Assembly (NCBI GenBank): GCA_963788145.1
Contig: CAWBFQ010000014.1
Span: forward strand, 86,954 to 150,953
Direction of reading: 5' to 3'
DNA from: an uncultured Chloroflexia bacterium
GTDB taxonomy: Bacteria; Chloroflexota; Anaerolineae; Anaerolineales; UBA4823
Length of the DNA stretch: 64,000 bases
Positions within the stretch are counted from its first letter, which is position 1. Each line of letters opens with the position of its first letter. Below the pieces are notes generated by a model that was given only the letters and a program-made list of their open reading frames with translations, searched no databases and was not told where the DNA came from. Made by a program: the position numbers and the translations under genes. This document shows positions 1 to 64,000 of this stretch, one piece after another.

Positions 1-27
1 TCTTGTAAGAAAATTCCTACTTTTTAG

Positions 28-100
28 CGCCCCAGGCGGGAGTCGAACCCACAACCTCGGCCTTAGGAGAGCCTCGCTCTATCCTTTGAGCTACTGGGGC
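28..100 (-). tRNA. tRNA-Arg (anticodon CCT)
   Basis: The reverse complement folds by hand into a 73-nt cloverleaf. Acceptor stem GCCCCAG/CTGGGGC, D stem GCTC/GAGC, anticodon loop CTCCTAA (CCT), T arm GTGGG-TTCGACT-CCCGC, discriminator G. The 3' CCA is not encoded. Confidence 0.85.
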
Positions 101-130
101 GAATGGCTAGATTATAATCTCATTTTGGAG

Positions 131-168
131 AAAAAAAGAGCGCGGCGGATTACTGTCGCGCTCTTTTT
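131..168 (-). terminator. Rho-independent terminator after sdhB (hairpin usable in both directions)
   Basis: AAAAAAAGAGCGCG, 12-nt loop, CGCGCTCTTTTT. On the minus strand the GC stem is followed by a 7-U tract, about 28 nt after the sdhB stop at 196. Confidence 0.7.
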
Positions 169-195
169 CTGTATTGTAAGCAGCAGTCTTCTACC

Positions 196-901
196 TTACT
201 CCAGGCTGCCGGTTGCAATCGCCTTCTTCACCTCGCCAATCGCCTTGGTCACCTGGATCTCGCGCGGGCAGGCTTCGGTGCAATTGAAGATGGTATGGCA
301 GCGATAAACCCCAAACTGGCTGTTCAGGATTTTCAAACGCTCGGCTGCGCCCCGGTCGCGGCTGTCGAAGATAAAGCGGTGGGCAGCCACAATTGCAGCC
401 GGGCCGACATACTTTTCGTTCACCCAGAATGAGGGGCAGGAGGTGGTGCAGCAGGCGCACAGGATGCACTTGGTCGTATCATCGAAGCGCTCGCGGTCCT
501 CGGGACTTTGCAGGCGCTCCTTCTTGGGTTCCGGCTCATCATTGACCAGGAAAGGCAGCACCGAGCGGTAATGCTCGAAGAAAGGATCCATATCGACAAT
601 GAGATCTTTGACCACCCGCATCCCCAGGATTGGCTCGACAGTAATCTTGGCGCTGCCAACATCCTTGACCAGCATCTTGCAGGCCAGGCGGTTGCGCCCA
701 TTGATACGCATGAGCATCTGACCCGCAAATACCGTGGGCGCACGATCGCCGAAAGGAGAGTGTGCCGTCAAAATTGCCCTTGATGTATTCAAGCAGGTCC
801 AGGACTCGGTCTGTCGGCTCAGCCTCAACCTTGTAGGAATCATAATGAGGCTTCTTGTCAGCTTCGGGGTTATAACGGAATATTTTCAGGGTTACTTCCA
901 T
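196..901 (-). CDS. sdhB: succinate dehydrogenase/fumarate reductase iron-sulfur subunit, frame broken by one extra base near 712
   Basis: The N-terminal part (MEVTLKIFRYNPE...SFRRSCAHGICGSDA) lies in the frame of ORF 539..988, starting at ATG 901 with GGAGG just upstream. The C-terminal part (MRINGRNRLACK...CILCACCTTSCP...CHTIFNCTEACP, Fe-S cysteine clusters) lies in ORF 196..843. The span is 706 nt, i.e. 235 codons plus 1 nt. Confidence 0.85.
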
Positions 902-917
902 TGCAGCCTCCCAGCCA

Positions 918-2711
918 CTAATAAACGCGCTCTTTCGGCTTATATTTGGTGATGACCACCGGTTTATATCCCAGATCCACCTTGCCATCCTTCAGCCAGG
1001 CCAGGGTATGCTTCAGCCAGTTTACATCATCGCGCTTGGGGAAGTCTTCGCGGGCATGCCCGCCGCGGCTCTCTTGACGAGCCAGCGCCGAAACGGTGGT
1101 GACCTCCGCCAGCTCCAGCAGATTTCTCAACTCCCAGATGTTCAGCAAATCCGTGTTGAAAATTTTGGCAGAGTCTGGCGTTCGGATGTGTTTCAAGCGC
1201 TCTTGCAGTTCGCGCACCTTTTCAAGAGCTTTCTCCATCCCGACCGCGGTCCGGAAAACGCCGACCTCGTCGAACATGATCGATTTCATTTCATTCCCAA
1301 TCACGTAGGCCTTTTCATCCCCGCTGCTGTTCCCGATCGCGTCCATCTGCTGACGGGTGTAATCGGTCGGATCAGCCGGCAATACCTGGAAAGAGGCGCC
1401 ATTCGCATACTCGGCTGCGCGCAGACCAGCGTGCTTGCCAAAGACAATCAGATCCACTAAGGAGTTTGTCCCAAGACGATTAGCGCCATGCACCGATACA
1501 CAGGCGCACTCACCGGCTGCGTATAAACCTGGTAGAACGGTATTCTGATCATCGATGACCACCTCCCCATATTGATTGGTGGGTATGCCTCCCATCGCGT
1601 AATGCGCTGTTGGTTGGATCGGCATCATCTGTGAAACCGGATCGACACCCAGATAGGTGCGAGCAAAATCGACAATATCCGGCAGCTTGGAGAGCAATTC
1701 CTCGCCGGTCACCACGTAGGGCGATCCGTCCAGGCGCTTGCGCCCGTCCACTGCGGCGTATTTATTGACCGTCTCCGGGCGCATATCCAGATATAAGTAG
1801 CGCTTGCCATTGATGCCACGCCCCTCACGCATTTCCAGATACATCGCCCGGCTGACCACATCACGCGAGGCCAGGTCTTTTACGGTTGGGGCGTAGCGTT
1901 CCATGAAGCGCTCGCCCTTGTCATTAATCAGCACCCCGCCCTCGCCGCGCACGCCCTCGGTGATCAAAATACCCAGTTTAAAAATCCCAGTCGGGTGGAA
2001 CTGAAAAAACTCCATATCTTCTAACGGGATGCCGCGCCGGTATAAAATAGCCGGGCCGTCACCCGTAAAGGTGTAGGCGTTAGAGGTGATCTCCCAGATG
2101 CGGCCATGCCCGCCGGTGGCGAAGATGATAGCTTTGGCGTGAAAGACATGCAGTTCGCCGGTGGCTAATTCAATCGCGACAATCCCGGCAGCCGCGCCGT
2201 TCTCAATCAGCACATCCATCACCTGAAATTCGTCATAAAAATTGACATGGTTCTTGATGCATTGCTGGTACAGGGTTTGCAGGATCATATGCCCGGTGCG
2301 GTCGGCGGCGTAACAGGCCCGGTTGACCGGTTTCCCGGTGATGTTGTTGGTATGCCCGCCGAATGGGCGCTGAGCGATCCGCCCTTCTGCCGTCCGCGAG
2401 AAAGGCAAGCCCATATGCTCCAGCTCATAGACAGCCGGGATCGCCTCTGCGCACATGAATTCGATCGCGTCCTGGTCACCCAGGTAATCGCTGCCTTTGA
2501 CGGTATCAAAGGTATGCCATTCGTAGTGATCTTCCCCCTCGTTCCCCAGGGCTGCCCCCACGCCTCCCTGGGCTGTGCCAGTGTGAGAACGGGTGGGATA
2601 GAGTTTGGTGATCACTGCTGTGCTGGCAGTTTTTGAGGCGTACAAGGCAGACATCAAACCCGCGCCGCCAGCGCCAACCACAATCACATCGAATTGATGG
2701 GTTTTGCTCAT
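918..2711 (-). CDS. sdhA: succinate dehydrogenase/fumarate reductase flavoprotein subunit
   Basis: 597 aa. N-terminal FAD fold DVIVVGAGGAGL, the RSHTGTAQGG covalent-FAD histidine region, and HPTG and GECACVSVHGANRLG motifs. It lies directly upstream of sdhB. Confidence 0.95.
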   Translation of the reverse strand: MSKTHQFDVIVVGAGGAGLMSALYASKTASTAVITKLYPTRSHTGTAQGGVGAALGNEGEDHYEWHTFDTVKGSDYLGDQDAIEFMCAEAIPAVYELEHMGLPFSRTAEGRIAQRPFGGHTNNITGKPVNRACYAADRTGHMILQTLYQQCIKNHVNFYDEFQVMDVLIENGAAAGIVAIELATGELHVFHAKAIIFATGGHGRIWEITSNAYTFTGDGPAILYRRGIPLEDMEFFQFHPTGIFKLGILITEGVRGEGGVLINDKGERFMERYAPTVKDLASRDVVSRAMYLEMREGRGINGKRYLYLDMRPETVNKYAAVDGRKRLDGSPYVVTGEELLSKLPDIVDFARTYLGVDPVSQMMPIQPTAHYAMGGIPTNQYGEVVIDDQNTVLPGLYAAGECACVSVHGANRLGTNSLVDLIVFGKHAGLRAAEYANGASFQVLPADPTDYTRQQMDAIGNSSGDEKAYVIGNEMKSIMFDEVGVFRTAVGMEKALEKVRELQERLKHIRTPDSAKIFNTDLLNIWELRNLLELAEVTTVSALARQESRGGHAREDFPKRDDVNWLKHTLAWLKDGKVDLGYKPVVITKYKPKERVY

Positions 2712-2727
2712 TACATCACTCCTGACT

Positions 2728-3156
2728 TCAGGATGCCAAAATTACATAAACGCCAATGATGAGCAAGAAGAGCCAGAGCAGCAAGATTAAACCGCGCATC
2801 AAAACACGTGCCCAGGAACTGCCGGTATAATCCTCTATCACCACTCGCAAACCATTCATGCCATGTGTAACGCCAAAAACCAGGATCAACATCTGCATCA
2901 CCTGCCACCAGGCGTTGGCCCATCCCAGGGTGACGTCGGGGATATTTGTATTCACCACATGGTTTGGGTTAGGAAAGAACGTCCAGCGCGCCAACGCGTC
3001 GATATTTACCTGGTTGCGAGCGCCCATCACGAACGCTGTCGCCAGGCCGATAAAAGCCAGAAGGTAAAGCCCCAGACCCGAAAGCCGGGTAAAAACCCAC
3101 ATGAGATATTCGAAGTTCAAGCCTATTTGGGGAGCTGAACGAGAGCTCATATCCAT
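2728..3156 (-). CDS. sdhD: succinate dehydrogenase hydrophobic membrane anchor subunit (SdhD-like)
   Basis: 142 aa with three predicted TM helices. Positioned between sdhC and sdhA in the same operon. The assignment rests on position and hydrophobicity only. Confidence 0.6.
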   Translation of the reverse strand: MDMSSRSAPQIGLNFEYLMWVFTRLSGLGLYLLAFIGLATAFVMGARNQVNIDALARWTFFPNPNHVVNTNIPDVTLGWANAWWQVMQMLILVFGVTHGMNGLRVVIEDYTGSSWARVLMRGLILLLWLFLLIIGVYVILAS

Positions 3157-3183
3157 TCTCCTTTTCCAGTAACCCTCTGCATG

Positions 3184-3570
3184 CTAACCGCCGCGCAGCC
3201 GATTGAGGATCATAATGACCACCGTCATCCCATACGATGGGATAAAGATCAGCCACTGCAGCCAGGTAGCTTCGCGTTGGAATTCCAACGCCTTCGGCCA
3301 TAAATCCAGGATGATAATGCGCAACCCATTGATGGCGTGAAAAAACACGATGAAGATCACCACAATCTGAAAATAGAGCGATTCGTAGATGATGTTGATC
3401 GTGGTCGCCCAGTCGCTCCCAAATTGCTGCATAAAGAACGAGGCGACCACGTGCAGCCCAACAAACAGGACAATCGCCAGACCGCTGATTCGGTGAAGCG
3501 CCCAGGCAAGCATTGGACCTCCACCCCTATACTTGAGGCCTTTCAGTCCGACATTTCTTTTCAGAGCCAT
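3184..3570 (-). CDS. sdhC: succinate dehydrogenase cytochrome b subunit (SdhC-like)
   Basis: ORF 3184..3630. It contains LAWALHRISGLAIVLFVGLHV and FFHAINGLR (haem-ligand histidines) in three TM helices. I prefer the ATG at 3570 (MALKRNVG...), 6 nt after GAGGAG. The upstream ATGs at 3597 and 3630 remain possible. Confidence 0.7.
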   Translation of the reverse strand: MALKRNVGLKGLKYRGGGPMLAWALHRISGLAIVLFVGLHVVASFFMQQFGSDWATTINIIYESLYFQIVVIFIVFFHAINGLRIIILDLWPKALEFQREATWLQWLIFIPSYGMTVVIMILNRLRGG

Positions 3571-3668
3571 GTGCATCTCCTCTTCGACTGTATTCATATG
3601 AGGATTTTTTGGGGGACAAACTATAGACATATTATACTAACGAATTTTGTTGTTCTGCCCAAAAGAAA

Positions 3669-3684
3669 GGTGACAAAGATCACA
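3669..3684. promoter_or_regulatory. CRP/FNR-like inverted repeat GGTGA-N6-TCACA in the sdh / bc divergent promoter region
   Basis: Sequence aaagGTGACaaagaTCACActtt. It shares the GTGAC-N4-(G/A)TCA(C/T) core with the sites at 7884-7899 and 20632-20647. Confidence 0.35.
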
Positions 3685-3820
3685 CTTTCTTGGTTGCTAT
3701 TATCATAAGCATAGAATTTACTTTCATCTATAATACGGATACGTGGAGAAATGGGTGGGCATGAAGCGATGCCCTTACCAGTATTTTGTTATCTGTCCCG
3801 CTTGAAATTTCACAAAATAC

Positions 3821-3849
3821 TTGAACGACTCCGCTAACACGGGTAAAAT
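3821..3849 (+). promoter_or_regulatory. sigma70-type promoter candidate for the Rieske/cytochrome b operon
   Basis: TTGAAC (3821-3826), 17-nt spacer, TAAAAT (3844-3849), about 80 nt upstream of the Rieske start codon. Confidence 0.35.
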
Positions 3850-3928
3850 CCATCACAATGAAATATTGGATAAAGTTTTTTCATCTGATGACGCCCTGAA
3901 AAGAAATTTGCAGCCAAAGGAGGAACGG

Positions 3929-4414
3929 ATGACAAAATCTCCCCATCTTACCAGAAATGATTTCGTCAAAGGCGTGGTGGGTGTATTGGGAACGATCATG
4001 GGAGTGGTCGTTGGATTACCAGCCATAGGCTATGTGCTCTCCCCGGCTTTAAAAAAGAGCGCATCCGAGGCCTGGATTCCAATAGGACCGCTCGAAACCT
4101 ATCCCATCGGCGCTCCAACGCCTTTCAATTTCACCCGCACCAAGATCAATGGTTGGGAAAAAACCGTTAACAGTTATGGGGTTTATATCTACCGAAAGAG
4201 CGAATCGGATACGATCGTATTCTCGAATGTGTGCACCCATCTGAGCTGCAGGGTAATCTGGCACGAAGACCTTCAAGAGTATCTTTGTCCCTGCCACGAC
4301 GCCCACTTTGGCTCTCTTGGCGAGATCATCAGCGGGCCTCAACCGCGCCCATTAGATACCTACGAGACAAAAATCGAAGAAGGCAATCTATTCATTCACT
4401 TCGTGGAAGGTTAG
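3929..4414 (+). CDS. Rieske 2Fe-2S subunit of a cytochrome bc-type complex
   Basis: CTHLSCRV and CPCHDAHF Rieske boxes plus an N-terminal TM helix. ATG 3929 is preceded by AGGAGGAA. ORF 3821..4414 contains this reading frame. Confidence 0.85.
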   Translation: MTKSPHLTRNDFVKGVVGVLGTIMGVVVGLPAIGYVLSPALKKSASEAWIPIGPLETYPIGAPTPFNFTRTKINGWEKTVNSYGVYIYRKSESDTIVFSNVCTHLSCRVIWHEDLQEYLCPCHDAHFGSLGEIISGPQPRPLDTYETKIEEGNLFIHFVEG

Positions 4415-4416
4415 AT

Positions 4417-5077
4417 ATGGCGAATAAAACGTTTGCCTGGCTTGACGAACGACTGGGATTGACAACGATTTATAATACCGTTTTGGATCGTAAGGTTCCC
4501 AAAGTAAACTGGTGGTTTACTTTGGGAAGCGCCAGCGCTATTTTGTTCGCGCTGCAAGCAGTAACCGGCATGTTCCTCACCATTTATTACGTCCCTTCCC
4601 CCGATCAGGCTTATGACAGCATCCAATACATCATGAACGGCGTCGCCTTCGGCTGGTTGATCCGCGGGATTCATCACTGGGGAGCATCCTTGATGGTGAT
4701 CGTCGTGTTCGTGCACATGCTGCGCACATTCTATTATGCAGCCTATAAATATCCACGTGAATTCACCTGGATCACTGGGGTGATCTTGCTCCTGACAACC
4801 CTGGGAATGGGTTTCACCGGGTATTTGCTGCCATGGAACCAGCGAGCCTATTGGGCGACAACCGTTGGAACGGAAATCGCCGGCACTGTTCCGGTTCTTG
4901 GACCATTTATCAACAGCGTGCTGCGCGGCGGAACAGACCTGAGCGCAGTGACCCTGACTCGCTTCTTTGCTGTGCATATCTGGTTCTTGCCGGCTGTGAT
5001 CGGCGCTGCTGATTGGCGTGCATATCTACATGGTCATTAAGTTGGGGATTTCCCACGTTCCCGACAAAGAGGACTGA
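4417..5077 (+). CDS. cytochrome b (b6-like N-terminal type), frame broken by one extra base near 5002
   Basis: MANKTFAWLDERLGL...GWLIRGIHHWGASLMV...LPWNQRAYWATTVG...FFAVHIWFLPAVI lies in ORF 4231..5040. The expected continuation ALLIGVHIYMVIKLGISHVPDKED* is in the +1 frame and ends at 5077. Confidence 0.85.
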
Positions 5078-5095
5078 GGGGAGAGGAGCACAGCC

Positions 5096-6310
5096 GTGAA
5101 CGAAGAACAAAAACAACAATACCTGTATAAGTACAAAAAAGCCAAGGAAAAAGGCGTCAAGTTCTACCCGGATATCATTTATAAAGATCTTTTGGTCGCA
5201 TTTGCGATCTTTATCCTCCTGATCATGCTGGCGACCTTCATTGGCGTTGCTAATGAGCCAAAAGCGGACCCAAGCGATAGCAATTACATCCCGCGTCCGG
5301 AATGGTATTTCCTCTTCCTGTTCGAAATGTTGAAGTTTTTCCCCGGCCAAATCGAGTGGGTTGGCACATTCATCATCCCCTCCGTGGCGGTCCTGACGCT
5401 CTTCTTACTCCCATTCTTGGACCGAAGCCCCTACCGACATGCCAGCAAGCGAAAAATCTCGCTTGCGGTGATGGGAATTGTCGTCTTAGGGATGATAGGA
5501 CTGACCGTTCGGGCTGTCGCAACCACTCCCCCACAAGAGGAAGCAGCCCCTCTTGCAGAAACGCTATCGGAACGAATTTTGCTGGGTCAAGATTTGTATT
5601 CCATTAACTGCGTCGAATGCCACGGAGCAGAAGGCGAAGGCGGCGAGATCAAGGGCGTCGAAGGGCTGGAAGGCTTCTTGATGAAACCGATCAATACTCA
5701 GGATGAAATGTACACCCGCACCGACGAGACCTTGTTTGACATCATCAATTATGGACAACCCGGCCTGGGAATGCAGCCCTTTGGCAAGGCCTTTGGCGGC
5801 GAGCTGGCTATTGGCGAGATCGAAGCCATCGTAGACTTTATGCGCTATACCTGGGACGACCGGGCCGAATTGCCGCAGGAGGTGACCCAGGCATCCGCCC
5901 TGCCAGCCCTGGGAGAAAATGAAATTCCTTCCTATGACGCTCACATTGCGCCTCTGATCAAACGCTATTGCCTTTCTTGCCATCGACCAGGCAAGGAAAA
6001 CAACAACTACCTGATGCAGACCTATGCAGAAGTCATGACCAGCGGCGATAACGCACCCAATATCATCGCCGGCGACCTGACCAGTAATATGATCCGGATG
6101 CTCAACCGGGAGGAGATCGATGCAGGCGGCCCGATGCCGCCGACCAAGGCGCTCAAACCCGAGATCATCGACATCTTCACCCGCTGGGTGGCTGGCGGAG
6201 CACCGCAAACAGCGGAGGAAGCTGCAGCCGCAGCGACTGGGGCAATCATCACCACTACAGTAACTGCGCCGTCCACATTACCGATCACAACCACCCTGAC
6301 GTCGCCCTGA
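5096..6310 (+). CDS. cytochrome bc subunit IV-like domain fused to a dihaem c-type cytochrome
   Basis: N-terminal PEWYFLFLFEMLKF (cytochrome b C-terminal/subunit IV motif) with three TM helices, then two CxxCH sites (CVECH, CLSCH), then a Thr/Ala-rich C-terminal tail. GTG start after GGAGAGGAG. Confidence 0.8.
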   Translation: MNEEQKQQYLYKYKKAKEKGVKFYPDIIYKDLLVAFAIFILLIMLATFIGVANEPKADPSDSNYIPRPEWYFLFLFEMLKFFPGQIEWVGTFIIPSVAVLTLFLLPFLDRSPYRHASKRKISLAVMGIVVLGMIGLTVRAVATTPPQEEAAPLAETLSERILLGQDLYSINCVECHGAEGEGGEIKGVEGLEGFLMKPINTQDEMYTRTDETLFDIINYGQPGLGMQPFGKAFGGELAIGEIEAIVDFMRYTWDDRAELPQEVTQASALPALGENEIPSYDAHIAPLIKRYCLSCHRPGKENNNYLMQTYAEVMTSGDNAPNIIAGDLTSNMIRMLNREEIDAGGPMPPTKALKPEIIDIFTRWVAGGAPQTAEEAAAAATGAIITTTVTAPSTLPITTTLTSP

Positions 6311-6457
6311 GAGATAGCAATACCTGGAGAACCTGCAATGCGCCATCACCACAACGATCCCCGGTCACCCATCCCAGTCACACTGCTGCCGGGCAACACG
6401 CATCCATCAAAGAGGATATCGTAGCCACATCAACAATTTGCAGAACCCAGATTGCAC

Positions 6458-6491
6458 ACAGGGGCTGCCCGCTAAAATGGGCAGCCCCTGT
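6458..6491. terminator. GC-rich hairpin between convergent cytochrome c and icd genes
   Basis: ACAGGGGCTGCCC, 8-nt loop, GGGCAGCCCCTGT (13-bp stem). The T tracts are weak on both strands. Confidence 0.45.
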
Positions 6492-6523
6492 CCTATTTCA
6501 TTCACAGCATTCAAAGCTGACGC

Positions 6524-7825
6524 TTAATCCATATTCCGGATCACGGCATCGCCAAACTCAGAGCATTTGAGCAGGGTCGCTCCTTCCATCAATCGATGGA
6601 AATCATATGTGACCGTCCTGGCTGCAATAGCCCCTTCCACTCCCTTCACCACCAGATCGGCTGCTTCTTCCCAACCCATATAGCGCAGCATCATTTCGCC
6701 AGATAGGATGACCGAGCCAGGGTTGACCATATCTTTATCGGCGTATTTCGGAGCTGTGCCATGCGTGGCCTCAAATACCGCGTGCCCGGTTGCGTAATTG
6801 ATATTCCCGCCAGGGGCAATCCCAATCCCACCCACCTGAGCTGCCAGGGCGTCGGACAGGTAGTCGCCGTTCAGATTCATGGTCGCAAGCACATCGAATT
6901 CCTTAGCTCGAGTGATCGTCTGCTGAAAGACGATATCGGCGATCACGTCCTTGATCAATAACTTGCCCGCTTTCAGAGCTGCATCTTGCTCCGCATTGGC
7001 TGCATCTTCGCCTTTCTCCGCCTTTGTCTCTTCCCACCTGGCCCAGGTGTAGATGCGCTCGCCAAAAAATTGCTCTGCAACTTGATAACCCCAATTACGA
7101 AAGGCGCCTTCTGTATATTTCATGATATTGCCCTTGTGCACCAGGGTAACACTGCGGCGATGGTTGTCCAATGCCCATTGAATAGCAGCTTTGACCAGGC
7201 GGGCAGTGCCTTCTTCCGAAACCGGTTTGATCCCGATCCCGGCGCTCTCTGGAAAGCGGATCTTGGCATATTCCTGGGGAAACTGCTCGCGCAGCAATGC
7301 TTTAAAACGATCGCTCTCCGCAGTCCCATTTTCGAATTCGATCCCAGTGTAGATATCCTCGGTGTTCTCGCGGAAGATTACCATATCCACATATTCAGGA
7401 TGCTTGACCGGGGTAGGAACCCCATTGAAATAATGCACCGGTCGCTGGCAAACGTAAAGATCTAGCGCTTTACGCAAGGCCACGTTGAGCGAGCGAAAAC
7501 CGCCGCCGATGGGAGTTGTGAGTGGACCTTTGATGCCCACCAGAAATTCCCTGAAAGCAGCCACGGTCTCATCCGGCAGCCAGGATCCAAAATTCTTAAA
7601 AGCTTTCTCACCGGCAAAGACTTCCATCCATTCGATCGATCGCCGTCCGTTGTATGCTTTTTGAACGGCTGCGTCCATCACTTTGACCGAAGCTCTCCAG
7701 ATATCCGGACCGGTTCCATCGCCCTCGACAAATGGAATGATCGGATGATCTGGCACATGCAACTTTCCCCCAGAAATGGAAATCTTTTCACCCTTCCCGG
7801 GTACTTTCACAATCGTATAATTCAT
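6524..7825 (-). CDS. icd: NADP-dependent isocitrate dehydrogenase
   Basis: [19 protein letters not shown] and [23 protein letters not shown] motifs. ATG 7825 ([10 protein letters not shown]...) is preceded by GGAGAAAGG. The ORF track extends to 7882. Confidence 0.9.
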
Positions 7826-7883
7826 AATGACCTTTCTCCACTCGCCTGATTTAGTGACCTTTAGATGCATTATAGCAAACAAA

Positions 7884-7905
7884 GGTGACGATTGTCATAT
7901 GACAA
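7884..7905. promoter_or_regulatory. operator-like inverted repeats in the icd / ATPase divergent region
   Basis: aaagGTGACgattgTCATAt overlaps the perfect 14-bp palindrome TTGTCATATGACAA (7892-7905). Confidence 0.35.
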
Positions 7906-7941
7906 ATTAGCAGGTTGACAAATACTAGCTCATAACAGACA

Positions 7942-7950
7942 TGCTATAAT
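7942..7950 (+). promoter_or_regulatory. extended -10 promoter element TGCTATAAT upstream of the P-type ATPase
   Basis: TGnTATAAT lies 31 nt upstream of ATG 7981. The identical 9-mer recurs upstream of pcrA (28693-28701). Confidence 0.4.
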
Positions 7951-7980
7951 GTCTCGACCATCCTGACTGGAGAAAGATCA

Positions 7981-10863
7981 ATGACCCTCGAAAAATTCAC
8001 CCCTCATCTGGATATCCAAAAAACCGACGAAATCAATTGGCATTCCCTGGGCGCTGAGGAAGTGCTCATTAAGTTAAATACGCTGGCTGACCAGGGCCTT
8101 AGCGATGAAGAGGCTGCCAAAAGATTACAACATTACGGCCCCAACCAGCTTGCCGAAAAACCCCCGGTAAGTTTTTGGAAAATGCTGCTGGACCAGTTCA
8201 ATAATTTTGTAGTGATTATGCTGATCATCGCTTCGGTCATCTCTGCTTTTCTGGGTGATTATATCGAGGCGGCCGCGATCATGGCGATCGTGATTTTGAA
8301 TGCGGCCCTGGGCGTATTCCAGGAACGACGCGCCGAACAAGCTCTGGCTGCATTGAAGAAGCTGGCTGCGCCGGAAGCGCATGTCATCCGCAACGGCTCA
8401 CGTACGGTGGTCCCATCGCCGCGGGTTGTACCAGGCGATATCATCCTGCTGGAAGCGGGCAATTACGTCCCGGCAGATATTCACCTGCTCGAAGCGGTGA
8501 ACCTGCGAGTTGAAGAAGCCGCTCTGACGGGCGAATCGGTTCCAGTGCAGAAGGATGCCGCCACCCGCCTGGAAGCAGACATCCCGCTTGGAGATCGCAA
8601 GAACACAACCTTCATGGGTACCCTGGTCAGCTATGGGCGCGGCAAAGGAGTGGTTGTCAGCACCGGGATGCGCACTCAAATCGGTCTAATTGCTGAGATG
8701 CTGCAATCCGTCGATGAAGAAGAGACGCCGCTGCAGCGCCGCCTGGATCAGTTGGGCAAAACCCTGGGATGGGCAGCGCTGGTCATTTGCGGCTTGGTAT
8801 TCGTCGTGGGCTTGCTGCGCGGATACCACCCATTGGAGATGTTTATGGTCGCGGTCAGCCTGGCGATCGCCGCCGTCCCGGAGGGTTTGCCAGCAGTTGT
8901 GACTATCAGCCTGGCCTTGGGCATGCGCGAAATGATCAAACGCCATGCACTGATTCGCAAGCTCTCATCCGTTGAAACGCTCGGCTCTACTACCGTGATC
9001 TGCTCGGATAAGACCGGAACCCTGACCCAAAACGAGATGACCGCCACACAGATGTGGGTAAATGGGCAATTGATCTCAATCACAGGCGGCGGTTATACAC
9101 CTGCAGGTGATTTTATGAAGGATGGGCAGGTGGTCGACCTTAAAGACCATCCAGGAGCATTGACCAATTTGTGGGTGGCGGCTCTCAATAACGACGCCGG
9201 CCTGGAAATGAGCGGAACGAGCGAGGGCAAACAAACCTACCGTATGGTGGGAGATCCAACCGAAGGAGCGTTGATCGTTGCCGCCGCCAAAGCTGGAGCG
9301 ATGACAAAAGATCTGGGTGCGGCTTATCCGCGCGTTCAGGAAGTGCCTTTCGACTCGGTCCGCAAGCGCATGGCCACCATCCACAAAATCCAGAATCCGC
9401 GCCCGGAGGATATCTCGCCGTTTCAAGAAATCCCCTCACAGAATCGCTACGTCGTGACCATCAAAGGTGCGCCCGATCTGGTTCTGGATTTGTGCAAATA
9501 CTATCAATGCATGGACGACTGCATCAAACCGATGGACGAGAATATGCGCATGCAGATTCTGGCGGCCAACGACCGGATGACGCAGGATGCTCTGCGGGTG
9601 TTAGGAATGGCTTACCGGTTAACGGCTGAAATACCGGATGTTTCGAACCCTGACGGCATGGAAGAAGATCTGATCTTCACCGGCTTGATCGGAATGATCG
9701 ACCCACCCCGTAAAGAAGTCCCACCTGCGCTGAAAACCGGGCGGAGAGCTGGCGTGCGCACCGTGATGATCACCGGCGATTTCGCCAACACCGCCCGGGC
9801 GATCGCCGAGTCCATCGGGTTACTCCAGCCCGGCCATCAGGTGCTGACCGGTCCGCAACTCAATAAAATGGATGACGCCCACCTGATGCTCGAAGTGAAG
9901 AACACCGATGTCTTCGCACGCGTTTCTCCTGAGCACAAAATGCGCATTGTCGAGGCGCTGCGCTCGAATGGCGAGGTAGTTGCGATGACTGGAGATGGGG
10001 TGAATGACGCGCCTTCCATCAAGCGGGCAGATATCGGGATCGCGATGGGAATCACTGGAACCGATGTGGCCAAAGAAAGCGCCGATATGGTTCTCACCGA
10101 TGATAACTACGCCAGCATTGTTTCAGCCATCGAGCAAGGAAGAATCATCTACGATAACATCCGCAAGTTCGTTTTCTTCTTGCTTTCCTCGAACATCGCC
10201 GAAATCATGATCATTTTCCTGGCCACACTGGCAGGCCTGCCTACCCCTCTGACAGCCATTCAACTCTTGTGGCTGAACCTGCTCACAGACGGAGCGCCTG
10301 CTCTGGCCTTGGCCATGGAAAAAGGCGACCCAGACATCATGAAGCGCAAACCGCGCCCGACCAACGAACCGATCATCAACAAATCGATGGGGCTTGGCAT
10401 CTCCGTTCAAACCATTGCCCAGACCGGAGCAACCCTGGGCGTGTTTGCACTCGGCCTGCTCTGGCACCTACAGGAAAGCCTGCCCGCCGGAGCGAACCCG
10501 ATCCTGGGACTGCTCCAATACGACTGGCGCGGCGTGGATGTGCAAACCGCTGAGACCATGGCCTTCGTCACGCTGTCACTCTGTGAATTATTCCGGGCGT
10601 ACACCGTTCGATCTGAACATCAATCCGTTTTCACGATTGGCATGTTCTCGAACCGCTACATGCAGTATGCAGTGGGTTTCTCCATCGTCTTGTTGTTATT
10701 GGTAGTCAATGTGCCTTTCTTGCAGCCGATTTTCAATACCCACTTCCTGAGCTTAAATGAGTGGGCGATTGTAGTCGGATTTGCATTGATCCCGGCGATT
10801 GCTGAAGAAATTACAAAAATCTACCTGCGCTGGCAAGACCAACGATCCAGACATGAAATCTAG
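7981..10863 (+). CDS. P-type cation-transporting ATPase (P2, Ca2+/Mg2+-type)
   Basis: 960 aa with LTGESVPV, CSDKTGTLTQN and MTGDGVNDAPSIKRADIGIAMG motifs and about 10 TM helices. Confidence 0.9.
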   Translation: MTLEKFTPHLDIQKTDEINWHSLGAEEVLIKLNTLADQGLSDEEAAKRLQHYGPNQLAEKPPVSFWKMLLDQFNNFVVIMLIIASVISAFLGDYIEAAAIMAIVILNAALGVFQERRAEQALAALKKLAAPEAHVIRNGSRTVVPSPRVVPGDIILLEAGNYVPADIHLLEAVNLRVEEAALTGESVPVQKDAATRLEADIPLGDRKNTTFMGTLVSYGRGKGVVVSTGMRTQIGLIAEMLQSVDEEETPLQRRLDQLGKTLGWAALVICGLVFVVGLLRGYHPLEMFMVAVSLAIAAVPEGLPAVVTISLALGMREMIKRHALIRKLSSVETLGSTTVICSDKTGTLTQNEMTATQMWVNGQLISITGGGYTPAGDFMKDGQVVDLKDHPGALTNLWVAALNNDAGLEMSGTSEGKQTYRMVGDPTEGALIVAAAKAGAMTKDLGAAYPRVQEVPFDSVRKRMATIHKIQNPRPEDISPFQEIPSQNRYVVTIKGAPDLVLDLCKYYQCMDDCIKPMDENMRMQILAANDRMTQDALRVLGMAYRLTAEIPDVSNPDGMEEDLIFTGLIGMIDPPRKEVPPALKTGRRAGVRTVMITGDFANTARAIAESIGLLQPGHQVLTGPQLNKMDDAHLMLEVKNTDVFARVSPEHKMRIVEALRSNGEVVAMTGDGVNDAPSIKRADIGIAMGITGTDVAKESADMVLTDDNYASIVSAIEQGRIIYDNIRKFVFFLLSSNIAEIMIIFLATLAGLPTPLTAIQLLWLNLLTDGAPALALAMEKGDPDIMKRKPRPTNEPIINKSMGLGISVQTIAQTGATLGVFALGLLWHLQESLPAGANPILGLLQYDWRGVDVQTAETMAFVTLSLCELFRAYTVRSEHQSVFTIGMFSNRYMQYAVGFSIVLLLLVVNVPFLQPIFNTHFLSLNEWAIVVGFALIPAIAEEITKIYLRWQDQRSRHEI

Positions 10864-11078
10864 CCTTGTTTGAGACGAGTAGAAGTGCTATACTTGAAGC
10901 AATAGTTATGCGAAATAAACGTTTTCAATCGCCAAATCTGCAAGATCAGGTTTGGATCATATTCGGAATATGGCGGCGGGCAGGGATTCCGCGCCACAGC
11001 AATTCGCCGAAACGCATCTCTTACATCATCCCACCGGATTAACAGGCAGCCAACCTGAGCGTTTTCACGTCCACTACG

Positions 11079-11127
11079 CTTCCCGAAAGATCCGGTTCCA
11101 CCAGAATCTCTTTCGGGAAGTTTTTTT
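11079..11127 (+). terminator. Rho-independent terminator
   Basis: CTTCCCGAAAGA, 18-nt loop, TCTTTCGGGAAG, followed by TTTTTTT. It lies 216 nt after the ATPase stop and 129 nt before corA. Confidence 0.7.
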
Positions 11128-11255
11128 ATTCTAACCAAGGAAGAAGTCGATGAACGAAGAGCAATCAAACGATAGCGACCCTCTGAGTAAGCCCAAAAAA
11201 CCACCCTGACTGCTTCATCTAATCTGGGCAGTTGCCCTTTGTCAAGGAGCGAATA

Positions 11256-12185
11256 ATGATCACAATCTACAAAAGCGAAGCGAACGAACTCCATATTCTC
11301 CCAAATCCAGTCAACGGATGTTGGATTAATGTGACAAACCCCACCCCTGAGGAAATCGCCCAGATCCATGCCTCAGGGATCCCCCAAGACTATATAACCT
11401 ATCCTCTAGATCTTGATGAGCGCGCCCGAACCGAACGCGAAAACGGCGATCTGCTCATTGTGTTGCGCATTCCATATTACCAGGGCGAAGCCTCCGATCT
11501 CCCCTATGCGACCATCCCTTTAGGCATTATTCTGAATGGTCAATATATTATTACTGTCAGTAAGTTTGAGAACGAAATTATCCAGGAATTCACCAATCGC
11601 AAAGGGAAAGATCTGATCACTGCAAAACGGTTACGATTTGTATTGAGGCTGCTTCTGACCACAGCCTCAAAATACTTGATGAGCCTGCGCGAGATCACAA
11701 AGCGTGTGGATATCCTTGAGGATGAGCTGCAACAGTCCACCAGAAATAAAGAAGTCCTTGAGTTGCTAAAATACCAGAAAAGCCTGACCTATTTTACAAC
11801 CGCCCTCAAATCCAACGAGCTGATGATGGAACGCCTGCGCCGAAGCCGATTGTTTGAGACCTATCCTGAAGACGAGGACTTGCTGGAGGACGTATTGACA
11901 GAAAACCAGCAGGCGATCGAAATGACGAACATCACCAGCAATATTTTGAGCAGCATGATGGATGCATTTGCGTCGATCATTTCAAACAACTTGAACAGCG
12001 TGATGAAGTTTTTGGCATCCATCACGATCGTCCTGAGCCTGCCGACTATGATCGCCAGTTTCTACGGGATGAATGTCAATCTCCCGTTCCAAGATAGTCC
12101 TTTGGCTTTCGCTTTTACCATTGGCCTGGCATTCTTGATTGGATTGATCGCAGTCATTATTTTTTGGAAACGCGATTGGTTTTAA
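11256..12185 (+). CDS. corA: CorA-family magnesium/cobalt transporter
   Basis: YGMNV (GMN motif) between two C-terminal TM helices. ATG 11256 is preceded by AAGGAG. Confidence 0.9.
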   Translation: MITIYKSEANELHILPNPVNGCWINVTNPTPEEIAQIHASGIPQDYITYPLDLDERARTERENGDLLIVLRIPYYQGEASDLPYATIPLGIILNGQYIITVSKFENEIIQEFTNRKGKDLITAKRLRFVLRLLLTTASKYLMSLREITKRVDILEDELQQSTRNKEVLELLKYQKSLTYFTTALKSNELMMERLRRSRLFETYPEDEDLLEDVLTENQQAIEMTNITSNILSSMMDAFASIISNNLNSVMKFLASITIVLSLPTMIASFYGMNVNLPFQDSPLAFAFTIGLAFLIGLIAVIIFWKRDWF

Positions 12186-12211
12186 ACAGGCGAACTACCT
12201 AAGAATTGGTC

Positions 12212-12285
12212 GTCCTATCAGAGGCGCGAAGCCTGCCTTAGAACCAACTGCGGCGTTTATGGCAGGCTTCGCCCTTAGATAGGAC
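12212..12285. terminator. long imperfect inverted repeat between convergent corA and rnhB
   Basis: Outer arms GTCCTATC/GATAGGAC and inner arms GCGAAGCCTGCC/GGCAGGCTTCGC form a hairpin of about 74 nt. Confidence 0.45.
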
Positions 12286-12324
12286 AGATCTCCACCCGAT
12301 TTTCGTTCTTTTTAGGCAGCATGT

Positions 12325-12978
12325 TTAAGATTCGTCGCTCAGTTGACGGGGATGAAAGCTCTTGCGATGGATCGGGCATAGCCCACATGCCTGTATGCTT
12401 TGGATGTGCTCCTGAGTTCCGTAACCTTTATGTCTGCCAAATCCATATCCGGGATATTCCTCTTCCAGGCGTTGCATTTGGGCGTCACGGGCTGTCTTCG
12501 CCAACACCGAAGCGGCTGCTATCGATAATGAGCGCATGTCCCCTTTCACCAGCGCAGTTTGAGGAATGGGCAATTCCGGGAGATGCAAATAATCCACCAG
12601 TAAATGTTGGGGAGAGAGAGACAGTTGGTCTACCGCCCGCCTAACCGCCAGACGGGTGGCAGGCGCAATCCCAAGATTGTCAATTTCCAGGTGACTGGCA
12701 AAACCAATCCCATAACATGCCGCCAGCAACCGAATGCGCTGCTGCCAAACCTCGCGTTCGCTGGCTTTCATCTGTTTTGAATCACGAACGCCTGACAATT
12801 GTCGAGAAATCAATGGATCCACAGGCAAGATCACTGCGGCAGCAGTTACTGGTCCAGCAAGTGCGCCTCGTCCAGCTTCATCCACGCCAGCAATGAACTG
12901 GATACCTTGCGCCCACAGAGCAGACTCGAAGCTCAGGTCAGGCGCAGAGGGGATTAATGCCGGGTCAAATTTCTTCAT
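12325..12978 (-). CDS. rnhB: ribonuclease HII
   Basis: 217 aa with the GVDEAGRGALAGPV catalytic motif. Confidence 0.9.
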   Translation of the reverse strand: MKKFDPALIPSAPDLSFESALWAQGIQFIAGVDEAGRGALAGPVTAAAVILPVDPLISRQLSGVRDSKQMKASEREVWQQRIRLLAACYGIGFASHLEIDNLGIAPATRLAVRRAVDQLSLSPQHLLVDYLHLPELPIPQTALVKGDMRSLSIAAASVLAKTARDAQMQRLEEEYPGYGFGRHKGYGTQEHIQSIQACGLCPIHRKSFHPRQLSDES

Positions 12979-13014
12979 CCTTTTTTCTGGAAATCAACCG
13001 CTGCCAAAGCACGT

Positions 13015-13758
13015 TTAGATCGATGGTTTATACCGCCCCTGCCAGTCATTTTTCCGGATGGTTAGCAAATCCAGGCCCATCCGAAGGGTATCTCTCGCCA
13101 GCGAGAGCTTGCTTTCTGGGTCAAAATACCAGGGAATGGGAATTTCTGCCATCCGATATCCCCGCCGACGAGCAATATAAAGCACCTCCACATCGAAAGC
13201 CCAACCCGTCAGAGTCAGGTGACTAAACAGGTCTTCGGCAGCCTGGCGTCGGAAGCATTTGAACCCACATTGGGTATCTTGCAGTCCTGGTAAAGCCAGA
13301 ATACGGATCATAAAGTTGATCATCCGTCCACCTAAATGGCGATAGAAAGGCTCGTGGATACGCCTGGAACCAACCGCTTCCCGAGAGGCAATCGCCACAT
13401 CAATATCATTAAGCAGAGGGGGAAGAAAACGCGGGATTTCACTGACTGGCATTGAGAGATCTGCATCACACATAAAGCGGAATTCTCCCCGACTTTCCAG
13501 CATACCCCGTTTAACTGCCAGACCTTTGCCGCGCCGTTCTTCATGGATAACCCGAAAATGGGGATTTTGTTCCGAAAAATCCCGGGCAATCTGGAATGTG
13601 TGATCTTTGCTGCCGTTCTCTACAATTAATATTTCGCTTTCATAAGGTTGGGTTTGGATGAAGTCGTTCACCTGAACCAGGGTGGTCGGAAGACGATTTT
13701 CTTCATTAAAGGCAGGGATGATGATCGACAGCAAAGGGGGGGACAAATCTCGACGCAC
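13015..13758 (-). CDS. family 2 glycosyltransferase (polyprenyl-phosphate sugar synthase-like)
   Basis: LSIIIPAFNEENRL, VENGSKD and CDADLS (DxD) motifs. GTG start. Confidence 0.75.
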   Translation of the reverse strand: MRRDLSPPLLSIIIPAFNEENRLPTTLVQVNDFIQTQPYESEILIVENGSKDHTFQIARDFSEQNPHFRVIHEERRGKGLAVKRGMLESRGEFRFMCDADLSMPVSEIPRFLPPLLNDIDVAIASREAVGSRRIHEPFYRHLGGRMINFMIRILALPGLQDTQCGFKCFRRQAAEDLFSHLTLTGWAFDVEVLYIARRRGYRMAEIPIPWYFDPESKLSLARDTLRMGLDLLTIRKNDWQGRYKPSI

Positions 13759-13895
13759 TCCATCAGGTGATGATAATCACAACAACAACCAACCCAATCA
13801 GGATGATCAAATTCACAATGAGCAATACCCCGATTAAGATCCACTGCTGACGATTAAAAGGAAAAACCTTGGCTAAACGTTTGATTATTTCGGGT

Positions 13896-14591
13896 TCAGC
13901 GCGAACTCAAATTCGCCAGACGGGAGGGTTCTGCCGGTTTTTTGGGAGCAGGCTGATCTCGCAGGGAATAAATATCTCGAATCTCTTTGACCGCATCAGG
14001 TGGTTCTTGAGAATTTTCACCCAGATAACCATCGATAATCTGCTGAATGGATTCCTGGTTCAGCGCCACTGGGGTGGTCAAAACGCTGGTAACAAAACGC
14101 TGTACAGCATCCACCAACACAATCCGAGCGGCAGGATGAGCGGTATCCACATGCGCCCCTGGGTCCGTAAAGAACACAATCGGATCCACGTCAGGCGCTT
14201 CGACCCCCAAGTTGAATAGTTTCTCGGACAATGAGTTGGCTTTTTGGCGGGCAAGCGCTATAGGGTTCGGTTGGGCAGGTTTATAGCTGCCCGTTCTGGC
14301 ATCTAACGCCTCCCAGGATTCCTCCGCTGCCCTGAAGACCCCTTTGGCATCACTGAGCAAAATCAACCAGATCCCGGTTGGTCCAGCCAGGGTCATAGAT
14401 TCTTCCATCCCTTTGGGCTGAGAATTACATAGGAGTACAAAGCGATGATCGAGTGTAGCCCTTAACGACTTGATGAAAAGATCTTTGGGAGACTTTTTTT
14501 TTCGGGAGGACAAGATGCCCCCGAGACCGACCTCGCTCGAGTCGCTCTTCTTGTCTTCTCGTTTCTCAATACCACAATCGTATACTCTCAT
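13896..14591 (-). CDS. NERD domain-containing protein
   Basis: The core GPTGIWLILLSDAKGVF...PNPIALARQKANSL...PIVFFTDPGA has the NERD layout. A TM-like continuation exists in the +1 frame at 13764-13898 (see findings). Confidence 0.55.
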   Translation of the reverse strand: MRVYDCGIEKREDKKSDSSEVGLGGILSSRKKKSPKDLFIKSLRATLDHRFVLLCNSQPKGMEESMTLAGPTGIWLILLSDAKGVFRAAEESWEALDARTGSYKPAQPNPIALARQKANSLSEKLFNLGVEAPDVDPIVFFTDPGAHVDTAHPAARIVLVDAVQRFVTSVLTTPVALNQESIQQIIDGYLGENSQEPPDAVKEIRDIYSLRDQPAPKKPAEPSRLANLSSR

Positions 14592-14644
14592 AGCGGCAAT
14601 TCCAGTAAGTTGAGCCTATCGACGAGAAAATGAAACCGTAATGG

Positions 14645-14956
14645 TCAAATCACAGGCGCGCCGTCCAAGAAATCCTGGGTCGCCTGAGTATCGCCAGCCA
14701 CCAAAACCTCTCGTCCATCGGTCTGAAATAGTTTGACTGGCTTGGATAGCTCAAAAGTGCCTGCCATCAGAGGGATTTGCCTGCCCGTGAAGAACCGTTT
14801 TCCGGCTTTCAATTGGTCAATCAACGTCTGACGATCAAGCTTGAGGCGATCCGAAAAGATCGGGCCGCGACGCAAATAGACACGCGCCCATTTCACACCG
14901 CCACCTGAATCGTAATGAACTGCTTCAACAACACCATCGAATTTATCTTTTGCCAT
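14645..14956 (-). CDS. hypothetical protein, DUF3892-like
   Basis: 103 aa from ATG 14956 (MAKDKFDGVVEAVHYDSGGG...), preceded by GGAGG. The family resemblance is from memory only. Confidence 0.5.
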   Translation of the reverse strand: MAKDKFDGVVEAVHYDSGGGVKWARVYLRRGPIFSDRLKLDRQTLIDQLKAGKRFFTGRQIPLMAGTFELSKPVKLFQTDGREVLVAGDTQATQDFLDGAPVI

Positions 14957-15043
14957 GGATCCCCTCCAGCGAGCGCTCCTCAGATTTAAATTTGCGTAGC
15001 GCGTCTTCAACAAGAAATACGCCCTACGCAACCAGTCATCCAG

Positions 15044-15117
15044 TCGGGGCGGGCGGACTTGAACCGCCGACCCCCGCGTCCCAAACGCGGTGCGCTACCG
15101 TACTGCGCCACGCCCCG
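15044..15117 (-). tRNA. tRNA-Pro (anticodon TGG)
   Basis: The reverse complement is CGGGGCG-TG-GCGC...GCGC-A-CCGCG-TTTGGGA-CGCGG-GGGTC-GGCGG-TTCAAGT-CCGCC-CGCCCCG-A, a clean cloverleaf. CCA is not encoded. Confidence 0.85.
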
Positions 15118-15170
15118 ATATTTGTGAGTATAATGCGAAGTGGCATTAAAAGTCAAGGAAAACGGATTTT

Positions 15171-15902
15171 ATGTTTCCATTACTCTATCATGCTCATCAT
15201 AGCTTGCATCGTGAAGATATACCTTTCTGGGTAGGATTGGCTGAGGGCTCTCCCGACCCAGTGCTGGAGCTTGGCTGCGGATCCGGGCGGGTCCTGGCTG
15301 CGCTGGATCAAGCAGGCAAGCGGGTGTTTGGCCTGGATCTGGATATCGGGATGTTGAAGGTATTACGGGAATACCTGCCAGAGATCTCAACAGTTAGAAA
15401 TCGGGTCTTCCAGGCGGATTTCACCGCTTTTCGCCTGGCTGCCCGCTTTGGACTGATTCTACTGCCCTGCAATACGTATAGCACACTCACATCTCTTGAA
15501 CGCACTCGCTTGCTTGAATGCGTAATCGATCACTTGAATCCAGGAGGTATCTTCGCAACAAGCCTACCCAACCCGATCTTGCTGAGAAGTCTTCCCAAGC
15601 GGGCTGACCCAGAAATTGAAGAAATCTTTCCACACCCGCTGGATAAAGAGCCAGTCCAGGTCAGCAGCGAATGGCAGCGAGATCGAACAAGCCTGACGCT
15701 ACAATGGCATTATGATCACCTTCTCCCCGAAGGACAGGTGGAAAGAGTAACTGCGCAGGTTATCCACCAGTTGACTCCGGTGGAAACTTATCAACAAGAG
15801 CTCCAATCTGTGGGTTTTCGTGATTTAAAGATGATCGGAGATTTTGATGGATCAATCTACACGGCATCGTCCCCTCAATTGATCATCCTGGCTGCTCAAT
15901 AA
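15171..15902 (+). CDS. class I SAM-dependent methyltransferase
   Basis: VLELGCGSGRV (motif I) and GLILLPCNT motifs. Confidence 0.75.
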   Translation: MFPLLYHAHHSLHREDIPFWVGLAEGSPDPVLELGCGSGRVLAALDQAGKRVFGLDLDIGMLKVLREYLPEISTVRNRVFQADFTAFRLAARFGLILLPCNTYSTLTSLERTRLLECVIDHLNPGGIFATSLPNPILLRSLPKRADPEIEEIFPHPLDKEPVQVSSEWQRDRTSLTLQWHYDHLLPEGQVERVTAQVIHQLTPVETYQQELQSVGFRDLKMIGDFDGSIYTASSPQLIILAAQ

Positions 15903-15908
15903 TTCCAC

Positions 15909-15955
15909 AAAACCCTCCTGCCCTTTTCGTCGACCATCAAGACCAGGAGGGTTTT
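15909..15955. terminator. hairpin between convergent methyltransferase and baeRF genes
   Basis: AAAACCCTCCTG, 23-nt loop, CAGGAGGGTTTT, with T-rich flanks in both directions. Confidence 0.5.
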
Positions 15956-15974
15956 CTCTCCAGAATATTCGTAT

Positions 15975-17075
15975 CTAATATCGCAATAGCGCTCCAATAC
16001 GATCAAAACCATCTTCGATATGCTCAGGGTGCAATACCTCGACTTCACCGCCTGAGCGCATCACTTCACCCACCGCCAGTTCGACAACATCGGTAACTTT
16101 TTCCATCGTACCGTTGCAAAACGGACAAATATCCACCGGCATTGAGGCGATGTAACCGCAACTGCTGCATCGTGCACCCACCTCGCGAAACCCCGCCTGA
16201 ATGACGAGCGTATTGACGCGGCCTGCCCGAATCGCATCCAGAGTGTTCTGTAGGCCAACCACTCCGCCTTTACCTTTGGCAGCATTCGTAACCACTTGTT
16301 TGACCAATTGGACCTCACGCCGCTTCTCAGCTTCTTCCCCGATGCTCATAGCCTTTTGGAGTACCTCGTGCTGGCTGGCAACCATACTGATGGGGAAAGA
16401 GCCAACAATCAGGCTCTGCCAGGATTTTGGTAATATAGATCGGAATAATGCCACATTTTCATCCGTGCCCCCGATCACGATCCGCCGCACATGCTTCTCA
16501 GCAAAAAAATGAGTTGCAAACTCGATGGCTTCGCGCATATTTCGCTCTGTTACCTCTTCCACATAGCCGGTTTGGCCGGCAACGCCGCCTCTCCTGCCAG
16601 CTGCCTGCGACCCACCGCCGCGCTTGGTATGGCGGACACTCTCACCCAGCATACCTTCCTGCTCTTGAAGTTCTCCCAGGTGAAAGTGAAAAAAACGCGC
16701 CCCTTGCTTATCCACCAAAACTACCCCATAACCGCCGTAGGAGTCCAGCAGATCCGCTAACGGTTTCAAATGAGGTCTATCGCTCACTCGCACCCGGCTT
16801 TGGATAGGGAGCGCCAGGGAGAAAGAGCGAAGAAAATTATCAGGTGTGCACGAAAAAATCGCTACACTCTTTCCTGACCAATCGTGATGACGTTCAACGA
16901 ATTCAACAACGGCATCAGCATCTGTGGTGAGAGGAACATCCTTAATCATACTTCGCAGCCTCAAGCGATGGAATTCGGTATTACCTTCGGCTGGATCTGT
17001 ATTTAAATAAACACTCAATACAGGATGTTCAGGCTGATAATGCAACAGCTCTTGCATATTTTGTTCTGTTATCAT
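15975..17075 (-). CDS. bacterial eRF1-like (baeRF/Vms1-like) protein with C-terminal zinc ribbon
   Basis: 366 aa. N-terminal VLSVYLNTDP, a KRGGGSQ loop (16605-16625) resembling the GGQ/GxxQ peptidyl-tRNA hydrolysis loop, and a C-terminal CSSCGY...CPFCNG. Confidence 0.6.
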   Translation of the reverse strand: MITEQNMQELLHYQPEHPVLSVYLNTDPAEGNTEFHRLRLRSMIKDVPLTTDADAVVEFVERHHDWSGKSVAIFSCTPDNFLRSFSLALPIQSRVRVSDRPHLKPLADLLDSYGGYGVVLVDKQGARFFHFHLGELQEQEGMLGESVRHTKRGGGSQAAGRRGGVAGQTGYVEEVTERNMREAIEFATHFFAEKHVRRIVIGGTDENVALFRSILPKSWQSLIVGSFPISMVASQHEVLQKAMSIGEEAEKRREVQLVKQVVTNAAKGKGGVVGLQNTLDAIRAGRVNTLVIQAGFREVGARCSSCGYIASMPVDICPFCNGTMEKVTDVVELAVGEVMRSGGEVEVLHPEHIEDGFDRIGALLRY

Positions 17076-17266
17076 CGTAGCCTCCTTTATTTAGTTGCGG
17101 GTTCATCTGTCCCCAGTTGTCATATGCTGATATTATTGTATCTAGTTAAAGCGGTCAAAGTCAAGCCTTCGACTAAACATTTATGATAGATTAAGTATAC
17201 GAATTTCTCCTGTGAAGATCATGAAGCGTCCTCCACTTTTTCAGCAACCATGCTATTATTAATTAC

Positions 17267-18439
17267 ATGAAAACATCTCGCGAGCGCATCCTTGTGGTCG
17301 AAAGCGACCCCGAAATAAGTGACTTGGTCACCAGACAAACCCTCCAGGCGATGGGCTACCAGGTTCAAGTCGTCCGTACTGCGGCTTCTGCCCTCCAAGA
17401 GGTACGCCGTTATCTCCCAGATGTGATCCTGACAGACATGAGTTTTCCAGACCTGAGCGCCAAAGACATTCTTGTAGCTCTTTCGTCTCAAGGTATTGAA
17501 GCGCCAGTGATCGTCATTGCGCATCAGGGTATGGAAAATGATCTGATTCAGGCGTTTCGGTTGGGCGCCAACGATTACCTGATCTGGCCGATGCGTGAGG
17601 CGGAAGTCATCTCGGCGGTTGAACGAGTGTTGAAACAGGTGCGCTCTCGCCGAGAAAGAGAGACCCTGGCGCGCCAGTTAAAACAAACCAACAACGAACT
17701 CCAGCAGAGAGTGCGTGAGTTAACGACCATCTTTGCCATCGGAAAAGCGGTCATTTCAATTACCAATCAACGTGAACTCTTTGAAAAGATCGTTGAAGGC
17801 GCGGTCTATGTCACGGAGGCGGACTGCGGCTGGCTTTTACTGCGAGAGGAAAGGAATAAAACTTTCAACCTGGTTGCCCAACGCAACTTACCCAAGACGA
17901 TCGCAGTAAAAATGAACCAGCCCTGGGATGATGGAATTAGCTCACTGGTCGCCTTGTCAGGAGAAACTCTCTCGATTTCAGGTGAGCCTTTGACCCGATT
18001 TAAAGTGTCTCAGCTTGGGCAATCCACGCTGGTCGTACCTGTAAAGCTAAAGAAAGAAGTGGTCGGTCTGTTGGTTGTTGTCCGAAAAGCGCCAAACCCC
18101 TTCAGCCCCAGCAATAAAACTTTGCTCGAGGCGGTTGCAGATTATGCTTCGATCTCGCTGGTCAATGCGGGTTTGTTTCGGGCGCTTGAGGAACGTGCGC
18201 ACAAGATGCAGCAGGCGGCTGAAAAAGCCCTTGCCAACGAGCGCAGAAAAGACGAATCTCTGGAGAAGTTTAAGAAGGATATCTCTCCAAAACTAGAAAA
18301 AGCGATCCAGTCGATCAACTCGCTGCTTGTTGGAGAAGATGCCAGATTAAACGCTGCCCAGAAATCTGTTCTACGTACAACCCTGGAGCATATACGCAAT
18401 ACGGTAGGTGTTGTCAATAAATTTAAACCATCCGACTAG
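17267..18439 (+). CDS. atypical response regulator: receiver + GAF + degenerate DHp-like coiled coil
   Basis: The receiver has the phospho-acceptor Asp (VILTDMSFPD). The conserved Thr/Ser and Lys positions read IAH and IWP. A central GAF-like region follows, and no HTH output domain is present. Confidence 0.75.
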   Translation: MKTSRERILVVESDPEISDLVTRQTLQAMGYQVQVVRTAASALQEVRRYLPDVILTDMSFPDLSAKDILVALSSQGIEAPVIVIAHQGMENDLIQAFRLGANDYLIWPMREAEVISAVERVLKQVRSRRERETLARQLKQTNNELQQRVRELTTIFAIGKAVISITNQRELFEKIVEGAVYVTEADCGWLLLREERNKTFNLVAQRNLPKTIAVKMNQPWDDGISSLVALSGETLSISGEPLTRFKVSQLGQSTLVVPVKLKKEVVGLLVVVRKAPNPFSPSNKTLLEAVADYASISLVNAGLFRALEERAHKMQQAAEKALANERRKDESLEKFKKDISPKLEKAIQSINSLLVGEDARLNAAQKSVLRTTLEHIRNTVGVVNKFKPSD

Positions 18440-18508
18440 AGATCTTTCATCACAGGTAATCTTAACTCATAATCATGTCAGTGACGCTCTCCACATAATT
18501 GAAACCGT

Positions 18509-20434
18509 ATGGCTAACGAACATATTCTCATATTTTCATCTCTTCCGGAAGATAAAAAGTGGATTGAGCAAGAAGTTCTCTCGCTATCTGGTTTTCGGGT
18601 CACTCCTGTAACAGATTTGGGCCAGGCGGAGCAAATCCTGTTAACCGATCCTCCTGATATCATCATCCTTTGCGAGCAGTCGCAAGAACAAGCCTACCAG
18701 TCTTCTGCAAAATTCTTCCTCCAACGCGATCCTTTCTTGCCCCTGGTTCTTGCACCAGCTACTCATTCAGAAGAGTTGTTGATCGCAGCTTTCCAGTCCG
18801 GGTTTTGCGGTTATCTCAAACCACGCACTCCACCAGATCAGATGTTCCAGGTCATTCATGCGGGGCTGGAACGATGTAAAACATTAAAACTTCAGACGGA
18901 TCGATTAACATCACGGAATACCAAGTCGCTTCAGAAACGAATTAATGGTCTGGAAACCATCGCGCAGGTAAGCCGCAAAGTAACTGCCATTCTGGATCTT
19001 GACAGCGTGCTGACCGCCATTGTAGACGCAGCAGTAGATTTAAGCGGGGCAGAAGAAGGAAGCTTACTCCTCGTCGAAGAGAACAGCGGAGAATTGTTCA
19101 TTCGAGCGAGCCGCAATTTTCAGTCTGAGTTTGTTGATGCTTTTCGTTTACCCATCCACGATTCGCTCGCTGGTCAAGTTCTTAGCACCGGCAAGCCCAT
19201 CTTGCTCGATGAGAAAACGCCTCAAAAAATCAAGACCTCTTATCTGGTACATACATTAATTTATATGCCCATTGCCATTCAAGATCGCGTCATCGGTGTA
19301 CTCGAAGTGGATAACCGTGAGAGTGGAAAAACTTTTACGGATTATCATATGATGCTGCTATCCGCTCTTTCAGATTATGCCGCGATCGCCTTGGAGAATG
19401 CCCAGCTATATCATCGCTCTCAAAAAGAACGGAGCAAGATGGAGACGATCTTGACCGGGATCGAGGATGGCGTGATTGTCATTGGTTTTGATGGGCGCCT
19501 CATCCTCATCAACCGGAAAGCCCAACAGGCTTTCAACATTCAAGAAAAGGAACCAGCCGGGATGAGACTGCGGGATGTCATCAGCCACCAGGACCTGTTG
19601 GAGGTAGTACGGGATGAAAAGCTCACATCTCCCACCCGGGTAGAGCTCACTGTCGAAGATGGGCGTGTGCTCAATACCCAAATCACACCAATAGAAGGTG
19701 TGGGATTAGTTGTCATCATGCAAGACATCACTCAACTGAAAAACCTTGATCGGATCAAGTCCGATTTTGTTAATACCGTATCTCACGACCTGCGATCTCC
19801 GCTCACAGCAATTCTCGGTTATGTTGAACTCATCGACCGGGTTGGTCCCGTAAATAAACAGCAATTAGAATTCATTAACCGAATTCAGATCAGCGTACAC
19901 AGTATCACAGTCTTGATCAACGATTTATTGGATCTGGGCCGGATCGAAGCCGGTTTTGACACTCGTAAAGAAATTGTCCCTTTCTCGACGATTTTATACT
20001 ACACCATCGATGGCCTAAAAAACCGGTCCTCGGATAAAAACCAAAGCCTGATTATCGAAATGCAAGAGAGTCTTCCCAATGTGCTTGGAAACCCTGTTCG
20101 TTTGCGCCAGATGACTACCAATTTGCTTGCGAACGCCATTAAATATACCCAGGAAGGCGGCGAGGTGCGCGTCTCCGCTCACTCCGAAGCTGAACAAATC
20201 ATCCTGCAGGTTTCAGACAACGGCCCTGGCATTCCACCCAACGATCAACCTTACATATTCGACAAATTCTATCGAGGCAGTAATGTTCCCGCTGAATCAT
20301 CCGGATCCGGGCTGGGCTTGGCTATTGTCAAATCCATCGTGGAAAATCATCTAGGGCGAATCTGGGTCGATTCCACACCGGAGCATGGGACAACGTTTAC
20401 AGTAGTACTTCCAATTGTTGATAGCGAACTCTAA
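18509..20434 (+). CDS. sensor histidine kinase (pseudo-receiver-GAF-PAS-HisKA-HATPase)
   Basis: H box FVNTVSHDLRSPL, N box LLANAIKYT, G boxes DNGPGI and GSGLGLAIV. The N-terminal receiver-like fold has IILCEQ where the acceptor Asp is expected. Confidence 0.85.
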   Translation: MANEHILIFSSLPEDKKWIEQEVLSLSGFRVTPVTDLGQAEQILLTDPPDIIILCEQSQEQAYQSSAKFFLQRDPFLPLVLAPATHSEELLIAAFQSGFCGYLKPRTPPDQMFQVIHAGLERCKTLKLQTDRLTSRNTKSLQKRINGLETIAQVSRKVTAILDLDSVLTAIVDAAVDLSGAEEGSLLLVEENSGELFIRASRNFQSEFVDAFRLPIHDSLAGQVLSTGKPILLDEKTPQKIKTSYLVHTLIYMPIAIQDRVIGVLEVDNRESGKTFTDYHMMLLSALSDYAAIALENAQLYHRSQKERSKMETILTGIEDGVIVIGFDGRLILINRKAQQAFNIQEKEPAGMRLRDVISHQDLLEVVRDEKLTSPTRVELTVEDGRVLNTQITPIEGVGLVVIMQDITQLKNLDRIKSDFVNTVSHDLRSPLTAILGYVELIDRVGPVNKQQLEFINRIQISVHSITVLINDLLDLGRIEAGFDTRKEIVPFSTILYYTIDGLKNRSSDKNQSLIIEMQESLPNVLGNPVRLRQMTTNLLANAIKYTQEGGEVRVSAHSEAEQIILQVSDNGPGIPPNDQPYIFDKFYRGSNVPAESSGSGLGLAIVKSIVENHLGRIWVDSTPEHGTTFTVVLPIVDSEL

Positions 20435-20516
20435 GATCGTTTTTTCCTCAAAGACAAGTCCCCGCCAGGGTATTAAAGACGCCTAACGGGGACTATCGCC
20501 AAAGGAGGAAACAGCG

Positions 20517-20597
20517 ATGAGCAACTTGTTGTTGAAACCCCCAGATCACATCTATATTGATCATACAGGATATTGCATTCTCTCGGCATTGTCATAA
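20517..20597 (+). CDS. possible 26-aa small ORF (MSNLLLKPPDHIYIDHTGYCILSALS)
   Basis: The ATG is preceded by AAAGGAGGAA at optimal spacing, in an otherwise unassigned gap between convergent genes. There is no other support. Confidence 0.25.
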   Translation: MSNLLLKPPDHIYIDHTGYCILSALS

Positions 20598-20629
20598 ATC
20601 ACAGGATTGATATGATTTTATTCGCCTCT

Positions 20630-20649
20630 TTTGTGACAATTGTCACAAA
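20630..20649. promoter_or_regulatory. perfect 20-bp palindrome containing TGTGA-N6-TCACA (CRP-type consensus)
   Basis: TTTGTGACAATTGTCACAAA, read directly from the sequence. Confidence 0.4.
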
Positions 20650-20669
20650 TCGACTGGTTCTCTAAAATG

Positions 20670-21278
20670 TCACTGGCGATTCCGGCTCGCCCGTTGGCGC
20701 GCCCCTTGGGTTTGCAACCAGGCGCCGTGTAGCGAATCGATTTCTGTGCTAAGCTTCATCCAATCCGAAATTAACAGCACCAAGCCGGTTGATCGGGGGG
20801 AAAACATCTGGTGTGGAAGAAATAGCCGCAGGATCGTTGGATCCAATGGATACCCACGCATCTCAACAACAAGAACTGTTTGCCCATAATAAGGCTCCAG
20901 GAAATTTCGTTGAGACCAACTCGATTCTTGCGGTGCAAAAAGTTGTTGTACCAGCATGGGATGCACACTGAGCATGCGCCGGTAAGAAATTTTGAACCGC
21001 AGGAATGGTGTGACGAGGTGGATATAGCTATTTCCGGCCTGAACATATGCAAAATAACGACCGAAGAAGGCAGACAGGCTGATCAGCAATGCCAGCAAAG
21101 CAGTAGCAAAAAGCCAGATATCGCTGCTTAGACCGAGTATATCTCTCTCTTGGATTAATGACCACCACCCAACCATAATCAAAATCACCCCTAAAGCCAG
21201 GGTGTATTTCCATACCCGATCCATTGTGCGCCGGTACATTAATAAGGGATGACGCGATCCTTTTTTGGAGGTTTTCAT
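20670..21278 (-). CDS. hypothetical membrane protein
   Basis: Three TM helices. ATG 21278 has AGGAG 7 nt upstream, overlapping the stop codon of the upstream kinase gene, so the two are probably co-transcribed. Confidence 0.55.
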   Translation of the reverse strand: MKTSKKGSRHPLLMYRRTMDRVWKYTLALGVILIMVGWWSLIQERDILGLSSDIWLFATALLALLISLSAFFGRYFAYVQAGNSYIHLVTPFLRFKISYRRMLSVHPMLVQQLFAPQESSWSQRNFLEPYYGQTVLVVEMRGYPLDPTILRLFLPHQMFSPRSTGLVLLISDWMKLSTEIDSLHGAWLQTQGARQRASRNRQ

Positions 21279-21288
21279 ATTTATACTC

Positions 21289-23100
21289 CTACGCAAAATT
21301 CTCCTGAGCATCAGAAGGAAGCGCAAACCAAAATGTACTTCCTTGTCCCTCCAGGCTGGAAAAGCCTATCTCCCCCCTCATCAATTCAACCAGCGATTTT
21401 GTCAAACTCAACCCCAATCCCCATCCCTGTTCATCTCGAACAGCCGAATCTTCCGATCGAAAGAATTGGGTAAACAAACGGGTTTGATCTTGCGGGCTGA
21501 TTCCAATCCCGTTATCGCATATTTCCACCCGCACGTTGTCGTCCTGTGCGTAAGCCCGAACTCTGACTTCGGCGCCTGGAGGCGAATATTTGCACGCATT
21601 ATTGATCAGATTCATTAATATCTGAACCAATCGATTGGGATCTGCGACTATAGCGGGCAAATTGGATGGTATTTCCGTCAGGATAGTTTGGTTTTTTTCC
21701 AACAACTTTGGTTGTAGGCTCTCTATAATCTCTTCCACATATCCCACAAGAGAAACCTGCGCATACTGCAGACTAAGGCGTCCAGTCTCGATACGGGAAA
21801 TATCCGCCAAATCCGAAACCAGAGTTGCCATCCTTCCCACATTATTTCGAATCACCTGGATAAAACTGTGCTGTTGTTCGTTGAGAGTACCTGCAACCCC
21901 CTGACGGAGCAAGTCTGCATAGCCTTTGATCGAAGTCATTGGAACCCGTAACTCATGGGTTACTACAGAGACAAAACGCGATTTTGCCTGATTGGCTTGC
22001 TGGACGGCTTGATACAGCCGTGCATTCTCAATCGATGCAGCCGCCCGGCTGCAAAGATAACTAAGGAAGGTGGATTCGGCTGGACTGAAAGAATCCTTCC
22101 GTTCGAGAACCATCACGCCCAATGGTTTGCCGCTATGCAAAATTGGGATAGCCAACAGCGAACAACCGTCCTCGATCGATTCAGAGCACTGGAAGTTAAG
22201 TTCGTCTAATGCTCGGGTGACAAATGAATCAGCGGCGCGATGACAACCCGCCGGGTAACTATCTACTGACTGACCATCAGAACCATCATGATACAGAAGA
22301 ACCCAACCTTGATCTGCACGACTCACCTGCAGCGCCCATTGATGGGTAATCTCAATGACATGTTCATAATCCAGGCGCCTGTTTAATTCACGATCAAATC
22401 GCGCCAGGGTTTCCAGTTCCTCCACCCGGCGAGAAAGGTCTTGATCCGTGCGCGTATACAACCAGGCATTTTCAATAGCTACCGCAGCCTGAGAGGCGAA
22501 GGCATTTAATAATTCCAGATCGGCCTGGGTGAACAGCCCGGTCAAAACCCGGTTATCCACAAAAATCGCACCGATGGGTTTCCCGCGCGATAGCAGCGGA
22601 GAGCACATGATTGAACGGAGTGCATATAAGATCACCGATTCCCGATCGGAGAAGCGCGGGTCGGTGCGGGCATCGGTCGTCAATATACTATTGCCGCTTT
22701 GGAGAACCGTGTTGATTACCGTATGGCTGATTTCCATATCTTTTGACTGCAAGGTCTCCTGATCGTAATTTCGGGCAGCGCGCAGATTCCAAGTCTCGCC
22801 ATCCGCTTCCAGCAGAACGAGGAAACCCCGTTCAGCGTGTGTTAATCCAATCACCGCATCCATCACTTGAGTCAAAACCACATCCAGGTCAAGCGTGCTG
22901 CCCAATGTCGAAGAAACCCGGTACAATGCCGCCAAGCGGTTCTGTTCCTGATCGACATGCAGGTCCTGAGAAAAAATATCCAACTCTTGCAGCGAAGCAT
23001 GTAAAACCCTCTGAGCCTCGATGCTCATCGGCTGGCGGGTTAACGCTTGCAGAGAAACCTGCACGCGATTGATCTTGTCTTCTAGTGGATTGATGGGCAT
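21289..23100 (-). CDS. sensor histidine kinase with two GAF domains
   Basis: H box FVSVVTHELRVPM, N box LINNACKYS, G boxes DNGIGI and GWGLGLSL. Confidence 0.85.
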   Translation of the reverse strand: MPINPLEDKINRVQVSLQALTRQPMSIEAQRVLHASLQELDIFSQDLHVDQEQNRLAALYRVSSTLGSTLDLDVVLTQVMDAVIGLTHAERGFLVLLEADGETWNLRAARNYDQETLQSKDMEISHTVINTVLQSGNSILTTDARTDPRFSDRESVILYALRSIMCSPLLSRGKPIGAIFVDNRVLTGLFTQADLELLNAFASQAAVAIENAWLYTRTDQDLSRRVEELETLARFDRELNRRLDYEHVIEITHQWALQVSRADQGWVLLYHDGSDGQSVDSYPAGCHRAADSFVTRALDELNFQCSESIEDGCSLLAIPILHSGKPLGVMVLERKDSFSPAESTFLSYLCSRAAASIENARLYQAVQQANQAKSRFVSVVTHELRVPMTSIKGYADLLRQGVAGTLNEQQHSFIQVIRNNVGRMATLVSDLADISRIETGRLSLQYAQVSLVGYVEEIIESLQPKLLEKNQTILTEIPSNLPAIVADPNRLVQILMNLINNACKYSPPGAEVRVRAYAQDDNVRVEICDNGIGISPQDQTRLFTQFFRSEDSAVRDEQGWGLGLSLTKSLVELMRGEIGFSSLEGQGSTFWFALPSDAQENFA

Positions 23101-23136
23101 AGAGCAGATCCTCGTTGGATGCTTACAGCAGCCTGG

Positions 23137-23863
23137 TTAACCTTGCGGGTATTCCAAACGCGTTTCGGCAGAAACATCGCCCGGATAAGCGCTCCCCAGC
23201 TCGAGGCGAGATTGAACAGCATCGCACAATGTCTGCAATGGGCATTGAGCGCATTTTGGTTGGCGCGCCTGGCAGGTTTCTCGCCCAAGACGGATCAAGT
23301 TCAGGTGGAGTGGATAATAGGTCTCCGGCGGAAAAAGCCTGGCAAGGGTGTCATGGGCTTGATCGGCGTTGATTTTTTGCGGGCGTAAACCCAGCCGGCC
23401 GGTCACCCGGTAAATATGGGTATCGACGGGAAAGGCGGGTTTCGAGAGAGAAAAAAGCAAGACGATCGCAGCCGTCTTTGGGCCAACACCCTTGAAACTT
23501 AAAAGCCATTCTTTGGCCTGATCAACCGGCCAATCCTGCAAGAAATCCAGGTCGAGGGCGCCGCGTTGATCCGTAATTTCTCGCAACACCTGTTGGATGC
23601 GCGGGCCTTTTTGATTGGCAAGGCCAGCCGGTCGAATCGTCTCGATCACTACAGCAGGATCTGCATCCCGCAAATCCTCCCAGGTCGAAAACCGTTCGCG
23701 CGAGATTCTCGAAAGCCCGGTCCCGATTGGCATCATTGGTGTTCTGCGATAAGATGGTTGAAATAAGCTCATCCAAAGGCAGCAAGGGATTACGCCATTC
23801 CGGGTAGCCAAAATGTTCCAATAGTATTTTATGGACAAGCAAAGCTTTTTCGTCTAAATTCAT
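23137..23863 (-). CDS. nth: endonuclease III, frame broken by one extra base near 23701
   Basis: The N-terminal part (LISTILSQNTNDANRDRAFENL) is in ORF 23522..23863. The remainder is in ORF 23137..23838: RERFSTWEDL..., the FKGVGPKTAAIVLLF helix-hairpin-helix, PVDTHIYRV, and the CQARQPKCAQCPLQTLC Fe-S cluster. Confidence 0.85.
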
Positions 23864-23872
23864 GCCGCTATT

Positions 23873-24970
23873 TTATGAATTTGATTGGGCAACAGTCGAT
23901 CTTTCCAATTTGAATACTGGATAGGCCCGGCCAACTGGGATCATACGCCAGTTTTCCAACCTATATTCTGGGCCAAATGATTTGAGGGCCTCTTTTTCCG
24001 CCTCGGCGAGAACACCAAGCTGACATAACACTTCCATTGCCACAGCCGTGCGTACTTTTTTTCGGTCATCACCGTCGGCGATCTTTAAGGCAATCCCAAC
24101 CGCAGGGGATCCAGGACCAAGCGCTCCAGGCATCAGCCCAATTCCCTGGAACGCCTCCGCACCCGCTTTTGAGACAATCTTATCAGAAGCCAGGCGCATC
24201 AGGTTCGTATCAAATCGACCGGGGCCGCCTACCATCTCCGGGCTGGAGCGCATCGCCCGGGTAATCGCGCGGCAAGCATTTGCACGCTCTACAGGCCGAA
24301 CCAGCCCGGCATCCGGGTCGCACAAGCGAGCATAAGCCAGAGCCGCGTTGCGCAGCGGAATAGCAAAATTCGGCGCTGAACACCCATCAATTCCCAACTC
24401 GATCTTTTCAATCGGCAAATCACACATGTAGGCAAAAAGATTCAAGATCTCTGTTTGAATCGGATGAGACGGATCAATATATTCCAGATCCACAGGCATT
24501 TTTTCCCCAAAACTCTGCTTCAAGCGCACATAAGCCAGCATACCACTGTGTTTTCCAGAACAATTATGACGATTGGAGGTCGATTTTTCTTTATTCTCAC
24601 GCATTCGGTCGGCTGTGATTTTATCGAAAGGCTCATGCACTCCACATAGAAGCTCCGATTCGTTTATTCCAGCCTTCATCTGGATCGAGCGAATGGTATG
24701 CACATGCTCGTCTGTTCCAGAGTGCGAAGCGCAGAGAATCGCTTGTTCTGGTCCATTCAGATCAAAAGCCCTAGGACCATCATGTTCGTAAAAAGGAAGC
24801 GCCTGGAAAGGCTTAGCCGATGAGCGCAGAAAAGTCACAGCATCGGGGTCTCCATAGGATGCCAGTAAATTTCCGGCAATATCGACAACAGCAACAGCGC
24901 CGTTGTGGATAAATTCTACAGTCACACCACGGGTCAATTCAAAAATGGGTAAATAGGGTGATTGGGGCAT
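23873..24970 (-). CDS. asparaginase, type II (Rhizobium-type) family
   Basis: FLRSSAKPFQALPF, ASHSGTDEHV and NCSGKHSGML motifs. ATG 24970 (MPQSPYLPIF...). Confidence 0.7.
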   Translation of the reverse strand: MPQSPYLPIFELTRGVTVEFIHNGAVAVVDIAGNLLASYGDPDAVTFLRSSAKPFQALPFYEHDGPRAFDLNGPEQAILCASHSGTDEHVHTIRSIQMKAGINESELLCGVHEPFDKITADRMRENKEKSTSNRHNCSGKHSGMLAYVRLKQSFGEKMPVDLEYIDPSHPIQTEILNLFAYMCDLPIEKIELGIDGCSAPNFAIPLRNAALAYARLCDPDAGLVRPVERANACRAITRAMRSSPEMVGGPGRFDTNLMRLASDKIVSKAGAEAFQGIGLMPGALGPGSPAVGIALKIADGDDRKKVRTAVAMEVLCQLGVLAEAEKEALKSFGPEYRLENWRMIPVGRAYPVFKLERSTVAQSNS

Positions 24971-25029
24971 ATCGTCGCATGGATCTTTCTTTTGAATGAA
25001 AAAAAGGAAAAGCAAATCGGGCAATACGT

Positions 25030-25905
25030 TTACTGCTCTTCCTCCTCGATTTCGGGTTGACCGATCACACTGGATGGTCGGAACCTGCGAGCATAATACT
25101 GGTGCAACCCATATCTCAAACGGGTCAGATAAAGGTCACGCAGCTTGCCAACGACTGGATACTTTGAGACCCATTTTGCAGCCAGCTCCTGAGTGACATC
25201 AGTTGGGGCGTTCTTTGCCCCCAAATTCTCGATTTGGTCGTAGATTTCCTTGAGTTGCCTGGATAGTATCCGGATTTCATCGGCTTTTACCAATCCGCCG
25301 CGCCCGCTCACAATCGCAAAATCAGAATATGTCTTGGACAGCAGATTCAGGCTTTCGATCCAGACCGGCAAGTTTGCTTGCGCCAAGAACGGAGGCTGAT
25401 TCATCAAAACCGAATCCCCCACAAAGATCGTCTTCGCTTCTGGAACCAGCACCCAAACCGCCCCGGGGGTGGAGCCAGATTGATGCTCCAAGATGACCTC
25501 GGGACCGCCCCAATACAGGCACATCTTATCCGAAAAGGTGATATCTGGGGAAGCCCAGCGCATCCCGATTGAATCGCTATAGGTTTCCCAGACAGAACCG
25601 GTTTCAACATTTAATCCCTTGAATATCGTTGGCCTGTTTCGGAACACCGGCGATGCCTTCTGATGCGCCACAATCGTGCACTCCAATGACCGCGTACCCA
25701 AGGTCCGGTCTGGATGTGTATCCAAACTGACCAGCAGCCGGTTTGACCCACCGCGATAATTATTGAGCGTAGCCCGCCAGGAGCGAGCATCCTCTCCCCG
25801 CAGTGGAGCATCAATTGCGATCACGCCATACGGATATATTAATGCGCCAACGGTGACGCCCAAATAGGAATTTTCGAAATAGACGCCTTGTGTAATTTGC
25901 TGCAT
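25030..25905 (-). CDS. MBL-fold protein with degenerate metal-binding motif
   Basis: N-terminal beta-lactamase-fold pattern (GVYFENSYLGVTVGALIYPYGVIAIDAP). The HxHxDH position reads DTHPDR. Confidence 0.55.
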   Translation of the reverse strand: MQQITQGVYFENSYLGVTVGALIYPYGVIAIDAPLRGEDARSWRATLNNYRGGSNRLLVSLDTHPDRTLGTRSLECTIVAHQKASPVFRNRPTIFKGLNVETGSVWETYSDSIGMRWASPDITFSDKMCLYWGGPEVILEHQSGSTPGAVWVLVPEAKTIFVGDSVLMNQPPFLAQANLPVWIESLNLLSKTYSDFAIVSGRGGLVKADEIRILSRQLKEIYDQIENLGAKNAPTDVTQELAAKWVSKYPVVGKLRDLYLTRLRYGLHQYYARRFRPSSVIGQPEIEEEEQ

Positions 25906-25938
25906 GTTAACTCTGCACCTTCTTCGTCCACTGGCCGC

Positions 25939-27516
25939 TTAATGTGCGATAGGGATCGTAAAAATGAATTTCGAACCATTCGCTGGTTGGCTTTCTACCC
26001 TGATCTCGCCGCCATGCCCCGAGACCGCCAGCCGGCAATAAGCCAGCCCCAGCCCCAGCCCGCGCGGACCATCTTTGGCGGAGAGGCGAGTGAACTTCTC
26101 AAAGATCCGCTCTTGTTCAGCCGATGGTATTCCGCAGCCGGTATCACTCACTGTAAATTCCACAAAATCGCCCATCGTTTGCGTGCTGATATGGATTTTA
26201 CCCTCTGCTGGCGTAAATTTGATTGCATTCTCCAGCAGATTAATAAGAACTCGCCGGACCATATCTGCATCTGCAAAAATCTCGGGCAAATCGGGCGCAG
26301 CATCCCTGGTTAGCACCTGGCCTTTGTTGTTGGCGTTAGGCAGAACCGCTTCCACTGCATCTGAGATCAGGCTATTTGGGTCCGTAGGTTGGCGATTCCC
26401 TACAGGTTGCCCGGCCTCTAATCGGTTGATATCCAAAAGGGAATTCGTCAAGCGTTGAATCCGGTCCGTGGACCGAGATGCAATCGACAAAAGGGAATGG
26501 ACGGTATCATCCTCCGCTTGAGGAGATATGGCGGATAGAACCTCCAGACTAGAGACGATATTTGCCAAAGGAGAACGCAAATCATGGTAGACCATCGCAA
26601 TCAAATCTTCACGCATATGGTCCAGGTCTTTTCGCTCGGTAATATCCCGCAGAATCCATTGCAGTTGAGACCCACTACCTTCCTGAATACTGCGCACATA
26701 AGCTTGGATGGGGATCTTGCGCCCCTCACTGGCATGGATCAGTGATTCATAAGTAAAAGTCTCGCCCTTCGAAAGATTCTTAAAGTTTACCCCTAACTTG
26801 GTAAAATCCGCGTCGTGCAAGTCGCAAATATTCATCCCCAGAATTTCCTGATGTCCCAGCCCGATCGAGACCTGCGCCCGGCGGTTTACCTCAATAATTT
26901 TCCCGTCCCATTCGCTAATTATGATTGGATCGATACTATCTTCAAACAATTCACGATAGCGCCGGTGAGCGGCCTGTAGACATTCGTACAATTGAGCATT
27001 TCGGATGGCCGTCCCGGCTTGATCTGCGATCGCCTTAACCAAATCCAAATGGGCAGATGTGAAATACCCTGGTTGTGGATGGACAAGCGTGATGACCCCG
27101 ACTAATTTTTTACGCGCCAGTATTGGAGCGCTAACCGCCGACTTTGCGCCCGTCTGACCTTCTGCATCATCCGGTCTGCGCAGCCAGCGCTCATCCTTGC
27201 TGGTATCCGGGATCAATACCTCTTCCTGGTGGCGCGCAACCCAACCAGCCATCCCGCGTTCATAAGTCACCCGCAACTGTAGGGCGGTATGGTCGTGCGT
27301 TTTGCCAACCAACAGGAATGCAAACTCAACCGGCTGGCCTGTTTCATCGGTAACGATGATACTGCCGCTGATTGCCCCGACATTCTTCATTGAAAGGAAA
27401 AGCAAGCGCTGAAGGATGGTATGCAAGTCTAAAGCGGCTGCTACTTCGCGCCCCACCTCATAGAGCAGCTTTAACGATGCATGCGCACTCCCACTTCCTT
27501 TCTCTTTAGTTGACAT
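25939..27516 (-). CDS. sensor histidine kinase (GAF-PAS-HisKA-HATPase)
   Basis: H box MVYHDLRSPL, N box LLENAIKFT, G boxes DTGCGI and GLGLGLAY. Confidence 0.85.
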   Translation of the reverse strand: MSTKEKGSGSAHASLKLLYEVGREVAAALDLHTILQRLLFLSMKNVGAISGSIIVTDETGQPVEFAFLLVGKTHDHTALQLRVTYERGMAGWVARHQEEVLIPDTSKDERWLRRPDDAEGQTGAKSAVSAPILARKKLVGVITLVHPQPGYFTSAHLDLVKAIADQAGTAIRNAQLYECLQAAHRRYRELFEDSIDPIIISEWDGKIIEVNRRAQVSIGLGHQEILGMNICDLHDADFTKLGVNFKNLSKGETFTYESLIHASEGRKIPIQAYVRSIQEGSGSQLQWILRDITERKDLDHMREDLIAMVYHDLRSPLANIVSSLEVLSAISPQAEDDTVHSLLSIASRSTDRIQRLTNSLLDINRLEAGQPVGNRQPTDPNSLISDAVEAVLPNANNKGQVLTRDAAPDLPEIFADADMVRRVLINLLENAIKFTPAEGKIHISTQTMGDFVEFTVSDTGCGIPSAEQERIFEKFTRLSAKDGPRGLGLGLAYCRLAVSGHGGEIRVESQPANGSKFIFTIPIAH

Positions 27517-27638
27517 TTCAGAACCTATACACAGCCCGAACGAGAATCAGATTTGCATTCGCTATCATGCAGGAAAGTATAGCACAGCCGATCGGACAAA
27601 GAGTTCTCAAAACAGCAAACCAACCGAAGAATCAGAAT

Positions 27639-28631
27639 TTAGATGATGATCCGGGGCAAACCCAACATCAACACTTCAGCCACCAGGCGGGAGTTCACAT
27701 TCCCTTCCAGCAGAGCGATGGAACGCTCAATAGAACGGACCATATCGCCAGCGCTGCGTGCGCCAAGCTCCGCCGCAGCCCGATCGATCGCCCCCCCCCA
27801 ATCCAGGTTTACAATCGGAGCAGACGCGCCAGCAGCTTTTAATAGTAAATCTCGCCAGAAGGAAAGCCAGACCACCAATTTTGCGCGCATCTTCTCTTTA
27901 TCTTTCGAAAACCCATCCGCAAACTCGAAACGTTCGCCATAGCGGGCGGCCAACAATCCCTTCAGCTCATTCAGCCATTCCGTGCGCTCTTCCAGCAAAG
28001 CCGGATCTTGCGCCAGGCGCAGGGCCAAACCCGGTCGTCCACCTGAGATATGCGCCAACAGGCGGCTATCTTCCGAGGAGAGTTGGATTTGGGCCTGTAA
28101 ACCCGCTTCGACCTGTTCGAGCGGTGCCGGGCGCAAGCGGATCACTTCACAACGAGAGACGATCGTGGGAAGCAAGCTCTCGGGGCTAGCGGCAGTGAGC
28201 AGAAGCACGACCTGGGGAGGCGGCTCTTCCAGCGTTTTCAACAAGGCGTTCATCGCGCTTGGATGGGCTTCTTCGAAGCGCAATAAGAGCGCCACTTTGT
28301 ATTTCGCTTCGTAAGGGGTTAGCGAAAGGTTGTGCTGCAATTCGCGGATTTGATCAACCTTGAGCGTCCCGCCTTCTTTTTCTGCCTGCACAACCAGCAA
28401 ATCTGCCTGCTGCATCTTCTCGATCTGCAGGCAAAGCCGGCAGGTTCTGCAAGGGGACCCGGTTTTATCCGTATTCGGACAGTTCAACGCCTGGACAAGG
28501 CGAATCGCCAGGGTGCGCCGACCTATGCCCGTCGCCCCGCTGAAAAGATAGGCATGACGGATCTCGCCCCGAACGAGGTGCGTCGACAGCAGATCTACTG
28601 CCCACTGGTGGCCGATTAAGTCCCAATTCAT
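27639..28631 (-). CDS. holB: DNA polymerase III delta-prime subunit
   Basis: HAYLFSGATGIGRRTLA, the cysteine module CPNTDKTGSPCRTCRLC, and LLKTLEEPP. Confidence 0.85.
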   Translation of the reverse strand: MNWDLIGHQWAVDLLSTHLVRGEIRHAYLFSGATGIGRRTLAIRLVQALNCPNTDKTGSPCRTCRLCLQIEKMQQADLLVVQAEKEGGTLKVDQIRELQHNLSLTPYEAKYKVALLLRFEEAHPSAMNALLKTLEEPPPQVVLLLTAASPESLLPTIVSRCEVIRLRPAPLEQVEAGLQAQIQLSSEDSRLLAHISGGRPGLALRLAQDPALLEERTEWLNELKGLLAARYGERFEFADGFSKDKEKMRAKLVVWLSFWRDLLLKAAGASAPIVNLDWGGAIDRAAAELGARSAGDMVRSIERSIALLEGNVNSRLVAEVLMLGLPRIII

Positions 28632-28692
28632 TGAGATGATTTTAGCCTATCGGGATCGAATTCGCAACTGCTGAGAAGGCGGTAAACCGCTG

Positions 28693-28701
28693 TGCTATAA
28701 T
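28693..28701 (+). promoter_or_regulatory. extended -10 promoter element TGCTATAAT upstream of pcrA
   Basis: TGnTATAAT lies 41 nt upstream of GTG 28742. Confidence 0.4.
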
Positions 28702-28741
28702 GCTTTTTTGAAATTCATTTCAATCAACAGGTAAGAGAACA

Positions 28742-30945
28742 GTGGATGATTTAGCAAAGCTGAATACCCAGCAACGAGAAGCTGTCACAGCCGGGTCGGG
28801 TCCGGTATTGGTGCTGGCTGGGCCAGGTTCCGGGAAAACGCGGGTATTAACCCATCGGATTGCCTATCTGATTGGTTCGCTTGGGGTCCGACCTTTTAAC
28901 ATTCTGGCGGTCACATTCACGAATAAAGCCGCCCGCGAAATGGGAAACCGGGTCGCAGATCTGGTTGGTGAGAATACGCGCGGCCTGACGTTGGGCACCT
29001 TTCATGCGACATGCGCCAAAATCCTGCGGCGCGAAGCGGAACATCTCCCAATTCAATCCAATTTCGTGATCTTCGACCAGGATGACCAGTTCAGCCTGGT
29101 CAAACAAGCCATCGCCGAGCTAAACCTGGACGAAAAAAAGTATCGTCCCAACAGCGTACATGCTGTGATCTCCAGCGCCAAGAACGAATTGGTTTTACCC
29201 GACCAGTTATCAGTCCAAAACTATCGCGACGAAGTCATTCAGCGCATTTATCGGCGCTACCAGGAAATGTTGTTGGTAAACAACGCCCTGGATTTCGATG
29301 ATCTGTTGCTCTGGACAGCCTACCTTTTGGAAGAAAAACCTGTTGTGCGAGATCGCTACGCCCGGAAATATGAGCATATCCTGGTGGATGAATTCCAGGA
29401 TACCAATATGGCCCAATATCAACTCTTAAGCAACCTGGCATCCTTTCACCGCAACCTGTTTGTAGTCGGCGACGCCGACCAGTCGATTTACCGCTGGCGT
29501 GGGGCAGATTACCGCAATGAGCAGCGATTCAGGAAAGATTTTTCGGATGCGCAGGTGATCCTGCTTGAACAGAATTACCGCTCCAAGCAATCGATACTGG
29601 ATCTGGCTACTTGTGTGATTGACCGCAATATACAGCGTACACCCAAGCGGTTGTATTCAGACCTCGGGCTGGGTCAAAAGCCGATCCTGTTCGAGGCGAA
29701 TGATGATCGGCTGGAAGCCGCCTTCGTTGTGGACATGATCCGGAAACTGATTTATGAGAAACAAGCTACTTCCGGGGATTTCGCCGTTATGTACCGTACG
29801 AATGCCCAATCCCGCTTGCTGGAAGAGGCGTTCCTACAGGCAGGCATACCTTATAAGCTGGTCGGCGCGCAGCGATTCTATGGCCGAAAAGAAATCAAAG
29901 ACATCATCGGGTATATTCGGCTGGTTCACAATCCCAACGATGAGCTGAGTTCTGACGCGGGTGATTAATACGCCCACCCGTGGGATTGGCAATAAGACCT
30001 ACCTGACCCTGAAAACACTATCCCAGCAAGAGAATCTGCCGCCAGGTAAGCTGCTGCTTCAATTTGCTCAAGGTGCGTATTCCGATGCCCTGGAGATAGC
30101 CGGCAATCGAGCCAGGCAGGCGTTGCTAAACTTCAGCGCCCAGTTTGCAAATTGGACCGCCTTGAAAGATCAAGTCCCGCCTATGGCGCTGATGGATCGG
30201 GTCCTGGAGGATACCGATTATCATTCCTTTGTGGACGATGGCACCGATGAAGGTCGCGACCGCTGGGAGAACGTACTCGAGTTGCGCCGCCTGGCTGCCG
30301 ATTTTCAGGAACAAGGGCTGGAAGCCTTCCTGGAGCAGGTGGCGTTGGTCTCCGATCAAGATACTCTGGCAGTCAACGCCAATGCTCCAACCCTGTTGAC
30401 GCTGCATGCCGCGAAAGGGCTGGAATTCCCGGTCGTTTTTATCACCGGCTTGAATGATGGCTTGCTTCCGCACAGCCGTTCATTCGAAGACCCTGAAGCC
30501 ATGCAGGAAGAACGACGGCTGTTCTATGTTGGAATCACACGGGCAAAGGATGCGCTTTTTCTGACCCATTCACAGAACCGTTCTGCCTATGGATTTGGCG
30601 AACCGGTCAGCCCATCCCGATATCTGGATGATATCCCTTACAACTTGATTGACGAGATTTCAGCCGACTGCATCTCAAAGGAGATCATCCATTGAGACCC
30701 GATCCCGTCCAGAGCGATGGGAAACCGGTCATAGGCAAACCAATATCTCCCGGCGACAAAAAGATAAGCCAGCCGTCCAACAGACCTTCGCGCCCGGGAT
30801 GCGGGTTGAGCATCCGGTATGGGGTGAGGGGATGGTTTTGAACAGCCGGTTGCAGGACAATGACGAAATTGTGGATGTGTTCTTTGCCGAACTGGGCCTC
30901 AAGCATTTATCAGCCTCCCTGGCGAGGCTGGAGATTAAGTCTTAG
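28742..30945 (+). CDS. pcrA: ATP-dependent DNA helicase PcrA/UvrD, frame broken twice (about 29951 and 30649-30695)
   Basis: Helicase motifs occur in order across three ORFs (28742..29968, 29961..30695, 30649..30945): AGPGSGKTRVLTHR, VDEFQDTN, YRSKQSIL | VINTPTRGIG, LHAAKGLEFPVVF, RRLFYVGITRAK | the C-terminal domain FAPGMRVEHPVWGEGMV. Confidence 0.9.
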
Positions 30946-30963
30946 GTTATAATCTCTTGCGAA

Positions 30964-31464
30964 ATGCCTGTTTTAAATCGCGATTCTCTGGAATTTATCA
31001 GCCGCAGCGCCGAACAAACCCGTCGGGCTGGAATCCGTCTGGGTGGTTTGCTCCAAACCGGCGATGTGATTGGGTTGGTTGGCGACCTGGGAGCAGGAAA
31101 GACCACCCTGGTGCAGGGGATTGCAGCCGGATGGGGGTCGCTCGACCCGACTTCAAGCCCGACCTTTGTGCTGGTCAACGTCTATCGGCGGCCAGAGGCA
31201 GACCGGTTGTATCACATGGATGCCTACCGCTTGAGCGGTCCAGCCGAAGCAGTGGACCTGGATATCGAAGCCATGTTGGAAAACGGGCCGCTGGTGATTG
31301 AATGGGCAGATCGCATCCATGCGGCGCTTCCGACGGGAATTCTGTGGGTAAACCTGCAATGGGTGAACGACACCCAGCGTGACATGATATTCTCCGCCCG
31401 GGGCGTCCGCTATCTGAATCTGCTCAACCACCTGCGCAGACAATTTTACGGGGTTACCTCTTGA
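30964..31464 (+). CDS. tsaE: tRNA t6A37 biosynthesis ATPase TsaE
   Basis: GLVGDLGAGKTTLVQGIA and SPTF motifs. Confidence 0.85.
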   Translation: MPVLNRDSLEFISRSAEQTRRAGIRLGGLLQTGDVIGLVGDLGAGKTTLVQGIAAGWGSLDPTSSPTFVLVNVYRRPEADRLYHMDAYRLSGPAEAVDLDIEAMLENGPLVIEWADRIHAALPTGILWVNLQWVNDTQRDMIFSARGVRYLNLLNHLRRQFYGVTS

Positions 31465-32241
31465 CGAATTCACCTTCTTATATTCTTCTAGCGCTGGACA
31501 CTTCCACCCGCAATGTTGGGCTGGCCCTGTTCGATGGAGTCCAGATTTTGTGCGAATCCACCTGGGTCAGCAAGGATTACCATACGGTCGAGTTGGCGCC
31601 GGCAGTGGAGGAAGCGTTTCGCAAGGCCGGCCTTGCACGAGAAGGGATCGGCGCTCTGGCAGTAGCGCTTGGACCAGGGTCATTCACCGGCTTGCGGATC
31701 GGTCTGGCCTTAGCCAAAGGGATGGCGCTCGCCCGTCACCTGCCCATCATCGGCATCCCATCCCTGGATATCCTGGCGGCTGCCCAGCCAGTTCTCGACT
31801 TGCCTCTTGCCGTTGTGTTGCGAGCGGGTCGCGGCCGCCTGGCGGTGGGCTGGTATTGCGCTGAACAAAATTTGTGGAAGCCCGCAAAAATGGATCAGCC
31901 AGGCGGCGATGACCTGCGCCTAAATGGGCAGATACATATCATCCGCACAGAAAGAAGGGGAAACCGAATATCACCAGCGCCGGGTCGAAGTCTGCACAAT
32001 TCAAGAGTTGGGAGCAAAAATACATGTACCCACCCTGCTATGTGGTGAGTTGAGCGCAGAGGAACGCGAATTCTTACATCAAGCCTGTCCAGAATTAATC
32101 CTGGCCTCTCCAGCCCAATCGCTGCGCCGTCCTGGCTATCTGGCGGAAATGGGCTGGAAACGCTGGAGAGCCGGTCTGCTCGATGACCCGGCCAGCCTTT
32201 CACCGCTTTATCTGCACTACAACGACCCGATCCCGGGATGA
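31461..32241 (+). CDS. tsaB: tRNA t6A37 biosynthesis protein TsaB, frame broken once (31924-31975)
   Basis: LALDTST and GPGSFTGLRIGLA are in ORF 31461..32048. The C-terminal part (VEVCTIQELGAKIHVPTLLCGEL...) is in ORF 31924..32241. It lies between tsaE and rimI, as in many bacteria. Confidence 0.8.
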
Positions 32242-32822
32242 ACGCCATCGCCAGCAGCCCCATCTCTAAAATTCTGATCCGGTCACTGCAGGAAGAGGAT
32301 ATTCCTGCAGTCCAGGAAATCGACCGGCTGTCTTTCAGCATGCCCTGGCCAGCCAACGCCTATCAATATGAGCTTAAAAAGAACCCCAGCTCGATGCTCT
32401 GGGTCGCCGAATCTGTTGAACTGGATCAAGAAACGACAGGATGCGAAACAAATCAAGCAGATCAAATTCCTGGGCTTATGGAACACCGCCTGGTGGGGAT
32501 GATTGTAGTCTGGTTTATTATCGACGAGGCCCACATCGCGACCATCGCCGTGCACCCTGATTATCGTGGGCGCGGGATCGCCAAGAGGCTGCTCTACACA
32601 GCCATGCAAGAAATCATTCGGAAAGGCTTTAAGATCGCCACCCTCGAAGTCCGGGCCAATAATATCCATGCCCAGAATCTATACCGGATGTTCGGTTTTG
32701 AAACCGTCGGGAAGAGGCCCCATTATTACCAAGACAATCATGAAGACGCATTCATCATGACAGTCGATGGCCTGATGGTCGACATGAAATTTCCCGGTTT
32801 GACTGGACTGGACGAGGATTAA
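32238..32822 (+). CDS. rimI: ribosomal-protein-alanine N-acetyltransferase (GNAT)
   Basis: IAVHPDYRGRGIAKRLL acetyl-CoA motif. ATGA overlap with tsaB. Confidence 0.8.
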   Translation: MNAIASSPISKILIRSLQEEDIPAVQEIDRLSFSMPWPANAYQYELKKNPSSMLWVAESVELDQETTGCETNQADQIPGLMEHRLVGMIVVWFIIDEAHIATIAVHPDYRGRGIAKRLLYTAMQEIIRKGFKIATLEVRANNIHAQNLYRMFGFETVGKRPHYYQDNHEDAFIMTVDGLMVDMKFPGLTGLDED

Positions 32823-32871
32823 TCATAGCGATGCAAAATATCGTTTAGAATCTGGCTATTGGAGAATTGAG

Positions 32872-33579
32872 ATGACGCCTGAAGATACCCTCCGAGAGGT
32901 AGCTAAAGAAATCTCTGCCTGCGCTCAATGCCCGCTGCATCATTCCCGTAAGAACGCAGTGCCAGGCGAGGGACCAGCAGACTCAACTATGATGTTCATC
33001 GGCGAGGGACCTGGTTTTCACGAAAACGAGCAAGGTCGCCCTTTTGTCGGGGCAGCCGGGAAATATCTAGAGGAGTTGCTCACCAAAATTGGGATGAAGC
33101 GCGCCGATGTTTTCATTACAAATGTCGTCAAATGCCGCCCGCCGGGCAACCGCGATCCAGAACCCGTTGAAATTCAGGCTTGTTCGGGGTACCTGGATCG
33201 CCAAATCCAGGCGATCAACCCGAAAATCATCGTTACATTAGGTCGCTTTTCGATGGCTCGCTATATGCCGAATGCCAAAATCAGCGCCGTGCATGGCAAA
33301 GCGGCAAAAATCAATGGACGGTTGGTGGTCGCGATGTATCATCCAGCCGCAGCCCTGCACCAGCCAGCCCTGAAAACAACAATCGAGCAAGATTTTCTCC
33401 ACCTCCCGGCTTTAATCGCTGTGGACGGAGGAGCTCCAATGCCCAGAGGGGTAGATATTGAACTCTCCGAAGGCGTTCAGCTTGCCGATGCGCCAAACCT
33501 AGATTCACCGGCTCAAAAACCGGCGGAAGCAGACGCTGGCGCAGAGAAGCAGCCGCCAAAGCAATTGAGCCTTTTCTAG
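32872..33579 (+). CDS. uracil-DNA glycosylase, family 4
   Basis: CAQCPLH, GEGPGFHENEQGRPFVG and YHPAA motifs. Confidence 0.85.
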   Translation: MTPEDTLREVAKEISACAQCPLHHSRKNAVPGEGPADSTMMFIGEGPGFHENEQGRPFVGAAGKYLEELLTKIGMKRADVFITNVVKCRPPGNRDPEPVEIQACSGYLDRQIQAINPKIIVTLGRFSMARYMPNAKISAVHGKAAKINGRLVVAMYHPAAALHQPALKTTIEQDFLHLPALIAVDGGAPMPRGVDIELSEGVQLADAPNLDSPAQKPAEADAGAEKQPPKQLSLF

Positions 33580-33601
33580 GCGCAACGGTTCACAATACGG
33601 C

Positions 33602-34489
33602 ATGAACGCAATAAAAAGCATGTACTCCCGCTTGCCAGATCAGGCCCGCAGCGCCATTCGTTCCGCTGTGCCCGATCCAGTATTGCGTTGGTATGCCCAC
33701 CGAAACACCGATGTTTACTTGATCTCTTATCCAAAATGCGGGCGGACGTGGCTGCGGTTGATGATCGGCCGGGCAATAGTCAGCCAATATGGGTTAGCGG
33801 AAAACGAGGATACGCTTTTCATTCACTGGAAACATCGCCCTCATCCCGCCGTCCCCAGGATCACCGTGATCCATGAAGATCGCCCGATGTTGAAGATCCC
33901 CGATGAGTTGGAAAGCTCTAAAGAGCGTTATCGATCCAAACGGATCATCTTTTTAGCGCGCGATCCGCGCGATGTGATTGTCTCCAGTTACTTTGAGATG
34001 AATAAACGCGGCCGGTTATTTGGTGAAAACCCATACGAAAAACACCAGGCGGTATTCGATGGCAGCCTGGCGGAATTTGTCCATCAGGAACGGGGTGGGT
34101 TCAACACTGTCTTGCGCTATTACAATATCTGGGCAGAAAACCGGAGCATCCCAGATGGATTCTTACTGGTTCGATATGAAGACTTGAGAAGCAATCCGCA
34201 GCCTGAGTTGCGCCGTGTGATCGACTTTCTGGGTCTCACTTCCATTCCAGACGCGATTTTAGCCCAGGCAGTGGAATATGCTTCTTTTGAGAATATGCGC
34301 AAGATGGAACAACAGAACACCTTCAGCAATGGGATTCTCAACCCGGCGAACCACAGTGACCAGGAATCATACAAAACTCGCAAAGGGAAAGTGAGAGGAT
34401 ATTTAGAATACCTGGAAGACGACGAGATTGAATATTTAAATATCCAAGTCCGACAAAATCTTTCTCCCATTTTTGGATATTCGGAATAA
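33602..34489 (+). CDS. sulfotransferase
   Basis: 5'-PSB-like YPKCGRTWLRLMIG and 3'-PB-like FLARDPRDVIVSSY PAPS-binding motifs. Confidence 0.8.
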   Translation: MNAIKSMYSRLPDQARSAIRSAVPDPVLRWYAHRNTDVYLISYPKCGRTWLRLMIGRAIVSQYGLAENEDTLFIHWKHRPHPAVPRITVIHEDRPMLKIPDELESSKERYRSKRIIFLARDPRDVIVSSYFEMNKRGRLFGENPYEKHQAVFDGSLAEFVHQERGGFNTVLRYYNIWAENRSIPDGFLLVRYEDLRSNPQPELRRVIDFLGLTSIPDAILAQAVEYASFENMRKMEQQNTFSNGILNPANHSDQESYKTRKGKVRGYLEYLEDDEIEYLNIQVRQNLSPIFGYSE

Positions 34490-34516
34490 TTTTTACATAC
34501 TACGTATAAGAGGACA

Positions 34517-35848
34517 ATGATTATGATGTCATCCAATGAAAAACAAAACCTTATCAGTCGATTTAGCAATCGATCTGCTCGGGTGGCCATCCTTGGCCTG
34601 GGTTATGTCGGGTTGCCGCTGGCAGTGGCGTTTGCCGAAGCGGGATTCAAGGTTGTCGGGATCGATCCGGATAAACGCAAAGTGGATACTATTGAGCGCG
34701 GCGAGAGTCATATTCAGGATATCCCCGGCGAACAGGTAGCTCGCCTGGTGAAAGCCGGGACGCTGAAGGCCACCACAGATTTTTCAGCCCTGAAAGAAGC
34801 GGACGCCGTCAGCATTTGTGTCCCTACACCGTTGCGCAAGACCGGCGATCCAGACCTTTCGTATATTTTGAGCGCCACCGAGCAACTGGCAAAATATGTT
34901 CACCCGAAAATGGTTGTGGTGCTCGAATCGACCACTTATCCGGGCACAACCCGCGAGATTCTGCTGCCCGAGTTGGGGGAAGATAAGGGGCTGAATGTGG
35001 GTGTGGATTTCTTCCTGGCCTTCTCACCTGAGCGGGTTGACCCGGGACGTGAGGACTGGACCACTCTAAATACGCCAAAAGTCATCGGCGGAATCACCCC
35101 GGCTTGCTCTGAAGTGGCTGCTGCCTGGTACGCTGAAGCGCTGAAGACCGTCGTGCCAGTTTCATCTGCCGAGGTGGCTGAGATGGCTAAACTTTTGGAA
35201 AACACCTTCCGCATGATCAATATCGGCCTGGTGAATGAGATGGCGATGATGTGCGAGAAATTGGGGGTGGATGTCTGGGAAGTGATCGACGCTGCTGCGA
35301 CCAAGCCGTTCGGCTTCATGAAATTCACACCCGGCCCAGGTCTGGGCGGCCATTGCATCCCGATCGATCCGCTTTATCTTTCCTGGAAACTACGCGCCCT
35401 GAACTACACTGCCCGCTTTATCGAGTTGGCCTCCGAGATCAATACCGGCATGCCGCGCTATGTGGTCGGTAAAGTGCAAGATGCGATGAATGACCAGGGC
35501 AAATCACTCAAGGGACACCGCGTTCTGGTATTGGGCGCAGCTTACAAACCCGATATCGATGATATCCGCAAATCGCCTTCGCTGGATGTGATCGGATTGT
35601 TGCAGCAGAAAGGCGCTGAGGTCTCTTATCATGATCCCTATATTTCAAGCTTGCGCCACGAGGGGCTGGAAATGGACAGCGTGCCGGATCTGATGGATGC
35701 GGTCCAGCAATCAGATTGTGTCGTGATCGTCACCAACCACAGTAATTACAATTACTCAGAGTTGCTGCAAAATGCCAGGCTGATCGTGGATACGCGCAAC
35801 GCGCTGGGCGCAGCCGGGCGCGACAACCCCAAAGTGATTCGCCTTTAG
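34517..35848 (+). CDS. nucleotide-sugar 6-dehydrogenase (UDP-N-acetylhexosamine dehydrogenase family, TviB/WecC/WbpA-like)
   Basis: ILGLGYVGLPLA NAD fold and the catalytic-Cys region GPGLGGHCIPIDP. 443 aa. Confidence 0.8.
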   Translation: MIMMSSNEKQNLISRFSNRSARVAILGLGYVGLPLAVAFAEAGFKVVGIDPDKRKVDTIERGESHIQDIPGEQVARLVKAGTLKATTDFSALKEADAVSICVPTPLRKTGDPDLSYILSATEQLAKYVHPKMVVVLESTTYPGTTREILLPELGEDKGLNVGVDFFLAFSPERVDPGREDWTTLNTPKVIGGITPACSEVAAAWYAEALKTVVPVSSAEVAEMAKLLENTFRMINIGLVNEMAMMCEKLGVDVWEVIDAAATKPFGFMKFTPGPGLGGHCIPIDPLYLSWKLRALNYTARFIELASEINTGMPRYVVGKVQDAMNDQGKSLKGHRVLVLGAAYKPDIDDIRKSPSLDVIGLLQQKGAEVSYHDPYISSLRHEGLEMDSVPDLMDAVQQSDCVVIVTNHSNYNYSELLQNARLIVDTRNALGAAGRDNPKVIRL

Positions 35849-35917
35849 GATGAATCGGAGACAGGACATCGCCGAGACTGGTTTCGGATGGGTGTCCTGT
35901 CTCCACTCGAGGAAAAT

Positions 35918-36910
35918 ATGTCAAATTATTTAGTCACCGGCGCAGCCGGTTTCATTGGCTCCCGGGTAGCAGCAATGCTGCTCGATAGTGGGCATACTGT
36001 GATAGGTATCGATAACATCAATGACGCCTACGATCTGCGCGTCAAATACTGGCGGTTGAACATCCTCAAAGACCGCCCCAATTTTCTCTTCCACCAGGTG
36101 GATATCAGCCAGCGAGATGGGTTGAATGATGTCAACAATGACAGCGCCGGGAAAAAAATCCAGATCGATGCAGTCATCAACCTGGCAGCCAGAGCCGGGG
36201 TACGTCCATCGGTACTCGATCCCTGGGTCTATTTCGAAACAAACCTGACCGGCACGCTGAACCTGCTGGAACTCTGCCGTCAGCAAGGTGTCCAAAAATT
36301 TATCCTGGCTTCCACATCCAGCATTTATGGCAATGACGCCCCGCTGCCTACGCCAGAAGACGCCAGCAGCGATTATCCCCTTCAACCTTACGCAGCCAGC
36401 AAGAAAGGCGCCGAAGCGCTATGCCATGCCTACCACTATCTGCATGGAATAGACACGACGATTTTCCGCTACTTCACTGTTTATGGCCCGGCTGGCCGCC
36501 CGGATATGTCGATGTTCCGGTTTACCCAATGGATTCGGGAGGGTAAGCCCGTCCGGTTGAACGGCGATGGCGAACAATCGCGCGGTTTCACGTATGTGGA
36601 TGACATCGCCCGCGGCACAATTCTCGGTCTACAGCCGTTGGGTTACGAAATTATTAATCTGGGGGGGCATGAGACCATCACGATCAATGAACTCATCCGT
36701 ATGATCGAAGCAAAGATAGGAAAGAAAGCCATCATCACGCAATTTCCGGCCGTACCGGCGGATATGCTGGCGAGTTGGGCGGATGTGACAAAAGCTGGCC
36801 GATTGCTTGGGTGGAAACCACAGGTCTCCCTTGCCGAAGGGATCTCAAATATGATCGAGTGGTATGAAAACGAGCGAAGCTGGGCAAGCCAGGTTGTCAC
36901 GGCTGCTTGA
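35918..36910 (+). CDS. NAD-dependent nucleotide-sugar 4-epimerase (TviC / UDP-glucuronate epimerase-like SDR)
   Basis: VTGAAGFIGS, the YAASK catalytic YxxxK motif, and FTVYGPAGRPDM. ATG 35918 lies within ORF 35888..36910. Confidence 0.8.
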   Translation: MSNYLVTGAAGFIGSRVAAMLLDSGHTVIGIDNINDAYDLRVKYWRLNILKDRPNFLFHQVDISQRDGLNDVNNDSAGKKIQIDAVINLAARAGVRPSVLDPWVYFETNLTGTLNLLELCRQQGVQKFILASTSSIYGNDAPLPTPEDASSDYPLQPYAASKKGAEALCHAYHYLHGIDTTIFRYFTVYGPAGRPDMSMFRFTQWIREGKPVRLNGDGEQSRGFTYVDDIARGTILGLQPLGYEIINLGGHETITINELIRMIEAKIGKKAIITQFPAVPADMLASWADVTKAGRLLGWKPQVSLAEGISNMIEWYENERSWASQVVTAA

Positions 36911-38318
36911 CCGGCTGTTCAAGAACGAGTTGGTCCGCCGGATGCTCAAAAATTCCGGCTACCTGTTCAGCAATACTGGAATCTCCGCAGTCGCCAGCAT
37001 GCTGCAAGGAATTTTGGCAGCGCGCCTGCTTGGGGCGACCGGCTTTGGCATTCTGGGGACCATTACTGTATTCACCAGTGTGGTGAATAACTTTGTTTCA
37101 TTTCGGATGGGTGAACTTGTGGTGAAGTATGTTGGCTACCACACCGAGCGTGATGATCCTCAATCTGCTGCGGCAGTCTTCAAGCTGGCCGCGCTGTTCG
37201 AGATGGTCGCTTCATTCTTTGCTTTTGGATTGATCGTCCTGCTGGCCCCAATAGGAGCGCAATATCTGGCAAAAGACCCTTCCGCTGCCCCTATGTTCAC
37301 TCTTTATGGACTGGTCATACTGGCGAACCTGATTGCAGAAAGCTCTACTGGCTTATTACAAATCTTTGATCGTTTTCGCCGTCTGGCAGGGTTAGGCATC
37401 ATCCAAAGTATGGTCACCCTGGCATTAATCAGCATCACATTCGTCTTGAAAGGCGGTCTGGCAGGCATTCTAAGCGCCTATTTAATCGGAAAAGCGATCG
37501 GAGCGATCGCGATCAGCGCGGCAGCCCTGATTGAAGCCGGGCGACGATGGGGCAGCGGCTGGGGGCATGTTTCGATTAGACGGTTGAACAGCATCGCGGG
37601 CGAAACAGAGGTAAGCCCTTCGTTCCTCGGGGCGGGTCTGGGTGAGTTAGCTCGTTTTGCTGTCAGCACGAACATCAGCGCCACAATCAGCCTGGTTACC
37701 AAAGACAGTGAATTATTGTGGGTCTCCCTGTTGCGCGGTCCTGGCGAAGCCGGCTATTACAAACTGGCTCTGGCTCTGGCTAATATGGTTCAAATGCCGA
37801 TCGAGCCGCTCCCGCAAGCCACCTACCCGGAATTATCAAGACAGGTCGCAAACCAGCGTTGGGGCAATGTCCGCTATATTCTCCGCCAGGGTTCCCGTCT
37901 GGCCGGGGCTTATTCCCTGTTCACCACCTTGTTCCTGGTTTTGTTCGGACAACTACTGATCCGCGTGCTTTATTCGCCCGTCTTCCTACCCAGCTACCCT
38001 GCGCTGATGATTCTGCTGGCGGGGTTGGTAGTCGCCAACACGTTTTATTGGCGCCGGGTTGCGCTGCTGGCATTGGGAAGAGCTGATTTCCCGGCTAAGG
38101 TCAACCTGGTACTGGCGATCTTCAAGGTTTCTGGCACGCTGGCTTTCGTCCCAAAATATGGTTATCTGGCCAGTGCGGCGCTGCTATCCGGTTTTTACTG
38201 GATTGGCTCGCTAATAACAGTATTAAAAGTCCGCGCCCTGGTCAGTCTGCGCGACCTGCAGGCTGGCGACCAGCCTCAAACCAGCCTTGATGAGCAAAGC
38301 ACCCATGGTGGGGCTTAG
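36864..38318 (+). CDS. polysaccharide flippase (MOP/Wzx family)
   Basis: About 12-14 TM helices with a length and layout typical of Wzx. The start is uncertain: ATG 36864 overlaps the epimerase gene by 47 nt, and the alternative is ATG 36942. Confidence 0.65.
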   Translation: MKTSEAGQARLSRLLDRLFKNELVRRMLKNSGYLFSNTGISAVASMLQGILAARLLGATGFGILGTITVFTSVVNNFVSFRMGELVVKYVGYHTERDDPQSAAAVFKLAALFEMVASFFAFGLIVLLAPIGAQYLAKDPSAAPMFTLYGLVILANLIAESSTGLLQIFDRFRRLAGLGIIQSMVTLALISITFVLKGGLAGILSAYLIGKAIGAIAISAAALIEAGRRWGSGWGHVSIRRLNSIAGETEVSPSFLGAGLGELARFAVSTNISATISLVTKDSELLWVSLLRGPGEAGYYKLALALANMVQMPIEPLPQATYPELSRQVANQRWGNVRYILRQGSRLAGAYSLFTTLFLVLFGQLLIRVLYSPVFLPSYPALMILLAGLVVANTFYWRRVALLALGRADFPAKVNLVLAIFKVSGTLAFVPKYGYLASAALLSGFYWIGSLITVLKVRALVSLRDLQAGDQPQTSLDEQSTHGGA

Positions 38319-38325
38319 GCGAAAC

Positions 38326-39621
38326 ATGCAAATCGCAATGATCGCTCCCAGCGAGATCCCGGCGCGGCGGGCCAACACGCTCCAGGTGATGAAGATGGCC
38401 CAGGCTTTGACCATTCTTGGCCATCAAGTACGCCTGGTCGCTCCCACAAGCCAACGCCCGCGCCGGAGCCTGGCAGAGGCAGCCTCCAGCGCGCCAGAAA
38501 GCAATCTTACCTGGGAAAGCTTGGCCCATCATTACGGGTTGCAACACCCATTCGAGGTCGCCTGGCAGTATTCCAACCCCAGCTTGAAGCGCTACGATTA
38601 CAGTTTATCGGCGGTGCATTGGGCGCAGCAAGCGAGCGAAGGACATCCGCTGGGCGCTGACCTGATCTATACCCGGTTACCCCAGGCGGCGGCCCTCTCC
38701 AGTTGGAAAGGGATTCCAACTATTTTTGAGATCCATGACTTACCCCAGGGGACGGTTGGTCCCTGGCTCTTTCGTCAGTTTTTAAAGGGCAAAGGCGCCT
38801 GTCGCCTGATAGTGATCACCCAGGCGCTGGCAAATGATCTGGAAAGGCTTTGGCCCTCCGCTCGCTCCTCGTTTGGGAACCTCAGCAAAACGGATACTGA
38901 CCCTTCGTCCCTCCAAGCAGGTCTGAAACAACAGATGATCATCGCACCAGATGGTGTAGACTTAGGGCGATATGCACACCTACCCGAACCCGAGCAAGCC
39001 CGCCGCATGATTGGCGAAACGAGTATCGCTGGCGAAACGAGTATCGCTGCACACCCGGCGGTTGATCGCTTCACAGCCGGCTACACCGGTCATCTCTACC
39101 CGGGTCGAGGCGGATCGCTGCTGCTCATACTGGCAGAGCGGATGCCGGAGATTTCCTTTCTCATTGTGGGTGGAGAACCAGCCGAAGCCGACTCCTTCAA
39201 GAGGGAGGCTGAGGCGCGTGGGTTGAAGAATCTTATCCTGACCGGATTTGTGCCCAACGCTGACTTACCGCTTTATCAATCAGCCTGTGATGTATTACTA
39301 ATGCCCTATCAGCAAAAGGTGGCGGCATCATCTGGCGGCGATATTGCCCGCTACCTCAGCCCGATGAAACTCTTTGAATACCTGGCCTGCCAAAGGGCAA
39401 TTATATCCAGCGATCTACCTGTATTGCGAGAGATATTAACTTCCGAGAATGCGATCCTGGTATCGCCAGATCAGCCAGAAGCCTGGGAGCAAGCGATCAA
39501 CACCCTCAAAACACACCCAGAATTGCGCGCCAGGCTTGCAAACCAGGCCCGGGCGGATGCTCATCAGTATACTTGGGAGGGACGCGCCCAACGAATCATC
39601 GAAGGATTGGATTTCAAATGA
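38326..39621 (+). CDS. family 4 glycosyltransferase
   Basis: MQIAMIAPSEIPARRANTLQV N-terminus and the C-terminal EX7E-type region SPMKLFEYLACQRAII. It contains the in-frame GETSIA duplication. Confidence 0.75.
   Translation: MQIAMIAPSEIPARRANTLQVMKMAQALTILGHQVRLVAPTSQRPRRSLAEAASSAPESNLTWESLAHHYGLQHPFEVAWQYSNPSLKRYDYSLSAVHWAQQASEGHPLGADLIYTRLPQAAALSSWKGIPTIFEIHDLPQGTVGPWLFRQFLKGKGACRLIVITQALANDLERLWPSARSSFGNLSKTDTDPSSLQAGLKQQMIIAPDGVDLGRYAHLPEPEQARRMIGETSIAGETSIAAHPAVDRFTAGYTGHLYPGRGGSLLLILAERMPEISFLIVGGEPAEADSFKREAEARGLKNLILTGFVPNADLPLYQSACDVLLMPYQQKVAASSGGDIARYLSPMKLFEYLACQRAIISSDLPVLREILTSENAILVSPDQPEAWEQAINTLKTHPELRARLANQARADAHQYTWEGRAQRIIEGLDFK
39013..39048 (+). repeat. perfect 18-bp tandem duplication (2 copies) inside the GT4 gene
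   Basis: GGCGAAACGAGTATCGCT x2, in frame, encoding GETSIA-GETSIA. Confidence 0.95.
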
Positions 39622-41486
39622 AATTGAAAAACATCTCTCAGCCTCTCGTCTGGATCGGGATTGTATTGGTATCCCTGATTATTTTATCGATCATCCTGAC
39701 CTTATTTACGAACGGATTTTTCTTCATTCGTGGATGGACAGCCTTCCTGTGGGTTTCCATCTTGAGCAGCGTATGTTTGCTTGCCGTGTGGCGGCTGATG
39801 GTTCATGCCGAAAGTGCGGATATCAACCATCCGGCGAACACAAAACATCCGGAGCCGAATCTTCCTCAGCAGAGCAGGAGCAACTCCAGGAATCTACCGG
39901 TTTGGCTGATCTATCTGGTCATTGCAGCAGCGCTGCTGCGCCTGGCGGTCGGCGTTTTCTGGACAATTTCGCTGCCGGTTTGGGGTCACGGAACGCCTGC
40001 CGAAGTCTCCGGTTATGTGATGGGAGACGCCGCTGGGCGCGATCAGGCTGCCTGGAGGCTTGCCCACTCACGCCAACCACTGCTCAACGCTTTCAAGGAT
40101 AACCGTAAGGTAGATCAGTATGGCGGTCTGCTTTTTGTAAGCGCCTGGATCTACCGCTATCTGGGGAGTGATACTCACCAACCTTTGCTGATCGTCCTGT
40201 TTGGATCGGCCTGCTCTGCGCTGGCAGTATTATTCACCTACGCCTTCACCCGCCGAATCTGGGGTGAAAGCGCCGCCGCCATCGCCGCCTGGGCGATGTT
40301 CCTCTATCCTGAGGCAGTTTTGCTGGGAAGTTCGCAAATGCGGGAAGCATTCACCATCCCGCTGGCAATTGCTGCATTTTATGGTTTAGCGCGTTTCAGG
40401 GAGGATCAATCAAACGGATCTTCTTTATCCGTGACCAGCCTGGCTTGGATTTTGATCCCATTTCTGATCACCTTGTTTTTCTCCAGTTTATCCGCGGTCA
40501 TGCTGTTAGGCGTTCTGGGGCTGTTCGGGTTAGTGATCATCCGCTTTGATGGATCTACCCGGGCGCAGCCCTCCGATATGCCGGATCGTGGTCACCCAAG
40601 TAAAAAAGCGGCGTTACAGAACCTTGCAGTTCGACGGCGACGCTGGGTCTGGCTGATCGTGGTAATGCTGGCGCTGGTTGCATTAGCGGGTCTATGGCTG
40701 GCTTTGCGTGAAGTGACTCCGGCGCGCATCACCAATCCGATTGCTATGTTGAGCTGGTGGCTGCGAAAATCAGCCAGCTTCCAGGCCTACCTGAGCGAGC
40801 ACTCATCCGGCTGGATGCAGAAGATATTCGATCATACACCTGAATGGACACACCTGCCCATGTTGCTGGCCTATGGCGTAGTCCAACCCTTTTTTCCCGC
40901 CGCGCTGGTCGCCGGGAGTGAAGCCCCCATCTGGCGCTGGGTCGCTGTTTGGCGTTCAATTGGCTGGACGATTCTGCTGGCATTCCTGGCGTTCGCCCCG
41001 TTCCATGCGTTCGGATCCAAAACATCCGTGCGCAAGAATGACAAACGGATATTATCCAGCCGCAATCAGATCGGATCGAAATTCGATTCGGTCTCCGATC
41101 ATCACCTGATGCGCATCATGACAGTGGTCATTTGGCTGGTCATCCTGGTAGCAGCATTTCGTGGCGGCAGCGATATGTGGGACAATCCACGCTATCGAGC
41201 CATTTTTGCAGGTATCCAGATCGCATTGGCTGCCAAGATCTTTGTAGTAGAAGATCGCACCCGCGACCCGTGGCTGCGGCGAGCTTTGCTGATGGTATTG
41301 GCCATCCTGGGCTGGTTTATCCCCTGGTATTTGCGCCGCTATTACGCTATTCCCTGGCCCATATCCGACCCATTCCGGGTGATTTGGTTGGGAATTTGCT
41401 CCGGGGTCTTACTGGCGCTGGCAGATTGGGCGCGCCTGTCAGCTCGCATGCCTGCTCCTGAATCTATTCAAGGAGATACCGATTAA
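39618..41486 (+). CDS. large polytopic membrane protein, GT-C (PMT/ArnT-like) glycosyltransferase candidate
   Basis: 622 aa with 12 or more TM helices. ATGA overlap with the upstream GT4 gene. The family call rests on architecture and context only. Confidence 0.45.
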   Translation: MKLKNISQPLVWIGIVLVSLIILSIILTLFTNGFFFIRGWTAFLWVSILSSVCLLAVWRLMVHAESADINHPANTKHPEPNLPQQSRSNSRNLPVWLIYLVIAAALLRLAVGVFWTISLPVWGHGTPAEVSGYVMGDAAGRDQAAWRLAHSRQPLLNAFKDNRKVDQYGGLLFVSAWIYRYLGSDTHQPLLIVLFGSACSALAVLFTYAFTRRIWGESAAAIAAWAMFLYPEAVLLGSSQMREAFTIPLAIAAFYGLARFREDQSNGSSLSVTSLAWILIPFLITLFFSSLSAVMLLGVLGLFGLVIIRFDGSTRAQPSDMPDRGHPSKKAALQNLAVRRRRWVWLIVVMLALVALAGLWLALREVTPARITNPIAMLSWWLRKSASFQAYLSEHSSGWMQKIFDHTPEWTHLPMLLAYGVVQPFFPAALVAGSEAPIWRWVAVWRSIGWTILLAFLAFAPFHAFGSKTSVRKNDKRILSSRNQIGSKFDSVSDHHLMRIMTVVIWLVILVAAFRGGSDMWDNPRYRAIFAGIQIALAAKIFVVEDRTRDPWLRRALLMVLAILGWFIPWYLRRYYAIPWPISDPFRVIWLGICSGVLLALADWARLSARMPAPESIQGDTD

Positions 41487-41661
41487 CAGCATCATGGATT
41501 TCGCTCACAGAACGAAATGGCAGTTTTTTAAGAAGAGCTGTAAGAGGCTCTATGGAACCAGATCGGCGATACGATTTTCGCAAGTATAATTGGCGGATAA
41601 AGGACATCCGGCGAACCGATTCTTTCCCTTAACCCATTCGGTCAGAACACAAGAAAATGAA

Positions 41662-42666
41662 ATGCCAAACAAGAAACCCTTGATACTCTCAATCATCATC
41701 CCGGTCTTTAATGAGACCGAAAACCTGCCGCTATTGCATGAGCAAATCCATCGATCAATCGAGACCATTCCCGATCTGATCAGCGAACCAACTTGCTGGG
41801 AAGTTATTTATGTGGATGATGGAAGTACCGATGAAAGCCCCCAGGTGCTGGAAGGATTGGCATCCCAGGACCCACAGCACACTCGCGTGGTCCTACTACG
41901 CCGGAACTTTGGTCAAACAGCAGCGATTGCGGCAGGGATCGACCACTCCCAGGGTGAAACAATCATATTAATGGATGCCGACCTCCAAAACGATCCGGCA
42001 GACATCCCCCGCATGTTGGATTTGATCCATCAGGGATATGATGTGGTCAGCGGATGGCGCGAGAATCGCCAGGACACCTTCGTCACTCGCGTGCTGCCAT
42101 CCCGTATTGCAAACTGGCTGATCTCGACTGTTACCGGGGTTCACCTGCACGATTACGGATGCACCCTGAAAGCATATCGGCAAGAAGTGCTCACGGGGTT
42201 TCGCTTATATGGTGAAATGCATCGCTTCATTCCGGCTTACGCCAATTCCGTTGGCGCAAAGATGATCGAATTGCAGGTCCACCATCACCCGCGCCGTTTT
42301 GGCAAGGCCAAGTACGGGCTTTCACGGACGATGAAAGTCGTTCTGGATCTTTTCACTGTGAAATTCCTGATCAGCTATGCCAATAAACCGATCTACCTCT
42401 TTGGCGGAGCTGGAATTATCTTAATCATCATCAGCCTGGCAACTTTGCTTTTTCTGCTTATCCGGCGGGTATTCTTACAAATTTCCGTAACTGGTTCCCC
42501 TTTTTTTTCAACCAGCATGATGGTGTTCATCCTCGGTTTTCAATCCATATTAATGGGTTTAATCGCCGAATTACTGGTTCGCACGTATCACGAATCCCAA
42601 AAGAAACCCACCTATACCATCCGAAAATGGATAGGGCCTGGGCGAGATCAGCCTGATGGCGGATAG
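41662..42666 (+). CDS. polyprenyl-phosphate glycosyltransferase (GT2, GtrB/ArnC/DPM1-like)
   Basis: LSIIIPVFNETENL, VDDGSTDES and MDADLQNDP (DxD) motifs, plus two C-terminal TM helices typical of GtrB/ArnC. Confidence 0.8.
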   Translation: MPNKKPLILSIIIPVFNETENLPLLHEQIHRSIETIPDLISEPTCWEVIYVDDGSTDESPQVLEGLASQDPQHTRVVLLRRNFGQTAAIAAGIDHSQGETIILMDADLQNDPADIPRMLDLIHQGYDVVSGWRENRQDTFVTRVLPSRIANWLISTVTGVHLHDYGCTLKAYRQEVLTGFRLYGEMHRFIPAYANSVGAKMIELQVHHHPRRFGKAKYGLSRTMKVVLDLFTVKFLISYANKPIYLFGGAGIILIIISLATLLFLLIRRVFLQISVTGSPFFSTSMMVFILGFQSILMGLIAELLVRTYHESQKKPTYTIRKWIGPGRDQPDGG

Positions 42667-43678
42667 AAGGCATCCGGCGGATAAAGAACCGATGGATGAC
42701 CAAACCAAAGCCGCAAATCCGAAGCGGCGCAATAGATCATCGCAGGGGGCTTTGCGCATCATCGGGACACTGGCCGCTCTGGGGTTGTTGATCTATTTGC
42801 TCAGCCGCCAAGGGTGGACCGAAATCTGGTCGGCTATCCAGAGCATTCCTCCCTGGCGGGTGGTTCTGGCTTTGATCCTGATGCTGATCTCCCGTATTGC
42901 AATCACCCTGCGCTGGTACATTCTGCTCCACACTGCCCGTTTGAAGGTATCTTTCTTTGAAAGCCTGAGAATCACGTTTGCCGGGCTTTTCGCTTCTAAC
43001 TTCCTGCCCACCACGATCGGCGGGGATGTCGTTCGGCTGGCAGGCGCCATTCAAGCCAGATGCGACGCCGCCGCCAGCGCCGCTTCGCTGATCGCAGATC
43101 GGCTGGTGGGCATGGCTGGGATGGCGATGGTCTTGCCTTTTGCAGTTCCAGCTCTGCTTGCTCTGCCGAATGCTCAAAGCACGCCATCTACATTGAGGCC
43201 GCTGGCACAATGGGCTTCCTTTGCTGCTCCTATTGGGAAATGGATCCAAACCCTGCGCCATAAAATTTCCAGCGCGGTTGCGAGGCTCTTTCAGTCAATG
43301 GCAATTTGGATCACACATCCCATCTCCCTGCTCTATTCATTGGGATATACCTGGATTCACATGGTATGCGTGTTCTTGATTTTGCAGTTGCTGTTAGGCG
43401 GAATCGGTGAATCTATGTCCTTTTGGATGATTGCAGGTCTTTACAGCCTGGTTTATTTTGTCACTCTGATTCCTATCTCCGTCAATGGGTATGGCTTGCA
43501 AGAGATCTCGATGACTTTGATCTTCTCCAATCTTGGAAAGGCATCCATGAGCAACGGGCTGACCCTGGCGCTCATATTTCGCACATTGATGATGGTCGCC
43601 AGCCTGCCCGGCGCGCTTTTCCTGCCAGGGTTTCTTTCTGGCCCAAAACCGGCTGAGGACAATCCAGATGGCAATTAA
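42656..43678 (+). CDS. flippase-like membrane protein (lysyl-PG synthase TM-region / UPF0104 family)
   Basis: About 8 TM helices and the motif FLPTTIGGDVVRL. The alternative start is ATG 42692. Confidence 0.55.
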   Translation: MADRRHPADKEPMDDQTKAANPKRRNRSSQGALRIIGTLAALGLLIYLLSRQGWTEIWSAIQSIPPWRVVLALILMLISRIAITLRWYILLHTARLKVSFFESLRITFAGLFASNFLPTTIGGDVVRLAGAIQARCDAAASAASLIADRLVGMAGMAMVLPFAVPALLALPNAQSTPSTLRPLAQWASFAAPIGKWIQTLRHKISSAVARLFQSMAIWITHPISLLYSLGYTWIHMVCVFLILQLLLGGIGESMSFWMIAGLYSLVYFVTLIPISVNGYGLQEISMTLIFSNLGKASMSNGLTLALIFRTLMMVASLPGALFLPGFLSGPKPAEDNPDGN

Positions 43679-45620
43679 GCATCTAAGCCGCCTGGGGCGA
43701 CTGAACCTGATATTCTTCCTGGTCACAATTGCGGCATTTCCCTGCCTGGCATTAATATTTCATCTGATCCTATTTCAGGCAATTTGGGTCCGCTTGTCAT
43801 CTTTCTGGGCTGCGGTTGCGGTCGCCAGCCTGTTCCTGATGGCTGCTGATGCGGACAAACCCCAAAACCGTCAAAAAGGCTGGGGAACCTCTTTGGCGGT
43901 ATCGTCGTTGTCTTCTGCCTGTTTGTACCTGGTGTTGTCATACCTCCCGGAAATAACAAATTACCCCTTTACATTAACCTGGTCGGAAGCAAGCCGCTAT
44001 TACTACGCTTCGCTCTACTTCTCCGAACGTATCTACGGGGTGCACGCTACGCCGACCGTGCTCCATCCCAGCCGTTACCTGCTCCAGGCGATCCCCTTTC
44101 TGATCCCCAGCTCGTCGATACTTCTGCACCGAGCCTGGCAGGTGTTGCTCTGGATTTTGCTGCCAACTATAGTTGGCTATGTACTCGCCCGGCGCTTGCA
44201 AATTACCTCCAGTTTGCAGAGCTGGCTTTTGATAGGATTCGTGGTTTTATTCTTGATGGTTGGTCCGGTATATTATCACCTGCTGGTCCCAGTAGTCCTT
44301 GTGCTGGCAGGCTTTCAAACTGCGCAAGCCCCTGGTACTTGGCTATTCTCAAAAAACCGTCTCGGAACCCGCCGGTTTTTCATTTCAGTGTTGGTCGTGC
44401 TGGCAGCTTCTGCCTGGGCAGGCATCAGCCGGGTGAACTGGTATCCCGTCCCAGGGTGTCTGGCGGCAGTTCTGATCCTGTTGGAAGAACCCATCTATTC
44501 ATCGGTTAAGCCTGCTAACCAGTCTTACAAGTCGATATGGATTTATCTTCTCAGGCTGGCCGGATGGGTGATCTTCGGTACGGGGATCGCCTTTGTTTCC
44601 CAAATGGGTTATATCCTCTGGTCGGGTAATTCAGCCGAGCGCTTCACCACCAGCTTTACTTCCGACCTGCTCTGGCACCGCCTGCTGCCAAACAATACCT
44701 ACCCGCCAGGACTTGTGCTGGCAATCGCCATCGTTTCGCTTCCATTGATTATCATGGTTTTCAGCCGCCTATTTGTTTCTCAACCCGGTCAACCCACCTG
44801 GCGAGAGTACCATTTTTTGCGTTTGCTTGGGTTGGCTGGAATTCTTTTGGTTTTCTTCACCGGCGGAATGGTCGTCAGCGTCAAGATTGGGGGAGGCAGC
44901 AATCTGCACAATCTGGATGCTTTCATGACCTTTTTGCTGCTGATCTCAGCTTATTTCTATTACGGACGGGTAGCCGCCGATGCTGCTCATCCCGCTGCCA
45001 ACACACTGGCTGAAGCCGCCCATCCGGTGGACCCCGAAACAAGTTTCGACGAACATCCGGTTTCAAAAAGCGGGCAGGGTCTGCTGTTGCGTCAATTGCT
45101 CGGGTGTTTTTTATCCGCGAATATCGGCCTGGGCTTGGCATTATTTGTATCTGCATCTTCCACTATCATCACCCGCACACCTGTCTTCTCGTTTCCAGAC
45201 CCGCAAGAGACTGCTGAAAACCTGAACGAACTCGCTACGCCGATACATAAGGCTCTCCAGAACGGGGGAGAGGTGCTCTTCATAGGCAACCGCCAATTGC
45301 TGACCTTCCGCTATTTTGATTTACCCCTGGTAGCGGACTATGAACGTGTCTTCTTGATGGAAGCGGCAATGGCAAATGATGAAATCTATTTGGATCGATT
45401 TCATCAGGAGCTGGCTGAAAAGAAGTTCGCCTTAATCATCAGCGAGCCGCTATCGACTTCACTGAAGAAACCAAAAGACGATTTTGGCGCAGAAAATAAC
45501 GCCTGGGTGAATAACGTCTCGCGATATATCTTGTGTTATTACACACCGATCAAAACCTTGCGTACCATCCAGATGCAAATCCTCACTCCGGCCTCACAGC
45601 CGAAGAAGGGTTGCCCCTAA
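43668..45620 (+). CDS. large polytopic membrane protein with soluble C-terminal domain, function unknown (GT-C candidate)
   Basis: 650 aa with about 13 TM helices and the motif SEASRYYYASLYF. GAGGA lies upstream of the ATG. Confidence 0.4.
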   Translation: MAIKHLSRLGRLNLIFFLVTIAAFPCLALIFHLILFQAIWVRLSSFWAAVAVASLFLMAADADKPQNRQKGWGTSLAVSSLSSACLYLVLSYLPEITNYPFTLTWSEASRYYYASLYFSERIYGVHATPTVLHPSRYLLQAIPFLIPSSSILLHRAWQVLLWILLPTIVGYVLARRLQITSSLQSWLLIGFVVLFLMVGPVYYHLLVPVVLVLAGFQTAQAPGTWLFSKNRLGTRRFFISVLVVLAASAWAGISRVNWYPVPGCLAAVLILLEEPIYSSVKPANQSYKSIWIYLLRLAGWVIFGTGIAFVSQMGYILWSGNSAERFTTSFTSDLLWHRLLPNNTYPPGLVLAIAIVSLPLIIMVFSRLFVSQPGQPTWREYHFLRLLGLAGILLVFFTGGMVVSVKIGGGSNLHNLDAFMTFLLLISAYFYYGRVAADAAHPAANTLAEAAHPVDPETSFDEHPVSKSGQGLLLRQLLGCFLSANIGLGLALFVSASSTIITRTPVFSFPDPQETAENLNELATPIHKALQNGGEVLFIGNRQLLTFRYFDLPLVADYERVFLMEAAMANDEIYLDRFHQELAEKKFALIISEPLSTSLKKPKDDFGAENNAWVNNVSRYILCYYTPIKTLRTIQMQILTPASQPKKGCP

Positions 45621-45641
45621 TAAGAATGGGACCTTTTCAGC

Positions 45642-47726
45642 ATGTATTGGAGTAGAACCGGCAGCCTCGGCGATCTTTTTCTCTGGCTTGTGATCAGCTT
45701 GCTCAGTTGGGCAGGCGGATGGTTGGTCTGCGCCAGCCTGTTTCGCCTCCGCTCGCGCGAGCAGCTTTTTAGCGGGTTGGCCACGGGCTTGATGATGTTG
45801 ACCCTTTTTGGAAATATATTCGCCCAAATCATGCCCATCACAGCAACTTACTGGGTCTCGGCCGGGTCGATCCTGATTGGTGGGCTGACAATCGCTTTGT
45901 TCGGTCAGCGATTGAATAGTGCAAAGCCTGCCTTCCGATTCGATTTTAAGCAAGTTTTTGACTGGAAAACGATTGCCGTATTCGGTAGTTTATTCCTATT
46001 GTTCCTGGCCATTAATCGCGGTTTGGGGTTATTTGACGATTATTCCAACTTGGCGCTGGTTTCGACAATCGCTGCGGGAGATGTCCCACCCCATTTTTAC
46101 CTTAATCCTGAGCAGATCACATACTACCATTATGGGCTGCATATCTTAGCCGCAGGTTTGGTGCGGGTGGGTGGTTTTTTCCCCTGGAGCGCTTTCGATA
46201 TTTACAAAGCCTTGAGCATCGCCTTGACGATCACCCTGGGGGGGCTCTGGCTCCGGCGTTGGATAAGCTGGCAGGCGGCTCTGCTCTGGGCTGGCGGTTT
46301 GATCCTTTTTGCGGGTGGAACCCGCTGGCTGCTGCTGTTCATTCCTGAAACCGTGCTGAGTAACATGAGCGCGGATATCCATATGATCGGTTCGGGCATC
46401 CAGAATGCCCCAGATCTTTATACAGCTTTGCTCGGCCCCTGGCATGCCCAGGGCGAAGGCCCAATCCCATTCCCATTTGCATTTGTGAATGGGATCAATA
46501 CACCGCTTTCGATGGCTTTAGGCGGCGGAGCGGCGATGTATCATGCGGGGCTGTTCCTGCTTTTGCTGCTGGCTCGCAGAAAGTGGAAGCCCCTCCAAGG
46601 TCTGGTCTTTGGGCTGCTGATAGCCGTCCAGGCCCTGTACTCAGAAACCATGTTCGCTCTGATCTTTGGCGGGATTACTGCGATGGCCTTGATTGCCCTG
46701 GTCAGATCCATACTCCTGAGGGCTAAAGGCTCTTTGGATGGAAGTCCTGTATCCGCATCCATTCTTAGCTGGGGTTGGTGCCTCGCGCCCTCTCTACTGC
46801 TGGTGCCGGTGATGGGGGGCAACCTGTCTGCGCCGCTCCAACAGATGATTGCCAGGGTGCTCGGCGATGCCAGCCAGGGACTGGTGACCGTGCCTACAAT
46901 CGGCCTGCGCTGGCCTCCGGCGGTTCTTTCGGCTCACCTGGGCGAGCTATCCCTGACCAACCCGGCCCATCTGGTTGTCGCACTGGCCGAGATCGGGCCG
47001 ATGCTGTTTCTGGCCCCCATTGCGATCTGGGCTACGCGCGGTTATTTCCGCTCGGGAAAATTGCTGCTGGCAGGGTTGAGCTTAATGGCAGGGATCAGTT
47101 TTATTGCACCCTTATTGATCCAGTTCGTCGGGCGCGACCGAGATATCACCCGTTTAATGGGTTCTGCACTCTGGATTTGGCTGATCCTGGCAGTACCCTA
47201 TTTATGGCTGACCCTGACACAAGGTAGAAACAGGACATCCAGTGGGATGGCAAAGAAAGCAGCTGTTTGCGCCTTCTATTCTGTCACTGTGTTCTCAGGG
47301 GTTGCCTTGTTCTCTGTACAGCTAACTGCTATGCCACAAACACAGCCATCCTATTTTATCCAGGATGTCGACGCCTGGATGAGCAGAGAATATTGGAACC
47401 AACTGGAACCAGGCGACTGGATGTTAGATCCGGTTCACCCTTATCGCCCGGCAACCGTATTTGGCCGAACGGCTGGTCCAGCTTATCAAGATTTCCATAT
47501 CCCCTACCCGGAGTTCGTAGCGCTAACCAGGAACCTGAATGCGATCGAGATTTCCAAAGCTGGATATTCTTACCTGTACCTGGATCGAAGAACCTGGCAA
47601 AACCTCACCCCCGAACAAAAACAATCCATCCAAAACTCCTGCGCACATCTAACATCAGAGAAGAAAAACGAGTTCGGCGATTTCCGCCGCCTTTACGATA
47701 TTTCGCGTTGTAAAAATCATCCTTGA
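45642..47726 (+). CDS. large polytopic membrane protein, DUF2298 / Chlor_Arch_YYY-like candidate
   Basis: 694 aa with 14 or more TM helices. FDDYSNLALVSTIAAGDVPPHFYLNPEQITYYHYGLH resembles the YYYxG motif of that family, as I recall it. Confidence 0.4.
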   Translation: MYWSRTGSLGDLFLWLVISLLSWAGGWLVCASLFRLRSREQLFSGLATGLMMLTLFGNIFAQIMPITATYWVSAGSILIGGLTIALFGQRLNSAKPAFRFDFKQVFDWKTIAVFGSLFLLFLAINRGLGLFDDYSNLALVSTIAAGDVPPHFYLNPEQITYYHYGLHILAAGLVRVGGFFPWSAFDIYKALSIALTITLGGLWLRRWISWQAALLWAGGLILFAGGTRWLLLFIPETVLSNMSADIHMIGSGIQNAPDLYTALLGPWHAQGEGPIPFPFAFVNGINTPLSMALGGGAAMYHAGLFLLLLLARRKWKPLQGLVFGLLIAVQALYSETMFALIFGGITAMALIALVRSILLRAKGSLDGSPVSASILSWGWCLAPSLLLVPVMGGNLSAPLQQMIARVLGDASQGLVTVPTIGLRWPPAVLSAHLGELSLTNPAHLVVALAEIGPMLFLAPIAIWATRGYFRSGKLLLAGLSLMAGISFIAPLLIQFVGRDRDITRLMGSALWIWLILAVPYLWLTLTQGRNRTSSGMAKKAAVCAFYSVTVFSGVALFSVQLTAMPQTQPSYFIQDVDAWMSREYWNQLEPGDWMLDPVHPYRPATVFGRTAGPAYQDFHIPYPEFVALTRNLNAIEISKAGYSYLYLDRRTWQNLTPEQKQSIQNSCAHLTSEKKNEFGDFRRLYDISRCKNHP

Positions 47727-47772
47727 TCTTCTAAAAAGCGAGTTATAATTCAACGGCTGAATTTTAGAAATT

Positions 47773-48267
47773 ATGATTACTAAACCGCTCTCTGACCGCG
47801 AGTTGATTCTGCTCGAGGAAATTGAACAAGACCCAGATATTACCCAGGCTTCACTGGCAGCCCAATTGGGCGTCGCAGTGGGTACCGTCAATTGGCATAT
47901 CAAACGCTTGATCTCCAAAGGATATGTCAAAGTGAAGCGCGCCCAGCGTCGAAAATTGCGGTATATTATCACCCCGGAAGGATTAGCGTTTCGAGCAGCC
48001 CTGGCTGTCAATTATCTTGAAACGTCGATGCGGATGTATCGCACCACTCGCCAGCGTGTGCGTGATCTGTTGATCCAAATCCATCAAGCCGGGTATAACC
48101 AGGTAATCATCGATGGAGATGGGGATATCGGCGATATCTGCCGGTTAACCTGCTTGGAACAAGGCATTCGGGTTGTGGATTCTAGCCAACAAAGGCAGAA
48201 CAAACCATTACCCACGCTGGAAGTGCGCGGCACAAAAATTCTCCTGCAATGGACTCGGGTTGAATAA
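47773..48267 (+). CDS. winged-helix transcriptional regulator with short Rossmann-like C-terminal domain
   Basis: N-terminal ITQASLAAQLGVAVGTVNWHIKRLISKGYV (HTH) and C-terminal VIIDGDGDIGD. It lies just upstream of wzm/wzt. Confidence 0.6.
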   Translation: MITKPLSDRELILLEEIEQDPDITQASLAAQLGVAVGTVNWHIKRLISKGYVKVKRAQRRKLRYIITPEGLAFRAALAVNYLETSMRMYRTTRQRVRDLLIQIHQAGYNQVIIDGDGDIGDICRLTCLEQGIRVVDSSQQRQNKPLPTLEVRGTKILLQWTRVE

Positions 48268-48375
48268 TAACAACTGCAAGCGAACAAAGTTTAGGACCGG
48301 CTGCCGAGCGCAGCACGAGATAATTGCGAAGCTTATTTCAGCAATACAAGTTTCGCAGGAGGAAAAATAGATAGA

Positions 48376-49257
48376 ATGACCGTCCAAAGCAACTTAGCCC
48401 CAAACCTCCCGATTGATCCGGGTGAATGGACGATGGTGATTCGACCGCAGCGCACCTGGTTTGACCTGCGACTGAGGGAACTGTGGAATTATCGTGACCT
48501 GATTGGGCTTTTTGTGCGCCGCGATTTCGTCTCGGTATATAAACAAACCATTCTCGGACCGCTCTGGTATATCATCCAGCCCATCATGACCACACTGATC
48601 TTCACGGTGATCTTTGGCAGGATCGCCCGCCTGTCGACTGATGGCTTGCCCCAATTCTTGTTCTATATGTCGGGTACAATCGTTTGGGGCTATTTCGCTG
48701 AATGTCTGGCAAAAACATCCAATACATTTATTACCAATGCCCAACTCTTCGGCAAGGTATATTTTCCGCGCCTGACGGTGCCTATCTCGATTCTGATTTC
48801 AAACCTGATCGCCTTCTCGATTCAGTTTCTGCTCTTTTTGGGTTTCGTCGCCTATTACTGGTTCGCAGGCGCTGACATTCAGCCAAATCCGTGGGTCTTG
48901 TTCACCCCGGTCCTGGTGCTGATCATGGCCGGGTTGGGGTTGGGCTTTGGGATTATCGTCTCATCTTTGACAACTCGTTATCGTGATTTACGCTTTTTGG
49001 TCACCTTTGGGGTTCAGCTATGGATGTACGTCACGCCGGTCATTTACCCAACCTCAACCATCCCAGAGCGCTACCGCCCATTTATCCAGGCTAACCCACT
49101 CACACCGATTATTGAGACCTTCCGCTACGCCTTTCTGGGCGCAGGCAGTGCAAACCCGCTCAACTTGCTCTACAGCGCCGGGTTTATGCTGGTTGTCTTG
49201 CTGCTGGGCATCCTGTTATTCAACCGGATCGAGGCAACCTTTATGGATACTGTGTAA
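48376..49257 (+). CDS. wzm: ABC-2 type polysaccharide exporter permease
   Basis: 293 aa with six TM helices and an N-terminal [31 protein letters not shown] signature. Confidence 0.85.
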
Positions 49258-49270
49258 ACAGGAAATTTGC

Positions 49271-50613
49271 ATGCCAATTGCAATTGTTGTGGATCAACTA
49301 AGCAAAGAATACCGCCTGGGTCAAATCAGCAGCGGCACTCTGCGCGAGGACCTCAATCGCTGGTGGGCCCGCAAGCTCGGTCGGCCTGACCCAACTATTA
49401 AGATTGGACAGGATGAAGGCAGATACAAAGCATTCGATAGCGGGTTTGGACGCGATGGAGACCGCATTTGGGCTTTGCAGAACGTCAGCTTCACCGTCGA
49501 GCAAGGAAAAGTGTTGGGGATTATCGGTCGCAACGGGGCTGGCAAGAGTACATTGCTAAAAATCCTCTCCCGCATCACCGCCCCCAGCCTCGGGAGAAAT
49601 TAGAGTAAAAGGACGGGTTGCCAGTCTGCTAGAAGTGGGCACCGGTTTTCATCCAGAATTGACAGGACGGGAAAACATCTATTTAAACGGCGCAATCCTG
49701 GGCATGAACCAACGCGAGATCGAAAATAAATTTGACGAAATTGTGGATTTCTCTGAAGTGCAAAAGTTCATCGATACACCTGTCAAGCGATATTCCAGTG
49801 GGATGTATGTCCGGCTGGCTTTCGCGGTGGCTGCTCACCTGGAACCGGAGATCCTGGTCGTAGACGAAGTTTTGGCGGTTGGAGACGCCGAGTTTCAACG
49901 GAAGTGCCTGGGAAAAATGAGCGATGTGGCTCGCTCAGGACGAACGGTTCTGTTCGTCAGCCATAACATGTCCGCAGTCATGCGTCTGACCGAGGAAACC
50001 ATCGTGCTAAATAAGGGTAGTCTGGCTCTGATGGCAGAAACCTCGCACGCTGTGGACTATTATATGTCTTCCGGGCTCGCCCAGGTCGGCGAACGGCGCT
50101 GGGAGTCAGATGAGGTTCCATCTAACGCAGCCCCATTCTGCCCGCTCTTCTTGAGAATCCGTGATGGGCGCGGTCAGATCACCGAAAGCGTGCGTTCGAC
50201 CGAGCCGCTAATCATTGAATTCCACTATCGCCTGCAAGCCCCGGTCATGGGATTGCGAGTCGGGCTTTATTTGCAAACCGCGCGCGGTGAAATGGTACTC
50301 ACAACATTTGATACTGATAAGTCAACCCATTTCGAGAACTCATCGGACGCGTCAAGCTGGCGATTATATCAGCCGTTGTGAGATTCCCGGCGATTTTTTG
50401 AATGAAGGTCGCTATGTGTTGGGAGTCAATGCCAGCTCTTACCGAGTCCGGCGCTTTTTTCAGGAGGAACAAGCGATCTCATTCACAGTAGACGCCACTG
50501 GCGCTCCTGGCTCGCATTGGCTGGAGGTTCGCCAAGGCCCCATCCGACCGCGTCTGGAATGGGAGATCGTCAATGTGCGGATGAAGGACATCCGGGGTGT
50601 GGAGCATGATTAA
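49271..50613 (+). CDS. wzt: polysaccharide ABC transporter ATP-binding protein with C-terminal extension (Wzt-like), frame broken twice (49581-49589 and about 50343)
   Basis: Walker [10 protein letters not shown] (ORF 48983..49603), then [35 protein letters not shown]-like [12 protein letters not shown], and Walker B ILVVDE (ORF 49635..50381), then the C-terminal domain [23 protein letters not shown] (ORF 50215..50613). Confidence 0.85.
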
Positions 50614-52361
50614 GAAACAGGCAGTCAAAAACCTGCTAGGTGAGTTGCCCTTGACCGCCGAAATTTACTGGCATCTCTTTCAGCATGACCAACCTGTCAC
50701 CCGCAGCTTTTCGCTCCGCAAGACAGCGAAGCGGCTGCCAGAATGGTGCGCACAAGCGGAAAATGGGCGCAAAGCCATACGAACTGATGGGCGCAGGGTA
50801 TTGCTTTTTTGCACTCTGCGCTATTGGATCGAACATGCTGCTCTTCTCAGTGTCACCCTGGCGGGGATGGGGCATCAGGTCACGCTGGCTTATCTTCCCT
50901 ACCCAAGTTTCAATCGCCCGCTCTCTCGCTTCGATATTCGCCGTAACAATGCTTACACCCATAGCGTGCTGAAAGCAGCTTCTGGGATCATACAGCCACT
51001 CTCACTGCTAGACGTGCAACCCGAGCCGCCAGCTTCGCTGCCATCTGAACTCGTCAAAGCCATCCGGGAAGTCAGCCTCCGCGACACCCAATACACGCTC
51101 CAGGTGGAACAAGTCGATAGCAATATTGAAGCGGGTTCCGGACAATTATCCCTGTCCAACCGGCTTTTCCACTTACGCCAGGAGCGCAACCAGCACGCCG
51201 CTGCGGCTGCTTTGGGCTGGATTCAATCGCTGACCGGAACTCGTGCCAGACCCGATCAGCGACCGGATGTATTGATCACTCCAAATGGCAGTATCCTGGA
51301 AATGGGCGCAGTTTACCAAACCGCCCGTTTTCTCGGCATCCCGGCTGTCACCTACGAATTCGGCGAGCAGCGCGGGCGGATTTGGTTAGCGCAGAACAGC
51401 GAAGTGATGCTGCAAGAAACAGATCGACCTCTGGTTGACGAAACGCGATATTTCCCTGACTGAGAGCCAGTGGGGACAGATCCGTTCCCTGTACGCATCC
51501 CGTCAAAACGGACGGCTGTGGGAAAATTTTTCTCGCCTCTGGCAAGGTTTACCCAGCCAGGGCGGCGAGAGCGTCCGCAGGGAGTTGGACCTGGACGATC
51601 GTCCGCTGGTACTGCTGGCAGCCAATGTCATCGGAGACAGCCTGACCCTTGGACGCCAGGTCTTCAGCCAGAATATGACTGAATGGCTGGAACAGAGCGT
51701 TCAGTTCTTTGCCGGTCGTACAGATGCCCAACTGATCGTTCGGATCCATCCCGGCGAGCGCTATTTAAAAGGGCCTTCAGTTGCTGAAGTCGTTAGAAAT
51801 GCATTGCCGGAACTCCCAGACCATATCCATTTGATCGAGGCGGACGCCCCCATCAACACCTATGATCTGGTTGAGATCGCCGATCTGGGTCTGGCATATA
51901 CCACCACAGTAGGGATGGAAATGGCGATGAGCGGCGTCCCAACGATACTGGGCGGCAAGACCCATTATCGGGGTAAAGGGTTTACCCTCGATCCGACCAG
52001 TTGGGAAGATTATTTCGGGACCGTGGAGCGGGTATTACAAGCGCCTGCAAGATACCGATTGCCGCGCGAGCAGGTGGAATGGGCATGGAACTATGCTTAT
52101 CGTTTTTTCTTTGAATATCCCAGTCCTTTCCCCTGGCACCTGTTAAATTTCTGGGACGAACTGGATACCTGGCCGGTGGCACGAGTGCTCTCTGCTGAAG
52201 GTCAGGCGGTTTTCGGCCCGACATTCGATCATTTGGTGGGCATCGCGCGATCTTGGTCGCAGACGCAATTGGGGTCAGCAGATCTCAACCATTCAACAAC
52301 CAGGATCGCGGACAGCGATCAAGCCCGAAACTTGTTTCGGCGCAGCACAGGCGAGGCATGA
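50606..52361 (+). CDS. Capsule_synth (KpsS/KpsC)-like glycosyltransferase candidate, frame broken once (about 51419)
   Basis: ORFs 50597..51463 and 51435..52361 join into a protein of about 585 aa. The second half has VLLAANVIGDSLTL...LIVRIHPGE, a pattern like the Capsule_synth family. The call comes from pattern memory only. Confidence 0.45.
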
Positions 52362-53278
52362 TGACAGAAGCTAAACCGGAAGTTAAACAGGAAGTTCGCC
52401 AATTTTACGACGAGATCGGATGGAAATTAGTCGGCGAAGATGGCGATCAAAATGCGGTTTATCAAAATGCTCGCTATGAAGACCTGCGCCCGGTTTCACA
52501 GCGCTACATTCATGATTGCCATCTGCGAGTAGCCGCCCATCTGAACCCGGTAGGAAGATTTTTACTCGACGCAGGCTCAGGCCCGGTTCAATACCCAGAA
52601 TATCTGGAATATTCCAGGGGGTTTGATCAGCGTGTTTGCGCCGATATTTCAATCACAGCATTAACTGAAGCCCGACGCCGATTGGGAAACCACGGATATT
52701 ATGTGGTCGCGGATGTAGCCAACCTGCCTTTTGTCCGAGATGCATTTGAAGGTGTGGTCTCATTGCACACCATCCATCATCTGCCTGAAGAAGAGCATGT
52801 ACAGGCCTTCCAGGAAATCTATCGCGTATTAGCGCCGGGAAATACTGCGGTTGTCGTCAACGGCTGGGCTAGCTCGCAATTGATGAAAACCTTCGAACCG
52901 TTCATGCAAGTTGCGTATACTTTGCGGCATATCTTCTATCGCCTGAGCCGAAAAAGCCCTTATTATACCAATCATCCAGCCGGTGATGGCGACCCAGAGA
53001 ACCCACCCCGGCGCAAAGAGAAAAGGAATAATGAAGACACTCAAAAAGGGACCTTCACCAACAAACATGATGCAGCATGGATGAAAGCTGAGGTCGGCAG
53101 GTTGATGCCGATCCGCATCCTGGTGTGGCGCAGTGTTACCGTCCGGTTTATGCGGGCTATGATCCATCCCTTCCTGGGTGGGCGGCTTTGGCTGCACATG
53201 TTGTATGGATTGGAAGAACGTTATCCTGAATATTTTGGTGAAAAGGGAAAATACCCTCTCATCGTGATCAACAAATGA
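52358..53278 (+). CDS. class I SAM-dependent methyltransferase
   Basis: FLLDAGSGPV (motif I) and VVSLHTIHHL. ATGA overlap with the upstream gene. Confidence 0.75.
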   Translation: MMTEAKPEVKQEVRQFYDEIGWKLVGEDGDQNAVYQNARYEDLRPVSQRYIHDCHLRVAAHLNPVGRFLLDAGSGPVQYPEYLEYSRGFDQRVCADISITALTEARRRLGNHGYYVVADVANLPFVRDAFEGVVSLHTIHHLPEEEHVQAFQEIYRVLAPGNTAVVVNGWASSQLMKTFEPFMQVAYTLRHIFYRLSRKSPYYTNHPAGDGDPENPPRRKEKRNNEDTQKGTFTNKHDAAWMKAEVGRLMPIRILVWRSVTVRFMRAMIHPFLGGRLWLHMLYGLEERYPEYFGEKGKYPLIVINK

Positions 53279-53312
53279 CGAGAATTGTACCAATGAGGCT
53301 GGTAAAGAAAAA

Positions 53313-54324
53313 ATGGAATGGAAAGATAAAGTCATCCTGGTAACCGGCGGAACCGGGTCGTTTGGCAAAAAATTCATTGAGATCATGCTGGCAGAATATC
53401 ATCCGGCCAAGCTGATTGTTTTCAGCCGCGACGAGCTGAAGCAGCACGAGATGCGCGTTGCGGGTTTCGATCACCCCAAACTGCGATATTTCATTGGAGA
53501 TGTGCGCGACCTGGGACGCTTGAAACGCGCCATGCATGGAGTTGATATCGTGATTCATGCCGCCGCGCTCAAGCAGGTGCCGGCTTGTGAATATAACCCG
53601 ATGGAGGCGATTAAGACCAACATTTTGGGCAGCAGCAATATCATTGAAGCCGCGTTGGATGCCGGTGTAGAAAAAGTAATGGCGCTGAGCACCGATAAAG
53701 CTGTCAGCCCGGTAAATCTCTATGGAGCAACCAAGCTCGCAGCTGAGAAGCTATTCGTCCAAAGCAACTCTTATGCGGCTGGCACTGCCACCCGTTTTAG
53801 CTGCGTCCGTTATGGTAATGTGGTCGGCAGCCGCGGCAGTGTGATCCCGATCTTCATCAACCAGCGAACAACCGGTAAACTGACCATCACCGATGAGCGC
53901 ATGACCCGTTTCTGGCTGACGCTTGAACAAGGTGTGCAATTTGTGATCCACTGCACCGAAGACATGCAAGGCGGAGAAGTCTTTGTCCCCAAGAATTCCC
54001 TCCACCCGCATCATTGACTTAGCAAAAGTGATTGCGCCACAGGCTCAAATTGAGGTCATCGGCATTCGCCCTGGCGAAAAATTACATGAGGTTTTGATCA
54101 ATGAAGATGAAGCGCGCTCAACGCTGGAGCGCGCCGACCTGTATGTAGTGACGCCCTCGACCCCGCTCTGGCAGCGGGACCTGCATTATGGAGGCCATCC
54201 GCTGCCTGAGGGTTTTCGCTACGCCAGCGATACCAATCCAGACTGGCTGACAGTCGATCAGATTCGTGAGTATGTTGCCCCGTTCGAGGCGAAACCAGTT
54301 TCGGGCGAAATCAGCCTGACCTGA
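53313..54324 (+). CDS. pseB: UDP-N-acetylglucosamine 4,6-dehydratase (PseB/FlaA1/CapD family), frame broken once at about 53994
   Basis: VTGGTGSFGK, STDKAV and YGATKLAAE lie in ORF 53313..54017. The continuation IPSTRIIDLAKVI...GIRPGEKLHE lies in ORF 53983..54324. Confidence 0.8.
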
Positions 54325-54377
54325 ACGCGGCTTAATCATTAAGGCGATGATTCATATCGTAAACCGGAGGATGGGTC

Positions 54378-55367
54378 GTGCGGAAATGCCGCATCCTGAT
54401 CACAGGAGCCAGCGGCTTGCTCGGCCTGAACACAGCCATCGAGGCGGCAGCAGGACATCAGGTCTTTGGCCAGGTCAATGGTCACTTGCTCGATGCCAGC
54501 AGAGTCGAAGCGATCGCTTCGCCCTCACAAGCCAGCTTCGAAATCATTCAAGCCGATCTGTTGGCTCCGGGAGCCGTGCAGCGCCTATTGGATCAAACCC
54601 AGCCTGATTGGGTAATCCACTGCGCTGCGCTGGCCATCATCGATGCCTGCGAGAAGAACCCACAGCAGGCTCGCCAACTGAATACAGAAATCCCCCGTCA
54701 ACTGGCCCGTAATGTCGCCAGGGGCGGAGCGCGCCTGCTACATGTTTCGACCGATGCGGTCTTCGACGGTGTGCGCGGCAATTACAGCGAGGATGATTTG
54801 CCAAACCCGTTGAGCATTTACGCCCACACCAAACTGGAAGGCGAGCGGGCTGTCGCCGAGGAAAACCCGGATGCAGTAATCGCGCGAGTCAATTTGTTTG
54901 GTTGGAGTCTGTCTGGTAAACGCAGCCTGGCTGAGTTCTTCTTCAACAATTTGGCTGCAGGGAAAACCTGTATGGGTTTCACGGATGTGTTTTTTTGCCC
55001 AATGCTCGCCAATGATCTGGGATTGCTCTTCCTCGAAATGCTCGATTCAGGTCTTAGCGGTTTATACCATGCCGTGAGCAGCGAATGCATCAGCAAGTAT
55101 GAGTTCGGCCGCCGGCTGGCGCAAATTTTCGGATTGAGCGAAGAACTTGTCATCCCCACATCGGTCTATGACTCTGGTCTTTTGGCTGCTCGATCCCCCA
55201 ACCTGACCCTGAGCACCCAAAAATTAGCCGGCGCGCTGCACAAACCCAATCCGAATTTATCCACCGGCCTGGAGAAGTTTTACACACAATATCAACAGGG
55301 TTATCCACAGCGGTTATCCCGCATGCATATCCCAGACCTCACTAATCAAAAAAAGGAGGCTGGATAA
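54378..55367 (+). CDS. NAD(P)-dependent sugar reductase (RmlD substrate-binding family)
   Basis: ILITGASGLLG, STDAVFDG and YAHTKLEGE (YxxxK) motifs. GTG start. Confidence 0.7.
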   Translation: MRKCRILITGASGLLGLNTAIEAAAGHQVFGQVNGHLLDASRVEAIASPSQASFEIIQADLLAPGAVQRLLDQTQPDWVIHCAALAIIDACEKNPQQARQLNTEIPRQLARNVARGGARLLHVSTDAVFDGVRGNYSEDDLPNPLSIYAHTKLEGERAVAEENPDAVIARVNLFGWSLSGKRSLAEFFFNNLAAGKTCMGFTDVFFCPMLANDLGLLFLEMLDSGLSGLYHAVSSECISKYEFGRRLAQIFGLSEELVIPTSVYDSGLLAARSPNLTLSTQKLAGALHKPNPNLSTGLEKFYTQYQQGYPQRLSRMHIPDLTNQKKEAG

Positions 55368-55401
55368 TCCAGCCCCAAACCGCAAAACCAGGAGCGCAAA
55401 A

Positions 55402-56469
55402 ATGGAGATACAGATTGGTTCCCGAAAAATCGGCCCTACTCACCCCACCTATTTCATCGCCGACGTCGCCGCCAATCACGATGGCGACCTGGAGCGCGCA
55501 AAATTGCTGATCCGCCTGGCAAAAGAAGCCGGCGCTGACGCAGCCAAATTCCAGAATTTCCGCGCCCCCATGATCGTCTCCGATTACGGTTTTCGCAATA
55601 TGGGCGACCAGGTTTCTCATCAGGCAAGCTGGAAAAAATCCGTTTTTCAGGTCTATCATGAAGCATCCATCCCTTTCGAGTGGACAATCCTGCTTAAAGA
55701 AGAGTGCGACAAAGTCGGCCTCGATTTCTTTTCATCCCCTTACGATTTTGAAGCCATCGATTTCCTCGACCCTTATGTCGAGATGTACAAAGCCGGTTCA
55801 GGCGAAATTGACTGGCTGGAAGCCCTGGCGCGCATGGCCAGCAAAGGAAAACCCTTCTTCGTTGCGACTGGCGCTTCCACCATTGGCGAGGTGCAGCGAG
55901 CCGTGCATACCATCCTCAGGATCAACCCGCAACTCGTGCTGATGCAGTGCAACACCAATTACACTGCCAGCCCGGAAAACTATGACCATCTGCATCTGAA
56001 CGTCTTGAAAACCTATGCGGTGATGTTCCCGGATATCATTTTAGGTTTATCGGATCACACCCACGCGAACGCGCCTGTGCTTGGCGCAGTGGCTCTCGGC
56101 GCGCGGGTGATTGAGCGCCATTTCACCGACAGCAACCAGCGCGAAGGTCCGGATCACAAATTTGCGATGAACCCGCATACCTGGGCAAATATGGTCGAGG
56201 AAACTCGCCTGCTGGAACGCTCCCTGGGGAGTGCCGATAAATTCATTGGCAAGAATGAGATCGACACCGCTATCGTCCAGCGCCGCTGCTTGCGGGCTGC
56301 ACGCGACATCCAGGCTGGTGAAACCTTCACCCGCGAGATGATCGATGTACTTCGCCCCGCCACGCCCGGAGCGATCAAGCCAAGTGAAATTGAGGATGTG
56401 ATTGGGACAAAAGCTTTGTTTGATCTGCCTTATGGAAAAGAGATCAGGTGGACGGACCTGGGCAAATAA
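55402..56469 (+). CDS. neuB: nonulosonic acid synthase (NeuB/PseI/LegI family)
   Basis: PTYFIADVAANHDGDLERAKLLI..AGADAAKFQNF, LSDHT and ERHFT motifs, plus a C-terminal SAF-like domain. Confidence 0.8.
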   Translation: MEIQIGSRKIGPTHPTYFIADVAANHDGDLERAKLLIRLAKEAGADAAKFQNFRAPMIVSDYGFRNMGDQVSHQASWKKSVFQVYHEASIPFEWTILLKEECDKVGLDFFSSPYDFEAIDFLDPYVEMYKAGSGEIDWLEALARMASKGKPFFVATGASTIGEVQRAVHTILRINPQLVLMQCNTNYTASPENYDHLHLNVLKTYAVMFPDIILGLSDHTHANAPVLGAVALGARVIERHFTDSNQREGPDHKFAMNPHTWANMVEETRLLERSLGSADKFIGKNEIDTAIVQRRCLRAARDIQAGETFTREMIDVLRPATPGAIKPSEIEDVIGTKALFDLPYGKEIRWTDLGK

Positions 56470-57686
56470 TGCCGCTAAAAGAGGTCTACTCGAAACCGGT
56501 TCCGAGGCGGATTCTCTATTTTTCACGTGACTATTCCACTCACGACCACCGTTTTTTATCTGCCCTCGCATCCGAAACCAGCAGCAGCGGTCTGGAACAG
56601 ATCTATTACCTGCGCCTGGAACAACGCGGTCCTGTTTTGGAAGAGCGCGCTTTGCCACCCGAAATTGAGATCGTCCATTGGAGCGGCGGCAATAAACCTG
56701 CTCGACTGGCGAATAGCCCCAGGCTACTTCTCGGCCTGAAAAAGATTATTCGGACTATAAAACCGGATATGATCCTGGCCGGTCCGATCCAGCGGTCCGC
56801 CTTCCTGGTTGCATTGAGCGGGTTCAAGCCGCTTGTCAGCATGTCCTGGGGCTACGACCTATTGCAGGACGCCCGGCGTAACCCGATCTGGGAATGGGCT
56901 ACCCGTTATACCTTCCGTCGCAGTGCGGCTCTGGTCGGCGACTGCCAGACAATTCGAGATTTGGCAATTTCTTATGGAATGCCTGCTGATCGCATCATCA
57001 CCTTCCCCTGGGGCATCGACCTGGATCATTTCAAACCATCGATCTCTAATACGATCCCCTCACAGATCCATTCTGACTCCACCGAATCCGTTAGTGATGC
57101 GCCGTTCACTCTGCTCTCGACCCGCAGCTGGGAGCCGATCTATGGCGTGGATGTGATCGCCCGCGCTTTTATCAAGGCTGCCACGGTACGACCTGAACTG
57201 CGCCTGGCGATGCTGGGCAATGGGTCGCAAGCTGGCTTGCTGCGCCAGATCCTTGAAAAGGTGAACGTTGCGGATAACAAGAATCCGTCTGAGCGTTATG
57301 GCTCGCACCGAGTATTGTATCCCGGTCAGGTCGGCTACAACGATTTGCCCCGCTATTACCGCTCGGCAGATCTGTATCTTTCGGCTTCTCATAGCGACGG
57401 CAGTTCCATCTCCCTGCTCGAGGCGATGGCCTGTGGTCTTCCAGTCCTGGTCTCGGATATTCCCGGCAACCGGGAGTGGGTTGAGCCTGGAGTCAATGGC
57501 TGGCTTTTTCCGGATGGAGACATTGAAGCGTTGGCCAAAGCGATCCTGCAAGCAATAGACCAGCGCAGTCGCCTACCGGAAATGGGACGCCAGTCGCGCC
57601 AGATCGCCGAACAGCGCGCCGATTGGCAGAAGAATTTCCCCAATCTGTTTCGCGCCATCGAAATCGCTTTAAATCATGCTGCCTGA
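56469..57686 (+). CDS. family 4 glycosyltransferase
   Basis: C-terminal SISLLEAMACGLPVLVSDIPGNREWV (EX7E region). The start codon overlaps the neuB stop (TAATG). Confidence 0.75.
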   Translation: MPLKEVYSKPVPRRILYFSRDYSTHDHRFLSALASETSSSGLEQIYYLRLEQRGPVLEERALPPEIEIVHWSGGNKPARLANSPRLLLGLKKIIRTIKPDMILAGPIQRSAFLVALSGFKPLVSMSWGYDLLQDARRNPIWEWATRYTFRRSAALVGDCQTIRDLAISYGMPADRIITFPWGIDLDHFKPSISNTIPSQIHSDSTESVSDAPFTLLSTRSWEPIYGVDVIARAFIKAATVRPELRLAMLGNGSQAGLLRQILEKVNVADNKNPSERYGSHRVLYPGQVGYNDLPRYYRSADLYLSASHSDGSSISLLEAMACGLPVLVSDIPGNREWVEPGVNGWLFPDGDIEALAKAILQAIDQRSRLPEMGRQSRQIAEQRADWQKNFPNLFRAIEIALNHAA

Positions 57687-57693
57687 GAATCAA

Positions 57694-58630
57694 ATGAAAC
57701 ATACTATCGCCATCATCCAAGCCCGCATGAGCTCAAGTCGCCTGCCGGGTAAAGTGCTGCTTGAAATCACTGGTAAGCCAATGTTAAACCGGGTGATCGA
57801 GCGCGTTTGCCGGGCAGAGACCATCGATCAAGTGATCGTCGCAACGACCGATGATTCATCCGATAACCCGATCGCAGAACTATGCAAGAAAAGCGGTTAC
57901 CCATGTTATCGGGGCAGTATGCATGACGTGTTGGATCGCTATTATCAAACTGCGCGTCAGTACGATCCAGATTTGATTGTGCGCATCACTGCTGATTGTC
58001 CATTGATTGATCCACAGGTCATCGATCGCGCTGTATTGGCTTTCCTCGGCACAACTCAGCCGCAAGATTGCCTGCTGCATGGTGATCTCCAAAGACATGA
58101 AGACAGCCCAGATCTAAAATTTCCAGCGGATCCGAAACATCTCCTGGATGTTCTTTATCCGCCAGAGGGGCAATATCCGTATGACTTTGCGGCAAACCGC
58201 CTGCCGCCTCCGTGGGGACGCACGTATCCAATCGGCCTCGATACGGAAGTGTGTTCGTTTGAAGCGCTGGAAACGGCCTGGGAGGAAGCCCAGGAGCCAT
58301 ACCAGCGAGAGCATGTCATGCCGTTTTTCTATGATCATCTCGATCGTTTTCGAAGTCTTGCTCGTCCATAACGAGAAAGATTATGGAACCTTGCGTTGGA
58401 CGGTGGATACGCCGGAGGATCTTGAGCTGCTACGCCAGATCTATGCCCATTTCCCGGACCGAGATAATTTTTCCTGGCTGGAGGTGCTGGCCCTGTTCGA
58501 AAGCAACCCGGAGCTGGCTGACATCAATGCCCAGGTCCAGGCCAAGCATTACCGCCAGGTTGATGGCAGATATAAAACATCTGGCAGATACAAAACATCT
58601 GGCAGATACAAAACATCTGAGCGCAAATGA
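57694..58630 (+). CDS. cytidylyltransferase (SpsF / acylneuraminate cytidylyltransferase family), frame broken once at 58348-58351
   Basis: AIIQARMSSSRLPGKVL and REHVMPFFY lie in ORF 57676..58371. The continuation LLVHNEKDYGTLRWTVDTPEDLELLRQIY lies in ORF 58148..58630 and ends with the (GRYKTS)x3 repeat. Confidence 0.75.
58565..58618 (+). repeat. 18-bp tandem repeat, 3 copies, at the 3' end of the cytidylyltransferase gene
   Basis: GGCAGATA(T/C)AAAACATCT x3, in frame (GRYKTS x3), ending 10 nt before the stop codon and the ATG of the next gene. Confidence 0.95.
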
Positions 58631-59551
58631 CATTCCTGACGATTTTCTCTGCCCCAAAACCATTCACAAACCCTCATATTGCCGTCATCCAGCGCAATGC
58701 GATCCAATCCTGGCTGCACCTTGAAATGGGCAAAACCAGTTCCGCCCATTTCAAGCCCGAGGTGGATGTCTTTCTGGTAGGCGAGGAAGAAGGGATGCGT
58801 GAAGTTGCCTCCGAAAATTCGATCCCACTGCTGGCAAATGTCAGACGGAACGAATCCGGCACCCCTCTGGTCAGTTCGATATTCGATCTGGCTCGTCAGG
58901 CCAGCGATAGCCCTTATCTGGCTTATGTGAATGGCGATATCTTGCTGCTGCCGGATATCCTGCGGGCTATCCACCAAATAGCAGAAGAAATGACCAGGCA
59001 AACAGGCCGTCAATTCTTGCTGATTGGGCAGCGCTGGGATTTGGATGTGAAAGAATTGCTAGATTTCTCTCCCGGCTGGGCAGATCGTCTTCAGGCCATG
59101 GCGCGCGGCAAAGGCCGGCTTCACGCCCCAGCAGGCAGCGATTATTTTGTATTTCCACGTTCGGCTTTCAATGAGATGCCAGATTTTGCGATCGGGCGCG
59201 CTGGCTGGGATAACTGGATGATTTATCATGCCCGCCAACACGGTTGGCCGGTAATCGATGGCACACCTGCGCTGATGGTGATCCACCAGAGCCACGATTA
59301 TAGTCATCTACCCGGTGGCTCGTCCCCATTATGACCTGGCCGAAAGCCAGCATAATATGCAGATGGGCGGCGGGCTGAAGCATATGTATATGGTGCTCGA
59401 CGCCGACCACCAGTTACGCAATGGCAAAATTGTTCGGCCGCGTTTCACCTGGCTGCGCTTCATCCGTTATTTCGAGGTTAAATTGATGCCGGAAAGCGGC
59501 GAACTTCGTGCGGCTGCGCGGCCGAGCTCACTCGCCGTCTGCGTAAACTGA
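58627..59551 (+). CDS. hypothetical protein, glycosyltransferase-like, frame broken once (59315-59326)
   Basis: ORFs 58627..59334 and 59315..59551 join (…HQSHDYSHLPGG | HYDLAESQHNMQMGGGL…). YVNGDILLLPD and AGSDYFVFPR suggest a GT-A-like fold. The family was not recognised. Confidence 0.4.
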
Positions 59552-59581
59552 GGCGAAAACTGGGAAGAAGAATCATGACGG

Positions 59582-60706
59582 TTGTACATCATCCAACCCG
59601 TGTTGGGATCAATCCAGCCCGCAGCCAGTCAACCATCCATCGTCCAGCCCGCCGTCACAGTCGCAGTGCTCACTTACATCCCTTCCCTGGACCGGCTATT
59701 TTGAACACCGCCTGGATGTGCTGAAATTGGTCCTGGCCAGCCTGAACGCTCATACCACACTCCCACACGATCTGTTCATTTTCGATAATGGCAGCTGCGA
59801 GTCTGTCGTCGATTACCTGGTTGCACTCGCCATGCCGGCCAGTCGATGACTTGCTGCTCTCGCAGCGCAACATCGGCAAGATCGACGCCCTGCGCATCCT
59901 TTTCAACGCCGCTCCGGGCGAGATCATCGCATATAACGATGACGATATTTTTTTCTACCCCGGTTGGCTGGAAGCTCATCTGGAAATCCTGGATAGCTTC
60001 CCAAAGGCTGGCATGGTCAGCGGCGCTGCCGGTGCGCAATGCTGCCAGGCATGCCAACCAGAGCCTGGAGCGCCTGGCTGCAGAGATAAAACATCTGAGC
60101 GAACCCGCCGAACGGGATTGCTTCGTTCCTCGCAATGACATCGTCGCAGGATTGAGCCTCGCGTGAGCGCCAATCCCGAGATGAATGGGAAGCCGACTGG
60201 GCTGCCAGCACCGGGCGTGACCTGTGAAACATTTACAGGCCACCCGCGACCAACTGGATTTGGTTTTTCGGCTTGGAACCTGCGCGAGATGGCCGCAACT
60301 CAAAACAGGTGCTTTTGTCGAAGCAATCGGCGCAGCCAATCACTTCCAGTTCGTTACCCCCAAAAAGATCATTCTGCAGGCCCTGCCATCCGAATGGACA
60401 GGCAAATTGATGGGTTCGATGATCGAGCTGGACCAGGCAATCGACGATCTGGGTTATCTGCGTCTATCCACCGTTCAGCGCTACACCCGCCACCTGGGTA
60501 ACACCCTAGTCTGATGAAATCCGCAGGAAGCCGATCAGATGGGGCTTTCGGAACAAATTTCGGCGCTGGAAGGATACAGCCAAACAGCGCCTGGATCTGC
60601 AGTGAGGTCAAAAAGTCGCAAGAAGCATTGGCTCTTGAAAATCCCTGGCAGCCGGCGGGTATTCCTGGCGATCTATAAACGCCTGTTCAACATTCTTTAT
60701 AGCTGA
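59582..60706 (+). pseudogene. family 2 glycosyltransferase, reading frame broken at least 5 times
   Basis: GT2 motifs can be followed only by hopping +1 each time: VTVAVLTYIPSLD | GYFEHRLDVLK...LFIFDNGSCESVVDYL | VDDLLLSQRNIGK...AYNDDDIFFYPGWLE | PVRNAARHANQSLERL... | ERQSRDEWEADW... | ...GAFVEAIGAANHFQFV...RYTRHLGNTLV. Coding-like signal continues to 60706. The start is uncertain. Confidence 0.6.
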
Positions 60707-60753
60707 ACTCAATTATATGACCGACTTATCGTTCCCCTAAAACCGGTCCCAAA

Positions 60754-61809
60754 TTGGATGAAATCCGCGGAGACGCATATTTTGCCCTTCGTAATCATCC
60801 CATCTTCATCTGCGGTCACCCCAAATCTGGGACCAGTCTGGTGAGGGCCATCTTCGATTCGCATCCACAACTGGTGGTGTACCCGGAGGAGACGGTTTTC
60901 TTCCGACGCTATCTTCCGCAGGCTGCCGGGTTGGACCAACAGGCGCAACTTGCCCTGGCCGAACGCTTGCTCATCCACATCTTCCGCTGGAACAGCACAA
61001 ACCCGGTCCCCGACCAGCAAGGTTATCCCGACCGGGATTACTCCGCCATCTCCTACGAAGAAATTCGCCTGAAGATGTGGGAGATCGCTGCCGAAACCAG
61101 CCCTGACGGCCAAGATAATCACCACCCCGGAGATATTCTCAGCGCCGCGGTGCTGGCTTATGGAGAGGTTCGGGGGCAGGTCGGCTCACAAACCCGGCAG
61201 GTGTGGGCAAACAACATGCGTTGGTGGGTTGAGAAATCCCCTTACAATGAATATTACGCCGATCAGATCTTTAACTGGTGGCCGGATGCTCGCTGCATTC
61301 ATATTCTGCGTGACCCGCGCGACAATTTTGCATCCTACAGCCGCAAGCACCCGGACTGGAGCCCAGAGTTCTTCGCCGCCAATTGGGCTCGTTCCACCCA
61401 GGCTGGCAAGGATAACCTGGCTCGTTATGGGGAAGGGCGCTATCACATCTTGCGCTATGAGGACCTTGTTCACGATCCAGACAATCGGCTGCGAGCATTG
61501 GCGGCGTTTCTCGGAATCGATTGGAACGCCTCGCTGATTGCGCCCACTCGCGCCGGAGCGCAGTGGAGCGGCAACTCGATGTTCGCCAACCAGTTCGAAC
61601 AAATCAGCGCCGCTCCGGTCGCCCGCTGGAAGGAAAAGCTCGCACATACCGACGCGGCTGTGATCGAGTTAATCACACAGCCGCTGCTGACAGATTACGG
61701 CTATTCGCCCATAGCGCTCACCCAGAGCGGCCTGGCGTCCAAACTTGCAGCCAGGCTACGCGTGTTCACCTGGCCAATCCGGCGCAGGCTTTTCGGGACA
61801 CAGAAGTAA
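60754..61809 (+). CDS. sulfotransferase
   Basis: FICGHPKSGTSLV (5'-PSB) and HILRDPRDNFASY (3'-PB) motifs. TTG start. Confidence 0.8.
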   Translation: MDEIRGDAYFALRNHPIFICGHPKSGTSLVRAIFDSHPQLVVYPEETVFFRRYLPQAAGLDQQAQLALAERLLIHIFRWNSTNPVPDQQGYPDRDYSAISYEEIRLKMWEIAAETSPDGQDNHHPGDILSAAVLAYGEVRGQVGSQTRQVWANNMRWWVEKSPYNEYYADQIFNWWPDARCIHILRDPRDNFASYSRKHPDWSPEFFAANWARSTQAGKDNLARYGEGRYHILRYEDLVHDPDNRLRALAAFLGIDWNASLIAPTRAGAQWSGNSMFANQFEQISAAPVARWKEKLAHTDAAVIELITQPLLTDYGYSPIALTQSGLASKLAARLRVFTWPIRRRLFGTQK

Positions 61810-61857
61810 TTCAAACCGGTTACATGGCCAGCAATAAATTATGTAAGAAACCTATCA

Positions 61858-62988
61858 ATGCCAAACCCATCCAAACAAAGCTCCTCATCCGAAATTAGTT
61901 TTGGCCAACGCCTGAAACTGGCCTATCGCGCCTTGCGTGGGATGGATATTTCCCAATCCGCCCACCGAAAAATCCCGGCAAAACCAGTTCCACCCATTTC
62001 GCCAGACGAAGTCGCTGAAGCGAAGACCTTCTTCCCAATGGAGAAATTCTTCATTTTTGGGCATGCCCGCTCAGGCACAACCATGCTGACCCGCTTGATC
62101 CGCTTGCATCCGGAAGTGCACTGCAATTACCAGGCTCATTTTTTCACCCGACAGCCATTGCTGGAATCGCTTGTCACCAGCGTGGAGGTTGGCGAGTGGT
62201 TGAGCCGCAACAGCAACCGCTGGAACCGGGGTAAAGATCTCTCTCCGATAGTGTTGAGGACTGTGGCAGATTTCATTCTGGAGCGAGACGCCCGCCGGGA
62301 GGGCAAGCATATCGTTGGCGACAAAAGCCCCAACAGCCTGTTGGACGGCGAGGCAGTCCGCCTGCTGTCGAAAGTATATCCGGACGCAGCCCTGATTTAC
62401 ATCGTCCGGGATGGACGCGACGCAGCCATTTCACACCGATTTCAAGCCTTCATCGACAAGCCACAATATCTCGACCGGGAGGACCTGCGCATCCGAGCAG
62501 AATTCTCGCAGACGCCCACGCCTTTCCTGAATGGGGAACGCTCGATTTTCAGCGAGCATGGACTGCGCCAGGCTGCCGAAGGTTGGGTCCGCAATGTGCT
62601 CGAAACAAATCAAATGGGGCAAGAGTTGTATGGTGAACGCTACCTGTCGCTGCGTTATGAAGACTTGCTTGAAAATCCCTGGGAACAGATGCTGCGCCTG
62701 TGGCGATTTTTGGGGGCTGATCCAGAAGACGACAAATTGCACACCGCCCTGCAATCCGAAATGATGAGCAATCCAGACGCCGAATGGCAGCAACAAAAAG
62801 CCAGGGATATTGCCCAACCTCTGCAAAAAGGGAAGCGCGGCGGTTGGCAGGAGATACTGACCGAACGCGATCGGCGCGTGTTCCTGGAAATTGCATCAGA
62901 TTCGCTTTCAGACTGGGGCTATCCACTGGATTCGAAATATCCTTCAGACAATAACGCGGCAGGAGCCATAAGAGCAACGCCATCATGA
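61858..62988 (+). CDS. sulfotransferase
   Basis: FIFGHARSGTTML (5'-PSB) and YIVRDGRDAAISH (3'-PB) motifs. Confidence 0.8.
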   Translation: MPNPSKQSSSSEISFGQRLKLAYRALRGMDISQSAHRKIPAKPVPPISPDEVAEAKTFFPMEKFFIFGHARSGTTMLTRLIRLHPEVHCNYQAHFFTRQPLLESLVTSVEVGEWLSRNSNRWNRGKDLSPIVLRTVADFILERDARREGKHIVGDKSPNSLLDGEAVRLLSKVYPDAALIYIVRDGRDAAISHRFQAFIDKPQYLDREDLRIRAEFSQTPTPFLNGERSIFSEHGLRQAAEGWVRNVLETNQMGQELYGERYLSLRYEDLLENPWEQMLRLWRFLGADPEDDKLHTALQSEMMSNPDAEWQQQKARDIAQPLQKGKRGGWQEILTERDRRVFLEIASDSLSDWGYPLDSKYPSDNNAAGAIRATPS

Positions 62989-63990
62989 AGATCTTAATCG
63001 CTGGGCTTGGTTCCATCGGTCGTCGGCATCTGCGCAACTTACTGACCCTGGGCGAGAGCGACCTGGTGCTATTCCGATCCAGAAATAACCAAGAAACAGA
63101 TGGCGAGTTGACCGGCTTCCCGGTAGAGACGAATCTGGAGGCGGCTCTGGCGCACGGACCTCAGGCGGTGGTTATCTCTAACCCGACCGCTCTCCATCTT
63201 GATGTAGCCATTCCAGCCGCTCAGGCGGGATGCCACCTGTTGCTGGAGAAACCCATCTCGCACACATTGGATCGTCTGCCCGAATTGCAGGCCGCGCTGG
63301 AAGAAAACCACAGCCAGGCGCTGATTGGCTATCATTTTCGATTTCATCCCGGCCTGGAACGTTTGAAAGATCACCTGGAGAGCGGGGTGATCGGACGCCC
63401 GATCTCCGTCCGGGCTCATTGGGGTGAATATCTGCCCGGATGGCATCCCTGGGAAGACTACCGCCAGGGTTACAGCGCCCGATCAGACCTGGGAGGTGGG
63501 GTCATTCTAACCCTCAGCCACCCGCTGGATTATTTACGCTGGCTTTTTGGAGATGTCCAATCCGTTTGGGCGTTCAGCGGCAAGCTGAGCGATCTGGAGC
63601 TACAGGTCGAAGATACTGCAGAAATTGGCCTTCGCTTCACCACAGGCATGCTGGGAAGCCTGCATCTGGATTACAACCAACAGCCCGCATCCCACCATCT
63701 GGAAATCATCGGGACGCGGTGGAACGATGCGATGGGAAAATACCAGTGGGACTGTAAGAATATTCCAGACCGGTTCCAACCAGTGGTTGGAAGAGTCTCT
63801 TCCAGCGGATTGTCTTGATCCACAGGGTTTTGAAAGGAACTACCTTTTTTTGAGCGAGATGCGCCATTTCCTGCAGGTCTGCCGCAGGGAAGCCAATCCC
63901 CGCTGTAATTTTCAAGACGGGAAGCTGGCTCTAGAGTTGGCATTAGCCGCGCTGGAATCACAGGAGCAGGGCAAACTGATTGAATTCTAA
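62985..63990 (+). CDS. Gfo/Idh/MocA family oxidoreductase, frame broken once at about 63720
   Basis: MKILIAGLGSIGRRH and LLEKP lie in ORF 62985..63818. The continuation GTMRWENTSGTV...FLSEMRHFLQ lies in ORF 63625..63990. ATGA overlap with the upstream sulfotransferase gene. Confidence 0.75.
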
Positions 63991-64000
63991 AAAACTGCTA

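Follow-up and report, generated by a model that had tools for sequence, protein, structure and literature searches.

A conserved, operon-like envelope glycan locus in an uncultured Anaerolineales bacterium predicted to combine sulfation with an atypical pathway for a sialic-acid-like sugar

Gene content and arrangement of the locus

The stretch of DNA analyzed here (the window) is 64,000 nucleotides long and comes from an uncultured Anaerolineales bacterium of the Chloroflexota. Its 30-kb region from 33602 to 63990 is an operon-like cell-surface or cell-envelope glycan locus. Once fragmented open reading frames (ORFs) are merged, the region contains 25 genes, every one on the plus strand; an initial annotation had the strand right but counted about 27 genes. 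The start-stop overlaps that it described are real, with ATGA or TAATG at 39618, 50606, 52358, 56469, 58627, and 62985; genes also overlap by 11 nt at 42656, 43668, and 57676. Families were assigned by Pfam and NCBIfam profile searches, with NCBIfam equivalog cutoffs applied, and every gene family in the initial list was recovered at the position given for it. As claimed, both a Wzx flippase and a Wzm/Wzt exporter are encoded (Polysacc_synt; ABC2_membrane; ABC_tran plus Wzt_C), together with two Glycos_transf_1 (GT4) proteins, two Glycos_transf_2 (GT2) proteins, and a Methyltransf_11 methyltransferase. No initiating phosphoglycosyltransferase and no recognizable polymerase were found in the locus. 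The NeuB-family synthase, the reductase, the cytidylyltransferase, the dehydrogenase, and the first GT2 protein all scored below equivalog cutoffs, so their substrates are guesses. The genes are described below as three modules, A (33.6 to 41.5 kb), B (41.6 to 47.7 kb), and C (47.8 to 64 kb and beyond).

Membrane and sugar nucleotide genes of modules A and B

The nucleotide-sugar 6-dehydrogenase of module A (34517 to 35848) has all three UDPG_MGDP_dh domains, passes TIGR03026 (466 bits), and is closest to the WecC/TviB type, with subcutoff scores of 295 and 284 bits for WecC-type models and 212 bits for TviB. An SDR nucleotide-sugar epimerase/dehydratase follows (35888 to 36910; Pfam Epimerase, 190 bits), and its scores for GalE and RmlB (about 160 bits) and TviC (106 bits) are likewise below cutoffs. 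The suggestion that these genes supply hexosaminuronic acid is plausible, given the best-scoring dehydrogenase models, but every equivalog cutoff was missed. The Wzx-type flippase (36864 to 38318; Polysacc_synt, 64 bits; about 11 transmembrane segments) probably starts at 36942 and is 63% identical to its ortholog in the related locus L001. Next come GT4a (38287 to 39621; Glycos_transf_1, 63 bits, plus Glyco_transf_4) and M637 (39618 to 41486), a 637-amino-acid polytopic protein with about 10 transmembrane segments. M637 has no Pfam or NCBIfam match, is unrelated to the profile of M694 (below), and is kept beside Wzx and GT4a in relatives. It is a candidate polymerase, ligase, or GT-C glycosyltransferase.

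Module B begins with GT2a (41590 to 42666; Glycos_transf_2, 110 bits), a polyprenyl-phosphate glycosyltransferase of the ArnC/GtrB/PgfS-like kind with two C-terminal transmembrane helices and subcutoff ArnC (226 bits) and PgfS (165 bits) scores. The adjacent flippase-like membrane protein (42656 to 43678) belongs to LPG_synthase_TM (PF03706, 122 bits) and exceeds the TIGR00374 cutoff (65 versus 43.2 bits). M650 (43668 to 45620; 650 amino acids, about nine transmembrane segments) matched no family in Pfam or NCBIfam searches and is 40% identical to its L001 ortholog. M694 (45642 to 47726; 694 amino acids) represents a Chloroflexota-specific family and models as a GT-C-fold membrane glycosyltransferase. 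Its AlphaFold2 model, built from 37 sequences, reached a pLDDT of 89.4 and a pTM of 0.91, and the top Foldseek matches in the PDB were all GT-C enzymes (AftA, E value 4e-6; AglB, STT3, ArnT, PglB, and ALG9). Residue D132, in an FDDY loop, is invariant. The initial annotation had grouped a polyprenyl-phosphate GT2 with three giant membrane proteins; the GT-C model gives that grouping substance for M694, while the other two are without a family match.

Sulfotransferases and PAPS synthase

Three sulfotransferases with intact PAPS-binding motifs had been reported, and the profile matches and motifs agree. ST1 (33602 to 34489; Sulfotransfer_1, 90.5 bits) opens the locus as a cytoplasmic PAPS-type enzyme, and ST2 (60754 to 61809; Sulfotransfer_3, 119 bits) and ST3 (61858 to 62988; Sulfotransfer_3, 88 bits; Sulfotransfer_1, 63 bits) lie near its end. 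The 5'-PSB motif reads PKCGRTW, PKSGTS, and ARSGTT in ST1, ST2, and ST3, respectively, and the 3'-PB motif reads RDPRD..S in the first two and RDGRD..S in ST3. None of the three has a transmembrane segment. They share only 23 to 27% identity with one another, and ST2 is weakly similar to NoeE. As the enzymes are soluble and carry PAPS-binding motifs, sulfation would have to precede export.

The window ends with a gene for a Gfo/Idh/MocA oxidoreductase (62985 to 63990; GFO_IDH_MocA domains; one +1 frameshift near 63716). No PAPS synthase gene is visible inside the 64-kb window. A PAPS synthase, encoded as a fusion of PUA_2, ATP-sulfurylase, and APS-kinase domains and confirmed with Pfam in L002, directly follows the Gfo/Idh/MocA gene in four relatives. 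It accompanies the sulfotransferase pair in all four of these loci (L002, L003, L083, and L084), and the pair and the synthase are jointly missing from both L004 and L085. Because of this co-occurrence, a dedicated sulfation function encoded by the locus is strongly supported by gene content, and the earlier sulfation claim gains strength from three distinct PAPS-type enzymes and their neighbor in relatives.

Export, capping, and nonulosonate genes of module C

Module C starts with a MarR/HTH_24 winged-helix regulator (47773 to 48267; HTH_24, 54 bits), found at the same position in L001, L003 to L006, and L083 to L085. The ABC-2 permease Wzm (48376 to 49257; ABC2_membrane, 73 bits) is followed by the ABC ATPase Wzt (49271 to 50613), whose C-terminal domain is of the carbohydrate-binding kind. 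Against its L001 and L002 orthologs, Wzt reads in frames 2, 3, and then 1 owing to +1 frameshifts near 49582 and 50340; with two bases removed it matches Wzt_C (32.5 bits; threshold, 30.4) as well as ABC_tran (82 bits).

The next gene (50606 to 52361; one +1 frameshift near 51427) occupies two ORFs here and is intact in relatives, where the protein has 540 to 609 amino acids. It encodes a KpsC/KpsS/WbbB-like GT-B protein and candidate CMP-ulosonate transferase. An AlphaFold2 model of an 84%-identical ortholog (pLDDT 86.8) has the GT-B fold, with structural matches to WecB/NeuC epimerases, WbbB, KpsC, and TagF, KpsC and WbbB being among the best. All 35 family members compared match Capsule_synth below threshold; the earlier "Capsule_synth-like" label is partly supported, as a distant relation to KpsC/WbbB. 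The family has an invariant RIHPGER motif and weakly matches the BFO_1060 NulO-transferase family, and one homolog (P0286) is fused to a methyltransferase. This protein could instead be a missing epimerase or hydrolase, as its best Foldseek E values were to UDP-GlcNAc 2-epimerases rather than to KpsC. Its neighbor, with an ATGA overlap, is a SAM-dependent methyltransferase (52358 to 53278; Methyltransf_11, 59 bits).

PseB, a UDP-GlcNAc inverting 4,6-dehydratase (53313 to 54324), has its Polysacc_synt_2 domain split over two ORFs by a +1 frameshift near 53994. The frame-corrected protein scores 494 bits against the PseB equivalog TIGR03589 (cutoff, 408) and is 88 to 95% identical to its orthologs. 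An RmlD-like SDR and candidate C4 ketoreductase (54378 to 55367; RmlD_sub_bind, 172 bits; rmlD equivalog, 167 bits, below 224) stands between PseB and NeuB in every relative examined. The NeuB-family nonulosonate synthase (55402 to 56469; NeuB, 224 bits, plus SAF) scores 258 bits for NeuB_NnaB (cutoff, 400) and 236 bits for PseI (cutoff, 340). GT4b (56448 or 56469 to 57686; Glycos_transf_1, 97 bits) precedes the CTP_transf_3 cytidylyltransferase (57676 to 58630; 121 to 123 bits; one +1 frameshift near 58353). The latter falls below the KdsB and PseF cutoffs and has "Cytidylyltransferase" 6oew as its best PDB match (142 bits). An 18-bp sequence is tandemly repeated three times at the 3' end of this gene. 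Relatives carry a second CTP_transf_3 gene (with Hydrolase_3) downstream, and either cytidylyltransferase may serve NeuB.

U328 (58627 to 59571; frameshifts near 59315 and 59510) has no Pfam match and is 65 to 85% identical to an intact 328-amino-acid protein of L002. GT2b (59540 to 60706) has about eight frame disruptions and matches the 373-amino-acid L002 GT2 (Glycos_transf_2, 40 bits) piecewise in all three frames.

Frame disruptions

In all, about 18 single-base frame disruptions occur, 15 of them +1 insertions: about 16 lie in seven of the 25 locus genes (Wzt, the Capsule_synth-like gene, PseB, the cytidylyltransferase, U328, the second GT2, and Gfo/Idh/MocA, which reads in frames 3 and then 1 against L002) and two in uvrD. 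The initial annotation overlooked these broken ORFs. In its present form, the sequence cannot express these seven genes. The disruptions are probably errors made in assembling the long metagenomic source contig of 318 kb, since they are mostly +1, no large deletions occur, and the orthologs are all intact. They cluster at 49.5 to 63.8 kb and in uvrD, and the rest of the coding sequence, about 47 kb, has none, a pattern that does not match the prediction of uniform sequencing error. Gene decay is nevertheless the less likely explanation, as large deletions are absent, every ortholog is intact, the housekeeping gene uvrD is affected too, and removal of one base restores full-length, high-scoring proteins.

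Conservation in relatives

The comparison of synteny with relatives that had been proposed showed that many uncultured Anaerolineales share the locus, with its genes in collinear order. At least 12 metagenome contigs have the left-half order uvrD-tsaE-tsaB-GNAT-UDG-ST1-DH-Epim-Wzx-GT4-M637-GT2-LPGTM-M650, in which ST1 sits between UDG and the dehydrogenase gene; in L043 and L045, ST1 is still linked to the locus, though at a changed position. The right-half order recurs in seven relatives, and L002, L003, L083, and L084 share the order HTH-(Epim)-Wzm-Wzt-Kps-like-MTase-PseB-reductase-NeuB-GT4-CMP-T-U328-GT2-ST-ST-GFO-PAPS synthase-SDR. L001 is collinear with the window locus from Wzx through NeuB. 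More than 100 Anaerolineales proteins are NeuB orthologs with 83 to 93% identity, from metagenome-assembled genomes named Anaerolineales or Chloroflexota, in keeping with an Anaerolineales origin of the window. Since the same order recurs across these relatives, the gene grouping is not due to chance.

However, relatives differ independently in modules A, B, and C, including the Wzx and GT-C blocks, and in the sulfation cassette. Wzx is absent nearby in L005, and L004 and L085 lack the sulfation cassette but keep the core. Because of this independent variation, the union of carboxylate, nonulosonate, and sulfate on a single glycan, as first envisaged, is a possibility rather than a finding.

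Proposed functions and comparison with known systems

On balance, we favor a reading in which three linked modules form a conserved, operon-like envelope glycan locus with artefactual frameshifts. Starting from the observed family and fold assignments, synteny, and co-occurrence of the sulfotransferase pair with PAPS synthase, we infer substrates, an order of steps, a capping role, and modules that may act on one glycan. Module A would make and flip a lipid-linked, uronate-containing unit, possibly sulfated. In module B, GT2a would charge polyprenyl phosphate with a sugar, the LPG_synthase_TM protein would flip it, and M694, perhaps with M650, would transfer the sugar to an acceptor external to the membrane. 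Module C would be an ABC-transporter-dependent pathway, with a lipid-linked chain assembled in the cytoplasm by the GT4, the GT2, and U328. There, ST2 and ST3 would attach sulfate to this chain, drawing PAPS from the synthase that relatives encode just beyond the point where the window ends. The Kps-like GT-B enzyme, here taken as a transferase, and the adjacent methyltransferase may add a terminal cap. The product would leave through Wzm/Wzt, and the C-terminal domain of Wzt would recognize the capped chain.

Sulfation genes are combined in the locus with an unusual pathway predicted for a sialic-acid-like sugar. PseB, the RmlD-like 4-reductase, the NeuB synthase, and the cytidylyltransferase would supply a CMP-activated nonulosonate. 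The earlier nonulosonate claim stands at the family level (NeuB plus SAF, CTP_transf_3, and the PseB equivalog) but not as a canonical pathway, given the subcutoff NeuB scores and the lack of an aminotransferase. By PDB sequences, the synthase is about equidistant from SpsE, NeuB, and PseI, and the cytidylyltransferase looks SpsF-like by eye. The scanned ORFs of the window and the relatives' flanks yielded no aminotransferase; PseH/LegH-type acetyltransferase, PseG, and NeuC genes were likewise not seen in the window or those flanks, and no UDP-sugar hydrolase or hydrolyzing 2-epimerase (PseG/NeuC) was identified in the locus. The module therefore differs from the canonical Neu, Pse, and Leg routes. 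The combination of PseB and a 4-reductase without an aminotransferase points to a nonulosonate that is 7-hydroxy and 9-deoxy, in the simplest case of the 5-acetamido-7-hydroxy-9-deoxy (3,5,9-trideoxy) type. A natural precedent for this proposal is the O-chain of F. nucleatum 25586, in which, according to the account of Vinogradov 2017 cited in PMC7371886, 6-deoxy-L-AltNAc and a 3,5,9-trideoxy nonulosonate co-occur.

Gene content and organization of the locus

All credible genes from 33602 to the window edge are encoded on the plus strand, as the initial annotation had stated, although its count of about 27 genes falls to 25 once the fragments of split genes are merged. Each gene family that it had named was recovered in profile searches with Pfam and NCBIfam models, with the exception of Capsule_synth, for which the match fell below the cut-off. 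The overlapping start and stop codons are likewise present across the locus, as ATGA or TAATG junctions at 39618, 50606, 52358, 56469, 58627, and 62985; additional 11-base overlaps occur at 42656, 43668, and 57676. Such frequent overlaps are as expected of translationally coupled operon genes. A promoter and terminator scan of 46 to 64 kb gave counts within shuffle expectation, and no initiating phosphoglycosyltransferase is encoded within the locus.

Module A (33.6 to 41.5 kb) starts with a sulfotransferase, ST1, and continues with a nucleotide-sugar dehydrogenase having all three domains (34517-35848), an SDR epimerase (35888-36910), a Wzx-type flippase of the Polysacc_synt family with about 11 hydrophobic segments (36864-38318), the GT4 glycosyltransferase GT4a (38287-39621), and a large membrane protein, M637. 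Module B (41.6 to 47.7 kb) encodes the GT2 glycosyltransferase GT2a (41590-42666; 110 bits), a flippase-like LPG_synthase_TM protein (42656-43678), and two further large membrane proteins, M650 and M694. Module C (47.8 to 64 kb) opens with a MarR/HTH_24 regulator (47773-48267), followed by the ABC-2 permease Wzm (48376-49257), the ABC ATPase Wzt (49271-50613), a Kps-like 587-amino-acid (aa) protein (50606-52361), a Methyltransf_11 enzyme (52358-53278), and the nonulosonate genes, among which a second GT4 enzyme, GT4b, is found (56469-57686). The module ends with a conserved 328-aa protein, U328, a second GT2 enzyme, GT2b (about 59.5 to 60.7 kb), the sulfotransferases ST2 and ST3, and a Gfo/Idh/MocA oxidoreductase, GFO (62985-63990). 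Both export systems that had been reported, a Wzx-like flippase and a Wzm/Wzt exporter, are encoded. The Wzx protein scored 63.8 bits (cut-off, 28.2), Wzm matched ABC2_membrane with 73 bits, and the frame-corrected Wzt matched ABC_tran with 82 bits and Wzt_C with 32.5 bits (cut-off, 30.4).

Elsewhere in the window, and unrelated to the glycan locus, a minus-strand gene at 15975-17075 encodes a baeRF_family10 protein, which resembles archaeo-eukaryotic release factors (141 bits). It is accompanied by two-component GAF/PAS histidine kinases at 17.3 to 27.5 kb.

Predicted functions of the membrane proteins and the 587-aa protein

Neither M694 nor the 587-aa protein, nor the profiles made from them, gave a significant sequence match in the PDB, and only fold comparison was informative. 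M694 also lacked any Pfam or NCBIfam match; its 262 homologs are all annotated as hypothetical, and those with a named source among the matches listed are restricted to Chloroflexota. An AlphaFold2 model built from 37 sequences reached a pLDDT of 89.4 and a pTM of 0.91. In Foldseek, the top 16 matches were all GT-C enzymes, including AftA, AglB, STT3, ArnT, PglB, DPY19, ALG9, and EmbB, with a probability of 1.0 for most (0.72 to 0.99 for three) and TM scores of 0.3 to 0.44. An aspartate, D132, is invariant in an FDDY loop. On the basis of this model, M694 is predicted to be a GT-C membrane glycosyltransferase. GT2a has two C-terminal transmembrane helices and scored 226 bits with the ArnC model (cut-off, 529) and 165 bits with PgfS (cut-off, 500). 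Together, GT2a, the TIGR00374 flippase-like protein, and M694 would fit a three-component system for glycosylation outside the membrane. The proposal of a polyprenyl-phosphate GT2 with three giant membrane proteins is supported for one of the three, M694, through its modeled fold; GT2a is a candidate for the polyprenyl-phosphate enzyme, and M650 and M637 have no assigned family. Both are polytopic, and M637, M650, and U328, with their orthologs, had no match at relaxed Pfam thresholds. The idea that M650 and M637 are remote paralogues of M694 was dropped, as BLAST and hhalign detected no relation.

The 587-aa protein belongs to a family of more than 4,000 proteins, the named matches being from Anaerolineales or Chloroflexota. 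A model of an 84% identical ortholog showed a GT-B fold (pLDDT, 86.8). In Foldseek, UDP-GlcNAc 2-epimerases gave the best E values; the best superpositions were with KpsC (TM score, 0.49 to 0.53; 6mgb, 6mgd, and 8fux) and WbbB (0.43; 8csb), and TagF was matched as well. The window protein itself had no match to Capsule_synth (PF05159) at an E value of ≤0.1, and the ortholog P0241 scored 12.4 bits against a cut-off of 20. Subthreshold Capsule_synth matches were obtained for 35 of 35 aligned members (best E value, 8.8e-6), compared with 6 of 35 for Epimerase_2. The earlier label of a Capsule_synth-like protein describes a remote similarity, below the Pfam gathering cut-off. An RIHPGER motif is invariant in the family, the region around its HP motif has a weak match to the BFO_1060 family (20 bits; cut-off, 200), and one homolog carries a fused methyltransferase domain. 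In light of the structural matches and these features, we favor the 587-aa protein as a candidate CMP-ulosonate transferase working with the adjacent methyltransferase; an epimerase or a hydrolase is possible.

Sulfation genes

ST1 (33602-34489) belongs to Sulfotransfer_1, and ST2 (60754-61809) and ST3 (61858-62988) belong to Sulfotransfer_3. As previously claimed, there are three sulfotransferases with intact PAPS-binding motifs. All score above their Pfam cut-offs, with 90.5 bits for ST1 (cut-off, 22), 118.9 for ST2 (27), and 87.9 for ST3 (27), and each has both the 5′ and 3′ motifs: PKCGRTW and RDPRDVIVS in ST1, PKSGTS and RDPRDNFAS in ST2, and ARSGTT and RDGRDAAIS in ST3. None has a membrane segment. 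Pairwise identities of 23 to 27% indicate three distinct sulfotransferases rather than recent copies, and similarity to NoeE is weak (32 and 28 bits; cut-off, 500).

In four related loci (L002, L003, L083, and L084), the gene directly after GFO encodes a PUA_2/ATP-sulfurylase/APS_kinase fusion, confirmed with Pfam, that is, a PAPS synthase; further downstream in relatives are an SDR gene and then a second CTP_transf_3 gene. The window ends 10 bases past the GFO stop codon, so a PAPS synthase in this position would be beyond view. In two other related loci, L004 and L085, the core is kept, but neither the sulfotransferase pair nor the PAPS synthase is present. The co-presence in four of four loci and co-absence in two of two are good evidence that the ST2-ST3 pair and the PAPS synthase form a dedicated, accessory sulfation cassette, as judged from gene content. 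At the usual site of the sulfotransferase pair, L004 (16728-18191) encodes a 487-aa protein with a weak TagF-like match (Glyphos_transf; E value, 0.008). A phosphodiester-type substituent may replace sulfate as the anionic decoration in that locus.

Conservation of the locus among Anaerolineales

More than 100 homologs share 83 to 93% identity with the NeuB-family protein, and every one with a named source is from Anaerolineales or Chloroflexota. A cyanobacterial origin was considered and rejected, since the window contains just 6 copies of HIP1 (GCGATCGC) and every homolog with a named source comes from Anaerolineales or Chloroflexota.

Comparison with related genomes showed that the order of the locus is conserved and its genes are not scattered. 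A metagenome scan with ST1 found the left half, uvrD-tsaE-tsaB-GNAT-UDG-ST1-dehydrogenase-epimerase-Wzx-GT4-M637-GT2-flippase-like-M650, in at least 12 contigs, in an order identical to that of the window at 28.7 to 45.6 kb. In two more distant loci, L043 and L045, ST1 lies between GT4 and M637, inverted but still within the locus. For the right half, L002 is collinear with 49.3 to 64 kb at 65 to 95% identity, and L003, L083, and L084 have the same order as L002. L001, from an Anaerolineaceae metagenome-assembled genome, is collinear from Wzx through NeuB and was the only locus found in a scan of GTDB genomes with M694 (41% identity).

The housekeeping block uvrD-tsaE-tsaB-GNAT (rimI-like)-UDG, at 28742-33579, lies directly upstream on the same strand and is kept in at least 12 contigs (among L009 to L056). 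From this conservation, the left boundary of the locus, a 22-bp gap between UDG and ST1, appears to be ancient in the clade. In L005 (GCA_016926415.1, 1-4668), the region to the left of the GT-C block encodes, on the opposite strand, a divergent set that comprises another LPG_synthase_TM protein along with a GT1 and a further two Sulfotransfer_1 proteins, and the Wzx/dehydrogenase block is absent there.

One glycan or several

The biological product of the locus may be predicted from its gene content, on which our interpretation rests entirely, although the sequence as given has broken genes. In the proposed mechanism, the GT4 and GT2 enzymes and U328 would build a lipid-linked chain in the cytoplasm. 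A CMP-activated nonulosonate would be incorporated into or capped onto the chain by the KpsC-like enzyme, and the chain would be methylated. ST2 and ST3, and also ST1, would sulfate the chain while it faces the cytoplasm; sulfation is placed before export because PAPS and soluble sulfotransferases are cytoplasmic. Wzm/Wzt would then export the chain, with Wzt_C reading its terminus. Hexosaminuronic acid would come from the dehydrogenase and epimerase, a second lipid-linked unit would be processed by Wzx, GT4a, and M637, and the addition of a sugar on the outer side of the membrane would fall to GT2a, the flippase-like protein, and M694.

The initial annotation had predicted one strongly polyanionic glycan. 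Candidate genes for each of its components are present, but a single product is not supported to the same degree: the modules vary independently among relatives, in both presence and arrangement, and they may or may not converge on one polymer. It is a distinct possibility, falling only somewhat short of an even chance, that the locus directs the synthesis of two or three unconnected glycoconjugates, with genes that simply lie side by side, for example, a Wzx-dependent uronate polymer, a GT-C decoration or protein or lipid glycosylation, and an ABC-exported capped polymer. Two export routes next to a polyprenyl-phosphate-sugar/GT-C system would suit such a division, as would the regulator gene between modules B and C. 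Among relatives, the GT-C block of L005 has no adjacent Wzx, module C of L004 and L085 occurs without sulfation, and module A is rearranged in L043 and L045. However, the genes are tightly codirectional and overlap at their stop and start codons even from one module to the next, many Anaerolineales keep the A-B-C order, and both A and C include sulfotransferases. Moreover, the polymer modified by a three-component system of the Gtr, Arn, or Pgf type is usually the product of adjacent genes, which would favor a common product.

Proposed biosynthesis of a nonulosonic acid

The PseB-like gene (Polysacc_synt_2; 53313-54324), an open reading frame (ORF) that is split in the window as given, scored 494 bits after frame correction, above the equivalog cut-off of 407.75. 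It is followed by an RmlD_sub_bind reductase (54378-55367) with a score under the RmlD cut-off, and by NeuB (55402-56469), which has a TIM-barrel domain (PF03102; 224 bits) and a C-terminal SAF domain (PF08666; 32 bits). NeuB scored below the equivalog cut-offs of both TIGR03569 (258 bits; cut-off, 399.65) and the PseI model TIGR03586 (236 bits; cut-off, 340.25) and is roughly equidistant from the SpsE, NeuB, and PseI structures in the PDB. For the cytidylyltransferase (CTP_transf_3; 57676-58630), matches to the KdsB and PseF models are confined to the N-terminal half. The reported PseB-, NeuB-, and CMP-transferase-like genes are thus present as families, PseB even as an equivalog, but an equivalog-level assignment of NeuB or PseI failed at both cut-offs.

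The scanned ORFs of the window and the flanking regions of seven related loci yielded neither an aminotransferase nor a Pse/Leg acetyltransferase, PseG, or NeuC, and the gene tables of L002 to L005 and L083 to L085 list no aminotransferase or PseG-type domain; the sole GNAT gene (32238-32822) belongs to the conserved tsaE-tsaB-GNAT housekeeping block. A canonical Pse, Leg, or Neu pathway, which lacks these enzymes here, was therefore set aside as the simplest reading. The order PseB-reductase-NeuB is invariant among relatives, and we infer that the simplest chemistry would be as follows. The 4-keto product of PseB would be reduced rather than aminated, yielding UDP-6-deoxy-L-AltNAc or an epimer, and the 6-deoxy sugar, after its release, would be condensed with phosphoenolpyruvate (PEP) to a 5-acetamido-3,5,9-trideoxy nonulosonate.

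We know of no gene-to-product link for the trideoxy nonulosonate of Fusobacterium nucleatum. In PMC7371886, the O-chain of F. nucleatum 25586 is described as containing 6-deoxy-L-AltNAc and 5-acetimidoylamino-3,5,9-trideoxy-non-2-ulosonic acid (Vinogradov 2017), the latter as the single reported natural example. Both sugars of this O-chain would be expected if the PseB 4-keto intermediate were reduced and then condensed with PEP. We advance, as a tentative and rather doubtful proposal, that PseB, the RmlD-like 4-reductase, the divergent NeuB, and the SpsF-like cytidylyltransferase form an undescribed route to a 7-hydroxy, 9-deoxy (3,5,9-trideoxy) nonulosonate, with capping by the KpsC/WbbB relative and the methyltransferase, PAPS-fed cytoplasmic sulfation, and Wzm/Wzt export.

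A somewhat unlikely alternative is that PseB and the reductase make a UDP-6-deoxy-L-hexosamine, in the manner of WbvB/WbvR or FnlA/FnlB, that goes straight into the chain while NeuB acts on another substrate. The dehydratase and 4-reductase logic for 6-deoxy-L-HexNAc sugars was reportedly established by Kneidinger in 2003. Within the locus, we identified no hydrolase for releasing the sugar to NeuB, and in relatives a second cytidylyltransferase is joined to, or lies beside, a HAD phosphatase. One possibility would be a Kdn- or Neu-type 9-phosphate route through the downstream CTP_transf_3-Hydrolase_3 genes of relatives. However, no enzyme supplying ManNAc or mannose-6-phosphate is encoded in the locus, PseB, reductase, and NeuB keep their order, and F. 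nucleatum contains both 6-deoxy-L-AltNAc and the trideoxy nonulosonate, an indication that the two uses can coexist.

It is fairly unlikely that the nonulosonate is ordinary pseudaminic or legionaminic acid, with the aminotransferase, N-acetyltransferase, and UDP-sugar hydrolase encoded at another place in the genome and a role for the RmlD-like reductase in making another sugar. PseB does pass its equivalog cut-off, NeuB is similar to SpsE, NeuB, and PseI, and our inspection covered 64 kb here and 10 kb to either side in relatives. Against this, NeuB lies under both the PseI and the NeuB/LegI cut-offs, Pse and Leg genes are normally clustered and yet no DegT-type aminotransferase occurs in the window or any of the seven related loci, and the adjacency of PseB, reductase, and NeuB is invariant.

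Beyond the PAPS synthase and SDR genes, the second CTP_transf_3 gene was located at 20834-21074 in L004, 20283-21068 in L085, and about 20940-21068 in L083 and L084; its product in L004 and L085 carries a fused Hydrolase_3 domain, which resembles the KdsC and Kdn-9-phosphate phosphatases. It hints at a further ulosonic acid activation just outside the window, and the downstream cytidylyltransferase-phosphatase of relatives could serve NeuB instead. The 3′ end of the cytidylyltransferase gene in the window contains a perfect-looking 18-bp tandem repeat (TGGCAGATACAAAACATC, 3.1 copies; 58564-58619). It encodes GRYKTS three times, directly before the stop codon and the ATGA junction to the following gene. 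The alignment with the L002 cytidylyltransferase ends at 58561, immediately upstream, and the repeat region appears to be absent there.

Frame disruptions in the window

The initial annotation had overlooked split genes. There are about 18 frame disruptions in total, affecting uvrD and seven genes of the locus. Wzt has two (49582 and 50340), the 587-aa gene (51427), PseB (53994), the cytidylyltransferase (58353), and GFO (63716) have one each, U328 has two (59315 and 59510), and GT2b has about eight, at 59.6 to 60.55 kb. Just upstream of the locus, the uvrD/pcrA helicase gene (28742-30945) is divided into three ORFs by two +1 frameshifts (at about 29951 and about 30660-30750), whereas one uninterrupted ORF of about 774 aa encodes the ortholog in the related contig L009. 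About 16 disruptions thus fall within 49.5 to 63.8 kb, eight of them inside the 1.1-kb GT2b gene, and none was found in the ORFs tested at 0 to 28.7 kb or at 31 to 49.3 kb, which had full domain coverage. Single-base +1 insertions account for 15 of the approximately 18 events, and there are no large deletions. The three sites inspected lie outside long homopolymers (C5, AA, and AA). Removal of single bases restores full-length, well-scoring proteins, such as the PseB equivalog and a Wzt with complete ABC_tran and Wzt_C domains. In-frame stops occur only in GT2b, where a pair of neighboring codons at about 60.5 kb is best attributed to a paired +1/-1 shift. The orthologs in relatives are all intact.

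We consider the disruptions to be probably assembly errors in a 318-kb metagenomic contig, which may cluster where strains differ. The splitting of uvrD, a housekeeping gene, supports assembly error for the indels of the window; with uniform error, however, the uneven clustering would not be predicted, and real decay is retained as a rival for that reason. Were the indels real, the split uvrD would be a mutator lesion. That module C (49.5 to 64 kb) consists of decaying pseudogenes, possibly helped by a broken uvrD/pcrA mutator, so that the glycan is made by relatives but not here, would agree with the density of disruptions in 14 kb of module C, the intact coding sequence to the left, the three-piece uvrD, and the position of the inspected indels outside long homopolymers, but it is improbable, given that bacterial gene decay is biased toward deletions and the events here toward insertions, that large deletions are absent and the sole stops are better explained by a paired shift, that correct-frame identity to L002 (65 to 95%) equals that of intact neighbors, that NeuB, the reductase, the methyltransferase, GT4b, ST2, ST3, and Wzm are intact between the broken genes, and that strain-variable glycan loci are presumably typical sites of consensus error in metagenome assemblies.

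Comparison with known systems

Each component of the locus is of a known kind. A literature search found no published description of this locus or of any nonulosonate or sulfation locus in Chloroflexota. Sulfated bacterial glycans are rare, with the genetics known for very few systems, and this locus offers a compact, conserved gene set, with three sulfotransferases and, in relatives, a co-varying PAPS synthase, in a phylum with hardly any studies of its envelope chemistry. PseB, 4-reductase, and NeuB without an aminotransferase may be the missing biosynthetic route to trideoxy nonulosonates. Two protein families without a Pfam model, the M694 GT-C proteins and the KpsC-like proteins of about 550 aa, each number in the hundreds to thousands. 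Anaerobic digesters, granular sludge, and sediments harbor abundant Anaerolineales. In granular-sludge extracellular polymeric substances (EPS), nonulosonic acids and sulfated glycoconjugates have been measured, sulfotransferases were not found by BLAST, and the pathways were called unknown (PMC10483923). If our reading is correct, Anaerolineales would be a genetic source of these "sialylated and sulfated" EPS polymers.

The xss cluster, which directs synthesis of synechan in Synechocystis PCC 6803, reportedly relies on Wzx/Wzy for export and lacks a nonulosonate module, and we know of no PAPS synthase there. It resembles the present locus in having sulfotransferases inside a polysaccharide locus with Wzx-type machinery and a dedicated regulator (PMC8205485). 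The hosts differ, xss being cyanobacterial and the present locus belonging to Chloroflexota.

The O-glycan of Tannerella forsythia contains, among its sugars, a methylated one. It carries a terminal Pse or Leg derivative on ManNAcA, attached by the nonulosonate transferase BFO_1060/Tanf_01245, whose family has HP and D/E-D/E-G motifs (PMC5420450). The likeness lies in the use of a GT-B enzyme bearing an HP motif for nonulosonate transfer, a role that is predicted for the 587-aa protein here, and in hexosaminuronic acid within the same glycan. In contrast to the present locus, the Pse/Leg pathways of T. forsythia are complete, aminotransferases included, and sulfation is absent there.

Module B resembles GtrA/GtrB/GtrC, ArnC/ArnT, and PgfS/PgfM of Streptococcus mutans in combining a GT2 with C-terminal transmembrane helices, a small flippase-like protein, and a GT-C enzyme. 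It differs in that the flippase-like protein is of the LPG_synthase_TM/TIGR00374 type rather than GtrA, Pfam offers no model for the GT-C family, and two extra large membrane proteins are present.

Module C is most readily compared with ABC-dependent pathways in which the chain is terminated by a cap that is read by the C-terminal domain of Wzt, as in Escherichia coli O9a (WbdD/Wzt) and Klebsiella O12/Raoultella (the WbbB β-Kdo cap). The slg cluster of Geobacillus stearothermophilus likewise makes an ABC-dependent S-layer glycan, with a methyltransferase, WsaE. To our knowledge, the Chloroflexota studied so far lack LPS. The present locus shares with the capped pathways Wzm and a Wzt bearing Wzt_C, a methyltransferase beside a GT-B protein resembling CMP-Kdo transferases, the supply of a CMP-ulosonate alongside, and a predicted cytoplasmic assembly. 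It differs from them in its NeuB-type C9 sugar in place of Kdo, in its only remote relation to KpsC, and in the sulfotransferases of the locus and the PAPS synthase of its relatives.
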